NCBI GenBank assembly: GCA_040954595.2
Contig: CM082597.2
Location: forward strand, 1,594,886 to 1,658,885
Source of the DNA: Balanoglossus misakiensis
Lineage: Eukaryota; Animalia; Hemichordata
Reading direction: 5' to 3'
Length of the DNA stretch: 64,000 nucleotides
The notes under the pieces are model-generated. The model had not been told where the DNA came from, ran no database searches, and saw only the letters and a program-made list of their open reading frames with translations. The stretch's first letter is position 1. Every line of letters starts with the position of its first letter. Shown here one piece after another: positions 1-64,000 of the stretch. Made by a program: the position numbers and the translations under genes.

Positions 1-254
1 TACAGATGCTATTTCAGTTTTTTAATAATTGTAAAGTGACTAAAAACGATGAATCAGTAGCTTAGACGATGTCTCGACTTTGCGTCAAACGAGCGCTCTC
101 GCTATGTTCCGGCCTAGGCCTCAGTGGGGTAATAGGCCTAGGCCCGAACATAGCGAGAGCGCTCGTTTGACGCAAGGTCGGGACATCGTCTAAGCTACTG
201 ATTTATCGTTTTTAGTCACTTTACAATTATTAAAAAACTGAAATAGCATCTGCA
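1..254. mobile_element. Long near-perfect inverted repeat (foldback/MITE-like palindrome), about 121-bp arms with a 12-nt loop; probably extends left of the window
   Basis: Positions 1-121 pair with 254-134 (position sums of 255), e.g. cagatgctatttcagttttttaataattgtaaagtgactaaaaacgat vs atcgtttttagtcactttacaattattaaaaaactgaaatagcatctg, with only scattered mismatches; loop 122-133. Lies in the intron upstream of the first visible exon of the Ly6-TSP1 gene. No TSD can be seen because the left end is cut off. Confidence 0.7.
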
Positions 255-342
255 TAAGCGCCTGTGGGGATAGACATTCAAAATCTTAAATATCACAGTC
301 CCTCCGCACACTTTGTTAATATATACAATGATTTGCCCACAG

Positions 343-2747
343 CTGTGTTCGGTGCAACCACAGACAACGGTGCCACCCATTGCTACGCATGTTCCGGCGA
401 AACATGGAACATGGATTGCAGGAGACCTGGGGACGTGGTCACTTGTGACAAGAACGTAAGTATCTGAGAGGATAAAGTTGACAAGTCAATCACTCCCAGC
501 CTTCCCTTTGCGTTAAAATATTTCTCAACTAGGATTTATGAATGAATCTCTTGGAATGAATCTCTCTGTGACTGCGCACAATTGTACAACTTCTCGATAA
601 CGCCACAGACCCAAATGCGGTGATATTGCAGAACGATTCTGAAATATTGGTTTCCAAACTTTATAGACTAGCTTCCAGTGCCGCGGTGTATTTGTATACC
701 ATGTAGCAGTTGTGTGGCAATTATGTTTATTTGCTCTTTTTGCTAGGAATACTGTCAGACAGAATTTAAGAACGACAAGGGAGATCTGACCATCACCAAA
801 AGATGCAAGGAATCCAATGTAAGTTATAGACTTTATAGTTATACTTGACAAGTAGAGGATCAATCTCTGACAAGTTCTTGACCATTAACATTACTTTGCA
901 CCAAGGATTAACATCATCACTTACACTGTGTAATATTTTTTTTGTGTTAACAGGCCTGCTTGAAGCAGGACGAAAACAAACACAGATACTGCGCTGATGG
1001 TATTGTCAAGAGCAAGTGCCGGTATTGCTGCAAGGATGACAACTGTAATGATGATCTGACACACTATCACGAGGTGTTTGGTGAGTTTACATGAGTGTTC
1101 TAAACTACTCTGATTGTGTGTGTGTTCCTCCTAGATAGGAGGATTGCTTGTCAATTGTTAGGAATATTCAGACATACGCGAAACACAATGTATCCTACGT
1201 AATGCACGTAGATTTATTTAGAGATAAGATTTGGTAGCTATATTTTTTATCCACGGGGCAGTTTCTGCCGACAAAATGTCTCAGATCACATTTGAGGGTC
1301 CCGAGCTGGGATAGTGCGTAACAGCGGCCATGTTTGTTGTCTCACTCAGATACAAATTCCCGGAACTACTTTCTTTGTTCGGTTCACAAGATTTCACTTT
1401 TGTAGAAATCTGTCATCTGGCAAATTCTTCGCCACAGCGTATCTTTAGTGCTCTCATTTTGCCATGCAAGACATCTTGAAATAACATGTGTATTCTATGG
1501 CGGTCATTTTAACACAGATGGCTGTGGTCCATGGAGTGGATGGACCGGATGCGAAGACTGCTCTCGCACTCGCACTCGCACCTGTGGCGAATCGTCGAAA
1601 TCCGGTTCCGGTTCTAAATCTGGTTCTAAATCTGGTACCGGTTCTGGTTCTCGCGAAAGGAGGAGACGGGATGTCTCGAGCGAAGAGGAAATCGAAGAAG
1701 AGGAGAGGGACAAGAGAAGTAAAAGCGGAAGTAAAAGTGGAAGTAAAAGCGGAAGTGGAGAGCTGTACACTGAAGAACAAACGGACGATTGCTGTGTCAC
1801 CAGTATGTCACAAACGACTTTATTTATGTACAGTTATTAACACCTTGTCTACTTCAAAATGATTGTTAACTTTTCATTCAGAATCTTATATACATTTCTA
1901 CACTGGCGCACACACCCGTGCACAAATGAAAGAACATCTAGAGCATCAGCTGTGTCACGTGTGTGCTTTCTGAAGCCTGATGGACTCCGGTGATGGATAA
2001 ATTCACTCGGGTAGCGATATTGATTTTCTCTCTCTTTTTTTTACCCAGGCTGTCACCAATGTGATTCCGTCAAGATTGATTTCTCATGGTCTGTGTTCAC
2101 TTTGTTTGACGTCCTATCCACTAACTGCTCAATTGTGTCGTGCCCAGCAGAAGAGTCAATGTGTACAACTCTGTACTCCTTTGATGAAGATGGTGCGCCA
2201 ACCATGACTAGAGGGTTCGTATTAAAATTTCGACCTCGTGTAACAGAGATTATGTTACATTAAAAGATGAATATCGTGACTTCTTATGCGGATGTGCCAA
2301 ATCAGATACTCTGGTTACAAAAATTGTTAGCCTAGTCCTAGCCGTATTTTGTCCGCTTTGCTTCCAAAACTAACGTCTAGCCTCACTCATGCCACTGGCC
2401 CAATAAAACCCCATACCCCTCTAAATCCTCTATTTATGCTTCCTCTTCATTTTCTCTATGGAAACAGATGCGTCACACCAGGTACATGCAAATTTCTAAA
2501 GGACGCGTCAAGCCCTGTGTGCCCACCAGTTGTCATGAACGACGAAGAAGCTCTCTTCGTTGGCTTGACCCTGGAAGAAGGAACCACGTGTTCCTACTGC
2601 TGCGACAATGGACCAGATGAAGACAACGTCGTCTGCAACTCTGGAATCGTTCCACCCTGGAAGTATATCTACAACGCCGCCACAAACACCGCAGCAAGCA
2701 TCGTTGGCACTGTTGCAATGGTGTTTGCTGCTGTGTATTTGGTGTAG
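343..2747 (+). CDS. GPI-anchored Ly6/uPAR (three-finger) - TSP1 - Ly6/uPAR protein, 5' end (signal peptide exon) outside the window
   Basis: Phase-consistent GT-AG exons 343-455, 747-818, 954-1080, 1518-1802, 2049-2214, 2468-2747. LU domain 1: THCYAC...CDKNEYCQTE...ITKRC...CRYCCKDDNCN. TSP1-like: CGPWSGWTGCEDCSRTRTRTC. LU domain 2: SCHQC...CPAEESMC...TRGC...CSYCCDNG...VCN. Ends in a hydrophobic GPI-type tail (NAATNTAASIVGTVAMVFAAVYLV*). AATAAA at 3467-3472. Confidence 0.85.
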
Positions 2748-3235
2748 TTGTTGACATGTTTTGATCTGATTTTGTCCAACAACAACAACGACAACCCAAA
2801 CTGGCCCTTTGAAGGGCCAGTAGGGCTGTGGAAACCCTAAGTGTGGTAGCTGTTTTTTAGGAAACCGTTTTGTCGGACATAATTGCTGAAGTCATTTACG
2901 CCGAGCACACAGACAAGTGTTTATAACTTAGTTGAAACTATCGTTTCGTGTCTGTCTTAGTTCAATCATACAGATGAACTGTATTTTGTTTCCGAATTAG
3001 TTTGCATTTGACGATAGCTTGCCTTATGCAAGGAGTGATGTCATTTGTCAAAAATGAAGAGTAAAGAGTGGCTAGACCACTTATCGCTCATCCAATCAAC
3101 CGGCTTATCCGTCCATTAAAATTGTCAATGACCAATTAAAATGATCTGGCATCGACCGAGATCAATGGTTCAGTAAATTGGCGCACCAGTTGTTTAACAC
3201 TTGTATAAACAGACACTCACATAAACATTTAACCC

Positions 3236-3362
3236 CCACAACACAACACAACACAACACAACACAACACAACACAACACAACACAACACAACACAACACA
3301 ACACAACACAACACAACACAAACATTGAAATGCATGTGCACACCACACCACACCACACCACA
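3236..3362. repeat. (ACACA)n pentanucleotide microsatellite followed by a short (CACAC)n run
   Basis: Uninterrupted acaca repeats about 3236-3320, then caccacacca repeats; in the 3' UTR of the Ly6-TSP1 gene. Confidence 0.95.
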
Positions 3363-5434
3363 TCATATCTGACGTAATGATACACATCTTGTACATTTAA
3401 CTTTAAATTCATTAACCAACTGTACATTCTTCTGTATATCATTATGCTGTATATATTGAATATGTAAATAAATGATATTAGAATATTGCAAATTTGTCAT
3501 CTGTTTCGACTTAATAATCGAAGAATTTTACCACAAACTGTGGCGATTGATTCTGTAAAATGTACTATACGAGTAAAAGTCGTTCACAATGTTATACTGT
3601 CGACAATACACCAAATTTCGCCAACCTCCATGTTACCTATAGGTGAGTGACCGAGTACGAGGAGATTTTTAACGGAATTTTTAGAGAGTCGTTTTGCTAT
3701 TCAACGTTGCTCGCATCTGGACAGCGCACACAAAACCATCATATGCCCTCGGTTGTAGCTGTCTCGGCATATATAATAATACAATGCAATTTAGGTCACC
3801 AATTCGTGTTTATTCAAAGGGTTGTCCCTTAATCTTGTTTACTGATTTTCAAGTGGGTGTTCGAAAACTCTCAAGCTGTTTCCAACAATAGACATGGTGT
3901 TTCTTCAGGCGGGACTTACCCCGTGGACAATACGGTGTTGTTCGGCCAAAGTAGGTCACGGTAGCATGCCGACACACCCACCATTGACGTGCCATGGCGA
4001 TGTTATTGAGGCCAGAAAAATGAATACAAAATTGAACAATGTAGCGCACAGACGACATCAAGGGAGGATTGTCCACGCCGCGGAGTGATACAATATCTTT
4101 ACCGATGCAGAGCGATCAATCTGAATGTGACATTGAGTTGACCACAATTTGGCCGCGGTTTGATGGAGTGTTTGGGGCAAAACAAAGACAAAACCTCCGG
4201 TCAACATGTGCATCAAGTGGCTAGGTATCAAACGTGTTATTTATTTACACCGAATACGACGATATCACCTTGAGGGACACAAGCGCAATTTCTAACACAG
4301 GAGGCGCCCTACCCTCTTAACATCGTCAGTAATACACAGCGTCCTCATCGTCGAATGTAGAGCAGCTGCTGATCGCAATCATAAATGGACATCAGATTCA
4401 TTCAGCCCGAGATTCATTATATGTTTGTATTTCCCCAGATCCTCTTTCTTGATGGCAACGGAAGAAGCAGACGAGCCTGGGTAACCAAGACTATGTAAAG
4501 CTGGTCTCCTGAAGGCCAAAGAGTGCACTTCGTGTCCATTGGTCAGTCTATAGTGTTCATATGTAGCAGGTTATGTGAAACATGCTTTTGGAGAAACAGG
4601 TAAACGCCAAAGCTTGTCTAGTAAATGATTGTACACACATTTGAAGTCAACAAGCTCTTTATATCTCTCAATCATTATTCAATATACATAATTGTTTACA
4701 TCTGAGTGAGTTTTAATTCCTGAATTCAGGTTTCGACACCTTATTCTCATTGAGAAATTCTACAGAAAAAGAATAAATTATTCAAAATAGAGGATTACGG
4801 GTAAGTTCTATTAAAGTGTTCGTGGAAGAAAACGGAATTCTTTATTTGAACACTCAAGTACTGTAATTTTGCTGTCGACTTCATCATGCACACCCACATG
4901 CCCTAAAAATTGTGAAACTAGTGGACTATAGCGTTTCATTGTCTTGTTGAGTTGTGTATTACAATATGGTATCCAAACTAGTTTTCATCAATTTGACTTT
5001 GATGTAAATTATTGTAACACCCTAAAATATTAGTTTGCTGTACCATATATTTAAAGACTTATTCTTTTGACATATCTGGGTACAGTTGAAAAATTTATAA
5101 ACCCCCAAATAAGTCAAAATATTGCATTTTTAGTGTTTTATCGTAATCATTCAGGACATCCTGAAATCAAAAATAACTCAAAATATTGCCTCTTCTACAA
5201 GTTTCTTTTACACAGTATTACAAAACAATTTCAGATTAATCTTATGGTCATGTGTGTTTTGGACAAGTGGAAGACATTGTTGCATTCGCAGCACCAGAAT
5301 TCTTTATTGCTGGTTACATTCACAGACACACATTCATCCCTTTGTTATGTATCCCCTGGCAGCATGGTTCAAGAGTTGCAAAAAGCATTGTCTTCATCTC
5401 GCAGTTTGCCTTGGAAGTATTTCCGGTAATTTGA

Positions 5435-8400
5435 CTATTTCTCTGTCCTTTTTGTTGCGTTTTCAGCACTTGCACCATCGGAAACATTTCGAATATGAGC
5501 AGTGGAGTTCTGTCCGTCAAGTGAGTTCTTAGATAAGAGTGTGTAAGTACTGTACGAGTGAGTGTCCCCTGCAGTAAGCAATGCCTTGGAATCACTTTGG
5601 TCAGCTTGCGAGTCTTCGTAAATATTCTGAGAATTCACATCTGAGCCACTTTTCATGTCGTCATTGCGCAGCGGTTGGATATTGCGTTCAGGTAAGGAAA
5701 CCTTTAAATTTGTTTCGCTTTCAATATCAAGCTGTGCACTCTCTGCACCTCCAGTCCTTCCAATATTATAATTCAGTTCTATTTCTTCCTGCGATAAGTT
5801 CAAATCTTCCAACGGTATGCCGTCAACAAATGGAGGCGGATCTATTCCATCCCCGCTATTCTCACTAATTGGTTGGTATTCATCAGAATGCCGATCGTCG
5901 CTGTCTGATTTGTCCTCTTTGTTGAAGAATGCTTGTTCTATCGTGTAGTAAACCGACATGAAGACGGCAAAGCTACCAATCAAGCAAAGAATCTGCAGAA
6001 AAATGAAAAAAAGATCATGGATGTAGTCACTGAAACTAAACTGCATCTATGTACTATAAAACGGGGAATGTATGGTTAACATAGACTTACCTTGAGTGTT
6101 CTTGGTGAGATAAGTTTGGATTCATCATACGCCACTGGTAATGGGGGTGGACAGGGCCGAGTTTCATTCATGTGTAAATAATCGCCGAACATGGCATCTT
6201 CCACTTCACTGTGGGGGAGGAAGGTAGATGTTAGATATAGTTACTTATTGAAATGAAATGAGGTGAAATCCTAATAATCTAATTGAGCATTCTTGTTTGC
6301 TAAAGATTATAAGATAGGTGTGGTTTTGCACACACAAAAACCTTGTGTCACTAAAGATACTAATTTTCAATTTCCAATCAAGTATTTTGTTTTGTATTTA
6401 AGAGGTAAGAGTCAACATACTATCGTCTGAGTCTGAGGTCATTTGAGGTCATAGCTGATCCATACAATGTCAACTTCCAATGGTGGAGTTTCGCGGAGTG
6501 GGCACTTCCTGCAGAAAGTAGGTAAGAATGAACATAATTATTTACAACACCATTTCCAAACTAGAATTATGTGGCTTATGTCAGCCACTACGTTTGCTAG
6601 TGGTAGAATGACGCTTTGAAAGATGTTTTTATGTGAGCGACCATCTTGGATAAGTGTGTTAATTTTATGTGAGTTGACTACATGGTCACTTACCGTGATC
6701 TATAACCCGTAACTTCCAAACTCCAGCTGGCCTTTCGCCCCAGCATCTAACCGTTGAGAATGGCCAGTCCACAAACCCTGAAACAGAACTGTAAATATAT
6801 CTAATTAGTATCAATTTGACAGCAAATACGAACGAATACATAATTCCCATATCGGCACTGGTGGAAAAGCATACTGATTCAATGAAGGGTTATATTTTTC
6901 ACCCAAAATGAGCAAAATGTGGCTATTCTATGTGAACTTACGTGTCTTTTGGTCGTGGTGATGCGATAACCGATGTAGTGCCGCTTGGGCAGATAAGATG
7001 CATGGCAAGTTGACCGCGTACAGCATGTGAGACGGAAACCGTGACTTGGACATGTTCTAATGTCTCCATCTGGACAGAAGTGGTCTCTTCTTCAGTTACT
7101 GGAAAGGAATAATCAACGTTAAAACAGGTAAAGGGTCTTTGTCCTGTACCATACAATATGTGTATTACTATACTGCGAAAGAGAGCAAAGAATGTTAACA
7201 TCATATGCCTTACTTTCAAAACTAACGATGAGAGTGTCTGTGCCATCTGGTATCTTCTTCTCTTCTGAGATTTTGGATGTGACCATTGAAGTCATCCATG
7301 GCACGTTCTGCCAGACCTTGGCAGCGTTGACAAGTCGCCACGCGTTCAGAAGGCCAAAACCATGTTGGTGGCTGTGGTGGAACCCGGCCTTGTTGGTGTA
7401 CCATACAGAATTACCTTCATCCACCTGAAAACAAAATGGAACAATCCAATACTCATGTGTTACTGGAAGAGTTCATACTGTCCTGGGGGTGAGTTTATCA
7501 CAAAATTATTTATACCTTACTTGCATGTCAACATCTTGCAAACGAAAACATACCCCACAGTGCAATTTAGAAAATAAGCCAAAACAGGAAGTGAACGACA
7601 GGCCACAGGTCAACTCACCAGTGTTGAGGTCATCACCATGATGTGTTGGACATCTCTCCACGTCAGACATGGCCTGGCTTCCAGCATCAAAGCAATCATA
7701 CCGGCTGCCAGAGGGGCAGCAGCTGACGTCCCTGTGTGTTTAGTGGTACAGCCTGTGCCTTGCCCAAGTGTCCAGTCTGTGGTTACCTAGGATTAAACAG
7801 CCATAAAGCACTTAACCAGGGTTGACTTTTTTGACACATTCATGATATTTATTACATGTTTGCAGCCATAGAGATAAGACTGTTGACACCTGGACCATGA
7901 AATGGGGCCGATTTACCCTTTTGAGTAGCTTCTTGGTAACACATACATGCACTATGTATCTTGATAAACACTGTTGATTCAAGGGGTGTTCTTGTCAAGC
8001 TAGACCGAGAATTTATGTAATTATTGTGGAAGAACACATCATTCAGGACTCTCCAGTTGAGTTGGCATTTGCCAAAACTTGATGGAACAGAGAAAAAAAC
8101 TTCAGTAACATGAGAACGAAAATTTCAACTTACGATACTTCTTTCTGGGTTCTGTCCACTGCTAAAAGTCACAGCTATCATAGAAGCACATTCCTCGGCA
8201 TAAAAAGGCATGAGTCCTTTCTCATCAACAGCTCCTATGATTGCGAACCAAAAAACAACTTACATATTAAAGGGACAATGTCACAAAGTCATCAAATATT
8301 CCTTGACAAAGCAAACATAATCCTCTCTTCAGATATTTTACACCGATAAAAAAGTTCTCGTAAAGAAAATGAGGTATCTACCTATCGTTATTGTGTAAAT

Positions 8401-11400
8401 TGAATTGGCATAGCCATCGAAGTTGCAGTTGTCACCATAGCGACCACCGTTCCCACTGGCAACCACAAAGATGTTCCCGTATCCTTTTCTTCCAGCTGAA
8501 ACTCCGTGTTGAAGAGCAGCCTGGATTAGAAGAAGCAAATGAAGATGGTTTAAAATCTGTATTTATAGATTACTTCAATAATGTAGATAGATTCTACCAA
8601 AGTTTACTAGAGGAAATTACGGGCTATAAAACACGGTGATCTTTTGAAGGATGTGGTAATAGTAAAGAAGATTTGTGGTAAGTGACTGAGATGGAATACC
8701 TTTGCAAGAGGATGGGGACCATCTACCGTTTCACCGTCATCATCAGGACCCCAACTGGAAGAAATCACAGAAATGTAAGTTTCATCTAAATACATATAAG
8801 AATGTGTCGACAAAACATACTATTATCCTGAACAGCAATTCTGATAGAAGTTTACATGTTGAGGGCGCTCTTGCAACTAATACCAGTGCACCAGAAATTA
8901 ATGTTTACCTGCAGCTATAGATGTCGTTGACCTGCATATATTTATTGAACGCTGTGGCTTCTAGACTGTCGGTCATAGGACCATCTAAGGCACGTATTCC
9001 TAAATGGGAGAAGTCAAATAATACGTGGTTGTTACTTTGTATTACACTGTAGTGTAACTGCTACAATGTACATCATTGCAAACAGTTTGGTTGTTACTTT
9101 GTATTACACTGTAGTGTAACTGCTACAATGTACATCATTGCAAACAGTTTGGTTGTTACTTTGTATTACACTGTAGTGTAACTGCTACAATGTACATCAT
9201 TGCAAACAGTTTGGTTGTTACTTTGTATTACACTGTAGTGTAACTGCTACAATGTACATCATTGTCAACAATATGGTTGTTACTTTGTATTACACTGTAG
9301 TGTAACTGCTACAATGTACATCATTGCAAACAATGTGGTTGTTAGTTTGTATTACACTGTAGTGTAACTGCTACAATGTACATCATTGCAAACAATGTGG
9401 TTGTTACTTTGTATTACACTGTAGTGTAACTGTTACAATGTACATCATTGCATACAATGTAGTTGTTACTTTGTAATACACTGTACATCATGGCCAACAA
9501 TTATCAATAAGTATAGATATAGACTGAAACTATAATACATGTCTCAAACATAATCTGTATTTTATCAATCACACTGTATGGCTGTTAGACTTACCTGAGA
9601 CTTTAGCACCGTGAGCTACCCCCACCCCGCATATATTATTGGCGACTGCACCAATCTCCCCCGCACATCGCGTACCGTGATGATTTTGCCCCTTGGCATC
9701 TACGGTCGGCATGGGATCCGCATCATTAGAATTCAAATCCCAGCTCCCTTCTTTGCTCTGTAAAAGAAATCATATATGATATATTGCCCACGCTGGATTG
9801 GAATATTGCTTGATACATCTGAAATTACTTTATTCATTATGTATCTTTGTGAAACACAGGTATTGAGCTGTTTCACTTGGGTTTATATGAGCAGAAGTGC
9901 TTGTCCAACAAAAGTATTCAACTATATTTCTCATCATGATCAATTATTATAATCCTTGTATCCAGAACCATCTGCAGGGAATTTCATATCAAATCAATGA
10001 AGTGTCAGACTGTCCCATAGGAGGATTAACATGAAACAGTACATCATCAAAGGATGGGGATTCTCTGTGATGCAGATGAGATAAGGCTAGTAAAAGATTA
10101 CGATGTACTCACATAATTCTCTAATATATCTGGGTTACTCCATTCAAGGCCTGCGAAATAAACCAGACAAATTTATTTGCATGAGTGGTAGGAATTACTC
10201 ATGTAGATTTGTTTTCATTGAATATGCCTGCTTGCATATATGTAATTTGATATAACATGCATGTAGAATATCACAGAAATATGAAGACTGATTTTTGTAG
10301 TTTTCAGTACGTGTGGTTAATTTTCAGAAACTGTGAAATATAAATGTAATGCATTTTCTAATTGGAGATATTTTGTCATAAATATCACGAGTCGAGTCAC
10401 AGATGTTTCATCGCTGTTGTGTCGTCTGGCACAGAAATATTTTATTATTATCCAAAAAAGGATAATTACAAGTCATACGACTGAAACAGGTAATTATTTT
10501 TACACAATTTCAAATGGTTTTACTCTGACCAATCACAACACTGGCAGCTGACTGTGGTACAGTCCCAGACTGGACTACGCTAGTTTTCACGTCTCATCTG
10601 CATAATGTGACCTCATTTGCATACAATATGACCTCATTTGCATACAGCACGTGATTATGACTAAGGCGACAATAGTTTGCGAACATCTGCCGCCAGGTTT
10701 ATTGATATTTGATTTCAAAAAAGCAGTTTTATAATAGTAATGCAATAAGATTTGAAAAACCCAGTCTATTTTACAAAATAAGCAGCCATTTCAGAAATCA
10801 CTTGGTTTTAGTAATTTTCACCTCAGTCCTGGAATATTTTTTTTTCAAATTTCACTGAACAACAATTCTCATACATGTACATCTTTTTTTATCTATGGTT
10901 TATCTTGCACCAATGCTGATGTGTAATATTGACACAAACTCTTTTTTCCTGCCAATGCAGGCAACCTTGTAATCTTTCTATTTTTTGAGTGCAAATTCCT
11001 TGGTTGACTAGAATTGCTTCACATGGGTTTATTTACCCATGTCAATAACTTGGTATTTATCAAATATTCTACTTGTAGATGTGGCATGTGATGACATTGG
11101 TTACGCAGAACTGTGGACAATAACTTACCATCATCAATGACGGATACTGTCACCCCTTTCCCAGTGATTCCATTCTCCCAGACACCGGTGACGTTGATAT
11201 CCATCAGTGGGTACCGGAAATTATGCTAAGAGAGAGACAACACAAAGAGATGGAAGTCATTCCAGGCTTTGAAAGTAATGTCAACTCCATGGTGATGAAG
11301 GATATGTCGAGGTAACAGTGGAAAGTAATTTGGTGCTGTACTGTACACATACATGTGTGTTGTCAAAACTCCTAGGGCAACAGCATACACCTATCCCCCC

Positions 11401-11946
11401 CAACCAAAGAAGCCTGGAATATGTCTTTGATTGGTTCGTAAATGAACTTACCAGGTGCCACTGGTAGGGAAACTCTGGATCGGTGAAGTCCAACGACCGT
11501 TTGACTCTCTGTCGTATCACCTGCTGATTAAACCACTCAATGTGTTTGTGATCTGAAAGTCTCTTCTCGATATCATCTTGCAAATTTTGTAAATTAGTTT
11601 TGTCTTCATCCGATGCTTTATTGTGCGTTGAGTTGTGGTAAGTTTCGTGCACAAATAAATAATGGCCGAACAGCTCTCCGACTTGCCCCATACTGATCAA
11701 TCCCACCTCCCTCGCGACTAGATCCGCGACTTCGTCAAGAACGGTTTCGTTCGACTCCAGAACTGAATCAAAGCGGATTTTGACTCCCCAGGATGGCGTT
11801 CCTTGTGATTTTACGGACACTCTCTGCCCGGACGTTTCTTCGGGCACGTATCGAAGATACAAGGCACATATTGAGGGCGCTTCCAGGAAGTAACACAAGA
11901 CAAGAAGCACCGTCAAGCGTTGAACAGCTGATGCGTGCACGCACAT
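5435..11946 (-). CDS. PCSK7: Proprotein convertase subtilisin/kexin type 7 (PC7), about 857 aa
   Basis: 15 phase-consistent exons: 11946-11452, 11225-11129, 10150-10113, 9757-9595, 8999-8909, 8754-8700, 8520-8382, 8234-8134, 7786-7619, 7424-7214, 7098-6942, 6788-6694, 6508-6421, 6208-6091, 5992-5435. Signal peptide; prodomain cleavage RQRVKR|S; catalytic Asp (VIDDG), His ([10 protein letters not shown]), oxyanion Asn (VASGNGG), Ser (HTGTSAAAP); P domain (TLEHVQVTV...FSTVRCWGE); TM helix. PC7-type motifs [17 protein letters not shown] and [22 protein letters not shown]. Confidence 0.95.
9027..9490. repeat. 62-bp minisatellite, about 7.5 copies, in PCSK7 intron 4
   Basis: Unit ggttgttactttgtattacactgtagtgtaactgctacaatgtacatcattgcaaacagttt starts at 9027, 9089, 9151, 9213 and onward; the first three copies are identical and later ones diverge. 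Confidence 0.95.
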
Positions 11947-13000
11947 GTTGTCGCGCAAAATGTACTCAAACCGCTACTTTAACCTTTCATGGTTCATTCT
12001 TGCTATTTTCTGAAAAAAAAGATAAAAAAATGTTACACTTATCATTTGGTGATTTCAAGAAGCTAAGTTTGACATTCTCCACCTTACAGTGCAGACCGAA
12101 ACATAGTTTCTAAAGGGGTAACACTAGAATTAGTCTGGGTTAGCCGCGAGCTAGCTCAGTTAGTATGTGATTTTCACCTTACAGTATGCAATTACCATAA
12201 ATCCACTTATCTATGATTTTTTTAATGCAGAGAACCTTTAATATATACTCATTAGATTTGATCTATACATAAAGTGATGACTCAACCAAATTCACAGATC
12301 TGATCTCAATACATTTCAGTTAAAGAAGAAAATGTCGTAATGGGAAAATGTTTATTCACCCTGATAATATGAATGACATCATCGCAGTCTGTCCATTTTC
12401 CAAAAATAAACATTAAGGTCGAAAGCAAAACACAGCTGTGACACAAACATCATTGAAATCATAGCGTCCATGTTACGTACCGTATTTCTCAAACTGTCCT
12501 TCAATATGCAGTAAATACTTTTTGTAAATTATGGAATTTGTCCGGTAATCGGCAAGGTCAATGAAATTGCTAGTCAACATTTTGATGTAATTTGCAGAAT
12601 ATATTTGTCAAGATTCGCTTCGATTCTAACAACGTAATGTATGGTGTTGTGGCAGCTGTATGCTTGGTCATGTGACCAAAGTAAACAAATCTACAGGCAT
12701 ATACAAATATTATGACATACCTTTACTCTGCACCCAGTTCTTTATGTTCTAATTTAGTGTGATGTCTTGTTTACATTAAGCAAAATTTAACACCCAAACT
12801 CACAGGGGTTATTTTGCTCCAGGGTATCAAGTATGCTATCGCAGTATTGATTCTCTTTTCTGGGTATTTAAAGATCTCGGATTTCATAGCCGACTTCAGT
12901 GGTATGCACACTCACATGTACGCATGCTTGTCCAAGTTCATGTAGATCAGGTTTGGGTAAACTCACAGCTAACTCAACTATTTACATGTGTATATCTTAC

Positions 13001-13117
13001 CTGTAGAATACAATGTCTGCATCACGACAGTGTTAGGCAGTGTTTGTACTCGCTCTAGATGCATTCATCAACAATTCACCATACACAGTTGGTGCCGAAA
13101 ATATCTGCACAAAGATC
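13001..13117 (-). other. Probable non-coding 5' UTR exon of PCSK7
   Basis: Strong minus-strand acceptor (tttttttattttctgctag) and donor (ctacag|gtaaga) flank a segment with stops in all three frames. A further donor at about 12480 (acg|gtacgt) and an acceptor at about 12010 (tttttttcag) lie between it and the PCSK7 ATG. Confidence 0.45.
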
Positions 13118-14484
13118 CTAGCAGAAAATAAAAAAAAATCATTCAACAGATGTTATAAAATTCAATTATATTTCTTTCTTTAAGTGCAAACAGTTGGCCT
13201 TTTGTACAGAAAAGAAATGAACCATATGTTCTTTTGTTTAACTTTTGAATGAAACTGGATCTTTTTTATTGAATTTGTATTCAATCTTTTGTTGTGTAAA
13301 AATGAAAAATGTGTGATTAACACATGTAACCGTATGTTACTACAGTACAGATGAGAACTTAATTAAGGTCTGAACTTTGAGACAGCTTTTGGCTACCAGA
13401 AGCCTAGCCTGTTAACACACTGTTGTTAGCAATATATCTGAACCTTAACTGTACCTAAATATGAACTTTATTTTACCAGAAAGTTTCACCAGAAAGTTTA
13501 TGCACAGCATAATCATGTATATACACTACATATAATTATATAATATACAAATAGAATTTACATCTCAAAATATATCTGTGATAAGCTTCATTTATAATTC
13601 ATATAAGAATATTAAATCTTCTGGTGCAGACAGTTTAAAAGTTTTATAGAAACTAGTCTAGTCCATGACTCATATATATATTTTTAAAAAAACTAGAAAG
13701 GTGTCAAAGTTACACAGAACTCAAATCTGTTAATAAAAATAAAAACATGTATTATAATGCAGACTTATATTGGAGGTAGAGTCTAAGGGTAATACATGGT
13801 GACTACAATGGTCACAAAATGTCTGGACGTGACGATCGATATTTGCCACAATCACAACACTTCGCATAGAGTTACAACTACACTACAACATCACCAGATC
13901 GGCCACAATCACTCCATACTCGCCCAAACATGGTATGTCCATTGCCTAACCAAGGCAAGTTTGAGTGACCATGACCTAACGCATGCACACCCTATGAGAT
14001 CGCTTAATAAATCGTCGCGATGAGTCGCCTGGCCATGATAACATTAACAAGGTCAACCCATGAATCACTCTATGGATCTACCACAAACACCTGATGCCAA
14101 GATCCATTCGTGGTGCGATTGACACCCTCCGATCAGCAAACACGCCCCTTGATGTGATCAAGTGATGTAGTATATCAGTACATGTACATAGCCATAACAC
14201 AGTGCGATCGCACCCAGAAATACAGCGATCGGGAGAATATCACTGTGTCGATCGCCGCCCCTTACCTTTTGTGAGTCTAACTGACCATGATGGTACAAAC
14301 AAAACCGTGAACTTGAACCCCTACACACGTTGATTTCGTCGTTTAGTATTTCATACAATGTAAACACAAAGAGGTTCCTGCTTCCGTCCTATTGTTAAGA
14401 AGGGGTTCTGCGCATGTCTCACCTTTGACCCTTGTAACATCTGGCCAGTGAAATGAACAGAAAAACATTAGCACATTAGTACGC

Positions 14485-15239
14485 CGTTGGTGGCGACATT
14501 GAAAAACCCAGAACAGGGATTCGCGTCCGCGAATATCAGAACCGTCCCAACTTCTTTGCATGCAAAAAACAACAGGTGCGAATCGTCTAGCGATGCACGC
14601 GCGCGATTTTAATATATATTTAAATTTGGGGACTTTGCTGTAAACAAGTGTCGAATTAATTAGTTCAAAAAGTTACCCTAACTTCAGGAAGAAATGTAAT
14701 AGATAACTAGGTCACAACTTATTTAAATATAAGCGAAGTAAACATAAAATGATTCTTTGAATGACTTGTTGCTAATTTCTCTCTGCTTTAAATTCAAAAA
14801 GTTGTTGGTGTTATAATTAAAACCTCCAACACTTTCCACGTAATTAACACTGTGCTAATTAAATGAAATTTGTCACACTTTCGTTGGTGGTGACATTTAC
14901 AATTCCCCAACAGGAATCTTTTTACTGTGCCAAGGGAAAAATGAATTTGTACTAGCAGGTGTGACTGTCTGGCAATGGGTACGCGCGTTCACGCGAGTTT
15001 AATCTATATTTAAATTAACTTAAACCCCGACAATTCTGATTGGTCAACTACTATCCGCATGTCACTTGTGATTGGCCAATTGCGCTCTGCACTCTTGGAG
15101 CAGGTTCCAACGTAGACACGCGCCAGACAACCTAGTTGACCCGAGCGTTGACCCGATAATGACCTATACAACAAATTTAAATTTTTCTTTGGAAGGATCG
15201 CGCGGCTCTGTTCTGAAAATTTTAATGTCGCCACCAACG
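14485..15239. repeat. Segment bounded by about 35-bp imperfect inverted repeats with a third internal direct copy (possible non-autonomous DNA transposon or repeated regulatory motif)
   Basis: +14485 cgttggtggcgacattgaaaaacccagaacaggg; -15239 cgttggtggcgacattaaaattttcagaacagag; +14882 cgttggtggtgacatttacaattccccaacagg. No clear TSD. Confidence 0.5.
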
Positions 15240-15272
15240 TCGGATGTGGCAAATAGCACCGAATCAGTCACG

Positions 15273-15273
<1 letters not shown>

Positions 15274-15318
<45 letters not shown>
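15274..15318. repeat. (TGTC)n/(TC)n compound microsatellite
   Basis: gtctgtctgtctgtctgtctctctctctctc... read directly. Confidence 0.9.
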
Positions 15319-15323
<5 letters not shown>

Positions 15324-15927
15324 TTGTCGGCAGATTAGCGTCAGTAAATTTTGAAATCGTGTGCTTCTTTTTCATTTATTCATTGCAAATGAAAAGTACA
15401 TACAAGTTCGTAAAATTTATTATAAAAGATCTATTTGCACTATGTACAATTTCTCAGCAATATATTACAGGAAATAGTGATTTCATAAATGAATCCACAT
15501 ATAAATTTGCTGCCAATCATTTTAAACGAGAGTTTATATATTAATTACAATGTTACTTGATTGAAAAAAATACATGAACTTTAAATTAATTTGTAGATAT
15601 AAAGATTCGTCCCACGGTAAAATCCTAATAATAAACCTGACAATAATTGTCTATCGTTTTAATCTGATATTTTTAACAAAAAGTGATATGAGCCGTGTAA
15701 CTTTGAGCTTTCACGTATTCGTGAGGCTGTCGGGATTATGTCTGAAATGTAAATGGTATGCATATATACTTTAACTGACCAAAATGAGAAATACATGTGT
15801 AAAAAATAACCCTGATCTTTAAGCGGTATCAAAGGATCAAGAAAGCTAAAAATGACTTTAAAATACTAAAAGTTACATATACTTTACTCTTTTTAAATAC
15901 TATAAAGAAATGTGTTCTGTCTCGTTA

Positions 15928-17205
15928 TTAAATTATCCAAATTGTCATTATTGCAACTGGAAGCACGAATCCCACAATCCTTTGCGTGATGTCGACGGAA
16001 GCGCTGAACTCATTGCAACCGTCTCCCTGGCAACAGTAGACGCAGTCTGCGGGCGAGCGGAAACAGTCGTGGTTCAGCGACGCTATGATTTGACACTCGG
16101 CGAAGTTCTTACAACCCTGGCGAGAAAAAAAAACACGGAGTGTAAAGTGTTTATGCAGATGAGTATGACAGGCGTCCAATCAAAATGGCTGAAATCTTGT
16201 CAGTTTTTTATATATATATTGCAAGATTGATTTACCACTCTTACCTTGGTGTATCGTTTCCCGAAGTGATCGTATCTCTCCGCTTCCGTGTAACATCCAT
16301 CCTCATTTTGATCGGCGTTGCATTGAACGGTTTCACCGTTACATAAAGTGTGCGATCCCTGTCGGTAGCAACTGTGACATGTCAAACCTTCAAGATAATC
16401 AAAATGTCGGAGACATAATCAGGTGGCTGTGACAGAGATTAGATTACCCTAATTTTCACATTCAATGACGTATATTCTGGCGGACACAAGTCATTACAGT
16501 ATGATTAGATTCTTTGAGTACGTGTGTTCTAGATCTGGCCATGAGACCTGGTTACTCCAGCTTCTTTTGTTGTGTCCTACTAACTTGATAACATGACACA
16601 CCCTGCGGTACAATTGTTTTCTGGAAACAATGAGTTGAAAGCTGTATCCGTGAACAATTTATATCACATGACGTATTCATTTATCTATACTTCCTTGTGC
16701 CTCACAAAAGCCTGTGGCGGTTGTCTGAATTCACAAGGTCCTCTGAATTATGGGGCCTCCACTGTGTAAAGGAGTGGTGTGTGGAACAGAAACATGGAAA
16801 GCGTATTGTGGTGGTACAAGTCGTTACGCACTTTAAAACGCTTAATCGTGAGGAAGACAGTAGCTTTTAAGGGGCTTTTATCTTATATCAGTGACTCTAA
16901 TATCCTTACCACAAACCGTGCTGTATTTCTGATTAAGAGGCAAAGGTTCCCCTATTTCGGATGAAAAGAGTCATTTTTATTTTTTTATAATCCCACCTCG
17001 TAACGGACGACGACCAGTAAACACTGTTCCTTCGCTCACTGAAGTGACCTTCTTTTTATGATCAAAGATGGCCGCCTCCAGTGTATGAAATCACCTTGAC
17101 AATATGGGTCCCACCAAAGTCTTCATCGACGAACCTACCTGTTGTACCCCCGAGTGAAGTTAATACCAACAGCAAAGCGATTCTCAATGTCCAAATAGTA
17201 TCCAT
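15928..17205 (-). CDS. Single-domain Ly6/uPAR (three-finger) GPI-anchored protein, 132 aa
   Basis: Exons 17205-17139 (signal peptide MDTIWTLRIALLLVLTSLGGTT), 16387-16245 (GLTCHSC...CNGETVQC...DGCYTE...YTK) and 16116-15928 (GCKNFAEC...DCVYCCQGDGCN, then a hydrophobic tail). This is the classic 3-exon Ly6 layout with the CCxxDxCN motif. Confidence 0.9.
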
Positions 17206-19843
17206 ATCGCCCCAATCAACCTCCTCCAGAGGGTTTGCAGTCACATTTTCTCGTACTTTGCAAACAAGCTACCAGTATTAAAAGCGCTATTCAATATATT
17301 CAATTGTCAGTGAATGAATCACATATACGCCCAAGCAGCGACAATATGTTGGTTTACGGTCGTGACGTAGAGGACAATTCCATTATGAGAGTTGGAAGGG
17401 GGATATCATATCACGCTGTAGATAAACCGTGCTAGATATAATATCACACATTAGGATCATATCTGAAGCTAGGCGATTAACGTGAATTAGCTTGACAGGG
17501 GAACACGGCAGTCATACAACAATGTTTGTGTAGGTAAACTGTGAATGCTTGGGTTGCTTAGCGACGAAGGAATGTCGATCAGTATGTAATACTGCAGGTA
17601 ACTTTCCACGGTGCCTTGCTAACAAAATGACGTTCACAATCAGTAGAAAGTTTTAAACTAGAAAATTCACGTAACTCTGTCTGTCTGTCTGTCTGTCTGT
17701 CTATTGTCCTAACACTGGTGATCCCTTCCCGGCATTCTTGTGTAGTGACGTCATGCGCATCCCCAGAAGCCTCTCTGTCTGTCCTCGTTGGAAAGTGCTC
17801 TCTCACTCTGGTGTTTGCAGTCGTCGAGTGAACATGCTTGACACGCCTGGTCGACTGAAAGAAAAACCCAGAGTCGCATGAAGGAACATTTCTACCAAAA
17901 ATATTTGGTTGTCGGAAGAACGAGCGCTTCTGCCGTTATATTCTGAAGATTACTGGTGTGACATGCCCGGGAAATTTCGCAGAATATTTATTTTCCACGC
18001 TGTCGAACTTTGCGAGGCTGTCCGGTCACGCCAACGTAACGCTACCATATATACGGACCTTTAGGCTTACAGAAATTGCACGAAAATTTGCGGCAGTCTT
18101 TGTGGGGGTGGGGTAGGGGAGTTCCTACTCAGTAACGTCATTTTCCACGGTGTTTCAGAGTTCTCAGTGGGCAGCGAGTCCGAGTCAGCAGAAAGTCGAT
18201 ATTTTACGTGGCAGTTACTCTCTGGGCATGGTACTCCTTACCAGGTCACTGGAGCGAATCGAGTAGCTCCACATGGTGATCAGAGTGCTGTTACGTTATC
18301 GACTTTTTTTACTTGGATTAGTGTAGGCCTATAGTGTTTTGCTGAGATGAGTTCGACAAGTAAATTTGAGTTCAGTTCCGCAGAGAGTCAGTTGTCGACG
18401 TACGTTTTTAGAGTAAAATTGAAGCCTCAAAAATAACATTTCATTATCATTCCCTGGTGGCTGCCGTTTCTCTTGTCCTTCTCCGCAAAGATTCAAACAA
18501 AAGACCAATATTCACGACTTACTAATTTGCATATTGTTTTGAACACCTGTCTGTTCCTAAAAATGGGGGGGGGGGGCAATGTGATTTGGTGCCACTCCGA
18601 TTCAGAAGCAGCTGTAGTGCTGATTTTGCAGTCTAGCATTCTATGCCTCTTTACTGTATTGGCTGCAGCTCCTGGGACTTCGGTAAATTAAGGACTAGTT
18701 TAGTTGATCTGATGTGCCCGCAAACGCTATTCTTGGACGGGTTTCCCAGACTGGCCCATGCGCCAGCAAACAAGGCGTGGTTGTTTCTCGCAAAGGTTTT
18801 GATTAAATTATGGGTGGCCATAAATTTTTCCTCTGGTACCGATCCACCATGCCGGCCGACAACCCACGCATTTTGCACATGCATGCGTACAAAACGTGAT
18901 ACTGCCATGGCAAGTGTCAACTTTGCACTCACATTGCAATCTGTTAACACAGGATACATCGTACACGTAGTTTAAAAGAACTTCCGATGCAATGGTTAAC
19001 AATGGGATATATATTTGTATTGTTATGATGCCGACTGAAGGAAATACGCGTTTTGCAAAGAGCCAAGTAAGCAGTTAAGGTTATTCTGAAGTTAATTGTT
19101 GTCACAGTATTTAATTAATACTAGTTGACCTATTAATTTGAAAACTGATGACGTGGCATTCGGCGCTACTGGGAATATGTTTCACATACCTTTTAATACG
19201 CCACATATGAGTTGTTTACGCCACATATGAGTTATGAGTTGTTTAAGGTCATCTGTTGCCTGGGATGGTTTATTCTTAAGTTCAAGTTCATCGAAATGTA
19301 CCTACATTCTGGGTCATAAGATTGTCACGTGCCACGGGCTTATTGTCTGGTCTGGTCACTGCCCTTTTCCGGAAGCCTGGGGGTACGTGTCCTCAGTATC
19401 ACTAAGTTTATATGTCATTGATATGTCGCCTCGGTGAGGACGTCTGTCGCTACAAAATATGTACACATATACTTGTTCATTCCCAAAGAATGAACTTGAT
19501 ATAATTTGTAATGAAGTATGTCATTTTTATGAATTTTTATCGCATGCGTTCTGTACAGATATGTTACACTATGATTAAGTTGCATATAGGTTACTTGAGG
19601 TCATTCACCCACGTTTGTCCTATAACATTGCAGACCTGTAAAATGATTCCATTTATAAACCGCTTTTTATTTTCTTCTTGTGTCTCGTCAGATTTGGGAT
19701 TATTGGTCCACGCACACCTGTTGGTATGCGGATTATAAAATAACGGTGTGTTCTGTCACGATCACGCCATACACGTGACTGTGGTTCTATGGTTTTCCAC
19801 ATACACCCACCCTTTTTATCGTAGCTTTCAAGAGCTTTCGGAA

Positions 19844-20710
19844 ATGCCACAGAATCATCGACGGGGTCGACGTCGGCGACAAGGCAGAACGTCGAAGGTG
19901 GCGTGTGGGCCTGCTCGTGGCGAGATTAAACCAAAAACCCTAATCTTTGGTGAGAAACAAGACTTTAGTATCCTAAAAGATGGATACATATTTCGAGTTT
20001 CCAGAAGCACACTTATGCACAACTTCGGATACTTCGAGACCATGCTGTCAAAACCTGACTTCAAAGAGACACAACACAACCAGGTAGTTCTGAGCAAACC
20101 CTTCACCATTACGTCACTCAGAATTCTTTTGGATTTTGCCCACAATGGTAGGTTACGGGTACAACCTCATGACGTCATCGACGTAGTTACAGCCGCTGAC
20201 TACTTCGACATGAAAGTTCGCCCTCTCGTGTTGGCTCTTCACATGTTTTACTTGAACATCTCCGTTAAGAACTGGCGCGGGTTTTACCACGTGGTCAAGT
20301 CAACAAATATTGCCTTCACGCAAAATTGCAAATACATATCACGGTTCATGTACATATTAGATTGCTGGATGAATGATAACATTTGCTTCATAAAGTCTTC
20401 CGTACGAGCGATAGGGGAAAGAACCACGTTGTCAAATCGCAACGTAAAAGATGTCGTTGAACAGAAGTCTTACGATGGACACACTCTCATGTTCCTGCTT
20501 CAGTTTCATTCTTATAAGTATTTAAGCAAACCAAGCAAAATCGTTGAAGACATATTTGTCCCTGTTGCTCACGTTTCCGTGAAAACGACTGAAGAATCAA
20601 TGCGCTATTTGACGAAGAAAGGGCAGAATAAAAAGGACAAGTGCCCCCTGTACACTTACACACGTAAATATACTAATTTCGCGAAATCATCTACATACTG
20701 TAACTCATAA
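19844..20710 (+). CDS. Intronless BTB/POZ-domain protein (Kelch-like BTB plus degenerate BACK, no Kelch repeats), about 288 aa
   Basis: First ATG at 19844, with an acceptor-like cctttttatcgtag just upstream. BTB motifs DFSILKDGYIFRVSRSTL...YFETMLSKPDFKET...VVL...SLRILLDFAHNGRL...VIDVVTAADYFDM; BACK-like start NISVKNW; basic N-terminus (RRGRRRRQGR). AATAAA at 20788. Confidence 0.75.
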   Translation: MPQNHRRGRRRRQGRTSKVACGPARGEIKPKTLIFGEKQDFSILKDGYIFRVSRSTLMHNFGYFETMLSKPDFKETQHNQVVLSKPFTITSLRILLDFAHNGRLRVQPHDVIDVVTAADYFDMKVRPLVLALHMFYLNISVKNWRGFYHVVKSTNIAFTQNCKYISRFMYILDCWMNDNICFIKSSVRAIGERTTLSNRNVKDVVEQKSYDGHTLMFLLQFHSYKYLSKPSKIVEDIFVPVAHVSVKTTEESMRYLTKKGQNKKDKCPLYTYTRKYTNFAKSSTYCNS

Positions 20711-21193
20711 CCTTTAAACTTAACTCATCAAATTGAAGATGAGGGACACAACTCACTTTCATCCTCGTATGGCACAGGCTCAAAGAAAATAAAACAAAAG
20801 AAAAGAAGCAGTGAAGAACTATAATTATAAAGGATTTTCGTGGATGAGCGTTACGGTTGAAAAAATGACAAGTACTTATTGTTTTTATAAATGTGTCATT
20901 TTAGACACACCAAACTCAAATAATTCCAGTACTGTTAATTTTAAAGAAATGGGATTGAAGCTCAAAAACGAAATTTCAAATGACAGGTCCTTTGTGTGAC
21001 AAATTGCTTTGACCAGTGTTTCCATCTTGCAATGGAAAAATATGTTGTCATGAACCCCACCATATACACACGTACACTGTGTAAAGTCAATTTTCCCTAC
21101 CTGGGATTCACAACAGCAGCCTCAATTTTATTGTTCACAATCATGCAAAAAATCATGACGTAATTATTACGACCATAATAAATGTATATATTA

Positions 21194-23751
21194 TCAGCCC
21201 ATGATCATGTGTCTAGTGAGCTGATGTGACTGGTTCCTATCCCGCCATTCTATCATGACCCTTTCCCTCTGAATCTGTTGGTTAATTTGAAATTTCCAGA
21301 TGAGTTCTCGTTTCCTCTCGCATTCCTTCTTGCGTTGGTATATCTCCGGATGAGAAGTGTCTCTGTGATATCGACGGGCATCGAAATCTCGCTGTGCTGA
21401 TGTCATCATTCTAGCAATTCTGTAGAATACATGAAAACATGTATATAGAAACTGTGTGTATGTATGTGTGTATGTATGCATGCATGCATAATGTGTGTAG
21501 TTTGCCTGCAATGGTTTAACAGACACAGACAATTTGCAGACTCATAACAATATTCTCAGTCACACATTTTCACTATATGTTGTAAACTACAAGAGGCAAA
21601 TCATTGACAAGTCTGTGAGGTACTCTTAACTTTACATTGACAATTTGTGTAAGTGTCACTCATTAAATAATGACTTACTTCATTGCTTTGTACTTTTTTC
21701 TGGTCAAATATCCGCGGAACCAACGTTGAATGGTGATGGCAGCTTTGTGATGGTCATCTGACACCGTCTGCAGTAAAAAAACAACATGGGATGTAAGCAG
21801 CTTGCAACCATCTTACTTTGGGCTTCTCCCATGTATCAACTCTGGTTTCTTGATTTTAAAATGGTTGTAATATTTTCACCCACCTCGTCAGTAGTTGCTG
21901 TCACATCTTCTGTAATTAGCGTGCCACCAGTGCCCTCATTGTCGTACTCTGGCATCGCATCCGGGACTTCTTCACTGGAATTCACACAAGAAAAATAAAC
22001 ATCCTAATAAAGGTCATCGCAAATGCTGAAACAGCAACATTCAAACAGGGCATAGAGTGTGTTATATGCCCATGGATTGAGAGTACTGAGTGTGAACATC
22101 TTGACTGAATGCTCTCAAACGATTGGCAATTGTTCATATTAGTGTGTACAGCACAGCAAAAGGCCAAATGTGAGAATCTGTGTGGTACATACAACCAGGA
22201 TACTTACCTTCCCCGGAGTTCACGGAAGAAGCCCTTTCTGAGTTTATAATTGTGGAAAACGCCTGGAATTCCGGGTATCACCATGACATCAGATGGACTC
22301 GTAGATAATTCCTGTCAATGACATGAATAGGTCTGGTCAGATCATGGCCTGTTTTACCAAAGCGATATTAGGAGGGAGAGAGGGAGGGTGAGAGAATGAC
22401 TTACCCTACTATAATTGGATAGCCCTCCATCGCTGTCCTCTTCACTTTCTGAGTAACTACCACACGTGATTTCGGTCATTTCAGAACTCTGAGAGCCCAG
22501 CATTCGTCTTGGAGACGAGTTAAGTGCGTTGGGAACATCTGTGAGTGGTGTCTCAGGAGGGACCTTATGTAGAAAAAGAAACAAGCATTTTGATTTGTTG
22601 CTGTCACACATTTCAACCATGCCATGGAATGGGATAATTGACAGTATGTTTGTATAGAATCGCTGGCTGTTACACTCATGAGGTACCCGTGATCTAGCTG
22701 CAGTTCAGTAGCTCTAGGTTTCGCCTGTTGGTTTTTGTTTCAGATGGCGAAACCAGACCAACAGGCAAAACTTCCTGATCGACTGATCTATGATGAAATC
22801 TGGTAATCTCTGTTTATATTGCACCCGACTGCTTGTCAAACAATTTCCCATCATTCGTGTGTGTCTCGAGACTTACCTCATCTTGGCGTTTACTGGGTGA
22901 AGAAGATGACAATGCGCTTTTTCTACCCTGTGCCCAATCAGCAAGATACTCAAGAGGGTTCCTGCCCGTTTCTTGAAGAGAAATTCAAAATATGCCCGTG
23001 TTAATCTTGATTTGTCCTAGTGTGGTTCACCAGATATCCCTACGCGTGTAATCCGGTCCTTTGCCCAATTTCCACCGCGTGGCTTCGCTGTGCTACAAAC
23101 AAAGAACAGCGCAGCCATGCGGTGGAAATGAGGCAGGGGTCACACTGGTGTTTGTTGTCGATCGTCCAGTCAATTGACGATTTGACAACGATACAATGCA
23201 TATTTCTTTATGAAACCTTTGTATGGCATCAGTTTGAGACAATATTCAGAAAACACGACAATGTTTAGATATGTTCCCTGGTATCGACGCAAGAATACAA
23301 GGATTTAACTTGGTATTGTCCAACTCAGAGTTGCGACAGGAGACAATGATCAAAGACATAAAAGACAATAATCACCAGCCAGTAATCATTCCTTGCAATT
23401 GCTAGACATGTTTTATCGCTACCTGGTTACAATGCAATTATTCTATCGACTGGTCTCAAGCCACTGAATTTTCCAACAACATCTAAAGATCAACATGCCC
23501 AATCAAAGACATTCGAGATATTTTTTGGCATACTAATATCTCCTGAACAAAAAGAGACTTTATCGACTGTTGGTACGGGTGCTAGTGGGACACTCACCAT
23601 TTTGTATGTGTAGCAAGACGCTGATGTAGTCTGCACAAAATTTGTAGATATCTCCAGGCTGTTGAATAAGTATTTCAGTTGTTAGACATTCCAGTAAGGT
23701 GGCGAAACAATCCGGTAGGTCATTGGCTAATGTCGGCCGAGCTTCAGCCAT
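21194..23751 (-). CDS. SPA17-like paralog: N-terminal RIIa dimerisation/docking domain + Ser/acidic linker + one IQ motif, about 305 aa
   Basis: Phase-consistent exons 23751-23598, 22971-22877, 22563-22405, 22311-22208, 21974-21884, 21767-21679, 21419-21194. RIIa-like LPDCFATLLECLTTEILIQQPGDIYKFCADY; IQ motif KAAITIQRWFRGYLTRKKYKAMK. Minus-strand AATAAA at about 21127-21132. Confidence 0.85.
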
Positions 23752-24710
23752 ATTGTATCGCTGTAGTCAAGCAACAAGTCGGTGCTAAATTGAAATCTTT
23801 CGGGAGATCTGCCAGTGATTCTGGACTGCTCGAATTCGTCACAACTGTGAAATGTTTGGACCTCTACCGTTGTACCTATCAACGCCCTTGTAACATCAAT
23901 TCAAGAGAACGATCGTCCTCCCTATAAACCTGACGAATCTACATGTCAATAGAGATAGATGATGCATAAACCCTCCCTGGGACACTATCGATTGTCTGTC
24001 AGCAGTACTTCTGTCTCGCTATGTTGCGAACACAATCGCGTTTATTACTTGTGGACAATACAGAATCAGTGATAACATTTTATGGACGCTCTTTATGTAA
24101 CCTTTCACCACAGTTATTACACAGCAACACAGATGAAACAAAACTGTACTGCAGTGAAAGGTTGCACACTACACAAATCAGCAGAGTGTAATAATAATTA
24201 CACAAATAAATCTGGATTTATTCACGTCATTGTTGGGTAAACTTTATTCCACTATCATTGCTGATGATTTTTTTACAATGAGTACTGACATTAGCATTTC
24301 TTGCCAACAAAAAATATGTTCTATGAACTAACTTTACTAATTAGGAATGTGATAAAAAGTAACAACTCATTGTTTTTCATCGTGTACAGTATATAATACA
24401 AAGTATCAATCACATTGTTTGCAAAGATGTACATTGTAGCAGTCACTTACTGTGACTTCCTGTGTCGTATTACACGCAGTCGCAGACAGGACGACATCGG
24501 CCCTTTAAACTACCAAACGTTTATTCAGCAAATTGTTGCTACAAAAGCAATATAGACAAATACAATACACATAAGAGTTTGTATTTCACAGTTATATACA
24601 ATAATTATCGTGATTATAAAATGTTCACAAATTAATCTAACTTGCTACGAAAAAAGAAATTTTCATGATTAAAGTTTTGGTGATATCTGCATTTTGTTTA
24701 GCTTTGCCTC

Positions 24711-26516
24711 TCACAGAATCGTACACTCTTCGTTTCTGCTGTCTGGGGGTAATGTCTTGTTGATAAGCTGTATGTTCATTTTCACGGCTGCTTGTTTTGC
24801 TTGAAGTTCTTCAGGTGGGTCGCCATTGCCTCCAAGCTGTTAATATTTAAAGGGGAATATATGTTATGTACAGCTGACCTTTTGGAAATAGTTGATTAAA
24901 TTTTATTTTGGTGTGTTACATATACAAGTGGGAGGAAGATAGGTAAAAATTACTTCATTGACTCACCCCCTCTAGGAGTTCAATCATGTCAAGTGTTCTT
25001 TCTTGGGGATCAACTGTCTCGTCGTCTTTCTCGAAGGCATTGCATATCTTCTGCAGTGCATCATGTTGACGTTCGTACCTCTCATAGTCAGAGGCTGAGA
25101 CTTTGCCTTTGTTTTCTGAAAACCACTCGGGGTACTTAGTAGAAATAAAGAGTGTCAGTAAAATGATCCATACATTGCAATTATGTAACATCTGAGAAAA
25201 TATCTGATTGATACTTACTGCATCATTCAGAACTTTCAATGGCGGATACAGGAAGTCTTTGGACAGAAGCACAGTAAACATTCCCATGAACCCCATAGAA
25301 AACATGTCCAAGTAGTCATCGTCGACATCACTGTCTGTGTCACTCTCAGCATCGCTATCATACGTTGCACTGATTGTATCAAACATCCCACTGACAAATT
25401 CCCGCCCTGAAGCCTGCAGGATAAAAGAATTTGTATCATATTACAGAAGATACTGGGTAGACTTATCTAACAGAAAGGGTTATCAACTTAGTACTACATG
25501 GTTCTTAATACAGCAACAAATGATATGACATGAACTTATGGGATTTTAATCATACCTCTTGTTCGGCCAGTTCTTTCACTTTCGTCACCCACATTTTTAA
25601 TTTTTTCACAAGATGTTTCGAAAGTCCACCTAAAAAGAACAGATGTAAAGTAAACTATGAACAAAATACAATGGCAGTAAGTAGCACTTGATTTTCAACC
25701 CATAAGCATCCCTAAAAGTAAAGCTTTGAAATGTGTCTATTTACTGATCTCATGAATTGCAATGTATAAGTATTCGTTTTTTGCGATAAAAGCACCAAAA
25801 AGGATCCACCGGTCGATCCATGTATTTCCAAAATGGCGGCACGAGCGCATTCATTGTGTTTGGAGACACTACATACATACATACACACACACAAACATAT
25901 AGTGTACATACATTTTGTACCATTTTTACTTTTCAAACTGCAACCAGCACTAACCTTTTGTTTTGGGAGATCGTTTGGGCTTCTTAAACGTTTTAAACTT
26001 TCCTAGTATATTCAGGATTTTGGCTGCTCTCTCGTCATCCATCGCTGGCTAGAAATAGTAATTATGACGAGTGTCATTAAAACAATAATGCAGGAAGACA
26101 GATTTGAATCAAGGTTGGCCGTGAAGTAACACAAGCTAGTCTTTGACTGCTAATTTTGAGGAATTACTGGGAAGGATACCAAGAGTACAATAATGAAATC
26201 CAATTTACTGCTTTCATTGTCACTGTAATAATTCTAGGAACAATTCCACGGGGAAAATTATATTGAGAACTATTGCATACCTCTTTTGTTTCTGTTGTCT
26301 CTGCCTGTGTATTTTCATTGTCCTGCTGGTCACCTGGTTTAACATCTACCATAGAAAACATTCACATATGTATACTTGATTAAACCTCCCTAACTACTGC
26401 ACTTAAAAGACCACTTCACATCTGCTTAAAGGCTGACGATTGTCTTATACGCAGTTTTGTCCCTTCTTTTCACCCAATTTCCTGATCTCCAACACAGACA
26501 AGATGGCCGCTGCCAT
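24711..26516 (-). CDS. PEX19: Divergent PEX19-like protein (C-terminal PEX19 domain + CaaX), about 254 aa
   Basis: Exons 26516-26474 (less certain), 26345-26281, 26048-25955, 25629-25556, 25413-25219, 25134-24967, 24836-24711. Motifs LLSKDFLYPPLKVLNDAYPEWFSEN...YERYERQH...KICNAFE...GDPPEEL match the PEX19 C-domain (LLSKDVLYPSLKEITEKYPEWL...GHPPKEL). Ends EECTIL*. Confidence 0.75.
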
Positions 26517-28117
26517 CTTGTCGGTTGTTAGGAAATTGTCTCTTCAAGCTATAATAGCCTATCGAGAATGAAGTGATGGCGATTATCAGAAGCAGGTGAA
26601 TATAGTCTGGTTTCCAGTGTTAGAGGGTCTAGTAGGCATTGCTGGATGATATTGCCAGAGATTCTTCATAATATGTGCCACTTGATTCTCAGCAGAATAT
26701 GTTAATAGGCATGCCACCATTTATGCTGCAATGAATGAGCCACCAGAGCGAGAGTTTGGTTTCTTTATGATTTGTTTATTATTTTGTGGAAATGCAAGGA
26801 AGTACATGGAAATTAGTCATATACATAGATTATTGGGAGTGAAAAAACAATTACGTATTTCGAATATGTGAGGTGTAACAAGAAATATGTTCCTTTAAAA
26901 GTTGATGTGAAAACGTCCCATGCACACCAAGCTCTATGTACAGTTATCAGCTGAGCTATTTTTAACGGGCATGGTGATTGTGCATTGCAGTCTTGACCCT
27001 ATCCCAAGCAAGATGGGTCTCTCTTGGAACAACGAATATAGAGAATGCTCTCCTCATTTTGACGTACAGTTGACCTTAGCACTGGCTTTCCTGAAGAGCA
27101 TTTCATCATTGCACTAACAAAATAAAACATGTCGTTCGAAAGAACGTCTACTTGTTGGAGACCTTGAGATTAATACTTGGCTAAAGCAGCGTTGTCATAA
27201 CAGGGTACATTTCAAGTACAGAAATAAGAAAGAAACGTTTATATGCATCTGAACAGGGAATTTTTCAAACATAGAGTTCAACACTAATTATAAATATTTC
27301 CAAAAATATTCATAAACTATAGAAGTATGTCCATTAAAACTTATAATACAAGGTTACACTTACAGCAGAGGTAAAAAAATCCCTATTCAAGCAAAGGCCA
27401 TCCTACGCTATATGAATTTTGCATAGACTGTGTGATTGTTTAATAACCTGTATTGATAGTATATATACCGATTGAAAAGACATCCTTTTTTTATAAAACA
27501 AGACCAAAAAACTTGCTGAAATATATGGTACAAGAGAAAAGAATTCTTTCACAACAGAGAGTTTTATGTTTTCGTTTTTTTTTACGAACCAGAATGACAC
27601 AGAACAAACAAAGGTAACATTGAGAGAGGTTTTCTTCACATTCAATCTTTGTCTCTACCTACCAGAATGGATTCCTGGCAACATTTTATAGTTTGTGGAT
27701 TTCGTGGGCCACTGCCAATGACAGCAAAGACAGCTACGAAGCACAGCTAGTATTTCAATTTTAATGACTTTATTTTGATTGACACTAAAGCTTAATTAAG
27801 CAGATTGACTTCACAGAGTGATGGATCTGTTGAGAAGGAAACCCTATGTGATTGCCATGGTAATCTGCCATTAATTTTCAAGGCAGCACCTTCTGCTTGT
27901 ATTCACATTTTACCAAATCTTATTTTGTTATCAAAAGTACTGCTGAATGCATTCTTTCCAATTGATTTGCAAATGTCATATTTTAGAGTATATACAGTGG
28001 GAGACATACCCCGAAAATGTTCCATCTGAACGTGAAATTTGTCTCCCTTTTTGAGGAAATTATACTTGGGAATTCTAAAGACTTAAATTTAGATGTGGCA
28101 GATTGCGAAAATGAGGG

Positions 28118-31100
28118 TTATGATTCTGCTTGCTCAGCAGGAGCATCACTCTGTTCTGCCGGTTTGTCTTCTTCTGCGGGCGCTGCAGGGGCTTCACCTT
28201 CTGGTTCTGCTGCAGCATCTGTTGTTGCTGCTGCTGTTTCTTCTGCTGGGGCGTCTGTTTGCTCTGTTGGTGCGTCTGCTGGTTTCTCTGTTTCTTCTGT
28301 TTGTGGTTGTGAGTCTTCTGCAGTAGCAGCTGCGGGCTCCTCTGCTGCTGGTTCATCAGATGTTGGTTTCTCCGTCGCTGGTTCCTCTGTCGCTGGTTCC
28401 TCTGCTGCAGGGGCCTCTGCTGCAGGTGCTTCTGCTGCAGGTGCCTCATCAGCTGCAGGTGCCTCAGCCGTCGGTTCTTCATCTGCCGGTTTCTCAGCAG
28501 CTGGTTCCACTTCCCCAGACGCTTCTTCGACCGGTTCAGCCACTGCAGCATCATCCACAGCCGGTTCTTTCTTCACTGGTTCCTCCGTAGCTACCTCCTC
28601 TGCCGCAGGCTCTTCCGTCGCTGGTTCACCCGCCCCCTCTGCACCACTCTTCATCTGTTTCACTTCCTTCCTTGCCTTCAATCCTTTGAATCCCGCCTGG
28701 ATCTTCACAGCTGCCTTTTCGACCTCTGGATCGTTAAGGTCAATGTCAATCTCCTCCTCTTCTTTCTTTTCCTCTACGGCTGCCTCCTCTGTTGCTGGTG
28801 CCTCGGGCTGTTCCTCCTTCTGTTGCTCAACCTCTGCTGGTGCCTCAGGCTGTTCTTCCTTTTGTTGCTCCCCCTCCACTGGTGCCTCAGGCTGTTCCTC
28901 TTTCTGTTGTTCCCCCTCTGCTGGTTTTTCTGCTTCTGCTACCTCTGTTTGTTCTGTGACTGCTTTTTCTTCTGTTGCGTGTGTTTGCTGGAAAGATAGG
29001 CAAATGGGGTGGAGGTTAGGACTCTGAACATCAGAGTAAACCGTACACGGTGACAATGGGCAATTGCGACCCCAGACACAGCATCATCTGCCACATATAC
29101 TGTGTGATATTGATAACATATCACATGGCAATGGCCATATGATTTACTTAACCATTAGCAATTATTTATATTATCAAATAAATAAAATAAATCAAAAATT
29201 TTACAAACACTGAAAGAAAAGTTAAATAATGTACAAAAGTTACTGATAACAAAAACATCAACTATTGAAAGTGTCTGGGTATGGATGAACAAAATAAGAG
29301 ACTCTTACAAACTGAGAATTATTGATAAACAACATGCAATGAGGGATGGGATTCTTGAAAGATTTAATAACATAAAGGTGATATGACTGCTTATAATATT
29401 TCGCATATTACACTGGGTACTGATGAAGCAGAGTTTTGGTCAGGATTTTTGTACCAGTCTCTTTTGACACAGAAAATCCTGACCGAAGAAGGAAGTTTCA
29501 GTTATCCAAAGTAAGTCTATGATAAGGGAACAATGTGTGAAGGGATTTCAAAACATCTTAAATGAAATTCCTGACAATTACCGTGACTATATATAAATCT
29601 ACATGCAGTGATCACTGACCCACACAGTTTACACATATGAACAAAATTGGACGTATGAGACAAAACAAATTAATGTTATAGACTCATTGCCATGACTACT
29701 TATACAGAAAACATGAGTCTGATCTTGAAAAGCCATGAATGGTTCGAGAATCGACATGACACGATACCACATAGCAGATTTCCATGTACTTAGAGTTTGG
29801 CTTACTTAGCTTGATGTCTCCTTTGAATAAGTTAATATTGAAACAAGAAGGGGGCATGATTAGCATACATATGAAATCAACAAACCATGATTTCATGACT
29901 GAAAAGAGACAAGCTGTCACAAAACATTGAAAACTGCAACACACTTTGTGTCTTTAAAATTCAAAATGGTTTCACTGGTGCAGAGAACATTATAGATACA
30001 TGTATTGTGTGATTCTTCAGCTCCATGCATTGCAGTGCGGTGCAGTGCTCTGCGCATACTCTGTGCGTTGGTAAATCTCATCTTCCAATGGCAATCGTTG
30101 TTAAATTGGCATAGAGGACCATACACATTTAACTTCAAGAACTGGGACAAGTTTCTTACTAACTCCTTTCATTTTATTTAATTGTTACTTAACAAATGAT
30201 TGACACAATGCAAAAAAAAAATCTACAATTTTTTTAAAAAGCCAACAGACAGACAGGCACCATGCAGAAATATTAAACCAATATACATCCAGCGCAGGAA
30301 AAAGAGAGAGACTACATGCAGGTTTAACCCTTTCACCACCTCAGAGTATTCCAACCCTGTTGCTTTCTGTGTGTGGTTCGAACCACTGACAGGGAAAGAG
30401 GGGTGAAAGGGTTAAAGGTTACGTAACAGCGGCAGATAAGAGACACAGAGAGATGGGTAAATGTAGACAAACCATGATGGTGAATAACTTGGATGGGAAG
30501 TAAACAAAGCCTCTACTATTTGTCCTGGGAAGAGAGAAAAAAGCCATGGAAATAATGACAGATTGGCATTTGAAAGAAAAGATGGAAATGCCAACAGCTG
30601 AAGATTAGGAACAGAAGCAAGGAGCTATTTGATTTTTAGTTAGCAGCTGACTAGCGACCTAGTATACATGTCAACAATAATAACATCATCAAAAACGTTA
30701 AATTTCCTTTTTTCCCTATATGATACCTTTCAACACTATAAGTTTCGTTATGTTTTTATTTGACCAACATCTTCTTTGGGGAGTCCAACCCCGCCATACA
30801 TGAGAATTCCCTATTTGAATGATATAATGCAAAGCCATTGGTTTCAGCCAATGAGAATGTAACTTTCAGTGATTTGCATGAAAAACACAAGTACACCTGG
30901 TAACGACACTCTTCTCAGCCAATCACAGTCCCTACCTCTTTCATTTCTTTGACTTCTTTCCTTGCTTTAAGACCCTTAAAACCTGCTTGAATTTTCACTG
31001 CGGCTTTCTCCACCTCTGGGTCATCAAGGTCAATGTCAATCTCTTCTTCCTGTTCAGCAGCCTTAGTCTCGCCCTGTCAATCAAAATAAAGTTCAAAGGT

Positions 31101-34100
31101 CATGCAAAGGCGTGCGTGTTAATGCAAGAGAATTGTGTCATATGCTTTAGTGGGTGTCTGTGACTGAGTCTGTACGTGTTGGTGAGTGGTGATACAAGTT
31201 TTGAAGAATCATGCAAGAAACATCTATATATACAAGTATCATATACATTTATAAACTACACAATAGTGACACATACCAGTACCAAGTACATGCACTGTTC
31301 AAAGGCAAAAAATATCTAGCCCACCACCCATGCCCAGTCCCATACCATCCCAGAAAGTGCAGTTGACTTGAACTTGCCCCATCCTTTACATTACACCGAT
31401 TACAAGCGAGACAATACTACTTACAACACCACGTGAATAATCCATAAGAAGTGTGGTTTATCACAACTAAGACCCACATTCTAATTAGGCACTTGTAACC
31501 ACATTATGTTCATGGGTACATATCTTATGTAGGAATAATAATGATGGTTGAGACAACCAATCAAACATAATGACATCATGACTGTCAGTACGGCATTTCA
31601 GTATTAGGTTTTTAAGATATTGGCTCCCCGACAGATCTCTTGGAAATTATTATTACTCATAGTAGCTGATGGAATATTTAGAAAATTATACACATTGTAT
31701 GCTATTGCTCCTATTTTCACACCTTACTACTTTAAGTTTTACTTCTGATCAGTGTTTCAACAAGATTGTCCTCAACTACATCAACAGCTAGTAAACAAAC
31801 AGCTGAATAGATATTTGTATTTTTCTAAACGCCCTCTTGTTTCAGATTAGGAGGTAACATGATTGACTGCTTACTACATGGAATTTGTTATGGTTAGTGT
31901 TCTGTGTAACACACCAATGCAATTACCTATGAAATTAGTTGAACTGCAGATTTATATGTTCTCATGCGTTTTTGTGCAGGCTATGATTCTTGAGAGATGT
32001 TATTCACAAACCAATGAATGGATGATATGTGTCTTTGACTTATGAAATGAAGCAAAAAGCATAACTTTGTTAGTTACTTTATCCTAAAACTGAAAAGCAG
32101 TGACAGAAAAAATGCCATGTGAACAATCTACATCATTGATTTTCGCAGATTTCGCTTTAGTAAGCTTTCAATTTTTAACATCAATTTAAGTTTTTGGAGT
32201 TCCTAGTTTGTTGTCTTTTTTATTTACATGGTGATTTCAATGTAAATGGGGGAAACACAGGACATGAGGAAAAACAAGAATTTTGTTTGATTATTGTAAG
32301 AATGACATGCCATGAATGAATGTGTCAGGTTTAGTGTAAATCCGTGGAATTCCAGTCTTACAACCACGGAAAGGAGCATCGGGAGATGTTCCGGAAAGGG
32401 AACATCACATGGAACGAATATTACGGATAATGAAGATCATCAAAGTAGTGCCACTATGAAAACTTAATGTGGTTTCAATATGAGATAAAATATGTGGATT
32501 AACTTTGGGAGAATGGGTCAGATTAAGGAAACGATGCATGGGGGATTGCATTAGGCAGTTACAATTCATTATATATGTAAATTACATGCAGATTACATGC
32601 AGAGGTGATTTGCATATATGCGTGCATTGGGAGAGCTACCGATTCGGTTTTACGACTACATATACTTTTGGGGTTTCTCTTTGGAGTGGAGTGGTTCAGA
32701 GGGTAGCTTTGCTGTTGTAGATATTACGAGAAGAGACGTACGTGCAAACTACTTTCTACGACTGTGATTACCATTAGCCTGTTTAGATTAGTACGCCCCT
32801 ACCTCCGGGTTATCGGTCTCGTCCTTCAATTCTTTAACCTGTTTTCGGGCTTTCATCCCTTTAAAACCTGCTTGAATTTTGACAGCTGCTTTTTCAACGT
32901 CAGGATCCTCAAGGTCAATGTCAATCTCCTCCTCCTCCTCGGTTGGAGTCACGTCATCCGTCACATTCCCCCCTTTTAGTTCCCCGACCTCTTTTCGGGC
33001 CTTGAACCCCTTGAAACCAGCTTGAATCTTAACAGCTGCTTTCTCCACCTCAGGATCATTCAAATCAATATCAATTTCCTCATCATCAACCCCCTCTTTT
33101 TGCCCCTCCCCGTCTCTCATTTCTGTCACCTGTTTCCTGGCTTTGAACCCTTTAAAGCCAGCCTGAATTTTGACTGCCGCTTTCTCAACATCAGGATCAT
33201 TCAAATCAATGTCAATTTCTTCTTCAGCATCAGCTGCTTCTTCTTTGTCCAACATTTTCCCCTCACCCTCTTTCAATTCACTGACCTCTTTTCTCGCTTT
33301 GAACCCTTTAAACCCAGCCTGAATTTTGACCGCCGCTTTCTCAACCTCTGGATCGTTCAAGTCAATGTCAATATCCTCCTCGGACACCTCTTTTTCCCCC
33401 TCCCCCTCTTTCATATCCGCCACTTGCTTCCTGGCTTTAAAACCTTTGAAGCCAGCCTGAATTTTGACCGTTGCCTTCTCAACTTCCGGATCATTCAAAT
33501 CAATGTCAACTTCCTCTTCTGTGTCAGCTGATTTTTCTCTGCTCAATGTTTCCCCCTCCCCTTTCAATTCACTGACCTCTTTTCTAGCTTTGAACCCTTT
33601 GAACCCAGCCTGAATTTTGACCGCAGCTTTTTCAACCTCTGGATCATTTAAGTCAATGTCTACCTCTTCAGCCGGTGTCTCCTCAGCAGGTTTCTGTTCT
33701 TCCTCTGCCTTGCTTTCTCCTTCTTTCATTTCCTTGACATGCTTCCTTGCTTTCAGCCCCTTGAATCCAGCCTGGATCTTCACGGCTGCCTTCTCCACTT
33801 CCGGATCTTCCAGATCTATGTCAATTTCCTCTTCCTCTTGTTTCTGTTCTTCCACCTATGGATAATAAAAAGAAAGACTCTCAGTGTTAAGAAAGTAACT
33901 GATCAGCAGCCGGATATATACATGTACCACAACGCATGTAACTTACAAGTGGCACAATTTTTAAATTATCCGTTCTACTATTTTCTACACAAATCACGTA
34001 TTTAATGTTTTAATACCTTGGTTTCTGTTGCTGTTTCCTCCTCAGCCTTTTCCTCAGTTTCCTTCACAAACACAAACATGGACACAAAATAAACATCCAC

Positions 34101-37100
34101 TGACAAGACAAACATGAAAATGACGTACAAGACAAACATATATAAATTGCATGTGTACAACACAAGGTGGTGACTGACCTCTGTCTCTGCTGGAGTTTCC
34201 TCAGTGACAGCCTCTTGTGTTTCCTTGACAAACAAGACAAACACAGATAAACAAACAAACAAACAAACAAAAACAAGACAGACATTGACACAGACATACA
34301 CAATCACAGACTGAATGTCAAATTGCTGTTGGCTGACAATCACATCAAAAGTCAAACCTGACATTGATGTGATGGTCACTTTGGATACCAATACTGGTTA
34401 ATTTCATTCTTTGTCAACAACAACAACAACAACAACATACACACCTGAGTCTCTGCTGTAGTCTGTTCCTCTACTTTCTCCTCTACGTCCTTTTGCACAC
34501 AAAGCAAAACAGCACAAATAAGACAAAACAAAGGGCATGCAAACAAGATACATGGTTCACATGGACAAGCAACATAACATAAATGTATACAGCACATGAC
34601 AGCTGACATACTACACAAAAAAGGCCTTTGGTAAAATGGTGTCTCAAAGTGTGACAAAACACCGTAAATAAACAAAAAAGCAACAATATGCCTACCTTTG
34701 ATTCTGTTGCCTGCTCTGCTTCAGCGACTGGTTCACTGGCCTTCACAAAACACAAACACAAACATCAACATAAACAACAATATGGACAAATAAAAACAAC
34801 TAAGCACTACACTATACATGTATGTGGTGATTACAAACTGGTGATCCATTTCATATTAGCAAACGAGTTTTGATCTGTACTATATCACTATGGCATCGCG
34901 GTCTCAGATCGTCAAAAGCTGATCAGCTAAAGTACAATAACGAGAGATGTTGTGTGACATACTGTATTACACTGTAATACCTGCATGACAGATTACCAGA
35001 GTGCATAACAGGATATCCCATCTTGTCGTTTAGAAATCTAGTGCATAATTATGTGATGCCGATTGCATGGCAAGAGCTGAAGGTTTATGTTGTGCCAATG
35101 GTTTTGATGAGCAGTGCTCTAACCATCATACAATACTGACTGAAATATCTGCTTGAATTTCACGGTTGATGTCCTTTAAAATGAACATCTGCAATTTCCG
35201 TGACTACCAAAGCAAGAAGAGTTGAGTGATGAAAGATCACAATCAACGAAAGCACCAGGGTGTAGCTAATCTGCCGTCATGAAAAGGGATCAAACCTTTC
35301 ACAGGCAAGGTGAATGAGATAGAGAAGATTACAACCAGACCATCTGTTTGTGGAGAAGATCTGACATGTGCAGAGGCAGAGATACAGTTGGTGCCCTAAT
35401 TGATCTTTCCCCAAGGAATATCAGACAGAACTTTTTTGCGCTTGGCAGTAGAGCAGTTACATCACATATGCCCTGAAAGGTGCACAGATCTTTGCGGAAC
35501 CGAACGACAAACCTCCTCAGTTTCTGTCTCCTCTTTCATAACCTGTTCCCCTTCCTTCACAACCTCCTCTGCGAGCTCCCTCACTGCCTTCTCCTCAACC
35601 TCCTCCTCATCCTTCTCCTCTTTTTTATCCTTTACAGTTTCAGCTTGGTCCTCAACTTTGACCTTCATCGGTTAGTGGGTCACATGACAGAGACACATTA
35701 GATGAGGATGAAAGATGAAACAAGATGAAAGTGAGAATGGTGTTAGAAGACATGATGAACACAAATGACATGAAATGTTATGTCTCACGCCGGGATAATT
35801 ACATACATGTATATGTGTAGTTGTATCTACTGCTCAATTTTGCTCAATTGTCAATATGTTTTGTGGCATATTTTGATCAATATTTTCGTAATGACAGCTA
35901 GCTAGGTATGCAAAATTACATTTCACAAAGAATCAAATAATATAGCAACGGACAGTTTCTGATAATAATGTTTTGCTTTAGTCATGATTTGGAATGAAAA
36001 GGCTGAGAAATGGATTTTCATTTTGTGGGCTGGCTGAATGGTTGATCAATGATCTGATGGGCATGCATCTCACTATTATGTTGTTACAAGAGGTCAGTTA
36101 AAACACACCTCCTCAACCTTAACCTCCTCTTGTTCAATGGTTTGTTCCATCTCAGTCTCTTCTTCTTCTGGGGCCTGCTCCCCCTCATCGCCATTGACAA
36201 CCACACTGTCATTAGTCGTTTCCTTTGTTAGTTAAGTATGAAGTGAAATGTATACGTAACGATAATAATGAAAAAATGGATGAAATGATGGCCACATACG
36301 GTGAAATGGAAAACAATGAGCATGAAACTACAATGCAATGCTTCTAACATGCTACTAATACTGGACCTTTTACAGTATATTGCATTGGCATAAAACTGTA
36401 TCATGTTCCAAAATGCAATGCTGTATGTATATTATTAGGCTAACTGAACCACAAATACCTGCATAAGTCTATCATTAGCAAAATATCACATAGTCGTGAT
36501 ATTGGATTTTGGCAGAGTCGAGTAACAGCAATGATTTTCAATGACAACCATGACAAAACACGCACAAAGCCTCATTGAACCACTGACAATTTGCAACTGA
36601 AACAATTCTCAGAAAAGCTCTATCTCCTGATTAGATTTTCTTGTCGAGATAAAAGGATGAATGTTCTGCACGTAAAATTAGACACAAAGTTGCATCATCA
36701 ATCATGCTGAGGCTAAAGTAGGATGATTTCTTCTAATGCAAGTTCGATCGATCAGTTGTGACCTGGCACTTGCTTCTCGCGGATCACTGAAACTTTTATC
36801 AATCATTGCAGTCATGATGCTATCTCCTTTTATATTTTTCTCCTTCTTTGCGGGCAGCTGCGTGAAGCACAGCAGGCTGCCACGTTTTTTCTACATCAGC
36901 TGATTCCCAGCACGACCAGTGATGTCATGTCACGTTTAATGAGACGATTTCCCGTGGGGATTCAAACAAATGAGGCAGAGTCTTCAATGATGGGTTTTTT
37001 CTTGATAACGTCACAAACTTCTCCTTATACTAACATGAAAGTACACAGCACTTGTTCTGTTACTATAATAAGAGTAGCTTGATGTCACGCCACTTCTTTC

Positions 37101-40100
37101 ATTTTCAATTTGATCAGCGTGAAATCGAAATTACCATCCAACCCCACACACCACAGTGATCGACACCAAGTGTCAAATTTGTGGCAAGAATACAATCAGA
37201 AATATTTGACAAATCATTCCTGAGGCGACCGGCGACCACTTATGTGAACACACACTTACCTGTTCTTGATCAGTTTTCACTTCCTGCTCAGTGGCAGCTA
37301 CTTCCTCGACAGCATCCTTGGAAATTAAAAATTCAACACACAGACATTTACAAAAACTGAACAAATAAAACATGGCAGACATGTACAATGTATACATACA
37401 TGTATGTATGTATGTGTGTGTGTGTATGCATTGTATGTATGTACACGTATTTACATGTACGGTATGTATGTATGTATGTACATTGTATATGTATGTGTAT
37501 GTATGTGTGTGTGTATGTATGATTGGATGGATGGACATAATATTATACATAAATTTGATGAACAAATTCAACGGAAAATTAAAATCAAACATCAAATATG
37601 AAGAAAACAAAAAAAGACAAAAATGTAGACAATCACACCCTACCTTTTTCTCAGCAGGGGCCTGTTCCCCTTCATCTTTGACACCATTTTCTTTTGCCTC
37701 CTTTGACGAACCAACACAAAACAAAACAAGTCACAAACAAGGACAAGACAAGGTGTGTACATTACTGCTCGCATGGGTACAGTACATGTAGGTGACATAC
37801 AAAATGTGAGGCGGATTTGAACAGTTTTATCATTGCTATGAAATGGAATGGTAGAATGCTAATAGACTAAGCATCCTACATACTAGTAGTACATAACATC
37901 AAACCTCACAGACTTCAACTGTGGAGCCTAGGTATTGTATATAAGCAGGTCAGACTCATACAATGAGATATGAGGTCAATATATTAAAAATACATGTACA
38001 ATACTTCATTTCAGTAGAATCACTATGCACATACCGGCAGCTAGGTGAGATGAATGTTAAAATTTAAAATACTCATATGAATTTTTAAAATGGAATTAGT
38101 CATCGCCAAGCTGGCAGATGGTGGATGGATGGTGATCTCAAACTGATTGTGAGGGCTCTTGTAATAAAATCATGTGTCCAGGAGTTATATTATTGCTTTG
38201 GAATGATAATGAAGGAAATTTGCAAGCTTGACATTCTTACAACCTCTGGTTTGGTACGGATGGGAAACCTCTTTAATTATACCAGAGTTGTCTCAATGAG
38301 CCTCAAAAACACAGGGCAGCGATTATTTACACAACACCACAATGCATGTGTTACACAGCCCGATGTAAACAATTACACCATGTGTATAAAGTGTTAGTGT
38401 TACATACAACTTCGTAGAACAGGTAACAAAACACCACTACATGTAACTTACCCCTCTCAGATGGTGGATATTCTTTAAAGCCGATGTTTCAATTCTGTTG
38501 CTTTAGTCAATATCCAACTTTAAGGTACATCAGCCAACTCGAGTAACTGTCGACTATTTTTCAATGCTTTGCTCTGTATATCAACCTCAATAATATTTTT
38601 ACTGAAATATGAACTTACAACTTTCTCTTCTGACTTCATTTGATGGACTTCTTTCCTGGCTTTGAGTCCTTTGAAACCAGCTTGGATTTTCACGGCTGCT
38701 TTCTCAACTTCCGGATCATTGAGATCGATGTCAATCTCCTCTTCTTCCTGTTTTGTTTCACTGTCTTTCCTGGAAAAAACAGCAATCCAATATCATGTCA
38801 TGGAAGTACAATATTCCATGTTAACAGAGGACAGTGTGACAGGGCATTGGTCTGCATGGCTCATATTTACACATGTACTGTTCTTTTGAAGATGAAAACC
38901 ACTTACTTCATCTCTTCAACCTTCTCTCTTGCCTGGTGACCTCTGACCCCTGCCTGGATTTGCGTGGCTGCTGCTTGTTGCTGTGGGTCGCTTGCGTCTC
39001 CGATGTTTTCCTGAAAGCAACAAACACAAACAAAAAGTGTGGAAAACGAACCAAAATAAACAAACCATGACAAAACCATAAAAGTAACTGAAGAAGATGC
39101 TATATACAGGAGACTCATGCATGTTGAAAATGATGAGCGAAAAAAAAATGGGGTTAAAAATCCATGCATGTTGGCATGCATTCTGTGAGCACTGTGAAAC
39201 AGTAAGATGATGATTTTAGGAATGGAATTTTTTCAAGAACACAAAATCATGTGAATTGATAACAAATGACAGTTTTATCGAGTTTTGTCGAGATATTAAA
39301 TTACAAACACAATGTATGAGAAGTATAGTTTTTTTTAAATACAGTAACTCAGACATAAAGATACAGAGAGCAGCTGGCAAGATGCTATCCCAGGGGTCTG
39401 GATGAAATTCCGGGAAAACGGGTGAACGACCATGAGACATGCGGGTTTGTGATGCCGGGGGTTCGTCATTCAAGGGTTTGCAAAAGAAAGAAAAATGGTT
39501 GGTGGGATACACCGAGTTAGAACGGAGGGAGTCACAGTCTCACATGTTTGGAGCGCCGGGATAGCCTGGAGCTGCCCTTTCCCATGTTATGTGTGGGTGA
39601 GGAAGTCTGCAAAGGGAAGAGAGTTGTGAGCTGTGTGTGAGTTGATTAAAAATGAATGTACAAGGTGGAGTGTGCTCTGGTGATACAGAAGGAAAATCAG
39701 CCGTAATACTGTACATAGGGAACTGTGTGCAAGACAAAACAAGTTACTTTGTTTTGTTTGTTTTCTTCGTCATCACCATGGGACTGAGCAATCATAGGGG
39801 GTCCGATTTGGATCTGATCACTACTTCAGACCCTTTTTCACAGAATATGAAACGTGATACAAGAATTCCTGATTGAATATAACTAAACAATTGCCCAATA
39901 TGTGGGACTGGCATTATAAGACACATTTTGGGAAAAAGGCTGGTCTGTAGCTGGAAAGATGTCAAAACTGAAAAAGTTAGAAAGGAAGACTAGAATAACC
40001 CTGGCAGGTGGCTTTTGCTGCTAATGGCTCGTTATGCATCAATCATTGTAGAGTATCTTTAAATAGAGATAATACATGCAAAGGAATACCATCGTAAATA

Positions 40101-43100
40101 ATCCATTCATGGAAGGATCCATACAAAATTGCTACTAACTCTTTCTTATTCTATTCAGCACAGAACGGTTATCGATGATGAGCTTGTACGTTCCAGAAGA
40201 TAAAAATGCATATTTGATCAGAACTTGTTACGCATAAAACTAGTTACCACTAAGGTAATCTGCTGTACAAGATTCTGCTACACGCAACTTATACACAAAC
40301 TTCAATCCATTATAATTTGATATCACTGTCTTGTCCCTTCTGTTTCACCTCTTATCAAATTATAACTCATATGTACAGAACGATTGACATTCATATGAGC
40401 ATAAAAATGAATTAAACTCTTTTGGGAAATTACAATCAGACATTCTGGTGGGGTTTATGTCTATCTCTCGCATCACGCATGATTGAACAATTAGTCTAAT
40501 GATATTGACACTAGCCACAAAATGTCAAAAGGCAGAAATGCAGACGAGAGATAACAGAACAAATTTGAAGTAAAATTTTTATTGCAGCCTGTCACGGGGT
40601 TCAGAAGATATGCAAATATCATGTGTGTCTATCACTTTGGCGTCTAGTATCATGTCCCGTGTTAATTCTGTAATGAGATGCAAAAAGTGAAAATACACCG
40701 TGATGATTGGCTAGCAAAAGTCATGTGATAGTAGCTCACTTGAGCAAAAATACTGAGTTGTAGAAATTATGATTTTGTCAGGATAGTGACAATTTTTTTA
40801 TGCTAGCAGTGTGCCAGATAGGTACCACCAGCACACAAAATGATTTGTACGAGAAACATTTCCTTCTCTTTAAAAAATGAAACTGTGATGAATGTTTTGC
40901 GAGTGACTTTCTACGATATTCATAAATATCTCCAAAATGGTCTTTTGTGTGTCGCCCCGCATTTCAATTCCCAGCGGATAATTCCCCCATCAGCCTCGTA
41001 ATATCAATAATTTATCATTCGCACATCAATCATGGATTCAATTAATGCCATGCATAAATCAGCCTTTTATCTTATCAAAGATAAAAGCAGCCCCGGCAAT
41101 GGTCGGTTTATCATTGCATGGAATTAGGAATTCACGTCAGGTGTGTTTCAGTCATTACCATGTATGCACGTCTGATGCATTGTGAGTTTAAAGTTTTACT
41201 ATGTGCCAGGAGGAGAAATTCCTTTGCAATGTCGAATGAGTCTATGCCAGGATCAGTGTGACCTATAAGCTCATATGATGCGCCACTGACTCAACAAACT
41301 CACTGGTGACTCAAGAAAATTATCCACTATACTACATACAAAGGTATACGGCTGACTCAGGGAAATTTTTAGAAATCCTCAAATTGACTCAAAGCTTTTT
41401 AAAATTATATATTTATAGGGTACACTGGTCAAGATATGGGTACCAGCCAGTGGGTCTTTTGGCCAATCAGTGGGCCATTTTAACCCACTGACTGGGTCAT
41501 TTCAACCCACCAATGGGGTCCTTCCAAACTGCAAGTGGGTCTCTTTCGCCTACCTGTATTAGGGCATTGGAAGCACATGGACAACTTAGCCTGAAGGTTC
41601 TTGGTCAAAATCCTAATCGCTAAATATGCAATTGTCTTTATAATAATGAGATGCCATGTCAAGGAAAATATCCCTTCCAGGCCTCCACGAATATCTCAAT
41701 CAAGGACAAGGATTTAAATAATCCCCATGGAATTACCAGCGCCAAATAGGGAAAACTGACTTCTTCAAATTATCCACTATTCAGGATAATGAGGATTAAA
41801 TTGAAAGAGTGACAGTAATATTGCATTGCAGTCATCATTTATGAGTAAATTAAACCTCATGTTCTGACTACAATGTGTTGAAATAAATTGGCGTTGACAT
41901 AATTGAATATCACCTCGCATTTGCTCATGTCCTTAGGACAAGATATTACATGTAATTTATACCGAATTGGTAAAACTACAAATTCAGATTTTTCCTCCTG
42001 AAAATTTACATTAATTTCAATATTCATTTGATATTTCACCAACACAAACTGGTTGACTAAAATTTTCATAAACAACATCTTACAATGAAAATGAGTTTCC
42101 TCAAAGAAATTCAAATTAATTTTCCAAATTGCACTTTGTATAATGAGAACTGGCAAAGTTTTGTTGGAAAAGTCCCTAAATTGGCCTCCAGATGAATACA
42201 TAAAGTTGAATTAGCGAAAGACAATTATTTTAAGATGTCATGATTACATCGTGTCAGGATCGACAGAATGAATCGATGTGGGGAATTAAAGTTCACAGGG
42301 AAAATCCATCTTACGTGAAGATCTACCAAAGATTTGTACGTGACTGTTCGGTACTAATTTAATAAGTTGGCATGTTATTTTACAATTTTAAAATAACAGA
42401 CAAAAATATCGCAGACTAGAAATATAGTTGACCTACCTACCTGCTGGCTGTGTCTTGTGTGTGTGGGTGGAATATGGATGTTTTTTACGACGACGGAAAA
42501 TTCAGAGAGTATTCCAGAGGGAATTTACGGAGAGTCAGGTTAAGTGGCAGTTGACAGATGGGATTCCTTGCAGAATCCAGATCAGTCAATATTTGTCAAA
42601 TCAAGCGTCAGATCACTATCAGACGTCAAGACTTGCTGTGTCACCTCGCCTGTGATTGGACAGCGTGCGATCACGTGAACCCCTGCCTGAGCAATTTCGT
42701 TACAAAGGACCTGATTGGTCAATATTCATCAACCGCTTCGATCAGTACAGTATTGCTCTGTAGAATATTGGCCAAATCCCAGAATGTAAATTTCTCTGAA
42801 TTTTTTGTCGATTTGGTTGGGGGTAGTGAGTTACATTAAAGTTTATAACAGATAGACCAATGGCCCGGGATCTGTGCGACTGTCTGTATATTTTATACGT
42901 ATGTGTTCGATTGAGAAATGTGTTTTAGAAGCACTGGTCTGCATAGACTCGATACCACAGTTTCAAGTCACTACTAAACACTAAGCTATAGTCGCTGGCC
43001 TCTCAATTTGTGCAAGTGATACTAATTAGAGTCTTTGCAAACATGCAGACTCCCTCATCCCTGGAGAATTCCAGTCATTAGGCATGCATTAAATGTGGAC

Positions 43101-46100
43101 AAATTGATTAATTGCAAATGATTAAGAGTCCAAACAAACACCTGAATTCCAAGCACATTCTAGTTCTGATATTCTGATGGACGAGATGTAGAGCGACTAA
43201 TTTTTTTTAGATTGACAAGACCACCATGATAGCTGAGATTACTGATGGTGTGGGGGCATATGCGGAGTGCTCACGGCTGAACTCCTTTACCACTATGGTT
43301 TGGTCCAAATCCATTGTTTTCTATGGCAAAATTGGACTGCTAAAATGGATAACAGGGGTGAAAGATTAAATTTCATATGACCCAATATCTTATGTCTCCT
43401 CAGCAAATTAACCAGGTGAACCAGGTGTGTGTATTAAACAAAAAGAGACAAGAAACATATTCTTTTGCAATAATACGATTCTAGTTTATGTATGCAAGAA
43501 GGAAGATGTCGGCGTGCCGGTGTTTCCTGGAAAATATCCATCATCCATAGTCTTAATTTCCTGTTCTCTAGTGCCCCGGTACAAACCAGACAAAGAACAT
43601 TACCATTCCTGTGAAGTCTTCTAATGTTCATGTTATGCGCCTCACCAGACTGCCACTAAATTTGCCCAGATTAAACAACCTAACGATTTCATAATCTAGT
43701 AACGACAGAAAAATGTTCACAGTAGCGCAAAACTGATCAATGTTCGCACAGAGAAATTTACAATTGATCAGGTGACTTTATTTCTTAATAAAAACTATAA
43801 TTCAGGAACTCAGGATGTTCTGAAGACATTGTGGCAGCTGCAAGCATTCTACTGATTAATCAAAATGCAAGTCACATCACAAGTTCGGTCAACTTTTGAC
43901 ACTCAGATGCATGAGATGTCAGGTTGGGGCACAGGTTTTGGTGACAGACAGAGTGAGTGTATGCGTGTGTGTGTTTTTGCTGAATAGCAAGACTTACTTG
44001 GAAGGCTCTGTTGTTGTAGTATCTGTCTTGAAGTTTGGCTGAAAATTCTGCTGGATCGAAACCTTCCTCTGAAAAAGAATAAATACAAAATTTCGCCTTT
44101 TATAGCATGTCATGATCTGTTCACGAATGGATTGTACATTCACACCTTACGCATTGTCTTTTGCGTTTGCAACCATTTTTCGTGGTATTTGATTTACAAC
44201 GAAAAATTCTTGGGGGACACATATCACAAATTACGTTTTTACATGTAATCTAGCATCTTTTCTTATTTCAAAATGACTTGCTCTATCAAATACAATTATT
44301 TGAGAAACACACACACTCCATCACAATACAATCCACTAATGCATATTTCTTTGTATAAACTTCCGTCATTGTGAAGCAAGACCATGTAAGTGAAATTATT
44401 GATTTTTTTCTTTTTAATTCCTCCCATTACGACACGACACGTCATATGGTAATTTTTTCATTCACATTTCCTGTCCATTACCAATATTACCACCGAAAAA
44501 AACACTTGTTGAAATTTCAATCTTGTTGTCGAGCCATCAGAATATATGCATAATATATGTTAGCTTGGTAAGACATAATGTTCATTGATTGCATCTTTTC
44601 ATTAAAATTAAGCCTGGATATATTTAAAACAAAATGAAATATTAATAACGGTCATTTATTTCTCCGTTAAATTTTCTGACATGAGTTGTCCTAACATCAT
44701 ATCTTTATGTTTAAAAATGTTTTTGCTGTGTATATATTTTTCAGTTTCTCATTCGACTGCTGAAATTACATTTAAACACTAGATAATGAGCAATTATCAA
44801 CATAGCTAGAATATGCCCAACAATTGCAGTAATTGCTCTTGTTTTCCTGGAAAAAAAAGTGTTGGGAAATATGATTCGAAATTGTGCATGATATCGAATA
44901 TAAAAGCTTAAAGGGAAAGCTACAATGACTTACCTGCAGTGGCCCAACAACCAATTCTATAAAATACACACAATCAAAACGGAGTTCGACAGATGACGAC
45001 GCACAATGTGTAAGTCTCAATTACTACTTTCCTTAATAATGAATATTAATTTATCAGGCTGAGAACTAATATGTAGAGGGCATACATGCTAAAATCACAT
45101 TAGAATTGCTGTAGACCAAACTATTATAATGGTAGGGGTGGCAGCATGCCCAGCCGGGTCTTGTTTTATGTGAGGTTTAGTTGTCAAGTACCTTTCATGT
45201 GAATTTTAATATTTTTATTCTCATTAATCTTAAAGCAAACTTGCAATGAATGAGAAAAATAAAGATATTGTTTAAACTGATACGGACATTTGTTGGACAA
45301 ATGAAAAAAGTAAGAAATTGAACATCAATTCATTTTAATGTGTATCCATCTTTTTGTTTATTTCAATATTTTGTTTATTTCAATGATATTGACGTACTCT
45401 TTGCAAATCATATCAATGACAAGATAATATATGTTACCAACTTTAACAAATACAGGCAACTGTTCAAAATGTGCTGTTTTTATGTTTAAACAACTTTAGG
45501 CAAAATACCATATACCACATTTTTATAAATTAATGTGTGATACACTTTCCAATGGAACAAAGTAGGGTTAGGAATTTTGACAAAGGTGTCAGACGTCCTA
45601 ATTAATTCAGTTTCACACTGGTATTTCAAACAGCTGTCTTGGAGTTGGAATACGTTCCACAGACGTGTCAGTCTACGAAATCAATACAGAAAAAGTGGTC
45701 CATTCACGTATTTTTCCCCACATCAGACAATTACCAAATGATGCTGGCGTTGCTTGACAACAGATGCTAAAAGGAATTTCATCAGTCCACGTTCAAAACA
45801 TTAGAAAATGGCCTGGTTTCAGAAGCTAACAGTACACACAGCATGTCGATTCTTGTGCCACATCTGGATCAAAATCCCTTGGCAAATATAAAGATCGTGA
45901 TTTGGAGCAATCGGAAAGGTTACTTAATAACACAGGATTTCAAGCGGATCATTTTTATAGTGTTAATGCTAAATCACACATGCGAAAAACAGGTTCTGCT
46001 TTTTTGGTGTGTTGATGCATAAAATCTCGTGCACGATCACGAGTGATACGGAGTACAGTACAAGCCACTACATGCATACCGCTTACTGTTATAAACACAG

Positions 46101-46315
46101 AGCTTGATCACTATGACGTGGACATTAGTAATGTAACTATGAGCACAAGATCGCATCTTACCTTCTCTGATTCGTAAAAGTTTATCGAAATAATGCGCCG
46201 AAAACTGGTAAATATTTTCGGGTTGTTCTCTGAGGACTTCGCGGGCCAGACCCTCAAGGAGGGTCTGGAAGCCGTTCGGAACCCGTAATTTGGTGTTGGA
46301 AAACGGTACTGCCAT
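28118..46315 (-). CDS. SPA17: Sperm autoantigenic protein 17 ortholog, greatly expanded: RIIa domain + 11 IQ motifs + acidic E/A/P-rich tail, up to about 1032 aa with all cassette exons
   Basis: Exon 46315-46162 MAVPFSNTKLRVPNGFQTLLEGLAREVLREQPENIYQFSAHYFDKLL and exon 44068-43998 EEGFDPAEFSAKLQDRYYNNRAFQ match the SPA17 N-terminus (MSIPFSNTHYRIPQGFGNLLEGLTREILREQP...FDPAEWGSKVEDRFYNNHAF). Further phase-consistent exons: 39010-38907, 38769-38619, 37700-37644, 37316-37260, 36222-36109, 35662-35513, 34740-34696, 34489-34445, 34223-34179, 34061-34017, 33855-32803, 31073-30936, 28987-28118. Confidence 0.88.
30324..30415. mobile_element. 84-bp piggyBac-like MITE with TTAA target-site duplication
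   Basis: TTAA|ccctttcacc ... ggtgaaaggg|TTAA (element 30328-30411), with internal palindrome gtggttcgaaccac. Related or partial copies at about 43278-43369, 49271 and 51002. Confidence 0.75.
34017..37700 (-). other. Array of eight symmetric (phase 0-0) acidic cassette exons of SPA17 (57, 57, 114, 150, 45, 45, 45, 45 nt)
   Basis: Each is an open E/K/A/T-rich frame flanked by AAG| and |GT, e.g. tttgtgaag|GCC AGT GAA...TCA AAG|gtaggc and tttgtcaag|GAA ACA CAA...ACA GAG|gtcagt. All lengths are multiples of 3. Confidence 0.75.
37383..37535. repeat. (TATG)n/(TG)n low-complexity tract
   Basis: Degenerate tatg/tgtg/ggat repeats between two cassette exons. Confidence 0.85.
39544..39585 (-). CDS. Putative alternative first coding exon of the SPA17 locus encoding MGKGSSRLSRRSKH (N-myristoylation motif + basic patch)
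   Basis: Acceptor ctctcttccctttgcag| at 39606; Kozak aacATGG at 39585; 14 codons, then |gtgaga at phase 0, in frame with exon 39010 (phase 0). Confidence 0.7.
42442..42800 (-). promoter_or_regulatory. Candidate internal promoter and non-coding first exon within SPA17 intron 2
   Basis: Minus-strand donor ccagcag|gtaggt at about 42441. Just upstream: clustered CCAAT boxes (attgg on + at about 42655, 42714, 42766), an E-box CACGTG (about 42672) and a CRE-like GACGTCA (about 42622). Confidence 0.5.
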
Positions 46316-46451
46316 CTTTGATTAACTGTGAAGTGTGTAAAATACGGCGTAACCACGTAGAAATATCGATTTGCACCTAAAAAGATCAAGTTCCCACAGT
46401 CTGTTCACAGATCGGTCATTCAACACAAGGGCGCCTTGCGTTTACTGTGTT

Positions 46452-46464
46452 GTTTCCTAACGAC
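46452..46464 (-). promoter_or_regulatory. RFX X-box-like element upstream of SPA17
   Basis: GTTTCCTAACGAC (minus strand GTCGTTAGGAAAC) 137 bp upstream of the ATG; a second strong site GTTGCTTGACAAC at 45749-45761 in intron 1. Confidence 0.55.
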
Positions 46465-47552
46465 GGCTCATGAATATGCATGAGTATACAACAATCTCCG
46501 TTGTGAAGGAAACAGCGCCCTCAAACAAAAGAGCAATAGAAAAACGTGAAGACGATATGTACACTCGCTCAAAGTTTACTATTTTCAAGAGAATTTACCG
46601 ATTTTTCTTTAAATCTAAGTATGCATTTATTTACATTTTGAAAATATATAAACATTTCCTGTACATTCATTAAAATTCACATTAATTCTTATTCTGTACA
46701 ATAGAGTGAAACCTTTCCTTACAGCCACTTGTCTACATAATCAGAACTCCAAATTATGGAGATTTTCATTCAATGTTACTTTCTGCTAACACTATGCTAG
46801 CATCAGAATAAAAACTCATCAAACGTAGCCATAGCTGGCTTTTCTACTTGAGGTGATATAACCATATCAGGTAAATAAATTGGCATGAGAAAAATACACA
46901 AGAAATTAAACATGGCACATAATATTGGCACATTAATATTTACATCTCTGTGAGTTTCCCAGATATTCTACAAATGAAGTTAGCAATTACATGAGTTTGT
47001 GACTACAATTAATTAGGCTAACTGCATTGAAGATTACTTCAAGTACTGTTATTGGAGGTTTGCAAAATTATCATTTTGTAAAAATATAACTCTTACTATC
47101 CACCAAAAATGTAATAAACTTACTAGTGGTGCCTTTCTTTGAGTGGTAACATATTCATGTTATTATTATGGATACAAGGGGAAATGTTTTGGAGATTACC
47201 TCAAAACTGATTTATTTTCAATTTTTAGCAAAAGTGCCTGAGATCGAATTCTACATACTGTGCAGTAATACTGTCTGTGAGTCTATACTATTTTGGTACA
47301 TAACCTTATTGACCGTAAAATGTTAACACCATTCCTTTAAGGCATTTACAATTCTTAAATAAAAGATTTCAACCTCCATAAATACATGTATACAAAGCTA
47401 ATGTGATATTTACATGGAGTCTTATCTTGTCTCATCTCTAACAAAATTACAGTCTAAATCTTCTAAATATTTTTGACAAAGTCCACTTTGATTGTACCAC
47501 ATTCCTTATACATCCATGGAAGACTCTGCAAAATTCCTTGGCATTCCTCGTT

Positions 47553-50500
47553 CTACGCTCTCAATAAATTACTCTTCCCCATCCATAATCTCAGATCAAT
47601 AGGTGGGGGAGCTGGCGGTGTTAGCAATCTGCCAAAAACAAAATAAATTTATGAAAACTGTTGTTAATTTCTGCATGTTACAGTGTATGGGTTCACTTCA
47701 GTGATAATAAATGTTTTAAGAGATTAATAGTCAAACTTACCTTGGCGTTTCTTCCTCGGGCTGATCCAGCTCAGCTTCATATTCATGTAAATCGTCCATG
47801 TCTGCTTCCAACTGTTCTGCCAGTTCCGTGACCAGAGAATTCATCAACTACAGTCAATGAAAATAAGTAGACAGAAATTAAGAAGAGTTTAAAGGTTAAG
47901 GATTTTTTCATTCTCCACGGGACATTGCGGAAATATTTAGACTTACCACATCAGTTGTGACTTCCTCGTGGAACTGTTTCATCGCAAAGTTGTCTTCAGT
48001 GAGTTTCCTCTGATCTCTGACGTTGAAATATTGAGTCATCAAGATGTCAAGAGTCATCGCTGCAACAAGACCAAACAAATAATCAATGCTTGACTGAAGG
48101 AACGCAATGCATGTTCTAACTTACCAGCATGCTTATCTTATAACTGCATGGGTTCAGTCTTAATTGTGTGGACACAGACATAACAGGAGGGTGAGATAGG
48201 GCCAATTCACTATGATATAGACTTACCATCAAGGAATTTATCGAAGTACTCCCTCTCTGTCCATATCTGACCATTCCTGGCAATCATGGTCAGCAAATAA
48301 TCCAGGAAGAAACTTTCAATGACAACCTCACCAGCATGTGTGGCCACCTGTTGGAATGCAAGCATAGAAGTTGTGATCAAACAGAGTTTGGAGTATATAC
48401 AGTATATGTATGGCATTCCAAGAGATACACTGCTGGGATTGCCTCACATGGGAATTTCTAGCCCTTACCTCTCTGTGTTGTTTCTTGATAACAGCTGCAT
48501 CGTATCTTGCCAGTGTCTCTTCCGCGAGTTCTTTGTGGAGTTCATGAGTCTCTTCCAGAACGAAATCTTCTATCAAATCCTCCAGTACCACCTCAAAGAT
48601 TGCCTCACGCACCTAAATTGAGCAAAAAACACAAACAACATTATACTTAATCAGGTGATTATCTGAAGCATGAAGCATAAATATTGTGGTGATTGGTCAT
48701 CAACATTCCCCATTGGCCTCGCTTTGAGTTCAAATTCATGATGGCTGCACGAGATCGCTAGACTTATGAAAGGGGTGTATCAACTTACTGCATCCACAAC
48801 ATGTGGTTTTTCAACTTCCTCAAATATTTCCATGAACGTGTCATAGACAGCTGCTCGGTTGAGGTGGTCCTGCACCAAATCTTCTATAGTGTCAGCCACT
48901 ACCAGTTCCACACTCTCTTTGACAATTTCATTTAGCAACGCACGACTGCAGTCATCAATGTAATCTTTCCTTGTAGATTCCTCATCCATGTAACTGCAAA
49001 AAAAATCAGGATCAAGTTTTTCATGTCACTTCCTTTCTTTCAACAATATGAGTTTTTTGAAAGATTAGATGACAAAATATCACAGACTGGATAAGAATAT
49101 TTGAGTAACAGACCTATCCAACATATCTGCCGTTGTCTTGACAACCACCTCGTCCACCATTTCTTGAACCGTCTCATCAACAATGTCTTCACAGCAAAGA
49201 AGAGCTGGTACATATAATGATTGATCCTTTTGCTGAGAATAAGAAACAAACAAAATGTTTATTACAGAAATTAACCTTTTCACCCCAGTTCCCTTCTTAC
49301 AAGTCAAGCCTAACGAAAGCTGGGTGTTGACAAGTGGAGGACACAAACCACAAACTACTTAACTCACCTGGTGGCGTTTCTCAGATAGTGCATCTATCAG
49401 TAAATCTGGGATCAGTTCAGATTCCATGGTTTCCTTAATGAAACCATCTACAAATTTTTCAGCAGCGTTCTCGTCCCTGAGGTAATTGGCGCTTTCTAAA
49501 CCCTATAACAGGAGAAGGAAAAAAAAGAGGTTCTCATTAGTATTAGATTTCCTAGCAATGTGTTCACTGCCTACATAAAATATAAAACGTTCGCAAGCAA
49601 GGTGAAAACTAACCTGTCGTGTGCGAAACCCTCTGTACACACTCTGGATTCTCACAGCTGCTTCGTCAGGTGTGACCTGTCGCCTTCTTCTCCCTCTCTT
49701 CTTTTTCTTTTGCTGAATATCAAAAGTTAACCAAAAAGTGATGTGAGCTGGGGATGTGTCCTCCTACAGGTCTGCCTGTCTGTACAGTAAAAATGCTCTT
49801 TATATTTTTTCTCTCATTAATGCCAACACTGGTTGAGGTTCTCACCTTAAGAAGAGAGCCAAGCTCATCATATTTCGAAACTCTCCCTGACAAATCTCCC
49901 TCAATGGCTGCCAAGGCTATGGCCAGCCCATCCGGATCCTTGGATTCCGACTTATCTGGATTAGCATAATCCGGACCTACAGTGAGATAAGTGACTGGGC
50001 CGCGTGGACTGATATACGGATTTGCTGGTAAACTGTGAATATACTGTAATCCCGGATCTATGGGAGGATTGTAGGGATTCTGCTCTCCTGTCGGTAAATA
50101 CTGAGGTCCGGGACTCAAATATTTATTTTCCCCCGGCAAGTATCCCGGCTGGCTCAATGCACTGCTAGTTCTACTGGAAGTATCGGATTCAGTATCCGTG
50201 CCTTTCCGGTACCGGACAAGTAGTTTCTTCTTCTTCTTCTTGTTTCTTTGATACGGATACACGCCCAGCACGCCGGGTTTATATCCGTTGTAACGGAGAC
50301 TGGAATACACATCATCCGGTCGGGTGAATTCAGTGGGGTCACTTTTCTGGGATGGCTTATGACTGTACCCATTGCTAACAGGTTTTCCATGGTGTCCATC
50401 TTTGGGATTACCATAATATCCGGAGCTTTGCTTACTCCGGTTTGAATATCCGTGTTTGCTTGGGTCACGGTGACCTTTGACATGACTGGGGTCATTGTGT

Positions 50501-51921
50501 GCATAACTTCTGGGATCTCTGGGATCAAGGAAGTTCCTCTGATCTATCGGGTCAGGATAATCTCGGTCATGGTAATCCCTGTGTTGTCGAGGTTCATAGT
50601 AATCACTGTCGTCTCTTGGATCATCCATGAAATGCCCATTGATGCGTGGTTCCCTGAAATGTAACATCAACAATTGCTGAGTGTTCACAATATTTACCTG
50701 TCTTCAGTGGTGCATCAAATGGGTTTAGAGGTCATACTGTCAATGTGACAAAACTAGTGTTAGCTAATCAGAAAATACTTGCCCTGCACTGCACCACACT
50801 GTCATGTAGTAACAGTTATAGCTAATTGAAAGACTTGCTTTGTACTGTACCTTTCAAAGGCATCCTCTCTTGGGACCAAGGGTGGGACCACTTCATACGT
50901 GCTCCGCCGCAGATTTCCCGGATAAGCAGACACTGGGGTGTCCATGGACGGAGTGTTGTAACCAGCAGGGGTATCCAAACTACAGAATGAAATCAGATAT
51001 ATTAACCCTTTCACCCCCATTCCCTATATAGAGGTCCAATTTTACAGTAGAACATAATTGATTTAGAGCAAATAAGGAACACTTCAGTTAGTCAGTCACT
51101 CAAAGCACACACACAGCATCTGCGACCTGTAGAAATAATGGTAACATATGATATTGATGAGAAACAATGGTTTTGGACTATGGTTTATTCTCTGAACATA
51201 TAGAGGGCAGTAAAAAACTGTTTTCCTTACTGTGGTAGAATTTTTGGTGGAGGTGTCCTGTGGTAACCATTTCTGTATTTTGGTGTTGTTTTGCCGTTGT
51301 ATGATCTAGTACTGCTTGCTGTGCTCTGCCGTGACCCTGCCGGTCTCCGCCGGGATTTTTTCAGTCTGTGAAAAGATTAAAACAGCAAATTGTGTGAATT
51401 TCTCTCTTGTGCCTGACGTACATCATAATCATTACATGTACGTTTCCTCTGAAAAATATTATAGTACTCAAATTAATTCCTTGATAAAGCACGTAACAGA
51501 CGCTAAGGTGACGTGATTTCCGATCAGATCATTAAAATCCCATTATGATTACAAAGCGAAAGTATTGCCGTGTAAACAAATCGATGAACCCTGGGGGTCG
51601 ACTGTTATATACAAATCAATAATATGACGACATATTGATTTCCAACTACAGTGAGAGTGCAGTGGTTTTCGCATCAATATAGCTAGTTTCTGATAAGAAA
51701 AATGCGGGGTCTTCCTGTCAAAAAACGCCCTCTTTAAAGACTGTGATCGCATAATTATAAGATTGCAATCAACATCAAGTTGTACAACTTGTAACGTTAC
51801 ATACACCCTTCCTTGTCTCCGATCGATTGATAATGATGTTAATAATGCGTTCCGCATTGACTTACCTTTCTTGTAACCTATCCCATGTTTCCTCCCGCTC
51901 TCTGCCGTACGTAGACGCCAT
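47553..51921 (-). CDS. Uncharacterised IQ-motif protein: disordered D/P/Y/R-rich N-half, basic patch + IQ, acidic helical C-terminal region, about 748 aa
   Basis: 13 phase-consistent exons: 51921-51866, 51365-51231, 50979-50851, 50653-49846, 49712-49614 (KKKKRGRRRRQVTPDEAAVRIQSVYRGFRTRQ), 49502-49368, 49232-49114, 48993-48789, 48612-48469, 48347-48227, 48059-47947, 47847-47741, 47628-47553. Confidence 0.8.
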
Positions 51922-52282
51922 GATAACCAAAGCGATCGCCGAAATCGTCTCGATTCCTACATGTTGTTCACTGGATACGTGGTTTGTTTAGTTGTTGTTA
52001 ACTTCCACGGAATGTCCGCCATCTTTGCCACAAGGGTGCTAATGCGCACGCTCGTGACCCCACGGTAACCTTCTTGATTCAGGACGAAGCATGTACGCGT
52101 TGTCATGGTAGTGAGCGGTCGCGGATGACCGCCATTTTCTTGTGTGTTAAGGACCCGGGGAATATGCTTTATATTAGATATGTCTGTATATTTTAGAATA
52201 CGAAAATCAGCCATAAAACTCACGATGAGCTTCATAAACTGTCACTAGGGAGGTTGCAAGCTTTATATGTTATGAAACATAG

Positions 52283-52389
52283 ATTGTTGTTGGTTGTTGT
52301 TTTGGTGGTGGTGGTGGTGGTGGTGGCGGCGAGGGTGGTGGTTTTGCTGGTGGTTTTGGTGGTGGCGGCGGCGAGGGTGGTGGTGGTTG
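52283..52389. repeat. (GTT)n/(GGT)n trinucleotide G-rich repeat
   Basis: ttgttgttggttgttgttttggtggtggtggtggtggtggcggcgagggtggtgg... with an internal duplication of ggtggtggcggc...gagggtggtgg. Confidence 0.85.
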
Positions 52390-52845
52390 TGTCTCTGGTC
52401 TTTTCCGCATGTCATACATCCCTATAATATCGCTTTATAGCTGACAATAAGCCAATTTTCTATCCCAAACCAAGGTGCACCTTGGTTGGCCTAAAATGTT
52501 GGCCACGTTTTGAAAACCACGGAGATCAATGATACTGGATGATGTACCGAGTTAAGCTATAAATCACAAACACACTGTACACGAAAGAATGAAGACTAAA
52601 GTCATTTCCTAAGGCGTTTATTTATCCTGTAATAGGTCATTCAAGTTGGCCAAAAACGTAGGCCTAAACGTCATTCTTGGTCAAAGTCATCAATATTCCG
52701 TCGTCGACCGACTTATCGTATATATGTACGATCTAAGCTTTATTCAGTACACGATCATGATCATGTCCTGTACCGGAACGATTGTGTCGCATGTCTTACA
52801 ACGACATAACCCGCAGCTACATCTCTTTGAGACACATGTGTATCA

Positions 52846-53076
52846 CTAGGGCCTCTTTCGGTCAATTGTCTCCATGACGTACGAGTTCTGTGATTCACTC
52901 TCGTCTCCATCGTCGACCTTTAAGCAAAACGTCACAGTCTCTTCCGCCGAATCGTCGTCATCGAGGAGAGATAGTTGTGTCATGAAGTCAGCGGCGTTTT
53001 CTCCTGTGTCGCAGTTTTCGTTGACGTAGTCAGCAAATTTCTTTGAGTCGTTTCTGAAAGATATAGGGGCCCACAT
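52846..53076 (-). CDS. Small acidic intronless ORF (76 aa), unknown function
   Basis: ATG-started ORF with coding-like composition (MWAPISFRNDSKKFADYVNENC...DDDDSAEETVTFCLKVDDGDESES). TATA-like cttaaata about 45 bp upstream and AATAAA downstream at about 52617-52622 on the minus strand. No domain recognised. Confidence 0.4.
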   Translation of the reverse strand: MWAPISFRNDSKKFADYVNENCDTGENAADFMTQLSLLDDDDSAEETVTFCLKVDDGDESESQNSYVMETIDRKRP

Positions 53077-53768
53077 GTCAGATTGTATGTGTATGCGTCT
53101 CTCCCTCTCTTCCAGGGTATTTTAAGTTATTGACAATTGTAAAATAATCCACAAATCATCTCAATATCTCAGTTTTGTTGGCCGAGCATTGATCAGCGTG
53201 TTGTGTTCGAAATTGGAAATATGCCTATCTCAAATCGCCATGAAATTTGCATGTTCAAAGATATCACGATTGCTCATCGACTCTACAAAGCGACGGGGTT
53301 GGTTTGTAGGCTAATGTTACTAACCGTTTTCGCCCAAAGCAGGAAAAGCATCTCCCAACTCGCTGTGAGGGATGGCAATTGCCCATCCCCACCGTGACCA
53401 AACGGCAGATAGTTCGATAATCGTTGCCATGGCGGCCGGGATGTCTTGTCAGTTCGTGTAATCCAACAAGTTCGAAACGAGATTCTCACCAATCTCGTGA
53501 TTTTTCTTTGGTGGTATCACATTCGACAGATCGATCCACTCATTTGCGACGCTATTTTGCGACTTTAATGTTACGACGCCGCGAACTGTATTACGGCATT
53601 AACGTAAATGCCCACATACTTTTATCAAGAAATGACAAGCTGGTTGAATTGGAAGTAATGCTTTATTATTTCTGACACACAGCTAACAACAACATTAACG
53701 ATTATTGAAAAGGGGATGGAAAACGTTTCCATTTACATGAGGACTCAATATGATTCAATATGAGGCAT

Positions 53769-54572
53769 CTACTTTGTCACCACGTCAGAGTAATCGACAA
53801 AACTTCCACTTTCGTAGGAATCTTCTCCAAAGACCTTCATCAAAATTCCACACGTTTCGTCAACGGTCAGCACCTCTCCCTTGCTGTAGCAATCGACCAA
53901 ATGTTTCTGCAGAGCGGAGTTGGCTGTGTTGTCTCGGACACTGGCCAGCATTTCGGTCTGAACGGCGCCGGGGGAGTAGCTGAGAATACGAAGATCTGGT
54001 TCTTCAACTGCCAAGACTTTGAAGATCATATCTCTGGCGGCTTTGCCTGCGCAATATATCGACATACTGGGGATAGGCCTTATCGCGTTATCTGAAGTCA
54101 TATTGATGATCGAACGACGCTGCCCTGCTTTCTTGGGAAACACCTCCAGAAATTTCGACGTCAAGTAGACTGGTGACGTCACATTGAAGCCGAAATAGCT
54201 TTGCTGTTCATTGGGATCGTTATGCTCGCTGACAGTTTTACTGACATCTCCGATGCTGGCGGCGTTGTGAACAAGAATCGTGTGCTGGAACTTGCTCGGG
54301 TCAACGTTATCGAAAAATCCAGATACGGTTGTTCGGAGGGACCCCAGATTACTCAGATCTGCCTGGACAGCCCGTACTTCAAGCCCAGTGCCACGTTTGG
54401 TCTCAACAAGGTGCTTCGTTTCTTGAAGTCCCGTTTCGGATCGAGCGCATAACACCAGAAGTGAATTCTTGCCCACCCTTTCTGCTAGATGAGTGGCGAT
54501 ACCTCGCCCTATACCCTTACTGGCACCGGTTATCAGACAGAAAGTTGGTACATCAAACACTTTAGCCGCCAT
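53769..54572 (-). CDS. SPR: Sepiapterin reductase-like SDR (copy A), intronless, 267 aa
   Basis: TGASKGIGRG Rossmann motif; LVLCARS; HNAASIGD; YCAGKAARDM catalytic YxxxK; LSYSPGAVQTEM; C-terminal YESGSFVDYSD (SPR-type FKSGAHVDFYD). Confidence 0.9.
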   Translation of the reverse strand: MAAKVFDVPTFCLITGASKGIGRGIATHLAERVGKNSLLVLCARSETGLQETKHLVETKRGTGLEVRAVQADLSNLGSLRTTVSGFFDNVDPSKFQHTILVHNAASIGDVSKTVSEHNDPNEQQSYFGFNVTSPVYLTSKFLEVFPKKAGQRRSIINMTSDNAIRPIPSMSIYCAGKAARDMIFKVLAVEEPDLRILSYSPGAVQTEMLASVRDNTANSALQKHLVDCYSKGEVLTVDETCGILMKVFGEDSYESGSFVDYSDVVTK

Positions 54573-54901
54573 TGCTCACCGTTGATGGTCGACCTTTACC
54601 CTTTTATTTGTAAGTCGATCGCTTTTTTCGATTATACAAGGCCATCCACGAATAAGAGAAACTGGAAAACTGCGCCAATGTGTGCGCATTAATTGTCTTT
54701 TTCCATAGGATTACACTGAGAAAACTTACTTCTACTATTGTCATTTTCATGGCATTTTTCGCATAGCTCAGTCAAATAAAAATATATTCACCGGTCAAAT
54801 AAAATCGTATGCCCATAGAAAAACCATTCAGTGCAGCGCAGCCACCGGTATAATTTGGAAAGGCAGCGACGTGAAAAGTCACCTGATACTTGATATCAAA
54901 C

Positions 54902-55702
54902 ATGGCTGTGTTTGGAGGGTCTGTATTTTGCCTGATTACTGGTGCCAGTAAAGGTATAGGCCGTGGAATTGCTGTTCAGCTGGCCGATGTGGTGGGAGAA
55001 AATTCACTTCTAGTGTTGTGTGCCCGCTCAGATGAAGGGCTGCAAGAAACCAAGCGACTTATTGAGACAAAGCGAAGGCGTGGCATTGACGTCCGCACAG
55101 TCATTGCTGACCTTTCCAATATGGACTCCCTGACGCAAACAATATCAAGCCTGTTTGATCATGGCGTCGATCCGGGGAAATTCGCTCACGCTGTTCTCAT
55201 CAACAACGCGGGTTCCCTTGGAGATGTCACGAAAACTGTCGGCGACCTGAAAAGCCCCGATGAACTGCAAAACTACTTCGGGTTCAACGTGACCTCGGCT
55301 GTTTGCTTGACTTCGAAATTTCTGGAGATTTTCCCCGGCAGTGAAGGCAGGCGTCGGACTATCCTTAACATTTCTTCGTTGTGTGCAGTCAAACCGTTCG
55401 CATATACGTCTATCTACTGCGCATCTAGAGCAGCAAGAGACATGATCTTTCAGGTTCTGGCTTGTGAAAATCCAAGTCTACGCATCTTGAATTACGCGCC
55501 TGGACCTGTCGATACAGATATGCAGCGGAACCTCAGAGAAAACCTTGGGGATCCGCAAATGAAGAAAGCGTACAATGATCTCAAAGCGCAAGGAAACATT
55601 CTTTCGGCGGAGGAGACGTGCAAAGTACTCTTAAAAGTACTTCAAGAAGATACATATGAAAGTGGAAGTCACTTAGACTATTACGATGTTAAAACATTGT
55701 GA
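54902..55702 (+). CDS. SPR: Sepiapterin reductase-like SDR (copy B), intronless, 266 aa
   Basis: ATG at 54902; TGASKGIGRG; LINNAGSLGD; NISSLCA; YCASRAARDM; LNYAPGPVDTDM; YESGSHLDYYD. Confidence 0.9.
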   Translation: MAVFGGSVFCLITGASKGIGRGIAVQLADVVGENSLLVLCARSDEGLQETKRLIETKRRRGIDVRTVIADLSNMDSLTQTISSLFDHGVDPGKFAHAVLINNAGSLGDVTKTVGDLKSPDELQNYFGFNVTSAVCLTSKFLEIFPGSEGRRRTILNISSLCAVKPFAYTSIYCASRAARDMIFQVLACENPSLRILNYAPGPVDTDMQRNLRENLGDPQMKKAYNDLKAQGNILSAEETCKVLLKVLQEDTYESGSHLDYYDVKTL

Positions 55703-56227
55703 GCCTCAGTAGCCGCTGGTAGTATTTAAGCAATGTTCTCAAAAGTTAGATTATTGTCATTTTCTTGATTTATATATTATATTGAAGAATTTGAAGTAAA
55801 AGAACGGCCTTTGTTGACGAACTGCAGTTCTGTGGATACTTTTATTGGTTAAAAATCCATATGTTAATAAAATTAGGAATTTCCTACAAAAAAGCATTGG
55901 TACATGGCATTAATTATAAACAGAAAAGTCGCGCATGTGCAGTTCGGACGACCTCCTCGCTTAAGTACAGTGTCTTTTTCGCAATTATTGGAAAAATGAT
56001 CAAGTGTTGCTATTGTCATTGTTTTCGCTTCCGTTTATTTGTTCTTTCGTGTTTCTTGAAGCGAGAGATGCACAACACGATTTTCTTAATGCTTTTTTTT
56101 TATCTCGTTGGGTGTCTGCACATGGATCCTTTCATCCCTAGTTTCCTGTTTAGAGGCCCAACTTTACCATATGATGAATTTTGATCTGGATCATAATGGT
56201 GAAAGAGTTAAAATGCTGATCATATTA

Positions 56228-56500
56228 CTAATGCCGATTCACTTCTTCTGCAAGTGAGACCTGGTCGATTGACGTCAAGGCCGCGACCAGCACAGCTTTT
56301 GTTGCACCACTTCCGTTCTTTTGTCGCCATTTTAGTAACATTTCGTGTATCACTTGAGACGATCCATAAGGGCGGTGATCGACTTCCAGTAGGTCGATTG
56401 CGGCGGGCCCAAAACCAAGTTCCCGCGCCAAGGCTTTCCATTTAAGACCGATGCCATTTTCGCCGGAAACGATTTTGAAATGTTTGTCCGTCGCTGCCAT
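56228..56500 (-). CDS. Death-domain-only protein, 90 aa
   Basis: IGLKWKALARELGF...IDLLEVDH...EMLLKWRQKNGSGATKAVLVAALTSIDQVSLAEEV is a typical death fold. ATG at 56500 (ggcATGG), with acceptor cttttgaag 11 nt upstream and a candidate upstream donor (ttcg|gtaagg) at about 57043. Confidence 0.8.
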   Translation of the reverse strand: MAATDKHFKIVSGENGIGLKWKALARELGFGPAAIDLLEVDHRPYGSSQVIHEMLLKWRQKNGSGATKAVLVAALTSIDQVSLAEEVNRH

Positions 56501-58164
56501 GCCGCCGGTTCCTTCAAAAGAGAAAAGAAATGTTCGCATTTCGCCTGTACGTGTGATATTTGTAATTATCTATTTGCCACAAAGCTTAGGTTTTTATTTT
56601 CATTCGAAACAAATTATAATACTGCTGTAGCAAGTATGTATGGACATTCAAAGGCCATCACTACATACTAGTAACAATGCGATTCCAAGAATTTTGGCAT
56701 CTGCGCAAGCGCAAACAGATGACTGAAACAAATAGGCCACCGTTTTGTGCCCAAAACTCAATGTAATGTATACCCCACTTGCTATTTAAGTCATAAATGT
56801 TTGGGATTCAATGAGTTCAAATTGACTTTTACTGAACTAAAAACTAGGCCTGTCCGATGACGAAGCTTTTGTCAACATATACACATGTTTCAACACATAA
56901 TCTTAATATTATTTATTCAGTTCCGCATAGAGTTCGATCACACTGGTGAACAATAGTACGTCTCCATGGAAACTAGTACGTCTCCATAGAAACCTTCAAG
57001 AACCGCTTTCTCTAGATCACTGAATACGGAGCACATACCTTACCGAAATCCTTCGCTGTTAAAAATACTCGGAGTACAGCCTGGGGAAATATAAGGTCCC
57101 AGTTTTCACAAACTACCTGGTCAGACACTGTACGCTACCATTTACAGGTAGTTTTGCGCGTGCGCACTGGTGTATATATATGAACCATGACCCAAATTCA
57201 TGCCCACTTCAATTTATGGTTCCAATAAGCATGCAAAGGGAGTCGTACGTGCAGTTTACGAACTAGAGATTTAAGGTGAAAGCAGTGTTTAATTCAGAAC
57301 CGTGAGGGCGCTCATCACATAGTTTCGTTACGCTATGCATGTACATGTACATCAAATGTGCGGAATTTTTAAATGTAAATGTATGATGCCTCTACTAGGT
57401 CACATTGGTGAATTTTACTAGCTGCAGATAGGCTGTATGTCGAGAGTGTTAAACCTTGTTCAAGTGTTTTTTTTTAGCTTCTATATGTAACACAAAATCT
57501 GGCAACAAACTGTTTCATGACACGGAAGAATGTGAGTGTATATTTGGTTTTATTTTGGGAGTTATTAAAATAACGAAAACTGACACCAATAGCTGCACGA
57601 TATGGAAACTACATAGGGTTTTCCGTCTGAAAACACAATCACATAATACAGTAGCTTTAATACGACTGGTGCATCACGACAATTCTCCGTAGCCACACGC
57701 ATATTTAACAAACAGACTACTACCGTTATATACACAATAATATTTTGTATGGAATTGGTCATTCCATTGTTCAAGACGACTTTACAATCTGGTATATTCA
57801 ACAATACGAATACTTCAAACTCGTTATCAGCCGACGATATTCGCTGATATCTGTACCGAATGGTAAATGTGACTAAATTCCACGCAGTTTGATGTTTCTC
57901 TTGGAAGGATGTTGAATACTACAACTCACTGACAATGGTGTCAGGATATAGGGTCATGTAGAGGTCACGACAGTGATACTTTCTGAGTACACGAATCATG
58001 ACACTTTGTCAGTGTACCATAGAGATATTTTTGCTTATATGCAAATTTCAGTTCTTCCATAGACAGTTCTAAGTATTGTTCTGTAAATAAATACATGTCA
58101 AGAGACTGATTATCTAAGTTCCTGATTTCTTTTTGAAACTTCTTGTAAAGCTTCAATAGTGTCT

Positions 58165-60195
58165 TCAACGCATTAATTGGTACACTCTTAGGGAGTCGTT
58201 TCCGGCATCGGCCACCACGACCCTGTAAGGCTCCCCAGGCGATACAGCGACCCCACGTGGTTTGTTCAACTCGTCTTCAATCCCGTCGACACGAGCGATG
58301 AAGGATCCCCTCGATGTGAACATTTGAACGCGGTGGTTGCTGCTGACGAAGATGTTATCGCATCGGTCGACGGCTACCCCTGTCGGGTGTTCGAATTTCC
58401 CATCTCCTTGCCCCTCTGACCCGAACTGGTACAGGAAGCGACCTCTTGAGTTGTAGACCAGCACTCGGTGGCCGTTGTAGTCTGGTATGATGATGTGGTT
58501 TTTGCTGTTGATCGCCAGGAATTTTGGCGACTGTGGCAGCATGTCTGGGGAATTCCTCTCTTTGTAGCGGAAAGTTCCCGCCTTTGTGCCGTAGTGGGTG
58601 AAGCATGCTATTTCTGCTTGCTGTTCGAACTGCCCTGGTTGGCCCTGTGGTGTGTCGACCACGTGCACTTGGCGTCTGTTGTCCAGCGCCAAACCGAGTG
58701 GCCTGGCCAACCCGCTTTCGCCAAAATGAAACGGCGTGGCGGTTCCATCTCGCCGGAAGCATATGATGCTCCGGTTCGTTCGCTCGGTCACGATCACCTC
58801 GCCTTTGTCCGTGGTCTGGACGTCGTACGGTTTGAAGGGGGCGCTCCATACACGACAATGCAGAGTGAATTGGTGTTTGCACCGGCCGTAGCTGTCGAAC
58901 ACGTACACCCGTTGGTCGTCGCTGCTGACCGCGACAATGTCGCCGTCTGAAGTGATTGTCACTCCACGCGGGAAGCTCAGCCGATGTTTCCAACCGCTGC
59001 GATCCTTCATGAGGAGAGAGAGCCTTCTCTTCAGAGTCGGCTCGATTTCAGAGATGGTGAACACCAATCTGAACCTGTAGGTCGTGTGCGAATCCCTGCT
59101 CGTTGTCAAGACGCCCAGTTTTTCTGACGTCAGACAGCTGGGAAATTTGCTGTTGCGGATGAACTTGAACGACACCGGATCGGGTGTGTCGACCTTGTCC
59201 TGAAGAAGTTCTCGCATTTTCTCGTCGGCTTGCTTCTCGAGACAGAGGAAGCCAATATCGTTACTCTGGTTTAGCATAACGTCAGCGAAGAGACACGATT
59301 TTTCAATTTTAGCCATCAGGACCTCCATATTCTCGCGTTTCGACTGTATGTCCTGACTTTCACTGAAGTGTCTGTCTCGTAGCTGTTTTAGTAAGAAGTC
59401 TTCGTTTCGTCGGATGGCCTCGATCAACGAGTTCGAAACAGCGTGCACATCTCGTTCGGTCTGCTGTAAATCCCGATCAAGTTCCCGCGAGAGCTTGTCA
59501 ACATCCCTGATATTGTTCTTCAGCCGCCCGAGCTTTCGTGTCATGCTCTTCTTGAGCGACCAAAGCGCGGACCGCCTTTTCGTCAGCGCCTCCTGCAAGG
59601 GAATCTGACAGTGGTCCGGTTGTTTGTGCTGGTAGACTGCGCACTCTAAGCATATCGGTATTTTGCAAGTGTCGCAGTACAGTTTGATCTGGTTCCCGTC
59701 ATGCACCGGGCACACGATAGGTCGGATGAAGGGAGACTTTGTGTGGAAGGTTGCTTCATATTCCTCGACCGATATCTGTTTGTGGGTCTTGGTTGCTTTG
59801 AGGTTTCTGTGCGAATTTGAGCAAACGTCGCAGAGAAACTGTCCGCATTCAACGCAGTACACCCTGATACCTTTCTCACAACCGCCCTCACACAGTCTAC
59901 CCGCACGTTCCTCGGAGAGATTGTCCTCGCCACCCCAGTCAATAAAATCGATCAGATCGTTCAGAAAGTAACTATCGGGGAGTCCTGAGATACCCTGTGA
60001 CGTCAACTTGTGAGCGCGACGGTCGAGAGGGCAAGTGACGCTGATTTTGTTCCCTTTGGAGATGGCGACGAGACAGTCCATACAGAATGAGTGGAAACAG
60101 GGCAGAATTTTCGGTCTCCGGAATCGATCGAGGCAAATCGGGCATTGGAGAAATCGCACGTCCAGCTGTTCTCTAGAGAAGCTTGCAGACGCCAT
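58165..60195 (-). CDS. TRIM-NHL E3 ubiquitin ligase (RING, two B-boxes, coiled coil, NHL repeats; TRIM2/3/56/71-like), single coding exon, 676 aa
   Basis: RING CPICLDRFRRPKILPCFHSFCMDC...CPLDR; B-box1 CEGGC...CVECGQFLCDVCSNSH...H; B-box2 CPVH...LYCDTCKIPICLECAVYQH...H; NHL repeats FPRGVT, RPLGLA, FEHPTGVAVD, LNKPRGVAVS. Acceptor at 60221 and candidate upstream non-coding exon donor at about 60842. Confidence 0.93.
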   Translation of the reverse strand: MASASFSREQLDVRFLQCPICLDRFRRPKILPCFHSFCMDCLVAISKGNKISVTCPLDRRAHKLTSQGISGLPDSYFLNDLIDFIDWGGEDNLSEERAGRLCEGGCEKGIRVYCVECGQFLCDVCSNSHRNLKATKTHKQISVEEYEATFHTKSPFIRPIVCPVHDGNQIKLYCDTCKIPICLECAVYQHKQPDHCQIPLQEALTKRRSALWSLKKSMTRKLGRLKNNIRDVDKLSRELDRDLQQTERDVHAVSNSLIEAIRRNEDFLLKQLRDRHFSESQDIQSKRENMEVLMAKIEKSCLFADVMLNQSNDIGFLCLEKQADEKMRELLQDKVDTPDPVSFKFIRNSKFPSCLTSEKLGVLTTSRDSHTTYRFRLVFTISEIEPTLKRRLSLLMKDRSGWKHRLSFPRGVTITSDGDIVAVSSDDQRVYVFDSYGRCKHQFTLHCRVWSAPFKPYDVQTTDKGEVIVTERTNRSIICFRRDGTATPFHFGESGLARPLGLALDNRRQVHVVDTPQGQPGQFEQQAEIACFTHYGTKAGTFRYKERNSPDMLPQSPKFLAINSKNHIIIPDYNGHRVLVYNSRGRFLYQFGSEGQGDGKFEHPTGVAVDRCDNIFVSSNHRVQMFTSRGSFIARVDGIEDELNKPRGVAVSPGEPYRVVVADAGNDSLRVYQLMR

Positions 60196-60797
60196 ATTTG
60201 TTACGTCATACTCTCCTGACCTGTAACGAAGACAAATTGTCATATAAGATCATTGAAATCAAAAGTCTTCCCAAAAGTAAAAACGAGTTCGTGCAAGATA
60301 TTAGGAGTGGTAGCCGAAATCCAACAAATTATACATTTCCATTGCGAGGTCATCCATGTTTTATTTATATTAATCTCCACTTTTAATGGTAATTGTTTGC
60401 TAATTTTCATAGGTGATCGTATGTCTTTAATATAGGGTGAAATTATTCAACACAGGAAAAAAACGTGTGTTCAAAATATACATCAGAACAAAACGTTAAA
60501 CCCTTGGGAAGAAGCCACCGGTTTCAAGGTTAATACATATGCCCTAATTGTATGCCAGCTCGACTTCATTTTAAATGTTCCACTGAAGAAACAATTGGGT
60601 ATTCATGCATAAAGATACCTCATTTTCAACTGGCAAGGTGGAACGGATGTGAGAGAGCGACTCTGCACTGTAGGTGTTTATAATCTTTTATTCATCTCTC
60701 TGTCTCTGCATCTCTCCCTATATACCGTCACCTACCAACCTACATCTGTATGTCTAGTCTGTCTATCTATCTGTCTGTCTGTCTGTCATGCTGCTCA

Positions 60798-60811
60798 GTT
60801 GCCATAGCAAC
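60798..60811. promoter_or_regulatory. Canonical RFX X-box near the TRIM-NHL 5' end
   Basis: GTTGCCATAGCAAC matches the consensus GTNRCC(N0-3)RGYAAC; forkhead-type GTAAACA at about 60940-60946. Confidence 0.65.
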
Positions 60812-63800
60812 GATGCGCCACAGTCTGTGCGGTGCGCTTTACCTGTCTGTGCGTCGCCTAAGTGAAACGCTCTCACAGCCTGGGGGCCATGAGAGAAAGA
60901 AACTCATTCAATAACAACAACCCTGTTTGTCGCAATGGAGTAAACAGGACCATGCTCAAATTTCCCCTGCTCCACATTTATTCAAACACCAGTCGAAGAA
61001 AACCTCACGGTCACTGACAGAGTAGTATACTGCTCAGAGGTCACAAGGAAGACTGTAGTGAAAGAGAGTGTGTGTTGTACGTGTGACCTTTCTATAATAT
61101 AATCAGAGAATTGTATGTAAAATCGACCTATAAGGCATGATTCAGCAAAGACTGTCCATTTCTGTTGTGTCACCGAATCACTGTGGTGGCTGGGTCATCA
61201 AATCGCCGAGATATTCACATCACAAGCCTACCATCTCGGTTTGCTTAATTTGCGTGTGAAATTTCTACGGGGTCAATTTCACCCTTTGTTCGTCGCCGAT
61301 CAACAACCACAATCCCTTTCGGCAGCTACACACGACCTTTTGTGTTCAGAAACTGTCGAAGCTCGACCTTGACAATTCCTCCAACGATCGTTATTTTGTT
61401 TTAACTCTGTCTATTTTGCCTAGATTTCTTTTTACAACCCAAATTAAATAGGGCCTTTGCGTTTGACACCACACGACACTCGGCCATTGCGTTCATATTC
61501 AAATTAGCATTTTCAAAGAATATGCAACCATGGCATTAGGAATTCCATTATCAGCCAATTTCTAAGGGTGTGAATCTTGTCAATTTGAGCGATTTTGTCT
61601 ACGAAATTCGTCGTTTTTAGCGTCATAATCGCACACAACGTCTGTCGCACATTCTCTTTGTTGGAAAAGGAACCCGTGATCGGGGTTGTTGAGATATAAT
61701 GGTCTGAGATTTGGTGAATCTCATTTGACGTGGCGTGGAAACAGAGGCTCTTAAAATGATACTTACGTGGCCCTTGAAGCTCCACTCGTGATCAATTCAA
61801 CTGTTTCAACTTTCCGTCTGTGATTCCCACAAAATGCGTTGTCCGTTCTCCTCGGGCAGAGGAGAAAAACGATAACATTCTGCGTGTATGACCGTGAATA
61901 GCCTAATGTTGATCTCCCCACTGTTTAGGTTTGCATACATATATACCGTAACCCGCAGTGTTATTAAGTAAAGGTTATAGGTTAAAGGTCATTCCGTGAA
62001 TTGGAAATGCGGTCCCCCACGAAGATGAACAGTTCCAGGCTTTTCTTGTTCCGTTTGCCAAGCAAATACGAGGAGAGGGAAGCCAAACGCCGAGACTTCT
62101 CCAAAACGCACGCACCAACATGGCCGCGGCAGATTTTCTACGTGGCCATGGATACAAGATCGGAACGCACCTCGCATTGTACCGAAAGACTTGTGGCAGC
62201 ATTCACTGGCATTGACCCAAAGATTATAGCTGACAAATTATTAAGCTACTTGAAAGCAAAAAATTCATGTATCGATAGGTACTTGAAGATATAAATCCGT
62301 GTAGGCTCTCTAACCAGGGTGCAGAGACTGGGCTTGCTTGCCCAAATATTAGTTTGGATATGTCAGAACATAGAGGTCGGACGAAAGGAATTTGAGTGTA
62401 GCTAGACACAAGCAGCACCACAGACTGTCTATGGGTGCACCATAGACCATGGAAGTACCTCCATGTATAGACGTACGTGGTACGTCCATGGTTTCGCATA
62501 CCCCCACGTTGTATGCAAGACGATAGGCTTGTTTCCATACCCAGTGTGTGAGTCTATCTAAAACACGCTGGGTATGCATGGATACCAGGCTAGCAAGACG
62601 ACCGAGAGGCTATGTGTCTACAACAATGCAAATTGATTTGTGTGGTAGGAAAACTAACAAAAGCAATTATCAAAAGAGAAACCAAATAAAACATAGCATG
62701 CAACGACAGACAATCACATTGTAATAGCACAATAACCATTTTTACCTTGAAATTTATTCAGAAACGTGTATTACAGGAGCTATGTATGATTGTTTATGAG
62801 CCTTTATGTCAGATGCCTCAGTTGCTGAAAAACAACAAACAAGATTGTTTTAAATCCTGGTAAATGTGGCATGAATGGTTTAAGATTAGAAGAGGGCAGA
62901 AACAGACAGAAGACGACAATTGCGAACAAAATTATGGGGGCACACACAGTTCCCCTTTTGTACTCTTGACAAGCTTAAGTGATGTTTTTATTCGCTTTGT
63001 TGATCAAAACGTAAGGCAAAAAGGTAAGGGTGTGTCTGCGCATGGGCAGTTCCCACCCCCAGCGTTGAATTCTCGTCTTGACACATGTGACAGTAGATAT
63101 ATGCTGGCTTGTCCATTGAATTTTGCACAAACAGTACTGTTTATGATTCTAGGCACGGAGTAATGTTTATGTTCTAGGGTCTTGTTTAGTCCCGGTGACG
63201 TCCTTGTTGAACCCATAGAGGTACTCTCTCTAGTACCTCCATGTTGAACCATACGGACACAATAATGTATTATCTGGAAGAAAGGCTGATCAACATGACG
63301 ACAGGTTTGACACAAAGGCTGGGAATCGCAAGTCCCGCCCACATGGGAGCAGTACCGTCGCGTAGCCTTGGTATCATCACATTTCCGTGTTGATCATCTC
63401 TCCACGCGACCGTGCTCTTCTAAAGGTGTATTCTCCAGCCAGCCACTGACAGGTAGGTGGGGACTGATTCCACTCGGAAGAACTGTGTGAAGTACGAACA
63501 TACGGCCCCATATCTTAATCCTTTCATTGTTAGAAATTAATGAGTTCCGCGGTAATTTAAGAAAACATGCGTTTTATCTTATTCTCACTGACCAATACAG
63601 TACCATACCAAGGTATAACGTTCATGAATACTTCTGCCAGTGGCTTATGGTGGAAATTTGTCTTAAAGTTATACATTTTAGTTATATTTCTCGTGCTAAA
63701 ACTTAGTTGTCTAGTGTTCAGCATCAAGCTATCCCTGCATTCAACTGCTGCCAGTCACCAGGGTACGCGAAGAGTCAAAATGGGTAAACGTTTGGACGGT

Positions 63801-64000
63801 TACATAACATTCACGATGTACACAAATCAATAAACAAGTACAAATGTACATGTACTGACACGCAAAGAACCTTATATAACGTTTTGCATTATTTTCATGA
63901 TTATATTTTCCAACTTAGATTGGTACATCTAAATAAGCTTACTGATAGGTATACATGAACACCTTATCGATGCCCGATTGTGACTGCATGTTGCCATTTG

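Follow-up and report, generated by a model that had tools for sequence, protein, structure and literature searches.

Background

SPA17, neurogranin, GAP43 and igloo share a single family in the PANTHER database, and GAP-43 is known for its lipid anchor and its Ala/Glu/Pro tail. Calpacitins are small neuronal proteins that stand alone and bind apo-calmodulin. They are recognised by an IQ motif of the neurogranin/neuromodulin/PEP-19 type, an acidic segment with a hydrophobic plug, two Asp and a Pro, a Ser inside the IQ motif that is phosphorylated by PKC, and the Arg at neurogranin position 38. Igloo is counted among the calpacitins (PMC9618489), the R38A substitution of neurogranin abolishes binding (PMC3589724), the R51K substitution impairs PEP-19, and residues of the PEP-19 acidic segment plug into the C-lobe of calmodulin and steer calcium (PMC5122967). 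SPA17, together with ROPN1L, binds AKAP helices and is located in cilia and sperm, and the available part of that publication mentions neither neurogranin nor calmodulin (PMC8339350).

Fish gene names already mix SPA17 and neurogranin, and the available part of PMC9415131 notes the zebrafish nrgnb alias spa17 and sets it aside on identity. The relatedness of SPA17, neurogranin, GAP43 and igloo seems to be known and a fission unstated: no statement of a fusion or fission was found in the literature on neurogranin with SPA17/Sp17, on calpacitins, on igloo or on an amphioxus origin, the search covering mostly papers outside subscription, and PMC11043121 mentions neither Sp17 nor RIIa.

In this work we analysed a window of 64,000 nucleotides from Balanoglossus misakiensis (CM082597.2:1594886-1658885). 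A first-pass annotation had proposed that the vertebrate calpacitins derive from an internal-promoter isoform of an ancestral SPA17-IQ gene, and had suggested a phylogeny of the acidic IQ units and a search for SPA17-NRGN read-through in basal vertebrates. We conclude that SPA17 and neurogranin were very likely once one gene, which many jawed vertebrates keep joined and which is divided in the amniote records seen.

Methods

Exon models were built from Pfam matches, a six-frame scan of the window and in-frame joins. A search with the exon 13 protein gave 365 proteins, and taxa were drawn from the best 120 of them. Gecko SPA17 was searched against 50% representatives, and the 150 listed matches were classified by pattern. 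The PDB was searched with a profile of the acidic unit built from invertebrate sequences only; GAP43, PCP4 and PCP4L1 were compared through PDB chains only (PCP4 and the neuromodulin IQ). The IQ-unit tree was built from 90 units and 34 columns, leaving out the Rhopilema units and the units of three proteins, and the RIIa tree from 47 regions; the full GAP43, PCP4 and PCP4L1 sequences and amniote neurogranin stand outside the trees.

Results and discussion

An SPA17 gene with ten acidic IQ units

The six-frame scan located acidic repeats on the minus strand of the window, within a chain of 15 in-frame GT-AG exons that runs from 46315 to 28118. The predicted protein is free of stops, has 1032 amino acids, begins with the SPA17 RIIa domain, continues with a single plain IQ and then carries ten acidic IQ units of the pattern [IV]DIDL[NED]DP..IQAGFKG.KARK. 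The features of the gene are as follows.

46162..46315, minus strand: exon 1, SPA17-type RIIa docking/dimerisation domain, then a phase-1 intron (Pfam PF02197, E 8.6e-16)
43998..44068, minus strand: exon 2, extended SPA17 segment with phase-0 end (in-frame join; 81% to Glandiceps)
42440..42760, minus strand: putative internal promoter and non-coding first exon, picked out by eye (two CCAAT boxes, donor near 42440)
39544..39585, minus strand: predicted alternative first coding exon of 14 codons, MGxxxS (phase-0 donor, in frame with exon 3)
38907..39010, minus strand: exon 3, plain IQ1 without acidic motif (Pfam and in-frame join)
38619..38769, minus strand: exon 4, acidic IQ unit 1 (Pfam and in-frame join)
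34017..37700, minus strand: exons 5-12, eight small phase-0 linker exons rich in Glu/Thr/Ala (in-frame join)
32803..33855, minus strand: exon 13, acidic IQ units 2-8 (Pfam and in-frame join)
30936..31073, minus strand: exon 14, acidic IQ unit 9 (six-frame scan and in-frame join)
28118..28987, minus strand: exon 15, acidic IQ unit 10, a 177-amino-acid Ala/Glu/Pro-rich tail and the stop codon (in-frame join)

The continuity of the SPA17 N-terminal exons with the acidic repeats, claimed in the first-pass annotation, is borne out by the in-frame joins and their AG/GT borders, from which we infer that the 15-exon chain is spliced in B. misakiensis. The gene carries an N-terminal RIIa docking/dimerisation domain with an SPA17-type extension and, past it, an IQ motif in exon 3; exon 13 by itself holds 7 IQ stretches (Pfam E 4e-46). 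The end of exon 2 is equivalent to the point at which two Xenopus isoforms diverge. The closest named protein comes from the acorn worm Glandiceps talaboti, also the nearest neighbour in the RIIa tree; consecutive segments of its model are 88, 81, 76 and 71% identical to exons 1-4, and its isoform covers exons 1-4, 13, 14 and 15, the linker exons 5-12 being absent from that isoform, a match in keeping with a hemichordate origin of the window. Pfam matches to Yop-YscD, Seipin and Leukocidin were rejected as repeat or chance matches.

A predicted short isoform

The exon at 39585 combines a myristoylation-type start and basic residues with a phase-0 donor that fits exon 3. No second MGxxxS match of this kind occurs on either strand of the window. 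Among 500 simulated introns, 7 yield one, by criteria chosen after the exon had been seen. It likely starts a short isoform without RIIa, of a predicted 971 amino acids. Isoforms that lack RIIa and start with MG or MC are annotated in Branchiostoma belcheri, B. lanceolatum, Haliotis and Ruditapes, entering before exon 2 in the molluscs and after it in amphioxus. The internal first exon lies in differing introns in molluscs, amphioxus, B. misakiensis and vertebrates, so that a single promoter orthologous across these groups is not established. In B. misakiensis, amphioxus and molluscs it precedes the plain IQ; entry into the neurogranin exon of vertebrates, in contrast, takes place after the plain IQ.

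Neighbouring genes

Four further genes on the minus strand are as follows.

5435..11946, minus strand: proprotein convertase, 15 exons, 857 amino acids, transmembrane tail (Pfam and exon model)
15928..17205, minus strand: Ly6/uPAR three-finger gene, signal peptide, hydrophobic tail (Pfam E 0.00095, below the cut-off)
21194..23751, minus strand: second, divergent gene with RIIa and a single plain IQ, 7 exons, 305 amino acids (Pfam RIIa E 1.5e-5)
24711..26346, minus strand: Pex19-like gene, CAAX-type end (Pfam E 1.5e-19)

The convertase is likely PCSK7, which we take it to be by its motif; one catalytic exon, compared with the PDB, gave no close match and was not close to furin. A tandem repeat of about 60 bases lies in an intron of this gene (9040-9480). 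The Pex19-like gene apparently lacks the N-terminal region, and its Glandiceps counterpart spans only profile positions 64-248 of 249; it may be a paralog, and for these reasons the argument from PEX19 synteny was set aside. The three gene types reported earlier as neighbours (PCSK7, PEX19-like and Ly6) are matched by a likely PCSK7, a Pex19-like and a Ly6/uPAR gene, and PEX19 and Ly6 are weak as synteny markers. The second RIIa-IQ gene shares with the SPA17 gene the intron phases after exons 1 and 2; its middle part is rich in Ser, and its C-terminal exon is charged. It falls outside the SPA17 group of the RIIa tree, on a long branch, and is possibly CABYR-like or an old duplicate.

Directly upstream of SPA17 (about 47570-51350, minus strand) lies a multi-exon gene that has one IQ (Pfam E 5e-5) and whose C-terminal half is acidic and helical; three IQ genes are found within 30 kb on one strand. 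The window also contains further Ly6-like cysteine-rich exons (950-2747, plus strand), a thrombospondin-like exon with an inserted furin-type site and SKSG repeats (1406-1840), an ORF of one exon with a BTB domain, placed between the Ly6 gene and the second RIIa-IQ gene (19739-20710, plus strand), two single-exon short-chain dehydrogenases in divergent orientation, presumably sepiapterin-reductase-like (53772-55702), and a death-domain exon with an intronless RING/B-box/NHL (TRIM-NHL) gene of 694 amino acids (56228-60249, minus strand).

Invertebrate relatives

Among the matches listed for exon 13, RIIa is combined with acidic IQ repeats in Nematostella, Rhopilema, Macrostomum, Owenia, molluscs, Lytechinus and Branchiostoma. 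As this architecture extends from cnidarians to amphioxus, the locus is not special to this genome and is an ordinary member of a family spanning cnidarians to chordates. Seventy metagenome loci were fetched, 38 of them with a full-length match; a phase-1 donor follows RIIa in 36 of the 38, and the other two show transcript-like read-through from RIIa to acidic IQ units. The transcript-like contigs L002 and L035 carry the RIIa-acidic IQ architecture without introns.

The acidic IQ unit

The first reading had likened the acidic segment and IQ to PEP-19 and neurogranin, a likeness that extends to the anchoring residues: all ten window units retain, in register, the equivalents of PEP-19 Phe30, Asp31, Ile32, Asp33, Met34 and Pro37. 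The IQ is of the neurogranin/neuromodulin/PEP-19 type, and the acidic segment has its hydrophobic plug, two Asp and Pro in 10/10 units. The PKC site is occupied by Gly and the Arg38 position by Lys, each in 10/10, and for these two reasons the window units may bind apo-calmodulin more weakly than neurogranin does. Across the proteins gathered, the Arg38-equivalent position is Lys in 522 and Arg in 420.

In the PDB the unit profile placed PCP4 (42 bits), Sp17 (35.6 and 32.3), neuromodulin (32.5) and neurogranin (32) higher than SPATA17 (24 bits) and myosins (23 or less). The top whole-protein score, 53.8 bits over three IQs, belonged to Chlamydomonas RSP23, and acidic units are also present in an RIIa-IQ-GST family; the unit is therefore not unique to SPA17. 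The latter is a separate family (P0310, P0343) in which RIIa and numerous acidic IQ units are combined with a GST-like domain at the C-terminus. A comparison of scores between units sorted by the acidic motif was discarded as partly circular.

In the IQ-unit tree, a short alignment in which the bootstrap had not settled, all 9 neurogranin units of vertebrates cluster together (93/99). A 90/93 branch (unstarred, 34 columns) unites them with igloo, with 48 acidic units from invertebrates and with 4 units that did not score as acidic (3 from arthropods, 1 from an echinoderm), and all vertebrate plain IQs lie outside it.

SPA17-neurogranin fusions in vertebrates

The 150 listed matches of gecko SPA17 comprised 29 proteins with RIIa and a terminal neurogranin-type unit, 48 vertebrate-type SPA17 proteins without that unit, 34 other RIIa proteins and 39 that are not RIIa by pattern. 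The nine fused proteins that were named all come from frogs (Xenopus tropicalis, NP_001006758; Spea, Dendrobates, Hyperolius, Bombina, Pseudophryne) or ray-finned fish (Amia, Maylandia, Synaphobranchus), the Amia and Maylandia proteins being called neurogranin b by NCBI. Eleven of the 48 unfused proteins were named (Chiloscyllium, Hemitrygon, Erpetoichthys, Polyodon, Protopterus, Latimeria isoform X2, Rhinatrema, Ambystoma, Leptobrachium, Terrapene and gecko), a set that includes two cartilaginous fish, a bichir, a paddlefish, a lungfish, a caecilian, an axolotl and one frog; two further matches were taken as mammalian by likeness to PDB Sp17.

In the coelacanth, residues 482-542 of SPA17 isoform X1 are identical over 61 residues to UniProt neurogranin H3ACE7, isoform X2 departs from X1 at residue 481, exactly at the neurogranin junction, and X1 falls in one cluster with two UniProt neurogranin entries. 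The junction is common to coelacanth, the six frogs, bowfin and teleosts. The PKC-site residue of the fused proteins is Asn in coelacanth and Gly in Xenopus and teleosts, which agrees with the available part of the neurogranin comparison in PMC9415131, where teleosts, Xenopus and coelacanth have Gly or Asn. The SPA17-NRGN read-through proposed for basal vertebrates is thus present in coelacanth, frog, bowfin and teleost database records. Because these records join both in one protein, neurogranin, in mammals a brain protein, likely came from a splitting of the SPA17 gene, and we give a probability of about 85% to the reading that the two are halves of one ancestral RIIa-IQ gene, later split.

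A D-I-C-x-x-E-L motif, which may be a decayed acidic unit, is present in one to three copies in the linker of SPA17 proteins from sharks, coelacanth, paddlefish, bowfin and teleosts (P0457, P0331, P0373, P0375) and is absent from the frogs seen. A cichlid nrgnb model and a similar protein (P0338, P0332) have three neurogranin units, a re-expansion of the repeat.

Since 48 of the 150 listed matches lack the neurogranin unit, fusion is distributed patchily, which calls for either several splits or truncation of some models. The records from shark, ray, bichir, paddlefish, lungfish, caecilian and axolotl among them would suit a history in which SPA17 and neurogranin were already separate neighbours in the first jawed vertebrates and the fusions are secondary read-through or merged gene models, and models can indeed merge neighbours, as Glandiceps X16 does in continuing from SPA17 into the same Pex19-like neighbour. 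Most fused records are predicted XP models; the Xenopus one, however, is a curated NP entry, the junction is identical in coelacanth, six frogs, bowfin and teleosts, and the order RIIa, plain IQ, linker, acidic IQ matches the invertebrate gene. Absence of the unit can moreover be truncation, as Amia calva, annotated as partial, lacks the unit that A. ocellicauda has. Such an early separation, which itself implies a still earlier fission, is in our view very improbable. In the RIIa tree a starred clade (98/82) takes in all 18 vertebrate rows, and within it fused and unfused forms are interleaved with 4 changes each (42/500 and 47/500 shuffles were as low); the two forms are therefore orthologs and not two paralog classes.

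The SPA17/NRGN fission put forward in the first-pass annotation is therefore supported by the fusions as an event but not in its date: the split is late and patchy and does not go back to the origin of vertebrates. No lamprey or hagfish record was identified among the proteins gathered. In human we take SPA17 to lie upstream of NRGN on the same strand; the adjacency of the two genes, put forward previously for human, is reported for mouse and cattle.

The split could also have passed through a tandem duplication of the entire gene, after which each copy lost a different part: the upstream one would have retained RIIa and the plain IQ, and the downstream one an internal first exon and one acidic IQ. 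The position of the internal first exon, upstream of the plain IQ in B. misakiensis, amphioxus and molluscs, against a downstream entry for vertebrate neurogranin, would fit this course, as would the second RIIa-IQ gene downstream in the window. That gene, however, has diverged and stands apart from SPA17 in the tree, and the intermediate offered by the coelacanth is simpler, a single gene whose alternative ends meet at the neurogranin junction. We hold this course to be unlikely.

Under the preferred reading, a simple cut of one gene, the window gene, in which RIIa is followed by a single plain IQ and ten acidic units, would likely represent the ancestral form, and vertebrate neurogranin would likely be the split-off last acidic unit. 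In jawed vertebrates the gene was likely reduced to RIIa, the plain IQ, an acidic linker and one terminal acidic IQ exon, which would have its own promoter and into which coelacanth, frog, bowfin and teleost transcripts, going by the records, would still splice. Amniotes would then have lost the linker; in the amniote records seen it is gone and SPA17 stops after the plain IQ.

The wider calpacitin family

A broader proposal derives all vertebrate calpacitins (neurogranin, GAP-43, PCP4 and PCP4L1) and arthropod igloo from a RIIa-less isoform of one ciliary SPA17-IQ gene. We put it forward tentatively, with more doubt than confidence. That the acidic unit instead arose several times or was shuffled, so that PCP4, PCP4L1 and GAP43 stem from other genes and neurogranin alone from SPA17, has in our judgement close to an even chance. 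Units of a Lineus protein without RIIa match only PCP4 in the PDB, coelacanth neurogranin gives no PCP4 match at E up to 10, the arthropod igloo records seen have the acidic unit but are short and without RIIa, and the RIIa-IQ-GST family has acidic units too; all this favours that alternative. Against it, PCP4-like endings also occur inside RIIa-bearing SPA17 genes (P0348, L033), the Lineus units nest among such units (97/85), and no single unit in the PDB matches the SPA17-type profile better than PCP4. The best 120 of 1792 matches in a search of short proteins with the unit profile were invertebrate or unnamed proteins only.

As to the human map, we presume that PCSK7 lies on 11q23-24, PEX19 and PCP4L1 on 1q23, GAP43 on 3q13 and PCP4 on 21q22, in one 2R paralogon. 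In the first-pass annotation GAP43, PCP4 and PCP4L1 are possible 2R ohnologs of NRGN that lost the RIIa exons. A literature search for a paralogon linking the calpacitin regions found nothing direct; PMC2211742 gives map positions for PKNOX1/2 and POU2F1/3.

If the broader proposal were true, neuronal calmodulin buffering would have been co-opted from the second product of a gene for a calmodulin anchor of the axoneme, and genome duplication together with repeated late fissions would have set it free.

Possible function and significance

The long isoform would dimerise and, by docking on AKAP helices, keep calmodulin in place in cilia and sperm, while the short one would be a myristoylated, membrane-bound calmodulin store without RIIa; the acidic segments would tune calcium binding as in PEP-19. 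The product of the window gene would most likely be a multivalent calmodulin store with two addresses, axoneme and membrane, and without PKC control.

A fission of SPA17 would explain why zebrafish nrgnb is also called spa17. It would also allow neurogranin, which regulates calmodulin at synapses and serves as a biomarker of Alzheimer disease, to be traced back to an anchoring protein of cilia. SPA17/NRGN would be a clear case of gene fission via an internal promoter and alternative last exons, with living intermediates in the alternative ends of the coelacanth and the fused frog and fish forms. In practice, neurogranin mutants, probes and antibodies in fish and frogs may also hit the long SPA17 form.

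Comparison with known systems

The window gene shares with vertebrate SPA17, a member of the R2D2 family, the RIIa domain with its extended segment (exon 1 is 59-66% identical to Xenopus and coelacanth), the plain IQ that follows and an equivalent end of exon 2; mammalian Sp17, in contrast, has about 150 amino acids and ends after the plain IQ, where the window protein adds ten acidic IQ units. With neurogranin (including the long forms of fish nrgnb and frog spa17) it has in common the acidic D-I-x-L-x-D-P at an equal distance from the IQ and, in anamniote records, the presence of this unit in one protein with RIIa, but neurogranin has one unit against ten, and the amniote PKC serine and Arg38 stand against Gly and Lys in the window. 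All residues known to anchor the acidic segment of PEP-19/PCP4 are kept in register, although PEP-19 is a stand-alone protein of 62 amino acids with a different IQ tail. The IQ core of GAP-43 scores like that of neurogranin, and its lipid anchor and Ala/Glu/Pro tail are paralleled by the short window isoform, with its predicted lipid anchor and Ala/Glu/Pro tail. Drosophila igloo, finally, has an acidic unit like that of the window gene and differs from it in being without RIIa in the records seen.

What the first reader, a model, noticed from the sequence alone, without database searches (positions are those of the whole stretch)
38907..42800. Hidden second N-terminus: SPA17 can apparently swap its AKAP-binding RIIa domain for a myristoylated/basic membrane anchor
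Seen in sequence: inside SPA17 intron 2 is a clean exon (strong acceptor, Kozak aacATGG, phase-0 donor GTGAGA) encoding MGKGSSRLSRRSKH. It is in frame with the first IQ exon (39010) and uses the same phase as the RIIa-side exon 44068-43998. About 3 kb upstream lie a non-coding exon ending cag|gtaggt and a CCAAT/E-box/CRE cluster. Established: Gly2 plus Ser6 is the N-myristoylation consensus, and myristate plus a basic patch anchors MARCKS and BASP1; GAP-43 begins with a short lipidated exon (MLCCMRRTKQ) followed by IQ and an acidic A/E/P tail. Inference: one gene makes (i) an RFX-driven ciliary/sperm isoform tethered to AKAPs and (ii) a membrane-tethered, GAP-43-like calmodulin-binding isoform, possibly neuronal. 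The RRSKH ending resembles GAP-43 RRTKQ.
Basis: partly seen in the sequence, partly recalled or inferred. Interest (0 to 1): 0.92.

Follow-up and report, generated by a model that had tools for sequence, protein, structure and literature searches.

The report
SPA17 swaps cilium dock for membrane anchor
A marine invertebrate's long version of the sperm/cilium gene SPA17 holds a likely second promoter and start exon that would replace its scaffold-docking domain with a predicted fatty-acid membrane anchor on a chain of calmodulin-binding repeats, a swap also seen in mollusc and amphioxus gene models and a possible clue to where vertebrate neurogranin came from.

Summary
A 63-nt exon (39606-39544, minus strand) in SPA17 intron 2 carries ATG 39585 and 14 codons (MGKGSSRLSRRSKH), in frame with the first IQ exon. 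Upstream lie the best donor of the intron (after 42441) and a CCAAT/E-box/CRE cluster. The exon's own splice sites are only moderate, and it could also be a frame-keeping cassette. No RNA run was available, so its use here is unshown. Other animals support the swap. Annotated isoform pairs of one gene, RIIa start versus Met-Gly start, exist in six molluscs and amphioxus. All 12 non-RIIa starts among 118 SPA17-type proteins begin Met-Gly. Amphioxus joins after exon 2, as here; molluscs join before it. No such isoform was seen in echinoderms or the nearest hemichordate. The product is not a small GAP-43: it has about 880 residues and 11 IQ motifs. Ten are of the PEP-19/neurogranin acidic-IQ type and lack the PKC serine. 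Myristoylation and neuronal expression are inferred. Boldest reading: neurogranin, SPA17's neighbour in mouse, split off from this locus.

The parts
46162..46315 (-). SPA17 coding exon 1: RIIa docking/dimerisation domain, ends in phase 1
   Evidence: PF02197 E 8.6e-16; 88% identical to P0296
43998..44068 (-). Exon 2: completes the extended D/D region (codons 52-75), ends in phase 0
   Evidence: 81% identical to P0296; residues 1-75 are the crystallised SPA17 unit (PMC8339350 section 6)
42623..42771 (-). Predicted internal promoter: three CCAAT, one CACGTG, one TGACGT
   Evidence: no start site measured
42441..42600 (-). Predicted non-coding first exon; 5' end is a guess, donor CAG|GTAGGT after 42441; no ATG in 42640-42442
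   Evidence: best of 276 GT sites in intron 2
39544..39606 (-). Alternative start exon, ATG 39585, 14 codons, Gly2/Ser6, five Lys/Arg, no acidic residue; also open as a 21-codon cassette
38907..39010 (-). First IQ exon (plain IQ, shared by both starts)
   Evidence: PF00612 E 6e-5
38619..38769 (-). Exon with acidic-IQ repeat 1
34017..37700 (-). At least six small phase-0 acidic spacer exons (37700-37644, 37316-37260, 34740-34696, 34489-34445, 34223-34179, 34061-34017); two further acidic exon-like stretches near 36200-36110 and 35660-35515 were not placed in the model
32803..33855 (-). Large exon with seven acidic-IQ repeats
   Evidence: PF00612 E 3.7e-46, 7 stretches
30936..31073 (-). Exon with one acidic-IQ repeat
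   Evidence: matches PEP-19 2N77 over acidic and IQ parts, E 3e-5
28118..28987 (-). Terminal exon A: last acidic-IQ repeat, Ala/Glu/Pro tail, stop
   Evidence: AATAAA at 27774
24711..26334 (-). Alternative 3' exons: Pex19-like domain ending in a CaaX-type CTIL and stop; the upstream donor was not mapped
   Evidence: 52-80% identical to the end of P0296; PF04614 E 5e-28 in P0160

Best explanation
This long SPA17 gene likely has two promoters, and the internal one would make an isoform that lacks the whole RIIa docking region and starts instead with a predicted myristoylated, basic peptide that would tether eleven IQ motifs to the inner face of a membrane. Shown in sequence: the exon, its frame, the upstream donor and motif cluster, the loss of codons 1-75, and ten acidic-IQ repeats that keep the residues PEP-19 needs. 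Inferred steps: transcription starts near 42.6 kb; splicing runs 42441 to 39606 and 39544 to 39010; Met1 is removed and Gly2 myristoylated; five Lys/Arg add binding to acidic lipid; each repeat holds calcium-free calmodulin and speeds calcium exchange at its C-lobe, as PEP-19 does. The RIIa form would hold the same calmodulin array on AKAP-type helices in cilia. With no PKC serine in the repeats, release from the membrane is more likely set by phosphorylation of serines in the basic start (Ser5, 6, 9, 12), which is untested.
For: Same-gene isoform pairs with RIIa versus Met-Gly start, identical from the junction to the end: Mytilus trossulus 823 of 823 residues, Mizuhopecten 1576 of 1576, Pecten 1464 of 1464, Ruditapes 494 of 494, Branchiostoma lanceolatum 390 of 390; two Haliotis species share runs of 250 and 248 (names). 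Of 118 SPA17-type proteins among 320 fetched, 106 start with RIIa and 12 of the other 12 start Met-Gly, against 27 of 192 other Met-start proteins. Ser/Thr is at position 6 in 11 of 13 Met-Gly starts. Amphioxus joins downstream of exon 2, as here. Chance controls 1 of 3000 and 0 of 3000. PEP-19 is the only solved chain of 19 listed that matches both the acidic and the IQ part of the repeat profile (E 3.7e-7). The positions of its Asp31, Ile32, Asp33 and Pro37 are invariant in 10 of 10 repeats, with Ile/Val and Leu at Phe30 and Met34.
Against: The exon's own donor and acceptor are weak to moderate. The 63-nt exon is also an open in-frame cassette. The nearest relative, Glandiceps, showed only RIIa starts, but only 2 of at least 16 isoforms were seen. 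All 5 echinoderm, 3 Lineus and 4 chiton proteins seen start with RIIa. Mollusc exons sit in intron 1, so they are not the same exon. Of 24 genomic loci with exon 2 located, none had a strict MGxxx[ST] exon with an in-phase donor. Lys at position 3 is excluded by the PROSITE myristoylation pattern (recalled); known Lys3 substrates have Lys7, and this one has Arg7 (recalled). The other-species isoforms are computed gene models whose read support I did not see.
Confidence: 0.66

Rival explanations
1. The exon is a real alternative start but the product is not myristoylated; the isoform is simply an RIIa-less, soluble or weakly membrane-bound calmodulin buffer.
For: Lys3 with Arg7 is not the best-attested substrate pattern (recalled). 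All 13 Met-Gly starts from other species have Gly, Ala, Thr, Asn or Ser at position 3. No cysteine is available as a second anchor.
Against: Gly2 is kept in 13 of 13 other-species starts, Ser/Thr6 in 11 and Lys/Arg7 in 9, which points to selection for acylation; five basic and no acidic residues here.
Confidence: 0.12
2. The 63-nt exon is a cassette spliced between exon 2 and the first IQ exon of the RIIa isoform, adding a 21-residue basic, serine-rich linker; the Met-Gly is internal.
For: Length is a multiple of three, phase 0 at both ends, no stop; the 965-aa form is open. The gene is full of small phase-0 exons.
Against: An open frame of this kind has roughly one chance in four (my estimate), so it says little. 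Both Glandiceps isoforms seen join exon 2 straight to the IQ exon. It leaves the top-ranked upstream donor, the motif cluster, the Kozak context and the cross-species Met-Gly starts unexplained. Both uses could coexist.
Confidence: 0.12
3. The exon and promoter are chance look-alikes in a 5-kb intron and are never used.
For: The core pattern arises in 47 of 3000 resamples; splice sites are modest; no hemichordate or echinoderm Met-Gly isoform was seen.
Against: All features together 1 of 3000; motif cluster 0 of 3000; the same kind of start at the same relative place in amphioxus.
Confidence: 0.1

Closest known systems
Vertebrate SPA17 (Sp17; RIIa-clan D/D protein, PDB 7MY4, 8J07)
   Same: Exons 1-2 encode the 75-residue extended D/D region, followed by one IQ motif.
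   Different: Vertebrate chains are 147-151 aa with a single IQ. This gene adds ten acidic-IQ repeats, a Met-Gly start and an optional Pex19-like CaaX end. No lipid-anchored SPA17 surfaced in the literature searches.
PEP-19/PCP4 and neurogranin (acidic-IQ calmodulin regulators)
   Same: Repeat aligns without gaps to PEP-19 over acidic coil and IQ. By eye, 18 of 30 positions are identical to the neurogranin 13-49 peptide printed in bioRxiv 10.1101/2024.03.21.586151.
   Different: Ten copies in a large protein rather than one in a 62-78 aa protein; glycine at the PKC serine, as in teleost and Xenopus neurogranin; calmodulin binding untested.
GAP-43/neuromodulin
   Same: Short predicted lipidated start, IQ, acidic Ala/Glu/Pro tail (A+E+P 44%).
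   Different: No match to Neuromodulin Pfam families; no cysteine; no PKC serine; 11 IQ motifs. GAP-43's cysteine palmitoylation is recalled.
Drosophila igloo
   Same: Described as the invertebrate GAP-43-like gene (PMC6917273, passages) and as a calpacitin (PMC9618489, passages). Atlas look-alikes of mollusc and amphioxus Met-Gly starts were arthropod 'Neuromodulin' and 'Igloo' clusters at 0.86-0.89.
   Different: Scores under 0.9 are leads only. I had no igloo sequence, so orthology is untested. That igloo uses alternative promoters and PKC-regulated modules is recalled from Neel and Young 1994, which I did not see.
MARCKS/BASP1-type myristoyl plus basic anchors; alternative first exons that add acylation
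   Same: Gly2/Ser6 with a basic patch; promoter choice sets location (general knowledge, recalled).
   Different: No sequence relation tested or expected; the basic patch here is adjacent to Gly2 and short.

Membership tests
SPA17 | N-terminal RIIa D/D domain with the SPA17 flanking strands (residues 1-75) | tested here: met
   amphioxus orthologue versus solved SPA17, E 2e-35
SPA17 | IQ motif downstream of the D/D region | tested here: met
SPA17 | AKAP binding (with ROPN1L), ciliary location | not testable with these tools
   known for vertebrate SPA17 (PMC8339350, passages)
N-myristoylated proteins | Gly2 after the initiator Met, Ser/Thr at 6 | tested here: met
N-myristoylated proteins | Small uncharged residue at position 3 (PROSITE rule, recalled) | tested here: not met
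   Lys3 here; met in 13 of 13 other-species starts; exceptions with Lys3 are known (recalled)
N-myristoylated proteins | The Met is used as a start and myristate is attached | not testable with these tools
   no RNA or proteomic data
Acidic-IQ calmodulin regulators (PEP-19, neurogranin) | Hydrophobic plug at Phe30/Ile32/Met34 positions with Asp31, Asp33, Pro37 ahead of the IQ | tested here: met
   10 of 10 repeats
Calpacitins (GAP-43, neurogranin, igloo) | PKC serine inside the IQ motif | tested here: not met
   Gly in 10 of 10 repeats; Ser present in some repeats of echinoderm, mollusc and nemertean orthologues
Calpacitins (GAP-43, neurogranin, igloo) | Neuronal expression; apo-calmodulin binding | not testable with these tools
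GAP-43/neuromodulin | Cys3/Cys4 palmitoylated start and Neuromodulin_N / Neuromodulin Pfam domains | tested here: not met
   no Cys; no such Pfam match
RFX-driven ciliary promoter (first promoter) | X-box near the start | tested here: inconclusive
   3-mismatch site at 46500-46513 only; recalled consensus

The most novel reading that the evidence does not exclude
The ancestral animal SPA17 locus was a two-in-one gene: a ciliary RIIa form and an internal-promoter, lipid-anchored acidic-IQ form. In vertebrates it split, leaving short SPA17 (RIIa plus first IQ) and, next door, neurogranin; PCP4 and GAP-43 would be its duplicates and insect igloo a parallel product. For: the repeat matches neurogranin (18 of 30 by eye) and PEP-19, vertebrate SPA17 lacks it, Nrgn and Spa17 share one mouse locus (PMC4098794) and are linked in human (PMC3759718), and zebrafish nrgnb has also been called spa17 (PMC9415131). 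Against: the same repeat occurs in Saccoglossus twitchin and a different Nematostella RIIa protein, so it is mobile; the paper lists Siae between the two genes and their orientation is only recalled; the start found here lies before the first IQ, whereas a neurogranin promoter would have to lie after it.
Probability: 0.35. Interest if true: 0.85.

Novelty: new variant of a known kind. Interest (0 to 1): 0.66.

Why it matters
SPA17 is known as a small sperm/cilium protein. If the reading holds, invertebrate SPA17 is a switchable calmodulin scaffold: promoter choice sends the same array of PEP-19-type modules either to AKAP-type docks or to membranes, and an optional CaaX end offers a second predicted anchor. 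The isoforms already sit in public annotation under unrelated names (titin-like, triadin-like, neurofilament-like), and my searches found no paper on them. It also gives a testable route to the invertebrate ancestry of neurogranin, PCP4 and GAP-43, through synteny and expression in amphioxus, hemichordates and lamprey. The general device, an alternative first exon that adds acylation, is known.

Tried and rejected
No RNA holder was listed for 37200-46500, so no reads could be laid; this is no evidence either way. No whole genome is held. A search with the first IQ exon alone found nothing (8 candidates, none at E 10 or better). The search with the hemichordate IQ region was dominated by multi-repeat proteins and surfaced only one more Glandiceps isoform. 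Scan of 38 of 58 metagenome loci (75 kb after exon 1; 20 left out as too short downstream or spliced) gave one short Met-Gly exon with a phase-1 donor (L002) and a nested ORF (L043, L047, L048, L050); the first is within what chance could give over that length. Atlas igloo hits stay leads. No structure or complex was predicted: the protein is largely low-complexity and no calmodulin sequence was at hand. RRSKH as a GAP-43 trace: rejected. RFX control: undecided. Pfam hits to Yop-YscD, Seipin and DUFs are below cut-off per stretch and taken as repeat artefacts. Literature searches with no paper on a lipid-anchored or second-promoter SPA17, or on a SPA17 origin of neurogranin: (listings only; the library lacks most subscription papers, and Neel and Young 1994 and PMC2734486 were not seen). 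PMC11043121 (passages) added nothing. Earlier-findings look-ups were empty. No supplements were read.
Full report
Observation. The stretch lies on the minus strand inside a SPA17 gene. Exon 1 (46315-46162) matches Pfam RIIa (E 8.6e-16). Exons 1 and 2 sum to 225 nt, exactly the 75-residue extended docking region crystallised for zebrafish SPA17 (PMC8339350, section 6 read). In intron 2 a 63-nt exon (39606-39544) holds ATG 39585 and 14 codons ending at a phase-0 GTGAGA donor. Joined to 39010 it gives an open 883-aa frame on a minimal exon model; the RIIa form gives 944 aa. It is the only open Met-Gly start reaching a donor in introns 1-4, and resampled introns gave the full feature in 1 of 3000 and the core in 47 of 3000. 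The upstream donor, after 42441, is the best of 276 GT sites in the intron, while the exon's own donor ranks 18 of 276 and its acceptor 13 of 237. The CCAAT/E-box/CRE cluster is unique among 12 CACGTG sites in the window and arose in 0 of 3000 resamples. These criteria were set after seeing the feature.

What the gene is. It is far longer than vertebrate SPA17: one plain IQ exon, then ten near-identical repeats (84% mean column identity) among acidic spacers, ending at 28118. The closest protein found is from the hemichordate Glandiceps talaboti (P0160, P0296), so the window is likely an enteropneust; that is inference from similarity. Further exons at 26334-24711 encode a Pex19-like domain ending in CTIL, matched in Glandiceps, bivalve and nemertean isoforms, so the gene appears to vary at both ends.

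Evidence from other animals. Three searches and three cluster look-ups gave 320 proteins (120 of 234 hits listed, 150 of 1539, 120 of 267). Of these, 118 carry a SPA17 exon-1 or exon-2 signature; 106 start with RIIa and all 12 others start Met-Gly, against 27 of 192 other Met-start proteins. The tally cannot see forms that join after exon 2; one such, amphioxus P0206, was found by inspection. Same-gene pairs are identical from the junction to the end in Mytilus trossulus, Mizuhopecten, Pecten, Ruditapes and Branchiostoma lanceolatum, and share long runs in two Haliotis species. Position 6 is Ser/Thr in 11 of 13 and position 7 Lys/Arg in 9 of 13; several mollusc starts share Ser6-Arg7-Leu8 with this exon. 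Mollusc starts join exon 2, so they lie in intron 1; the amphioxus start joins after exon 2, as here. The function recurs but the exon's place differs, which allows either movement or separate origins. These are computed annotations whose read support I did not see.

Results against. No Met-Gly isoform appeared in Glandiceps (2 of at least 16 isoforms seen), five echinoderm, three Lineus or four chiton proteins. Among 24 metagenome loci with exon 2 located, none had a strict MGxxx[ST] exon with an in-phase donor; four (two sequence types) instead hold a conserved 259-277 aa Met-Gly ORF in intron 1 (72% identical, no Pfam match) that ends in its own stop. The exon here is also an open 21-codon cassette. 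Lys3 is outside the usual myristoylation pattern (recalled), unlike the 13 other-species starts.

How it most likely works. An internal promoter near 42.6 kb would give a non-coding exon, the Met-Gly exon, then the IQ exons. The product would lack residues 1-75, so it could neither dimerise through the D/D region nor dock on AKAP helices (role of that region: PMC8339350, passages and section 6). Predicted myristoyl-Gly2 with five basic residues would hold it on acidic membranes. The repeats are of the PEP-19 type: PEP-19 is the only one of 19 listed solved chains to match both acidic and IQ parts (E 3.7e-7), and the residues that PMC5122967 (Discussion read) reports as needed to speed calcium binding, Asp31, Asp33 and Pro37, with the hydrophobic plug, are kept in 10 of 10 repeats. 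So each repeat likely parks calcium-free calmodulin and tunes its C-lobe. The serine whose phosphorylation blocks calmodulin binding in GAP-43 and neurogranin (PMC3589724, passages) is glycine in all ten, as in teleost neurogranin (PMC9415131, sections 11 and 23), so that switch is absent here. Sequence features are shown; transcription, splicing, acylation, binding and tissue are inferred. I put this at 0.66.

Comparison with the known. It is a member of SPA17. It works like a membrane-tethered, multi-copy PEP-19/neurogranin, and loosely like GAP-43 or igloo, but fails GAP-43 membership (no cysteine, no Neuromodulin domain, no PKC serine). Atlas look-alikes of two Met-Gly starts were arthropod Igloo-type clusters at 0.86-0.89, leads only. 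Eight literature searches (listings) gave no paper on a lipid-anchored SPA17 or on its link to neurogranin; most subscription papers are not covered.

Boldest reading. The repeat is 18 of 30 identical, by eye and without gaps, to the neurogranin peptide printed in bioRxiv 10.1101/2024.03.21.586151 (passages), while human SPA17 matches only over the IQ. Nrgn and Spa17 lie in one mouse locus, written Esam/Vsig2/Nrgn/Siae/Spa17 (PMC4098794, passage), and a SPA17 intronic variant is tied to NRGN expression in human (PMC3759718, passage). This suggests vertebrate neurogranin split from the 3' part of a long SPA17. Against it, the repeat also occurs in twitchin and another RIIa protein, gene orientation is only recalled, and the start found here precedes the first IQ. 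Probability 0.35.

Verdict. Real sequence feature, probably a functional second start, with good cross-species support and no direct transcript evidence in this species. New variant of a known kind; interest 0.66.

Noticed in passing
window 26334-24711 (-): Alternative 3' exons add a Pex19-like domain and a CaaX-type CTIL end to SPA17; conserved in Glandiceps, mussels, scallops and Lineus isoforms. A second predicted membrane anchor (prenylation), possibly from fusion with a PEX19 copy.
   Followed up: partly
window 23754-21676 (-): A second RIIa-plus-IQ gene lies directly downstream in the same orientation (RIIa E 1.5e-5; IQ exon near 21760-21680): likely a tandem SPA17/CABYR-like paralogue.
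   Followed up: partly
window 51920-47570 (-): Multi-exon gene just upstream of SPA17, same strand, with an IQ-like motif near 49640 and an X-box-like site near 52100; not identified.
   Followed up: no
L047:11370-12149, L043:2098-2931: Conserved single-exon ORF (259-277 aa, 72% identical, no Pfam match) starting MGACTSK nested in SPA17 intron 1 of an AT-rich animal; predicted myristoyl/palmitoyl start; no splice to the IQ exons shown.
   Followed up: partly
L002:7177-7201: Eight-codon Met-Gly start with Cys5, Ser6 and a strong phase-1 donor, 4.4 kb after SPA17 exon 1; fits an intron-1 alternative start but exon 2 is not on the contig.
   Followed up: partly
P0095, P0125, P0151: Saccoglossus twitchin-like protein and another giant protein carry several of the same acidic-IQ repeats at the C-terminus, showing the module is mobile.
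   Followed up: partly
P0269 and P0270: Biomphalaria-type entries show two different Met-Gly starts on the same body, suggesting more than one internal start.
   Followed up: no
window 37700-34017 (-): Five of the six small spacer exons use AAG acceptors after T/G-rich tracts rather than CAG/TAG; likely a regulated microexon set.
   Followed up: no
window 53769-55702: Two divergently oriented intronless short-chain dehydrogenase ORFs that look like sepiapterin reductases (recognised by eye, not searched).
   Followed up: no
window 58165-60249 (-), 19739-20710 (+), 11281-11973 (-): Intronless RING/B-box/NHL (TRIM-like) ORF, a BTB-like ORF and a proprotein-convertase-like first exon; recognised by eye, not searched.
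   Followed up: no
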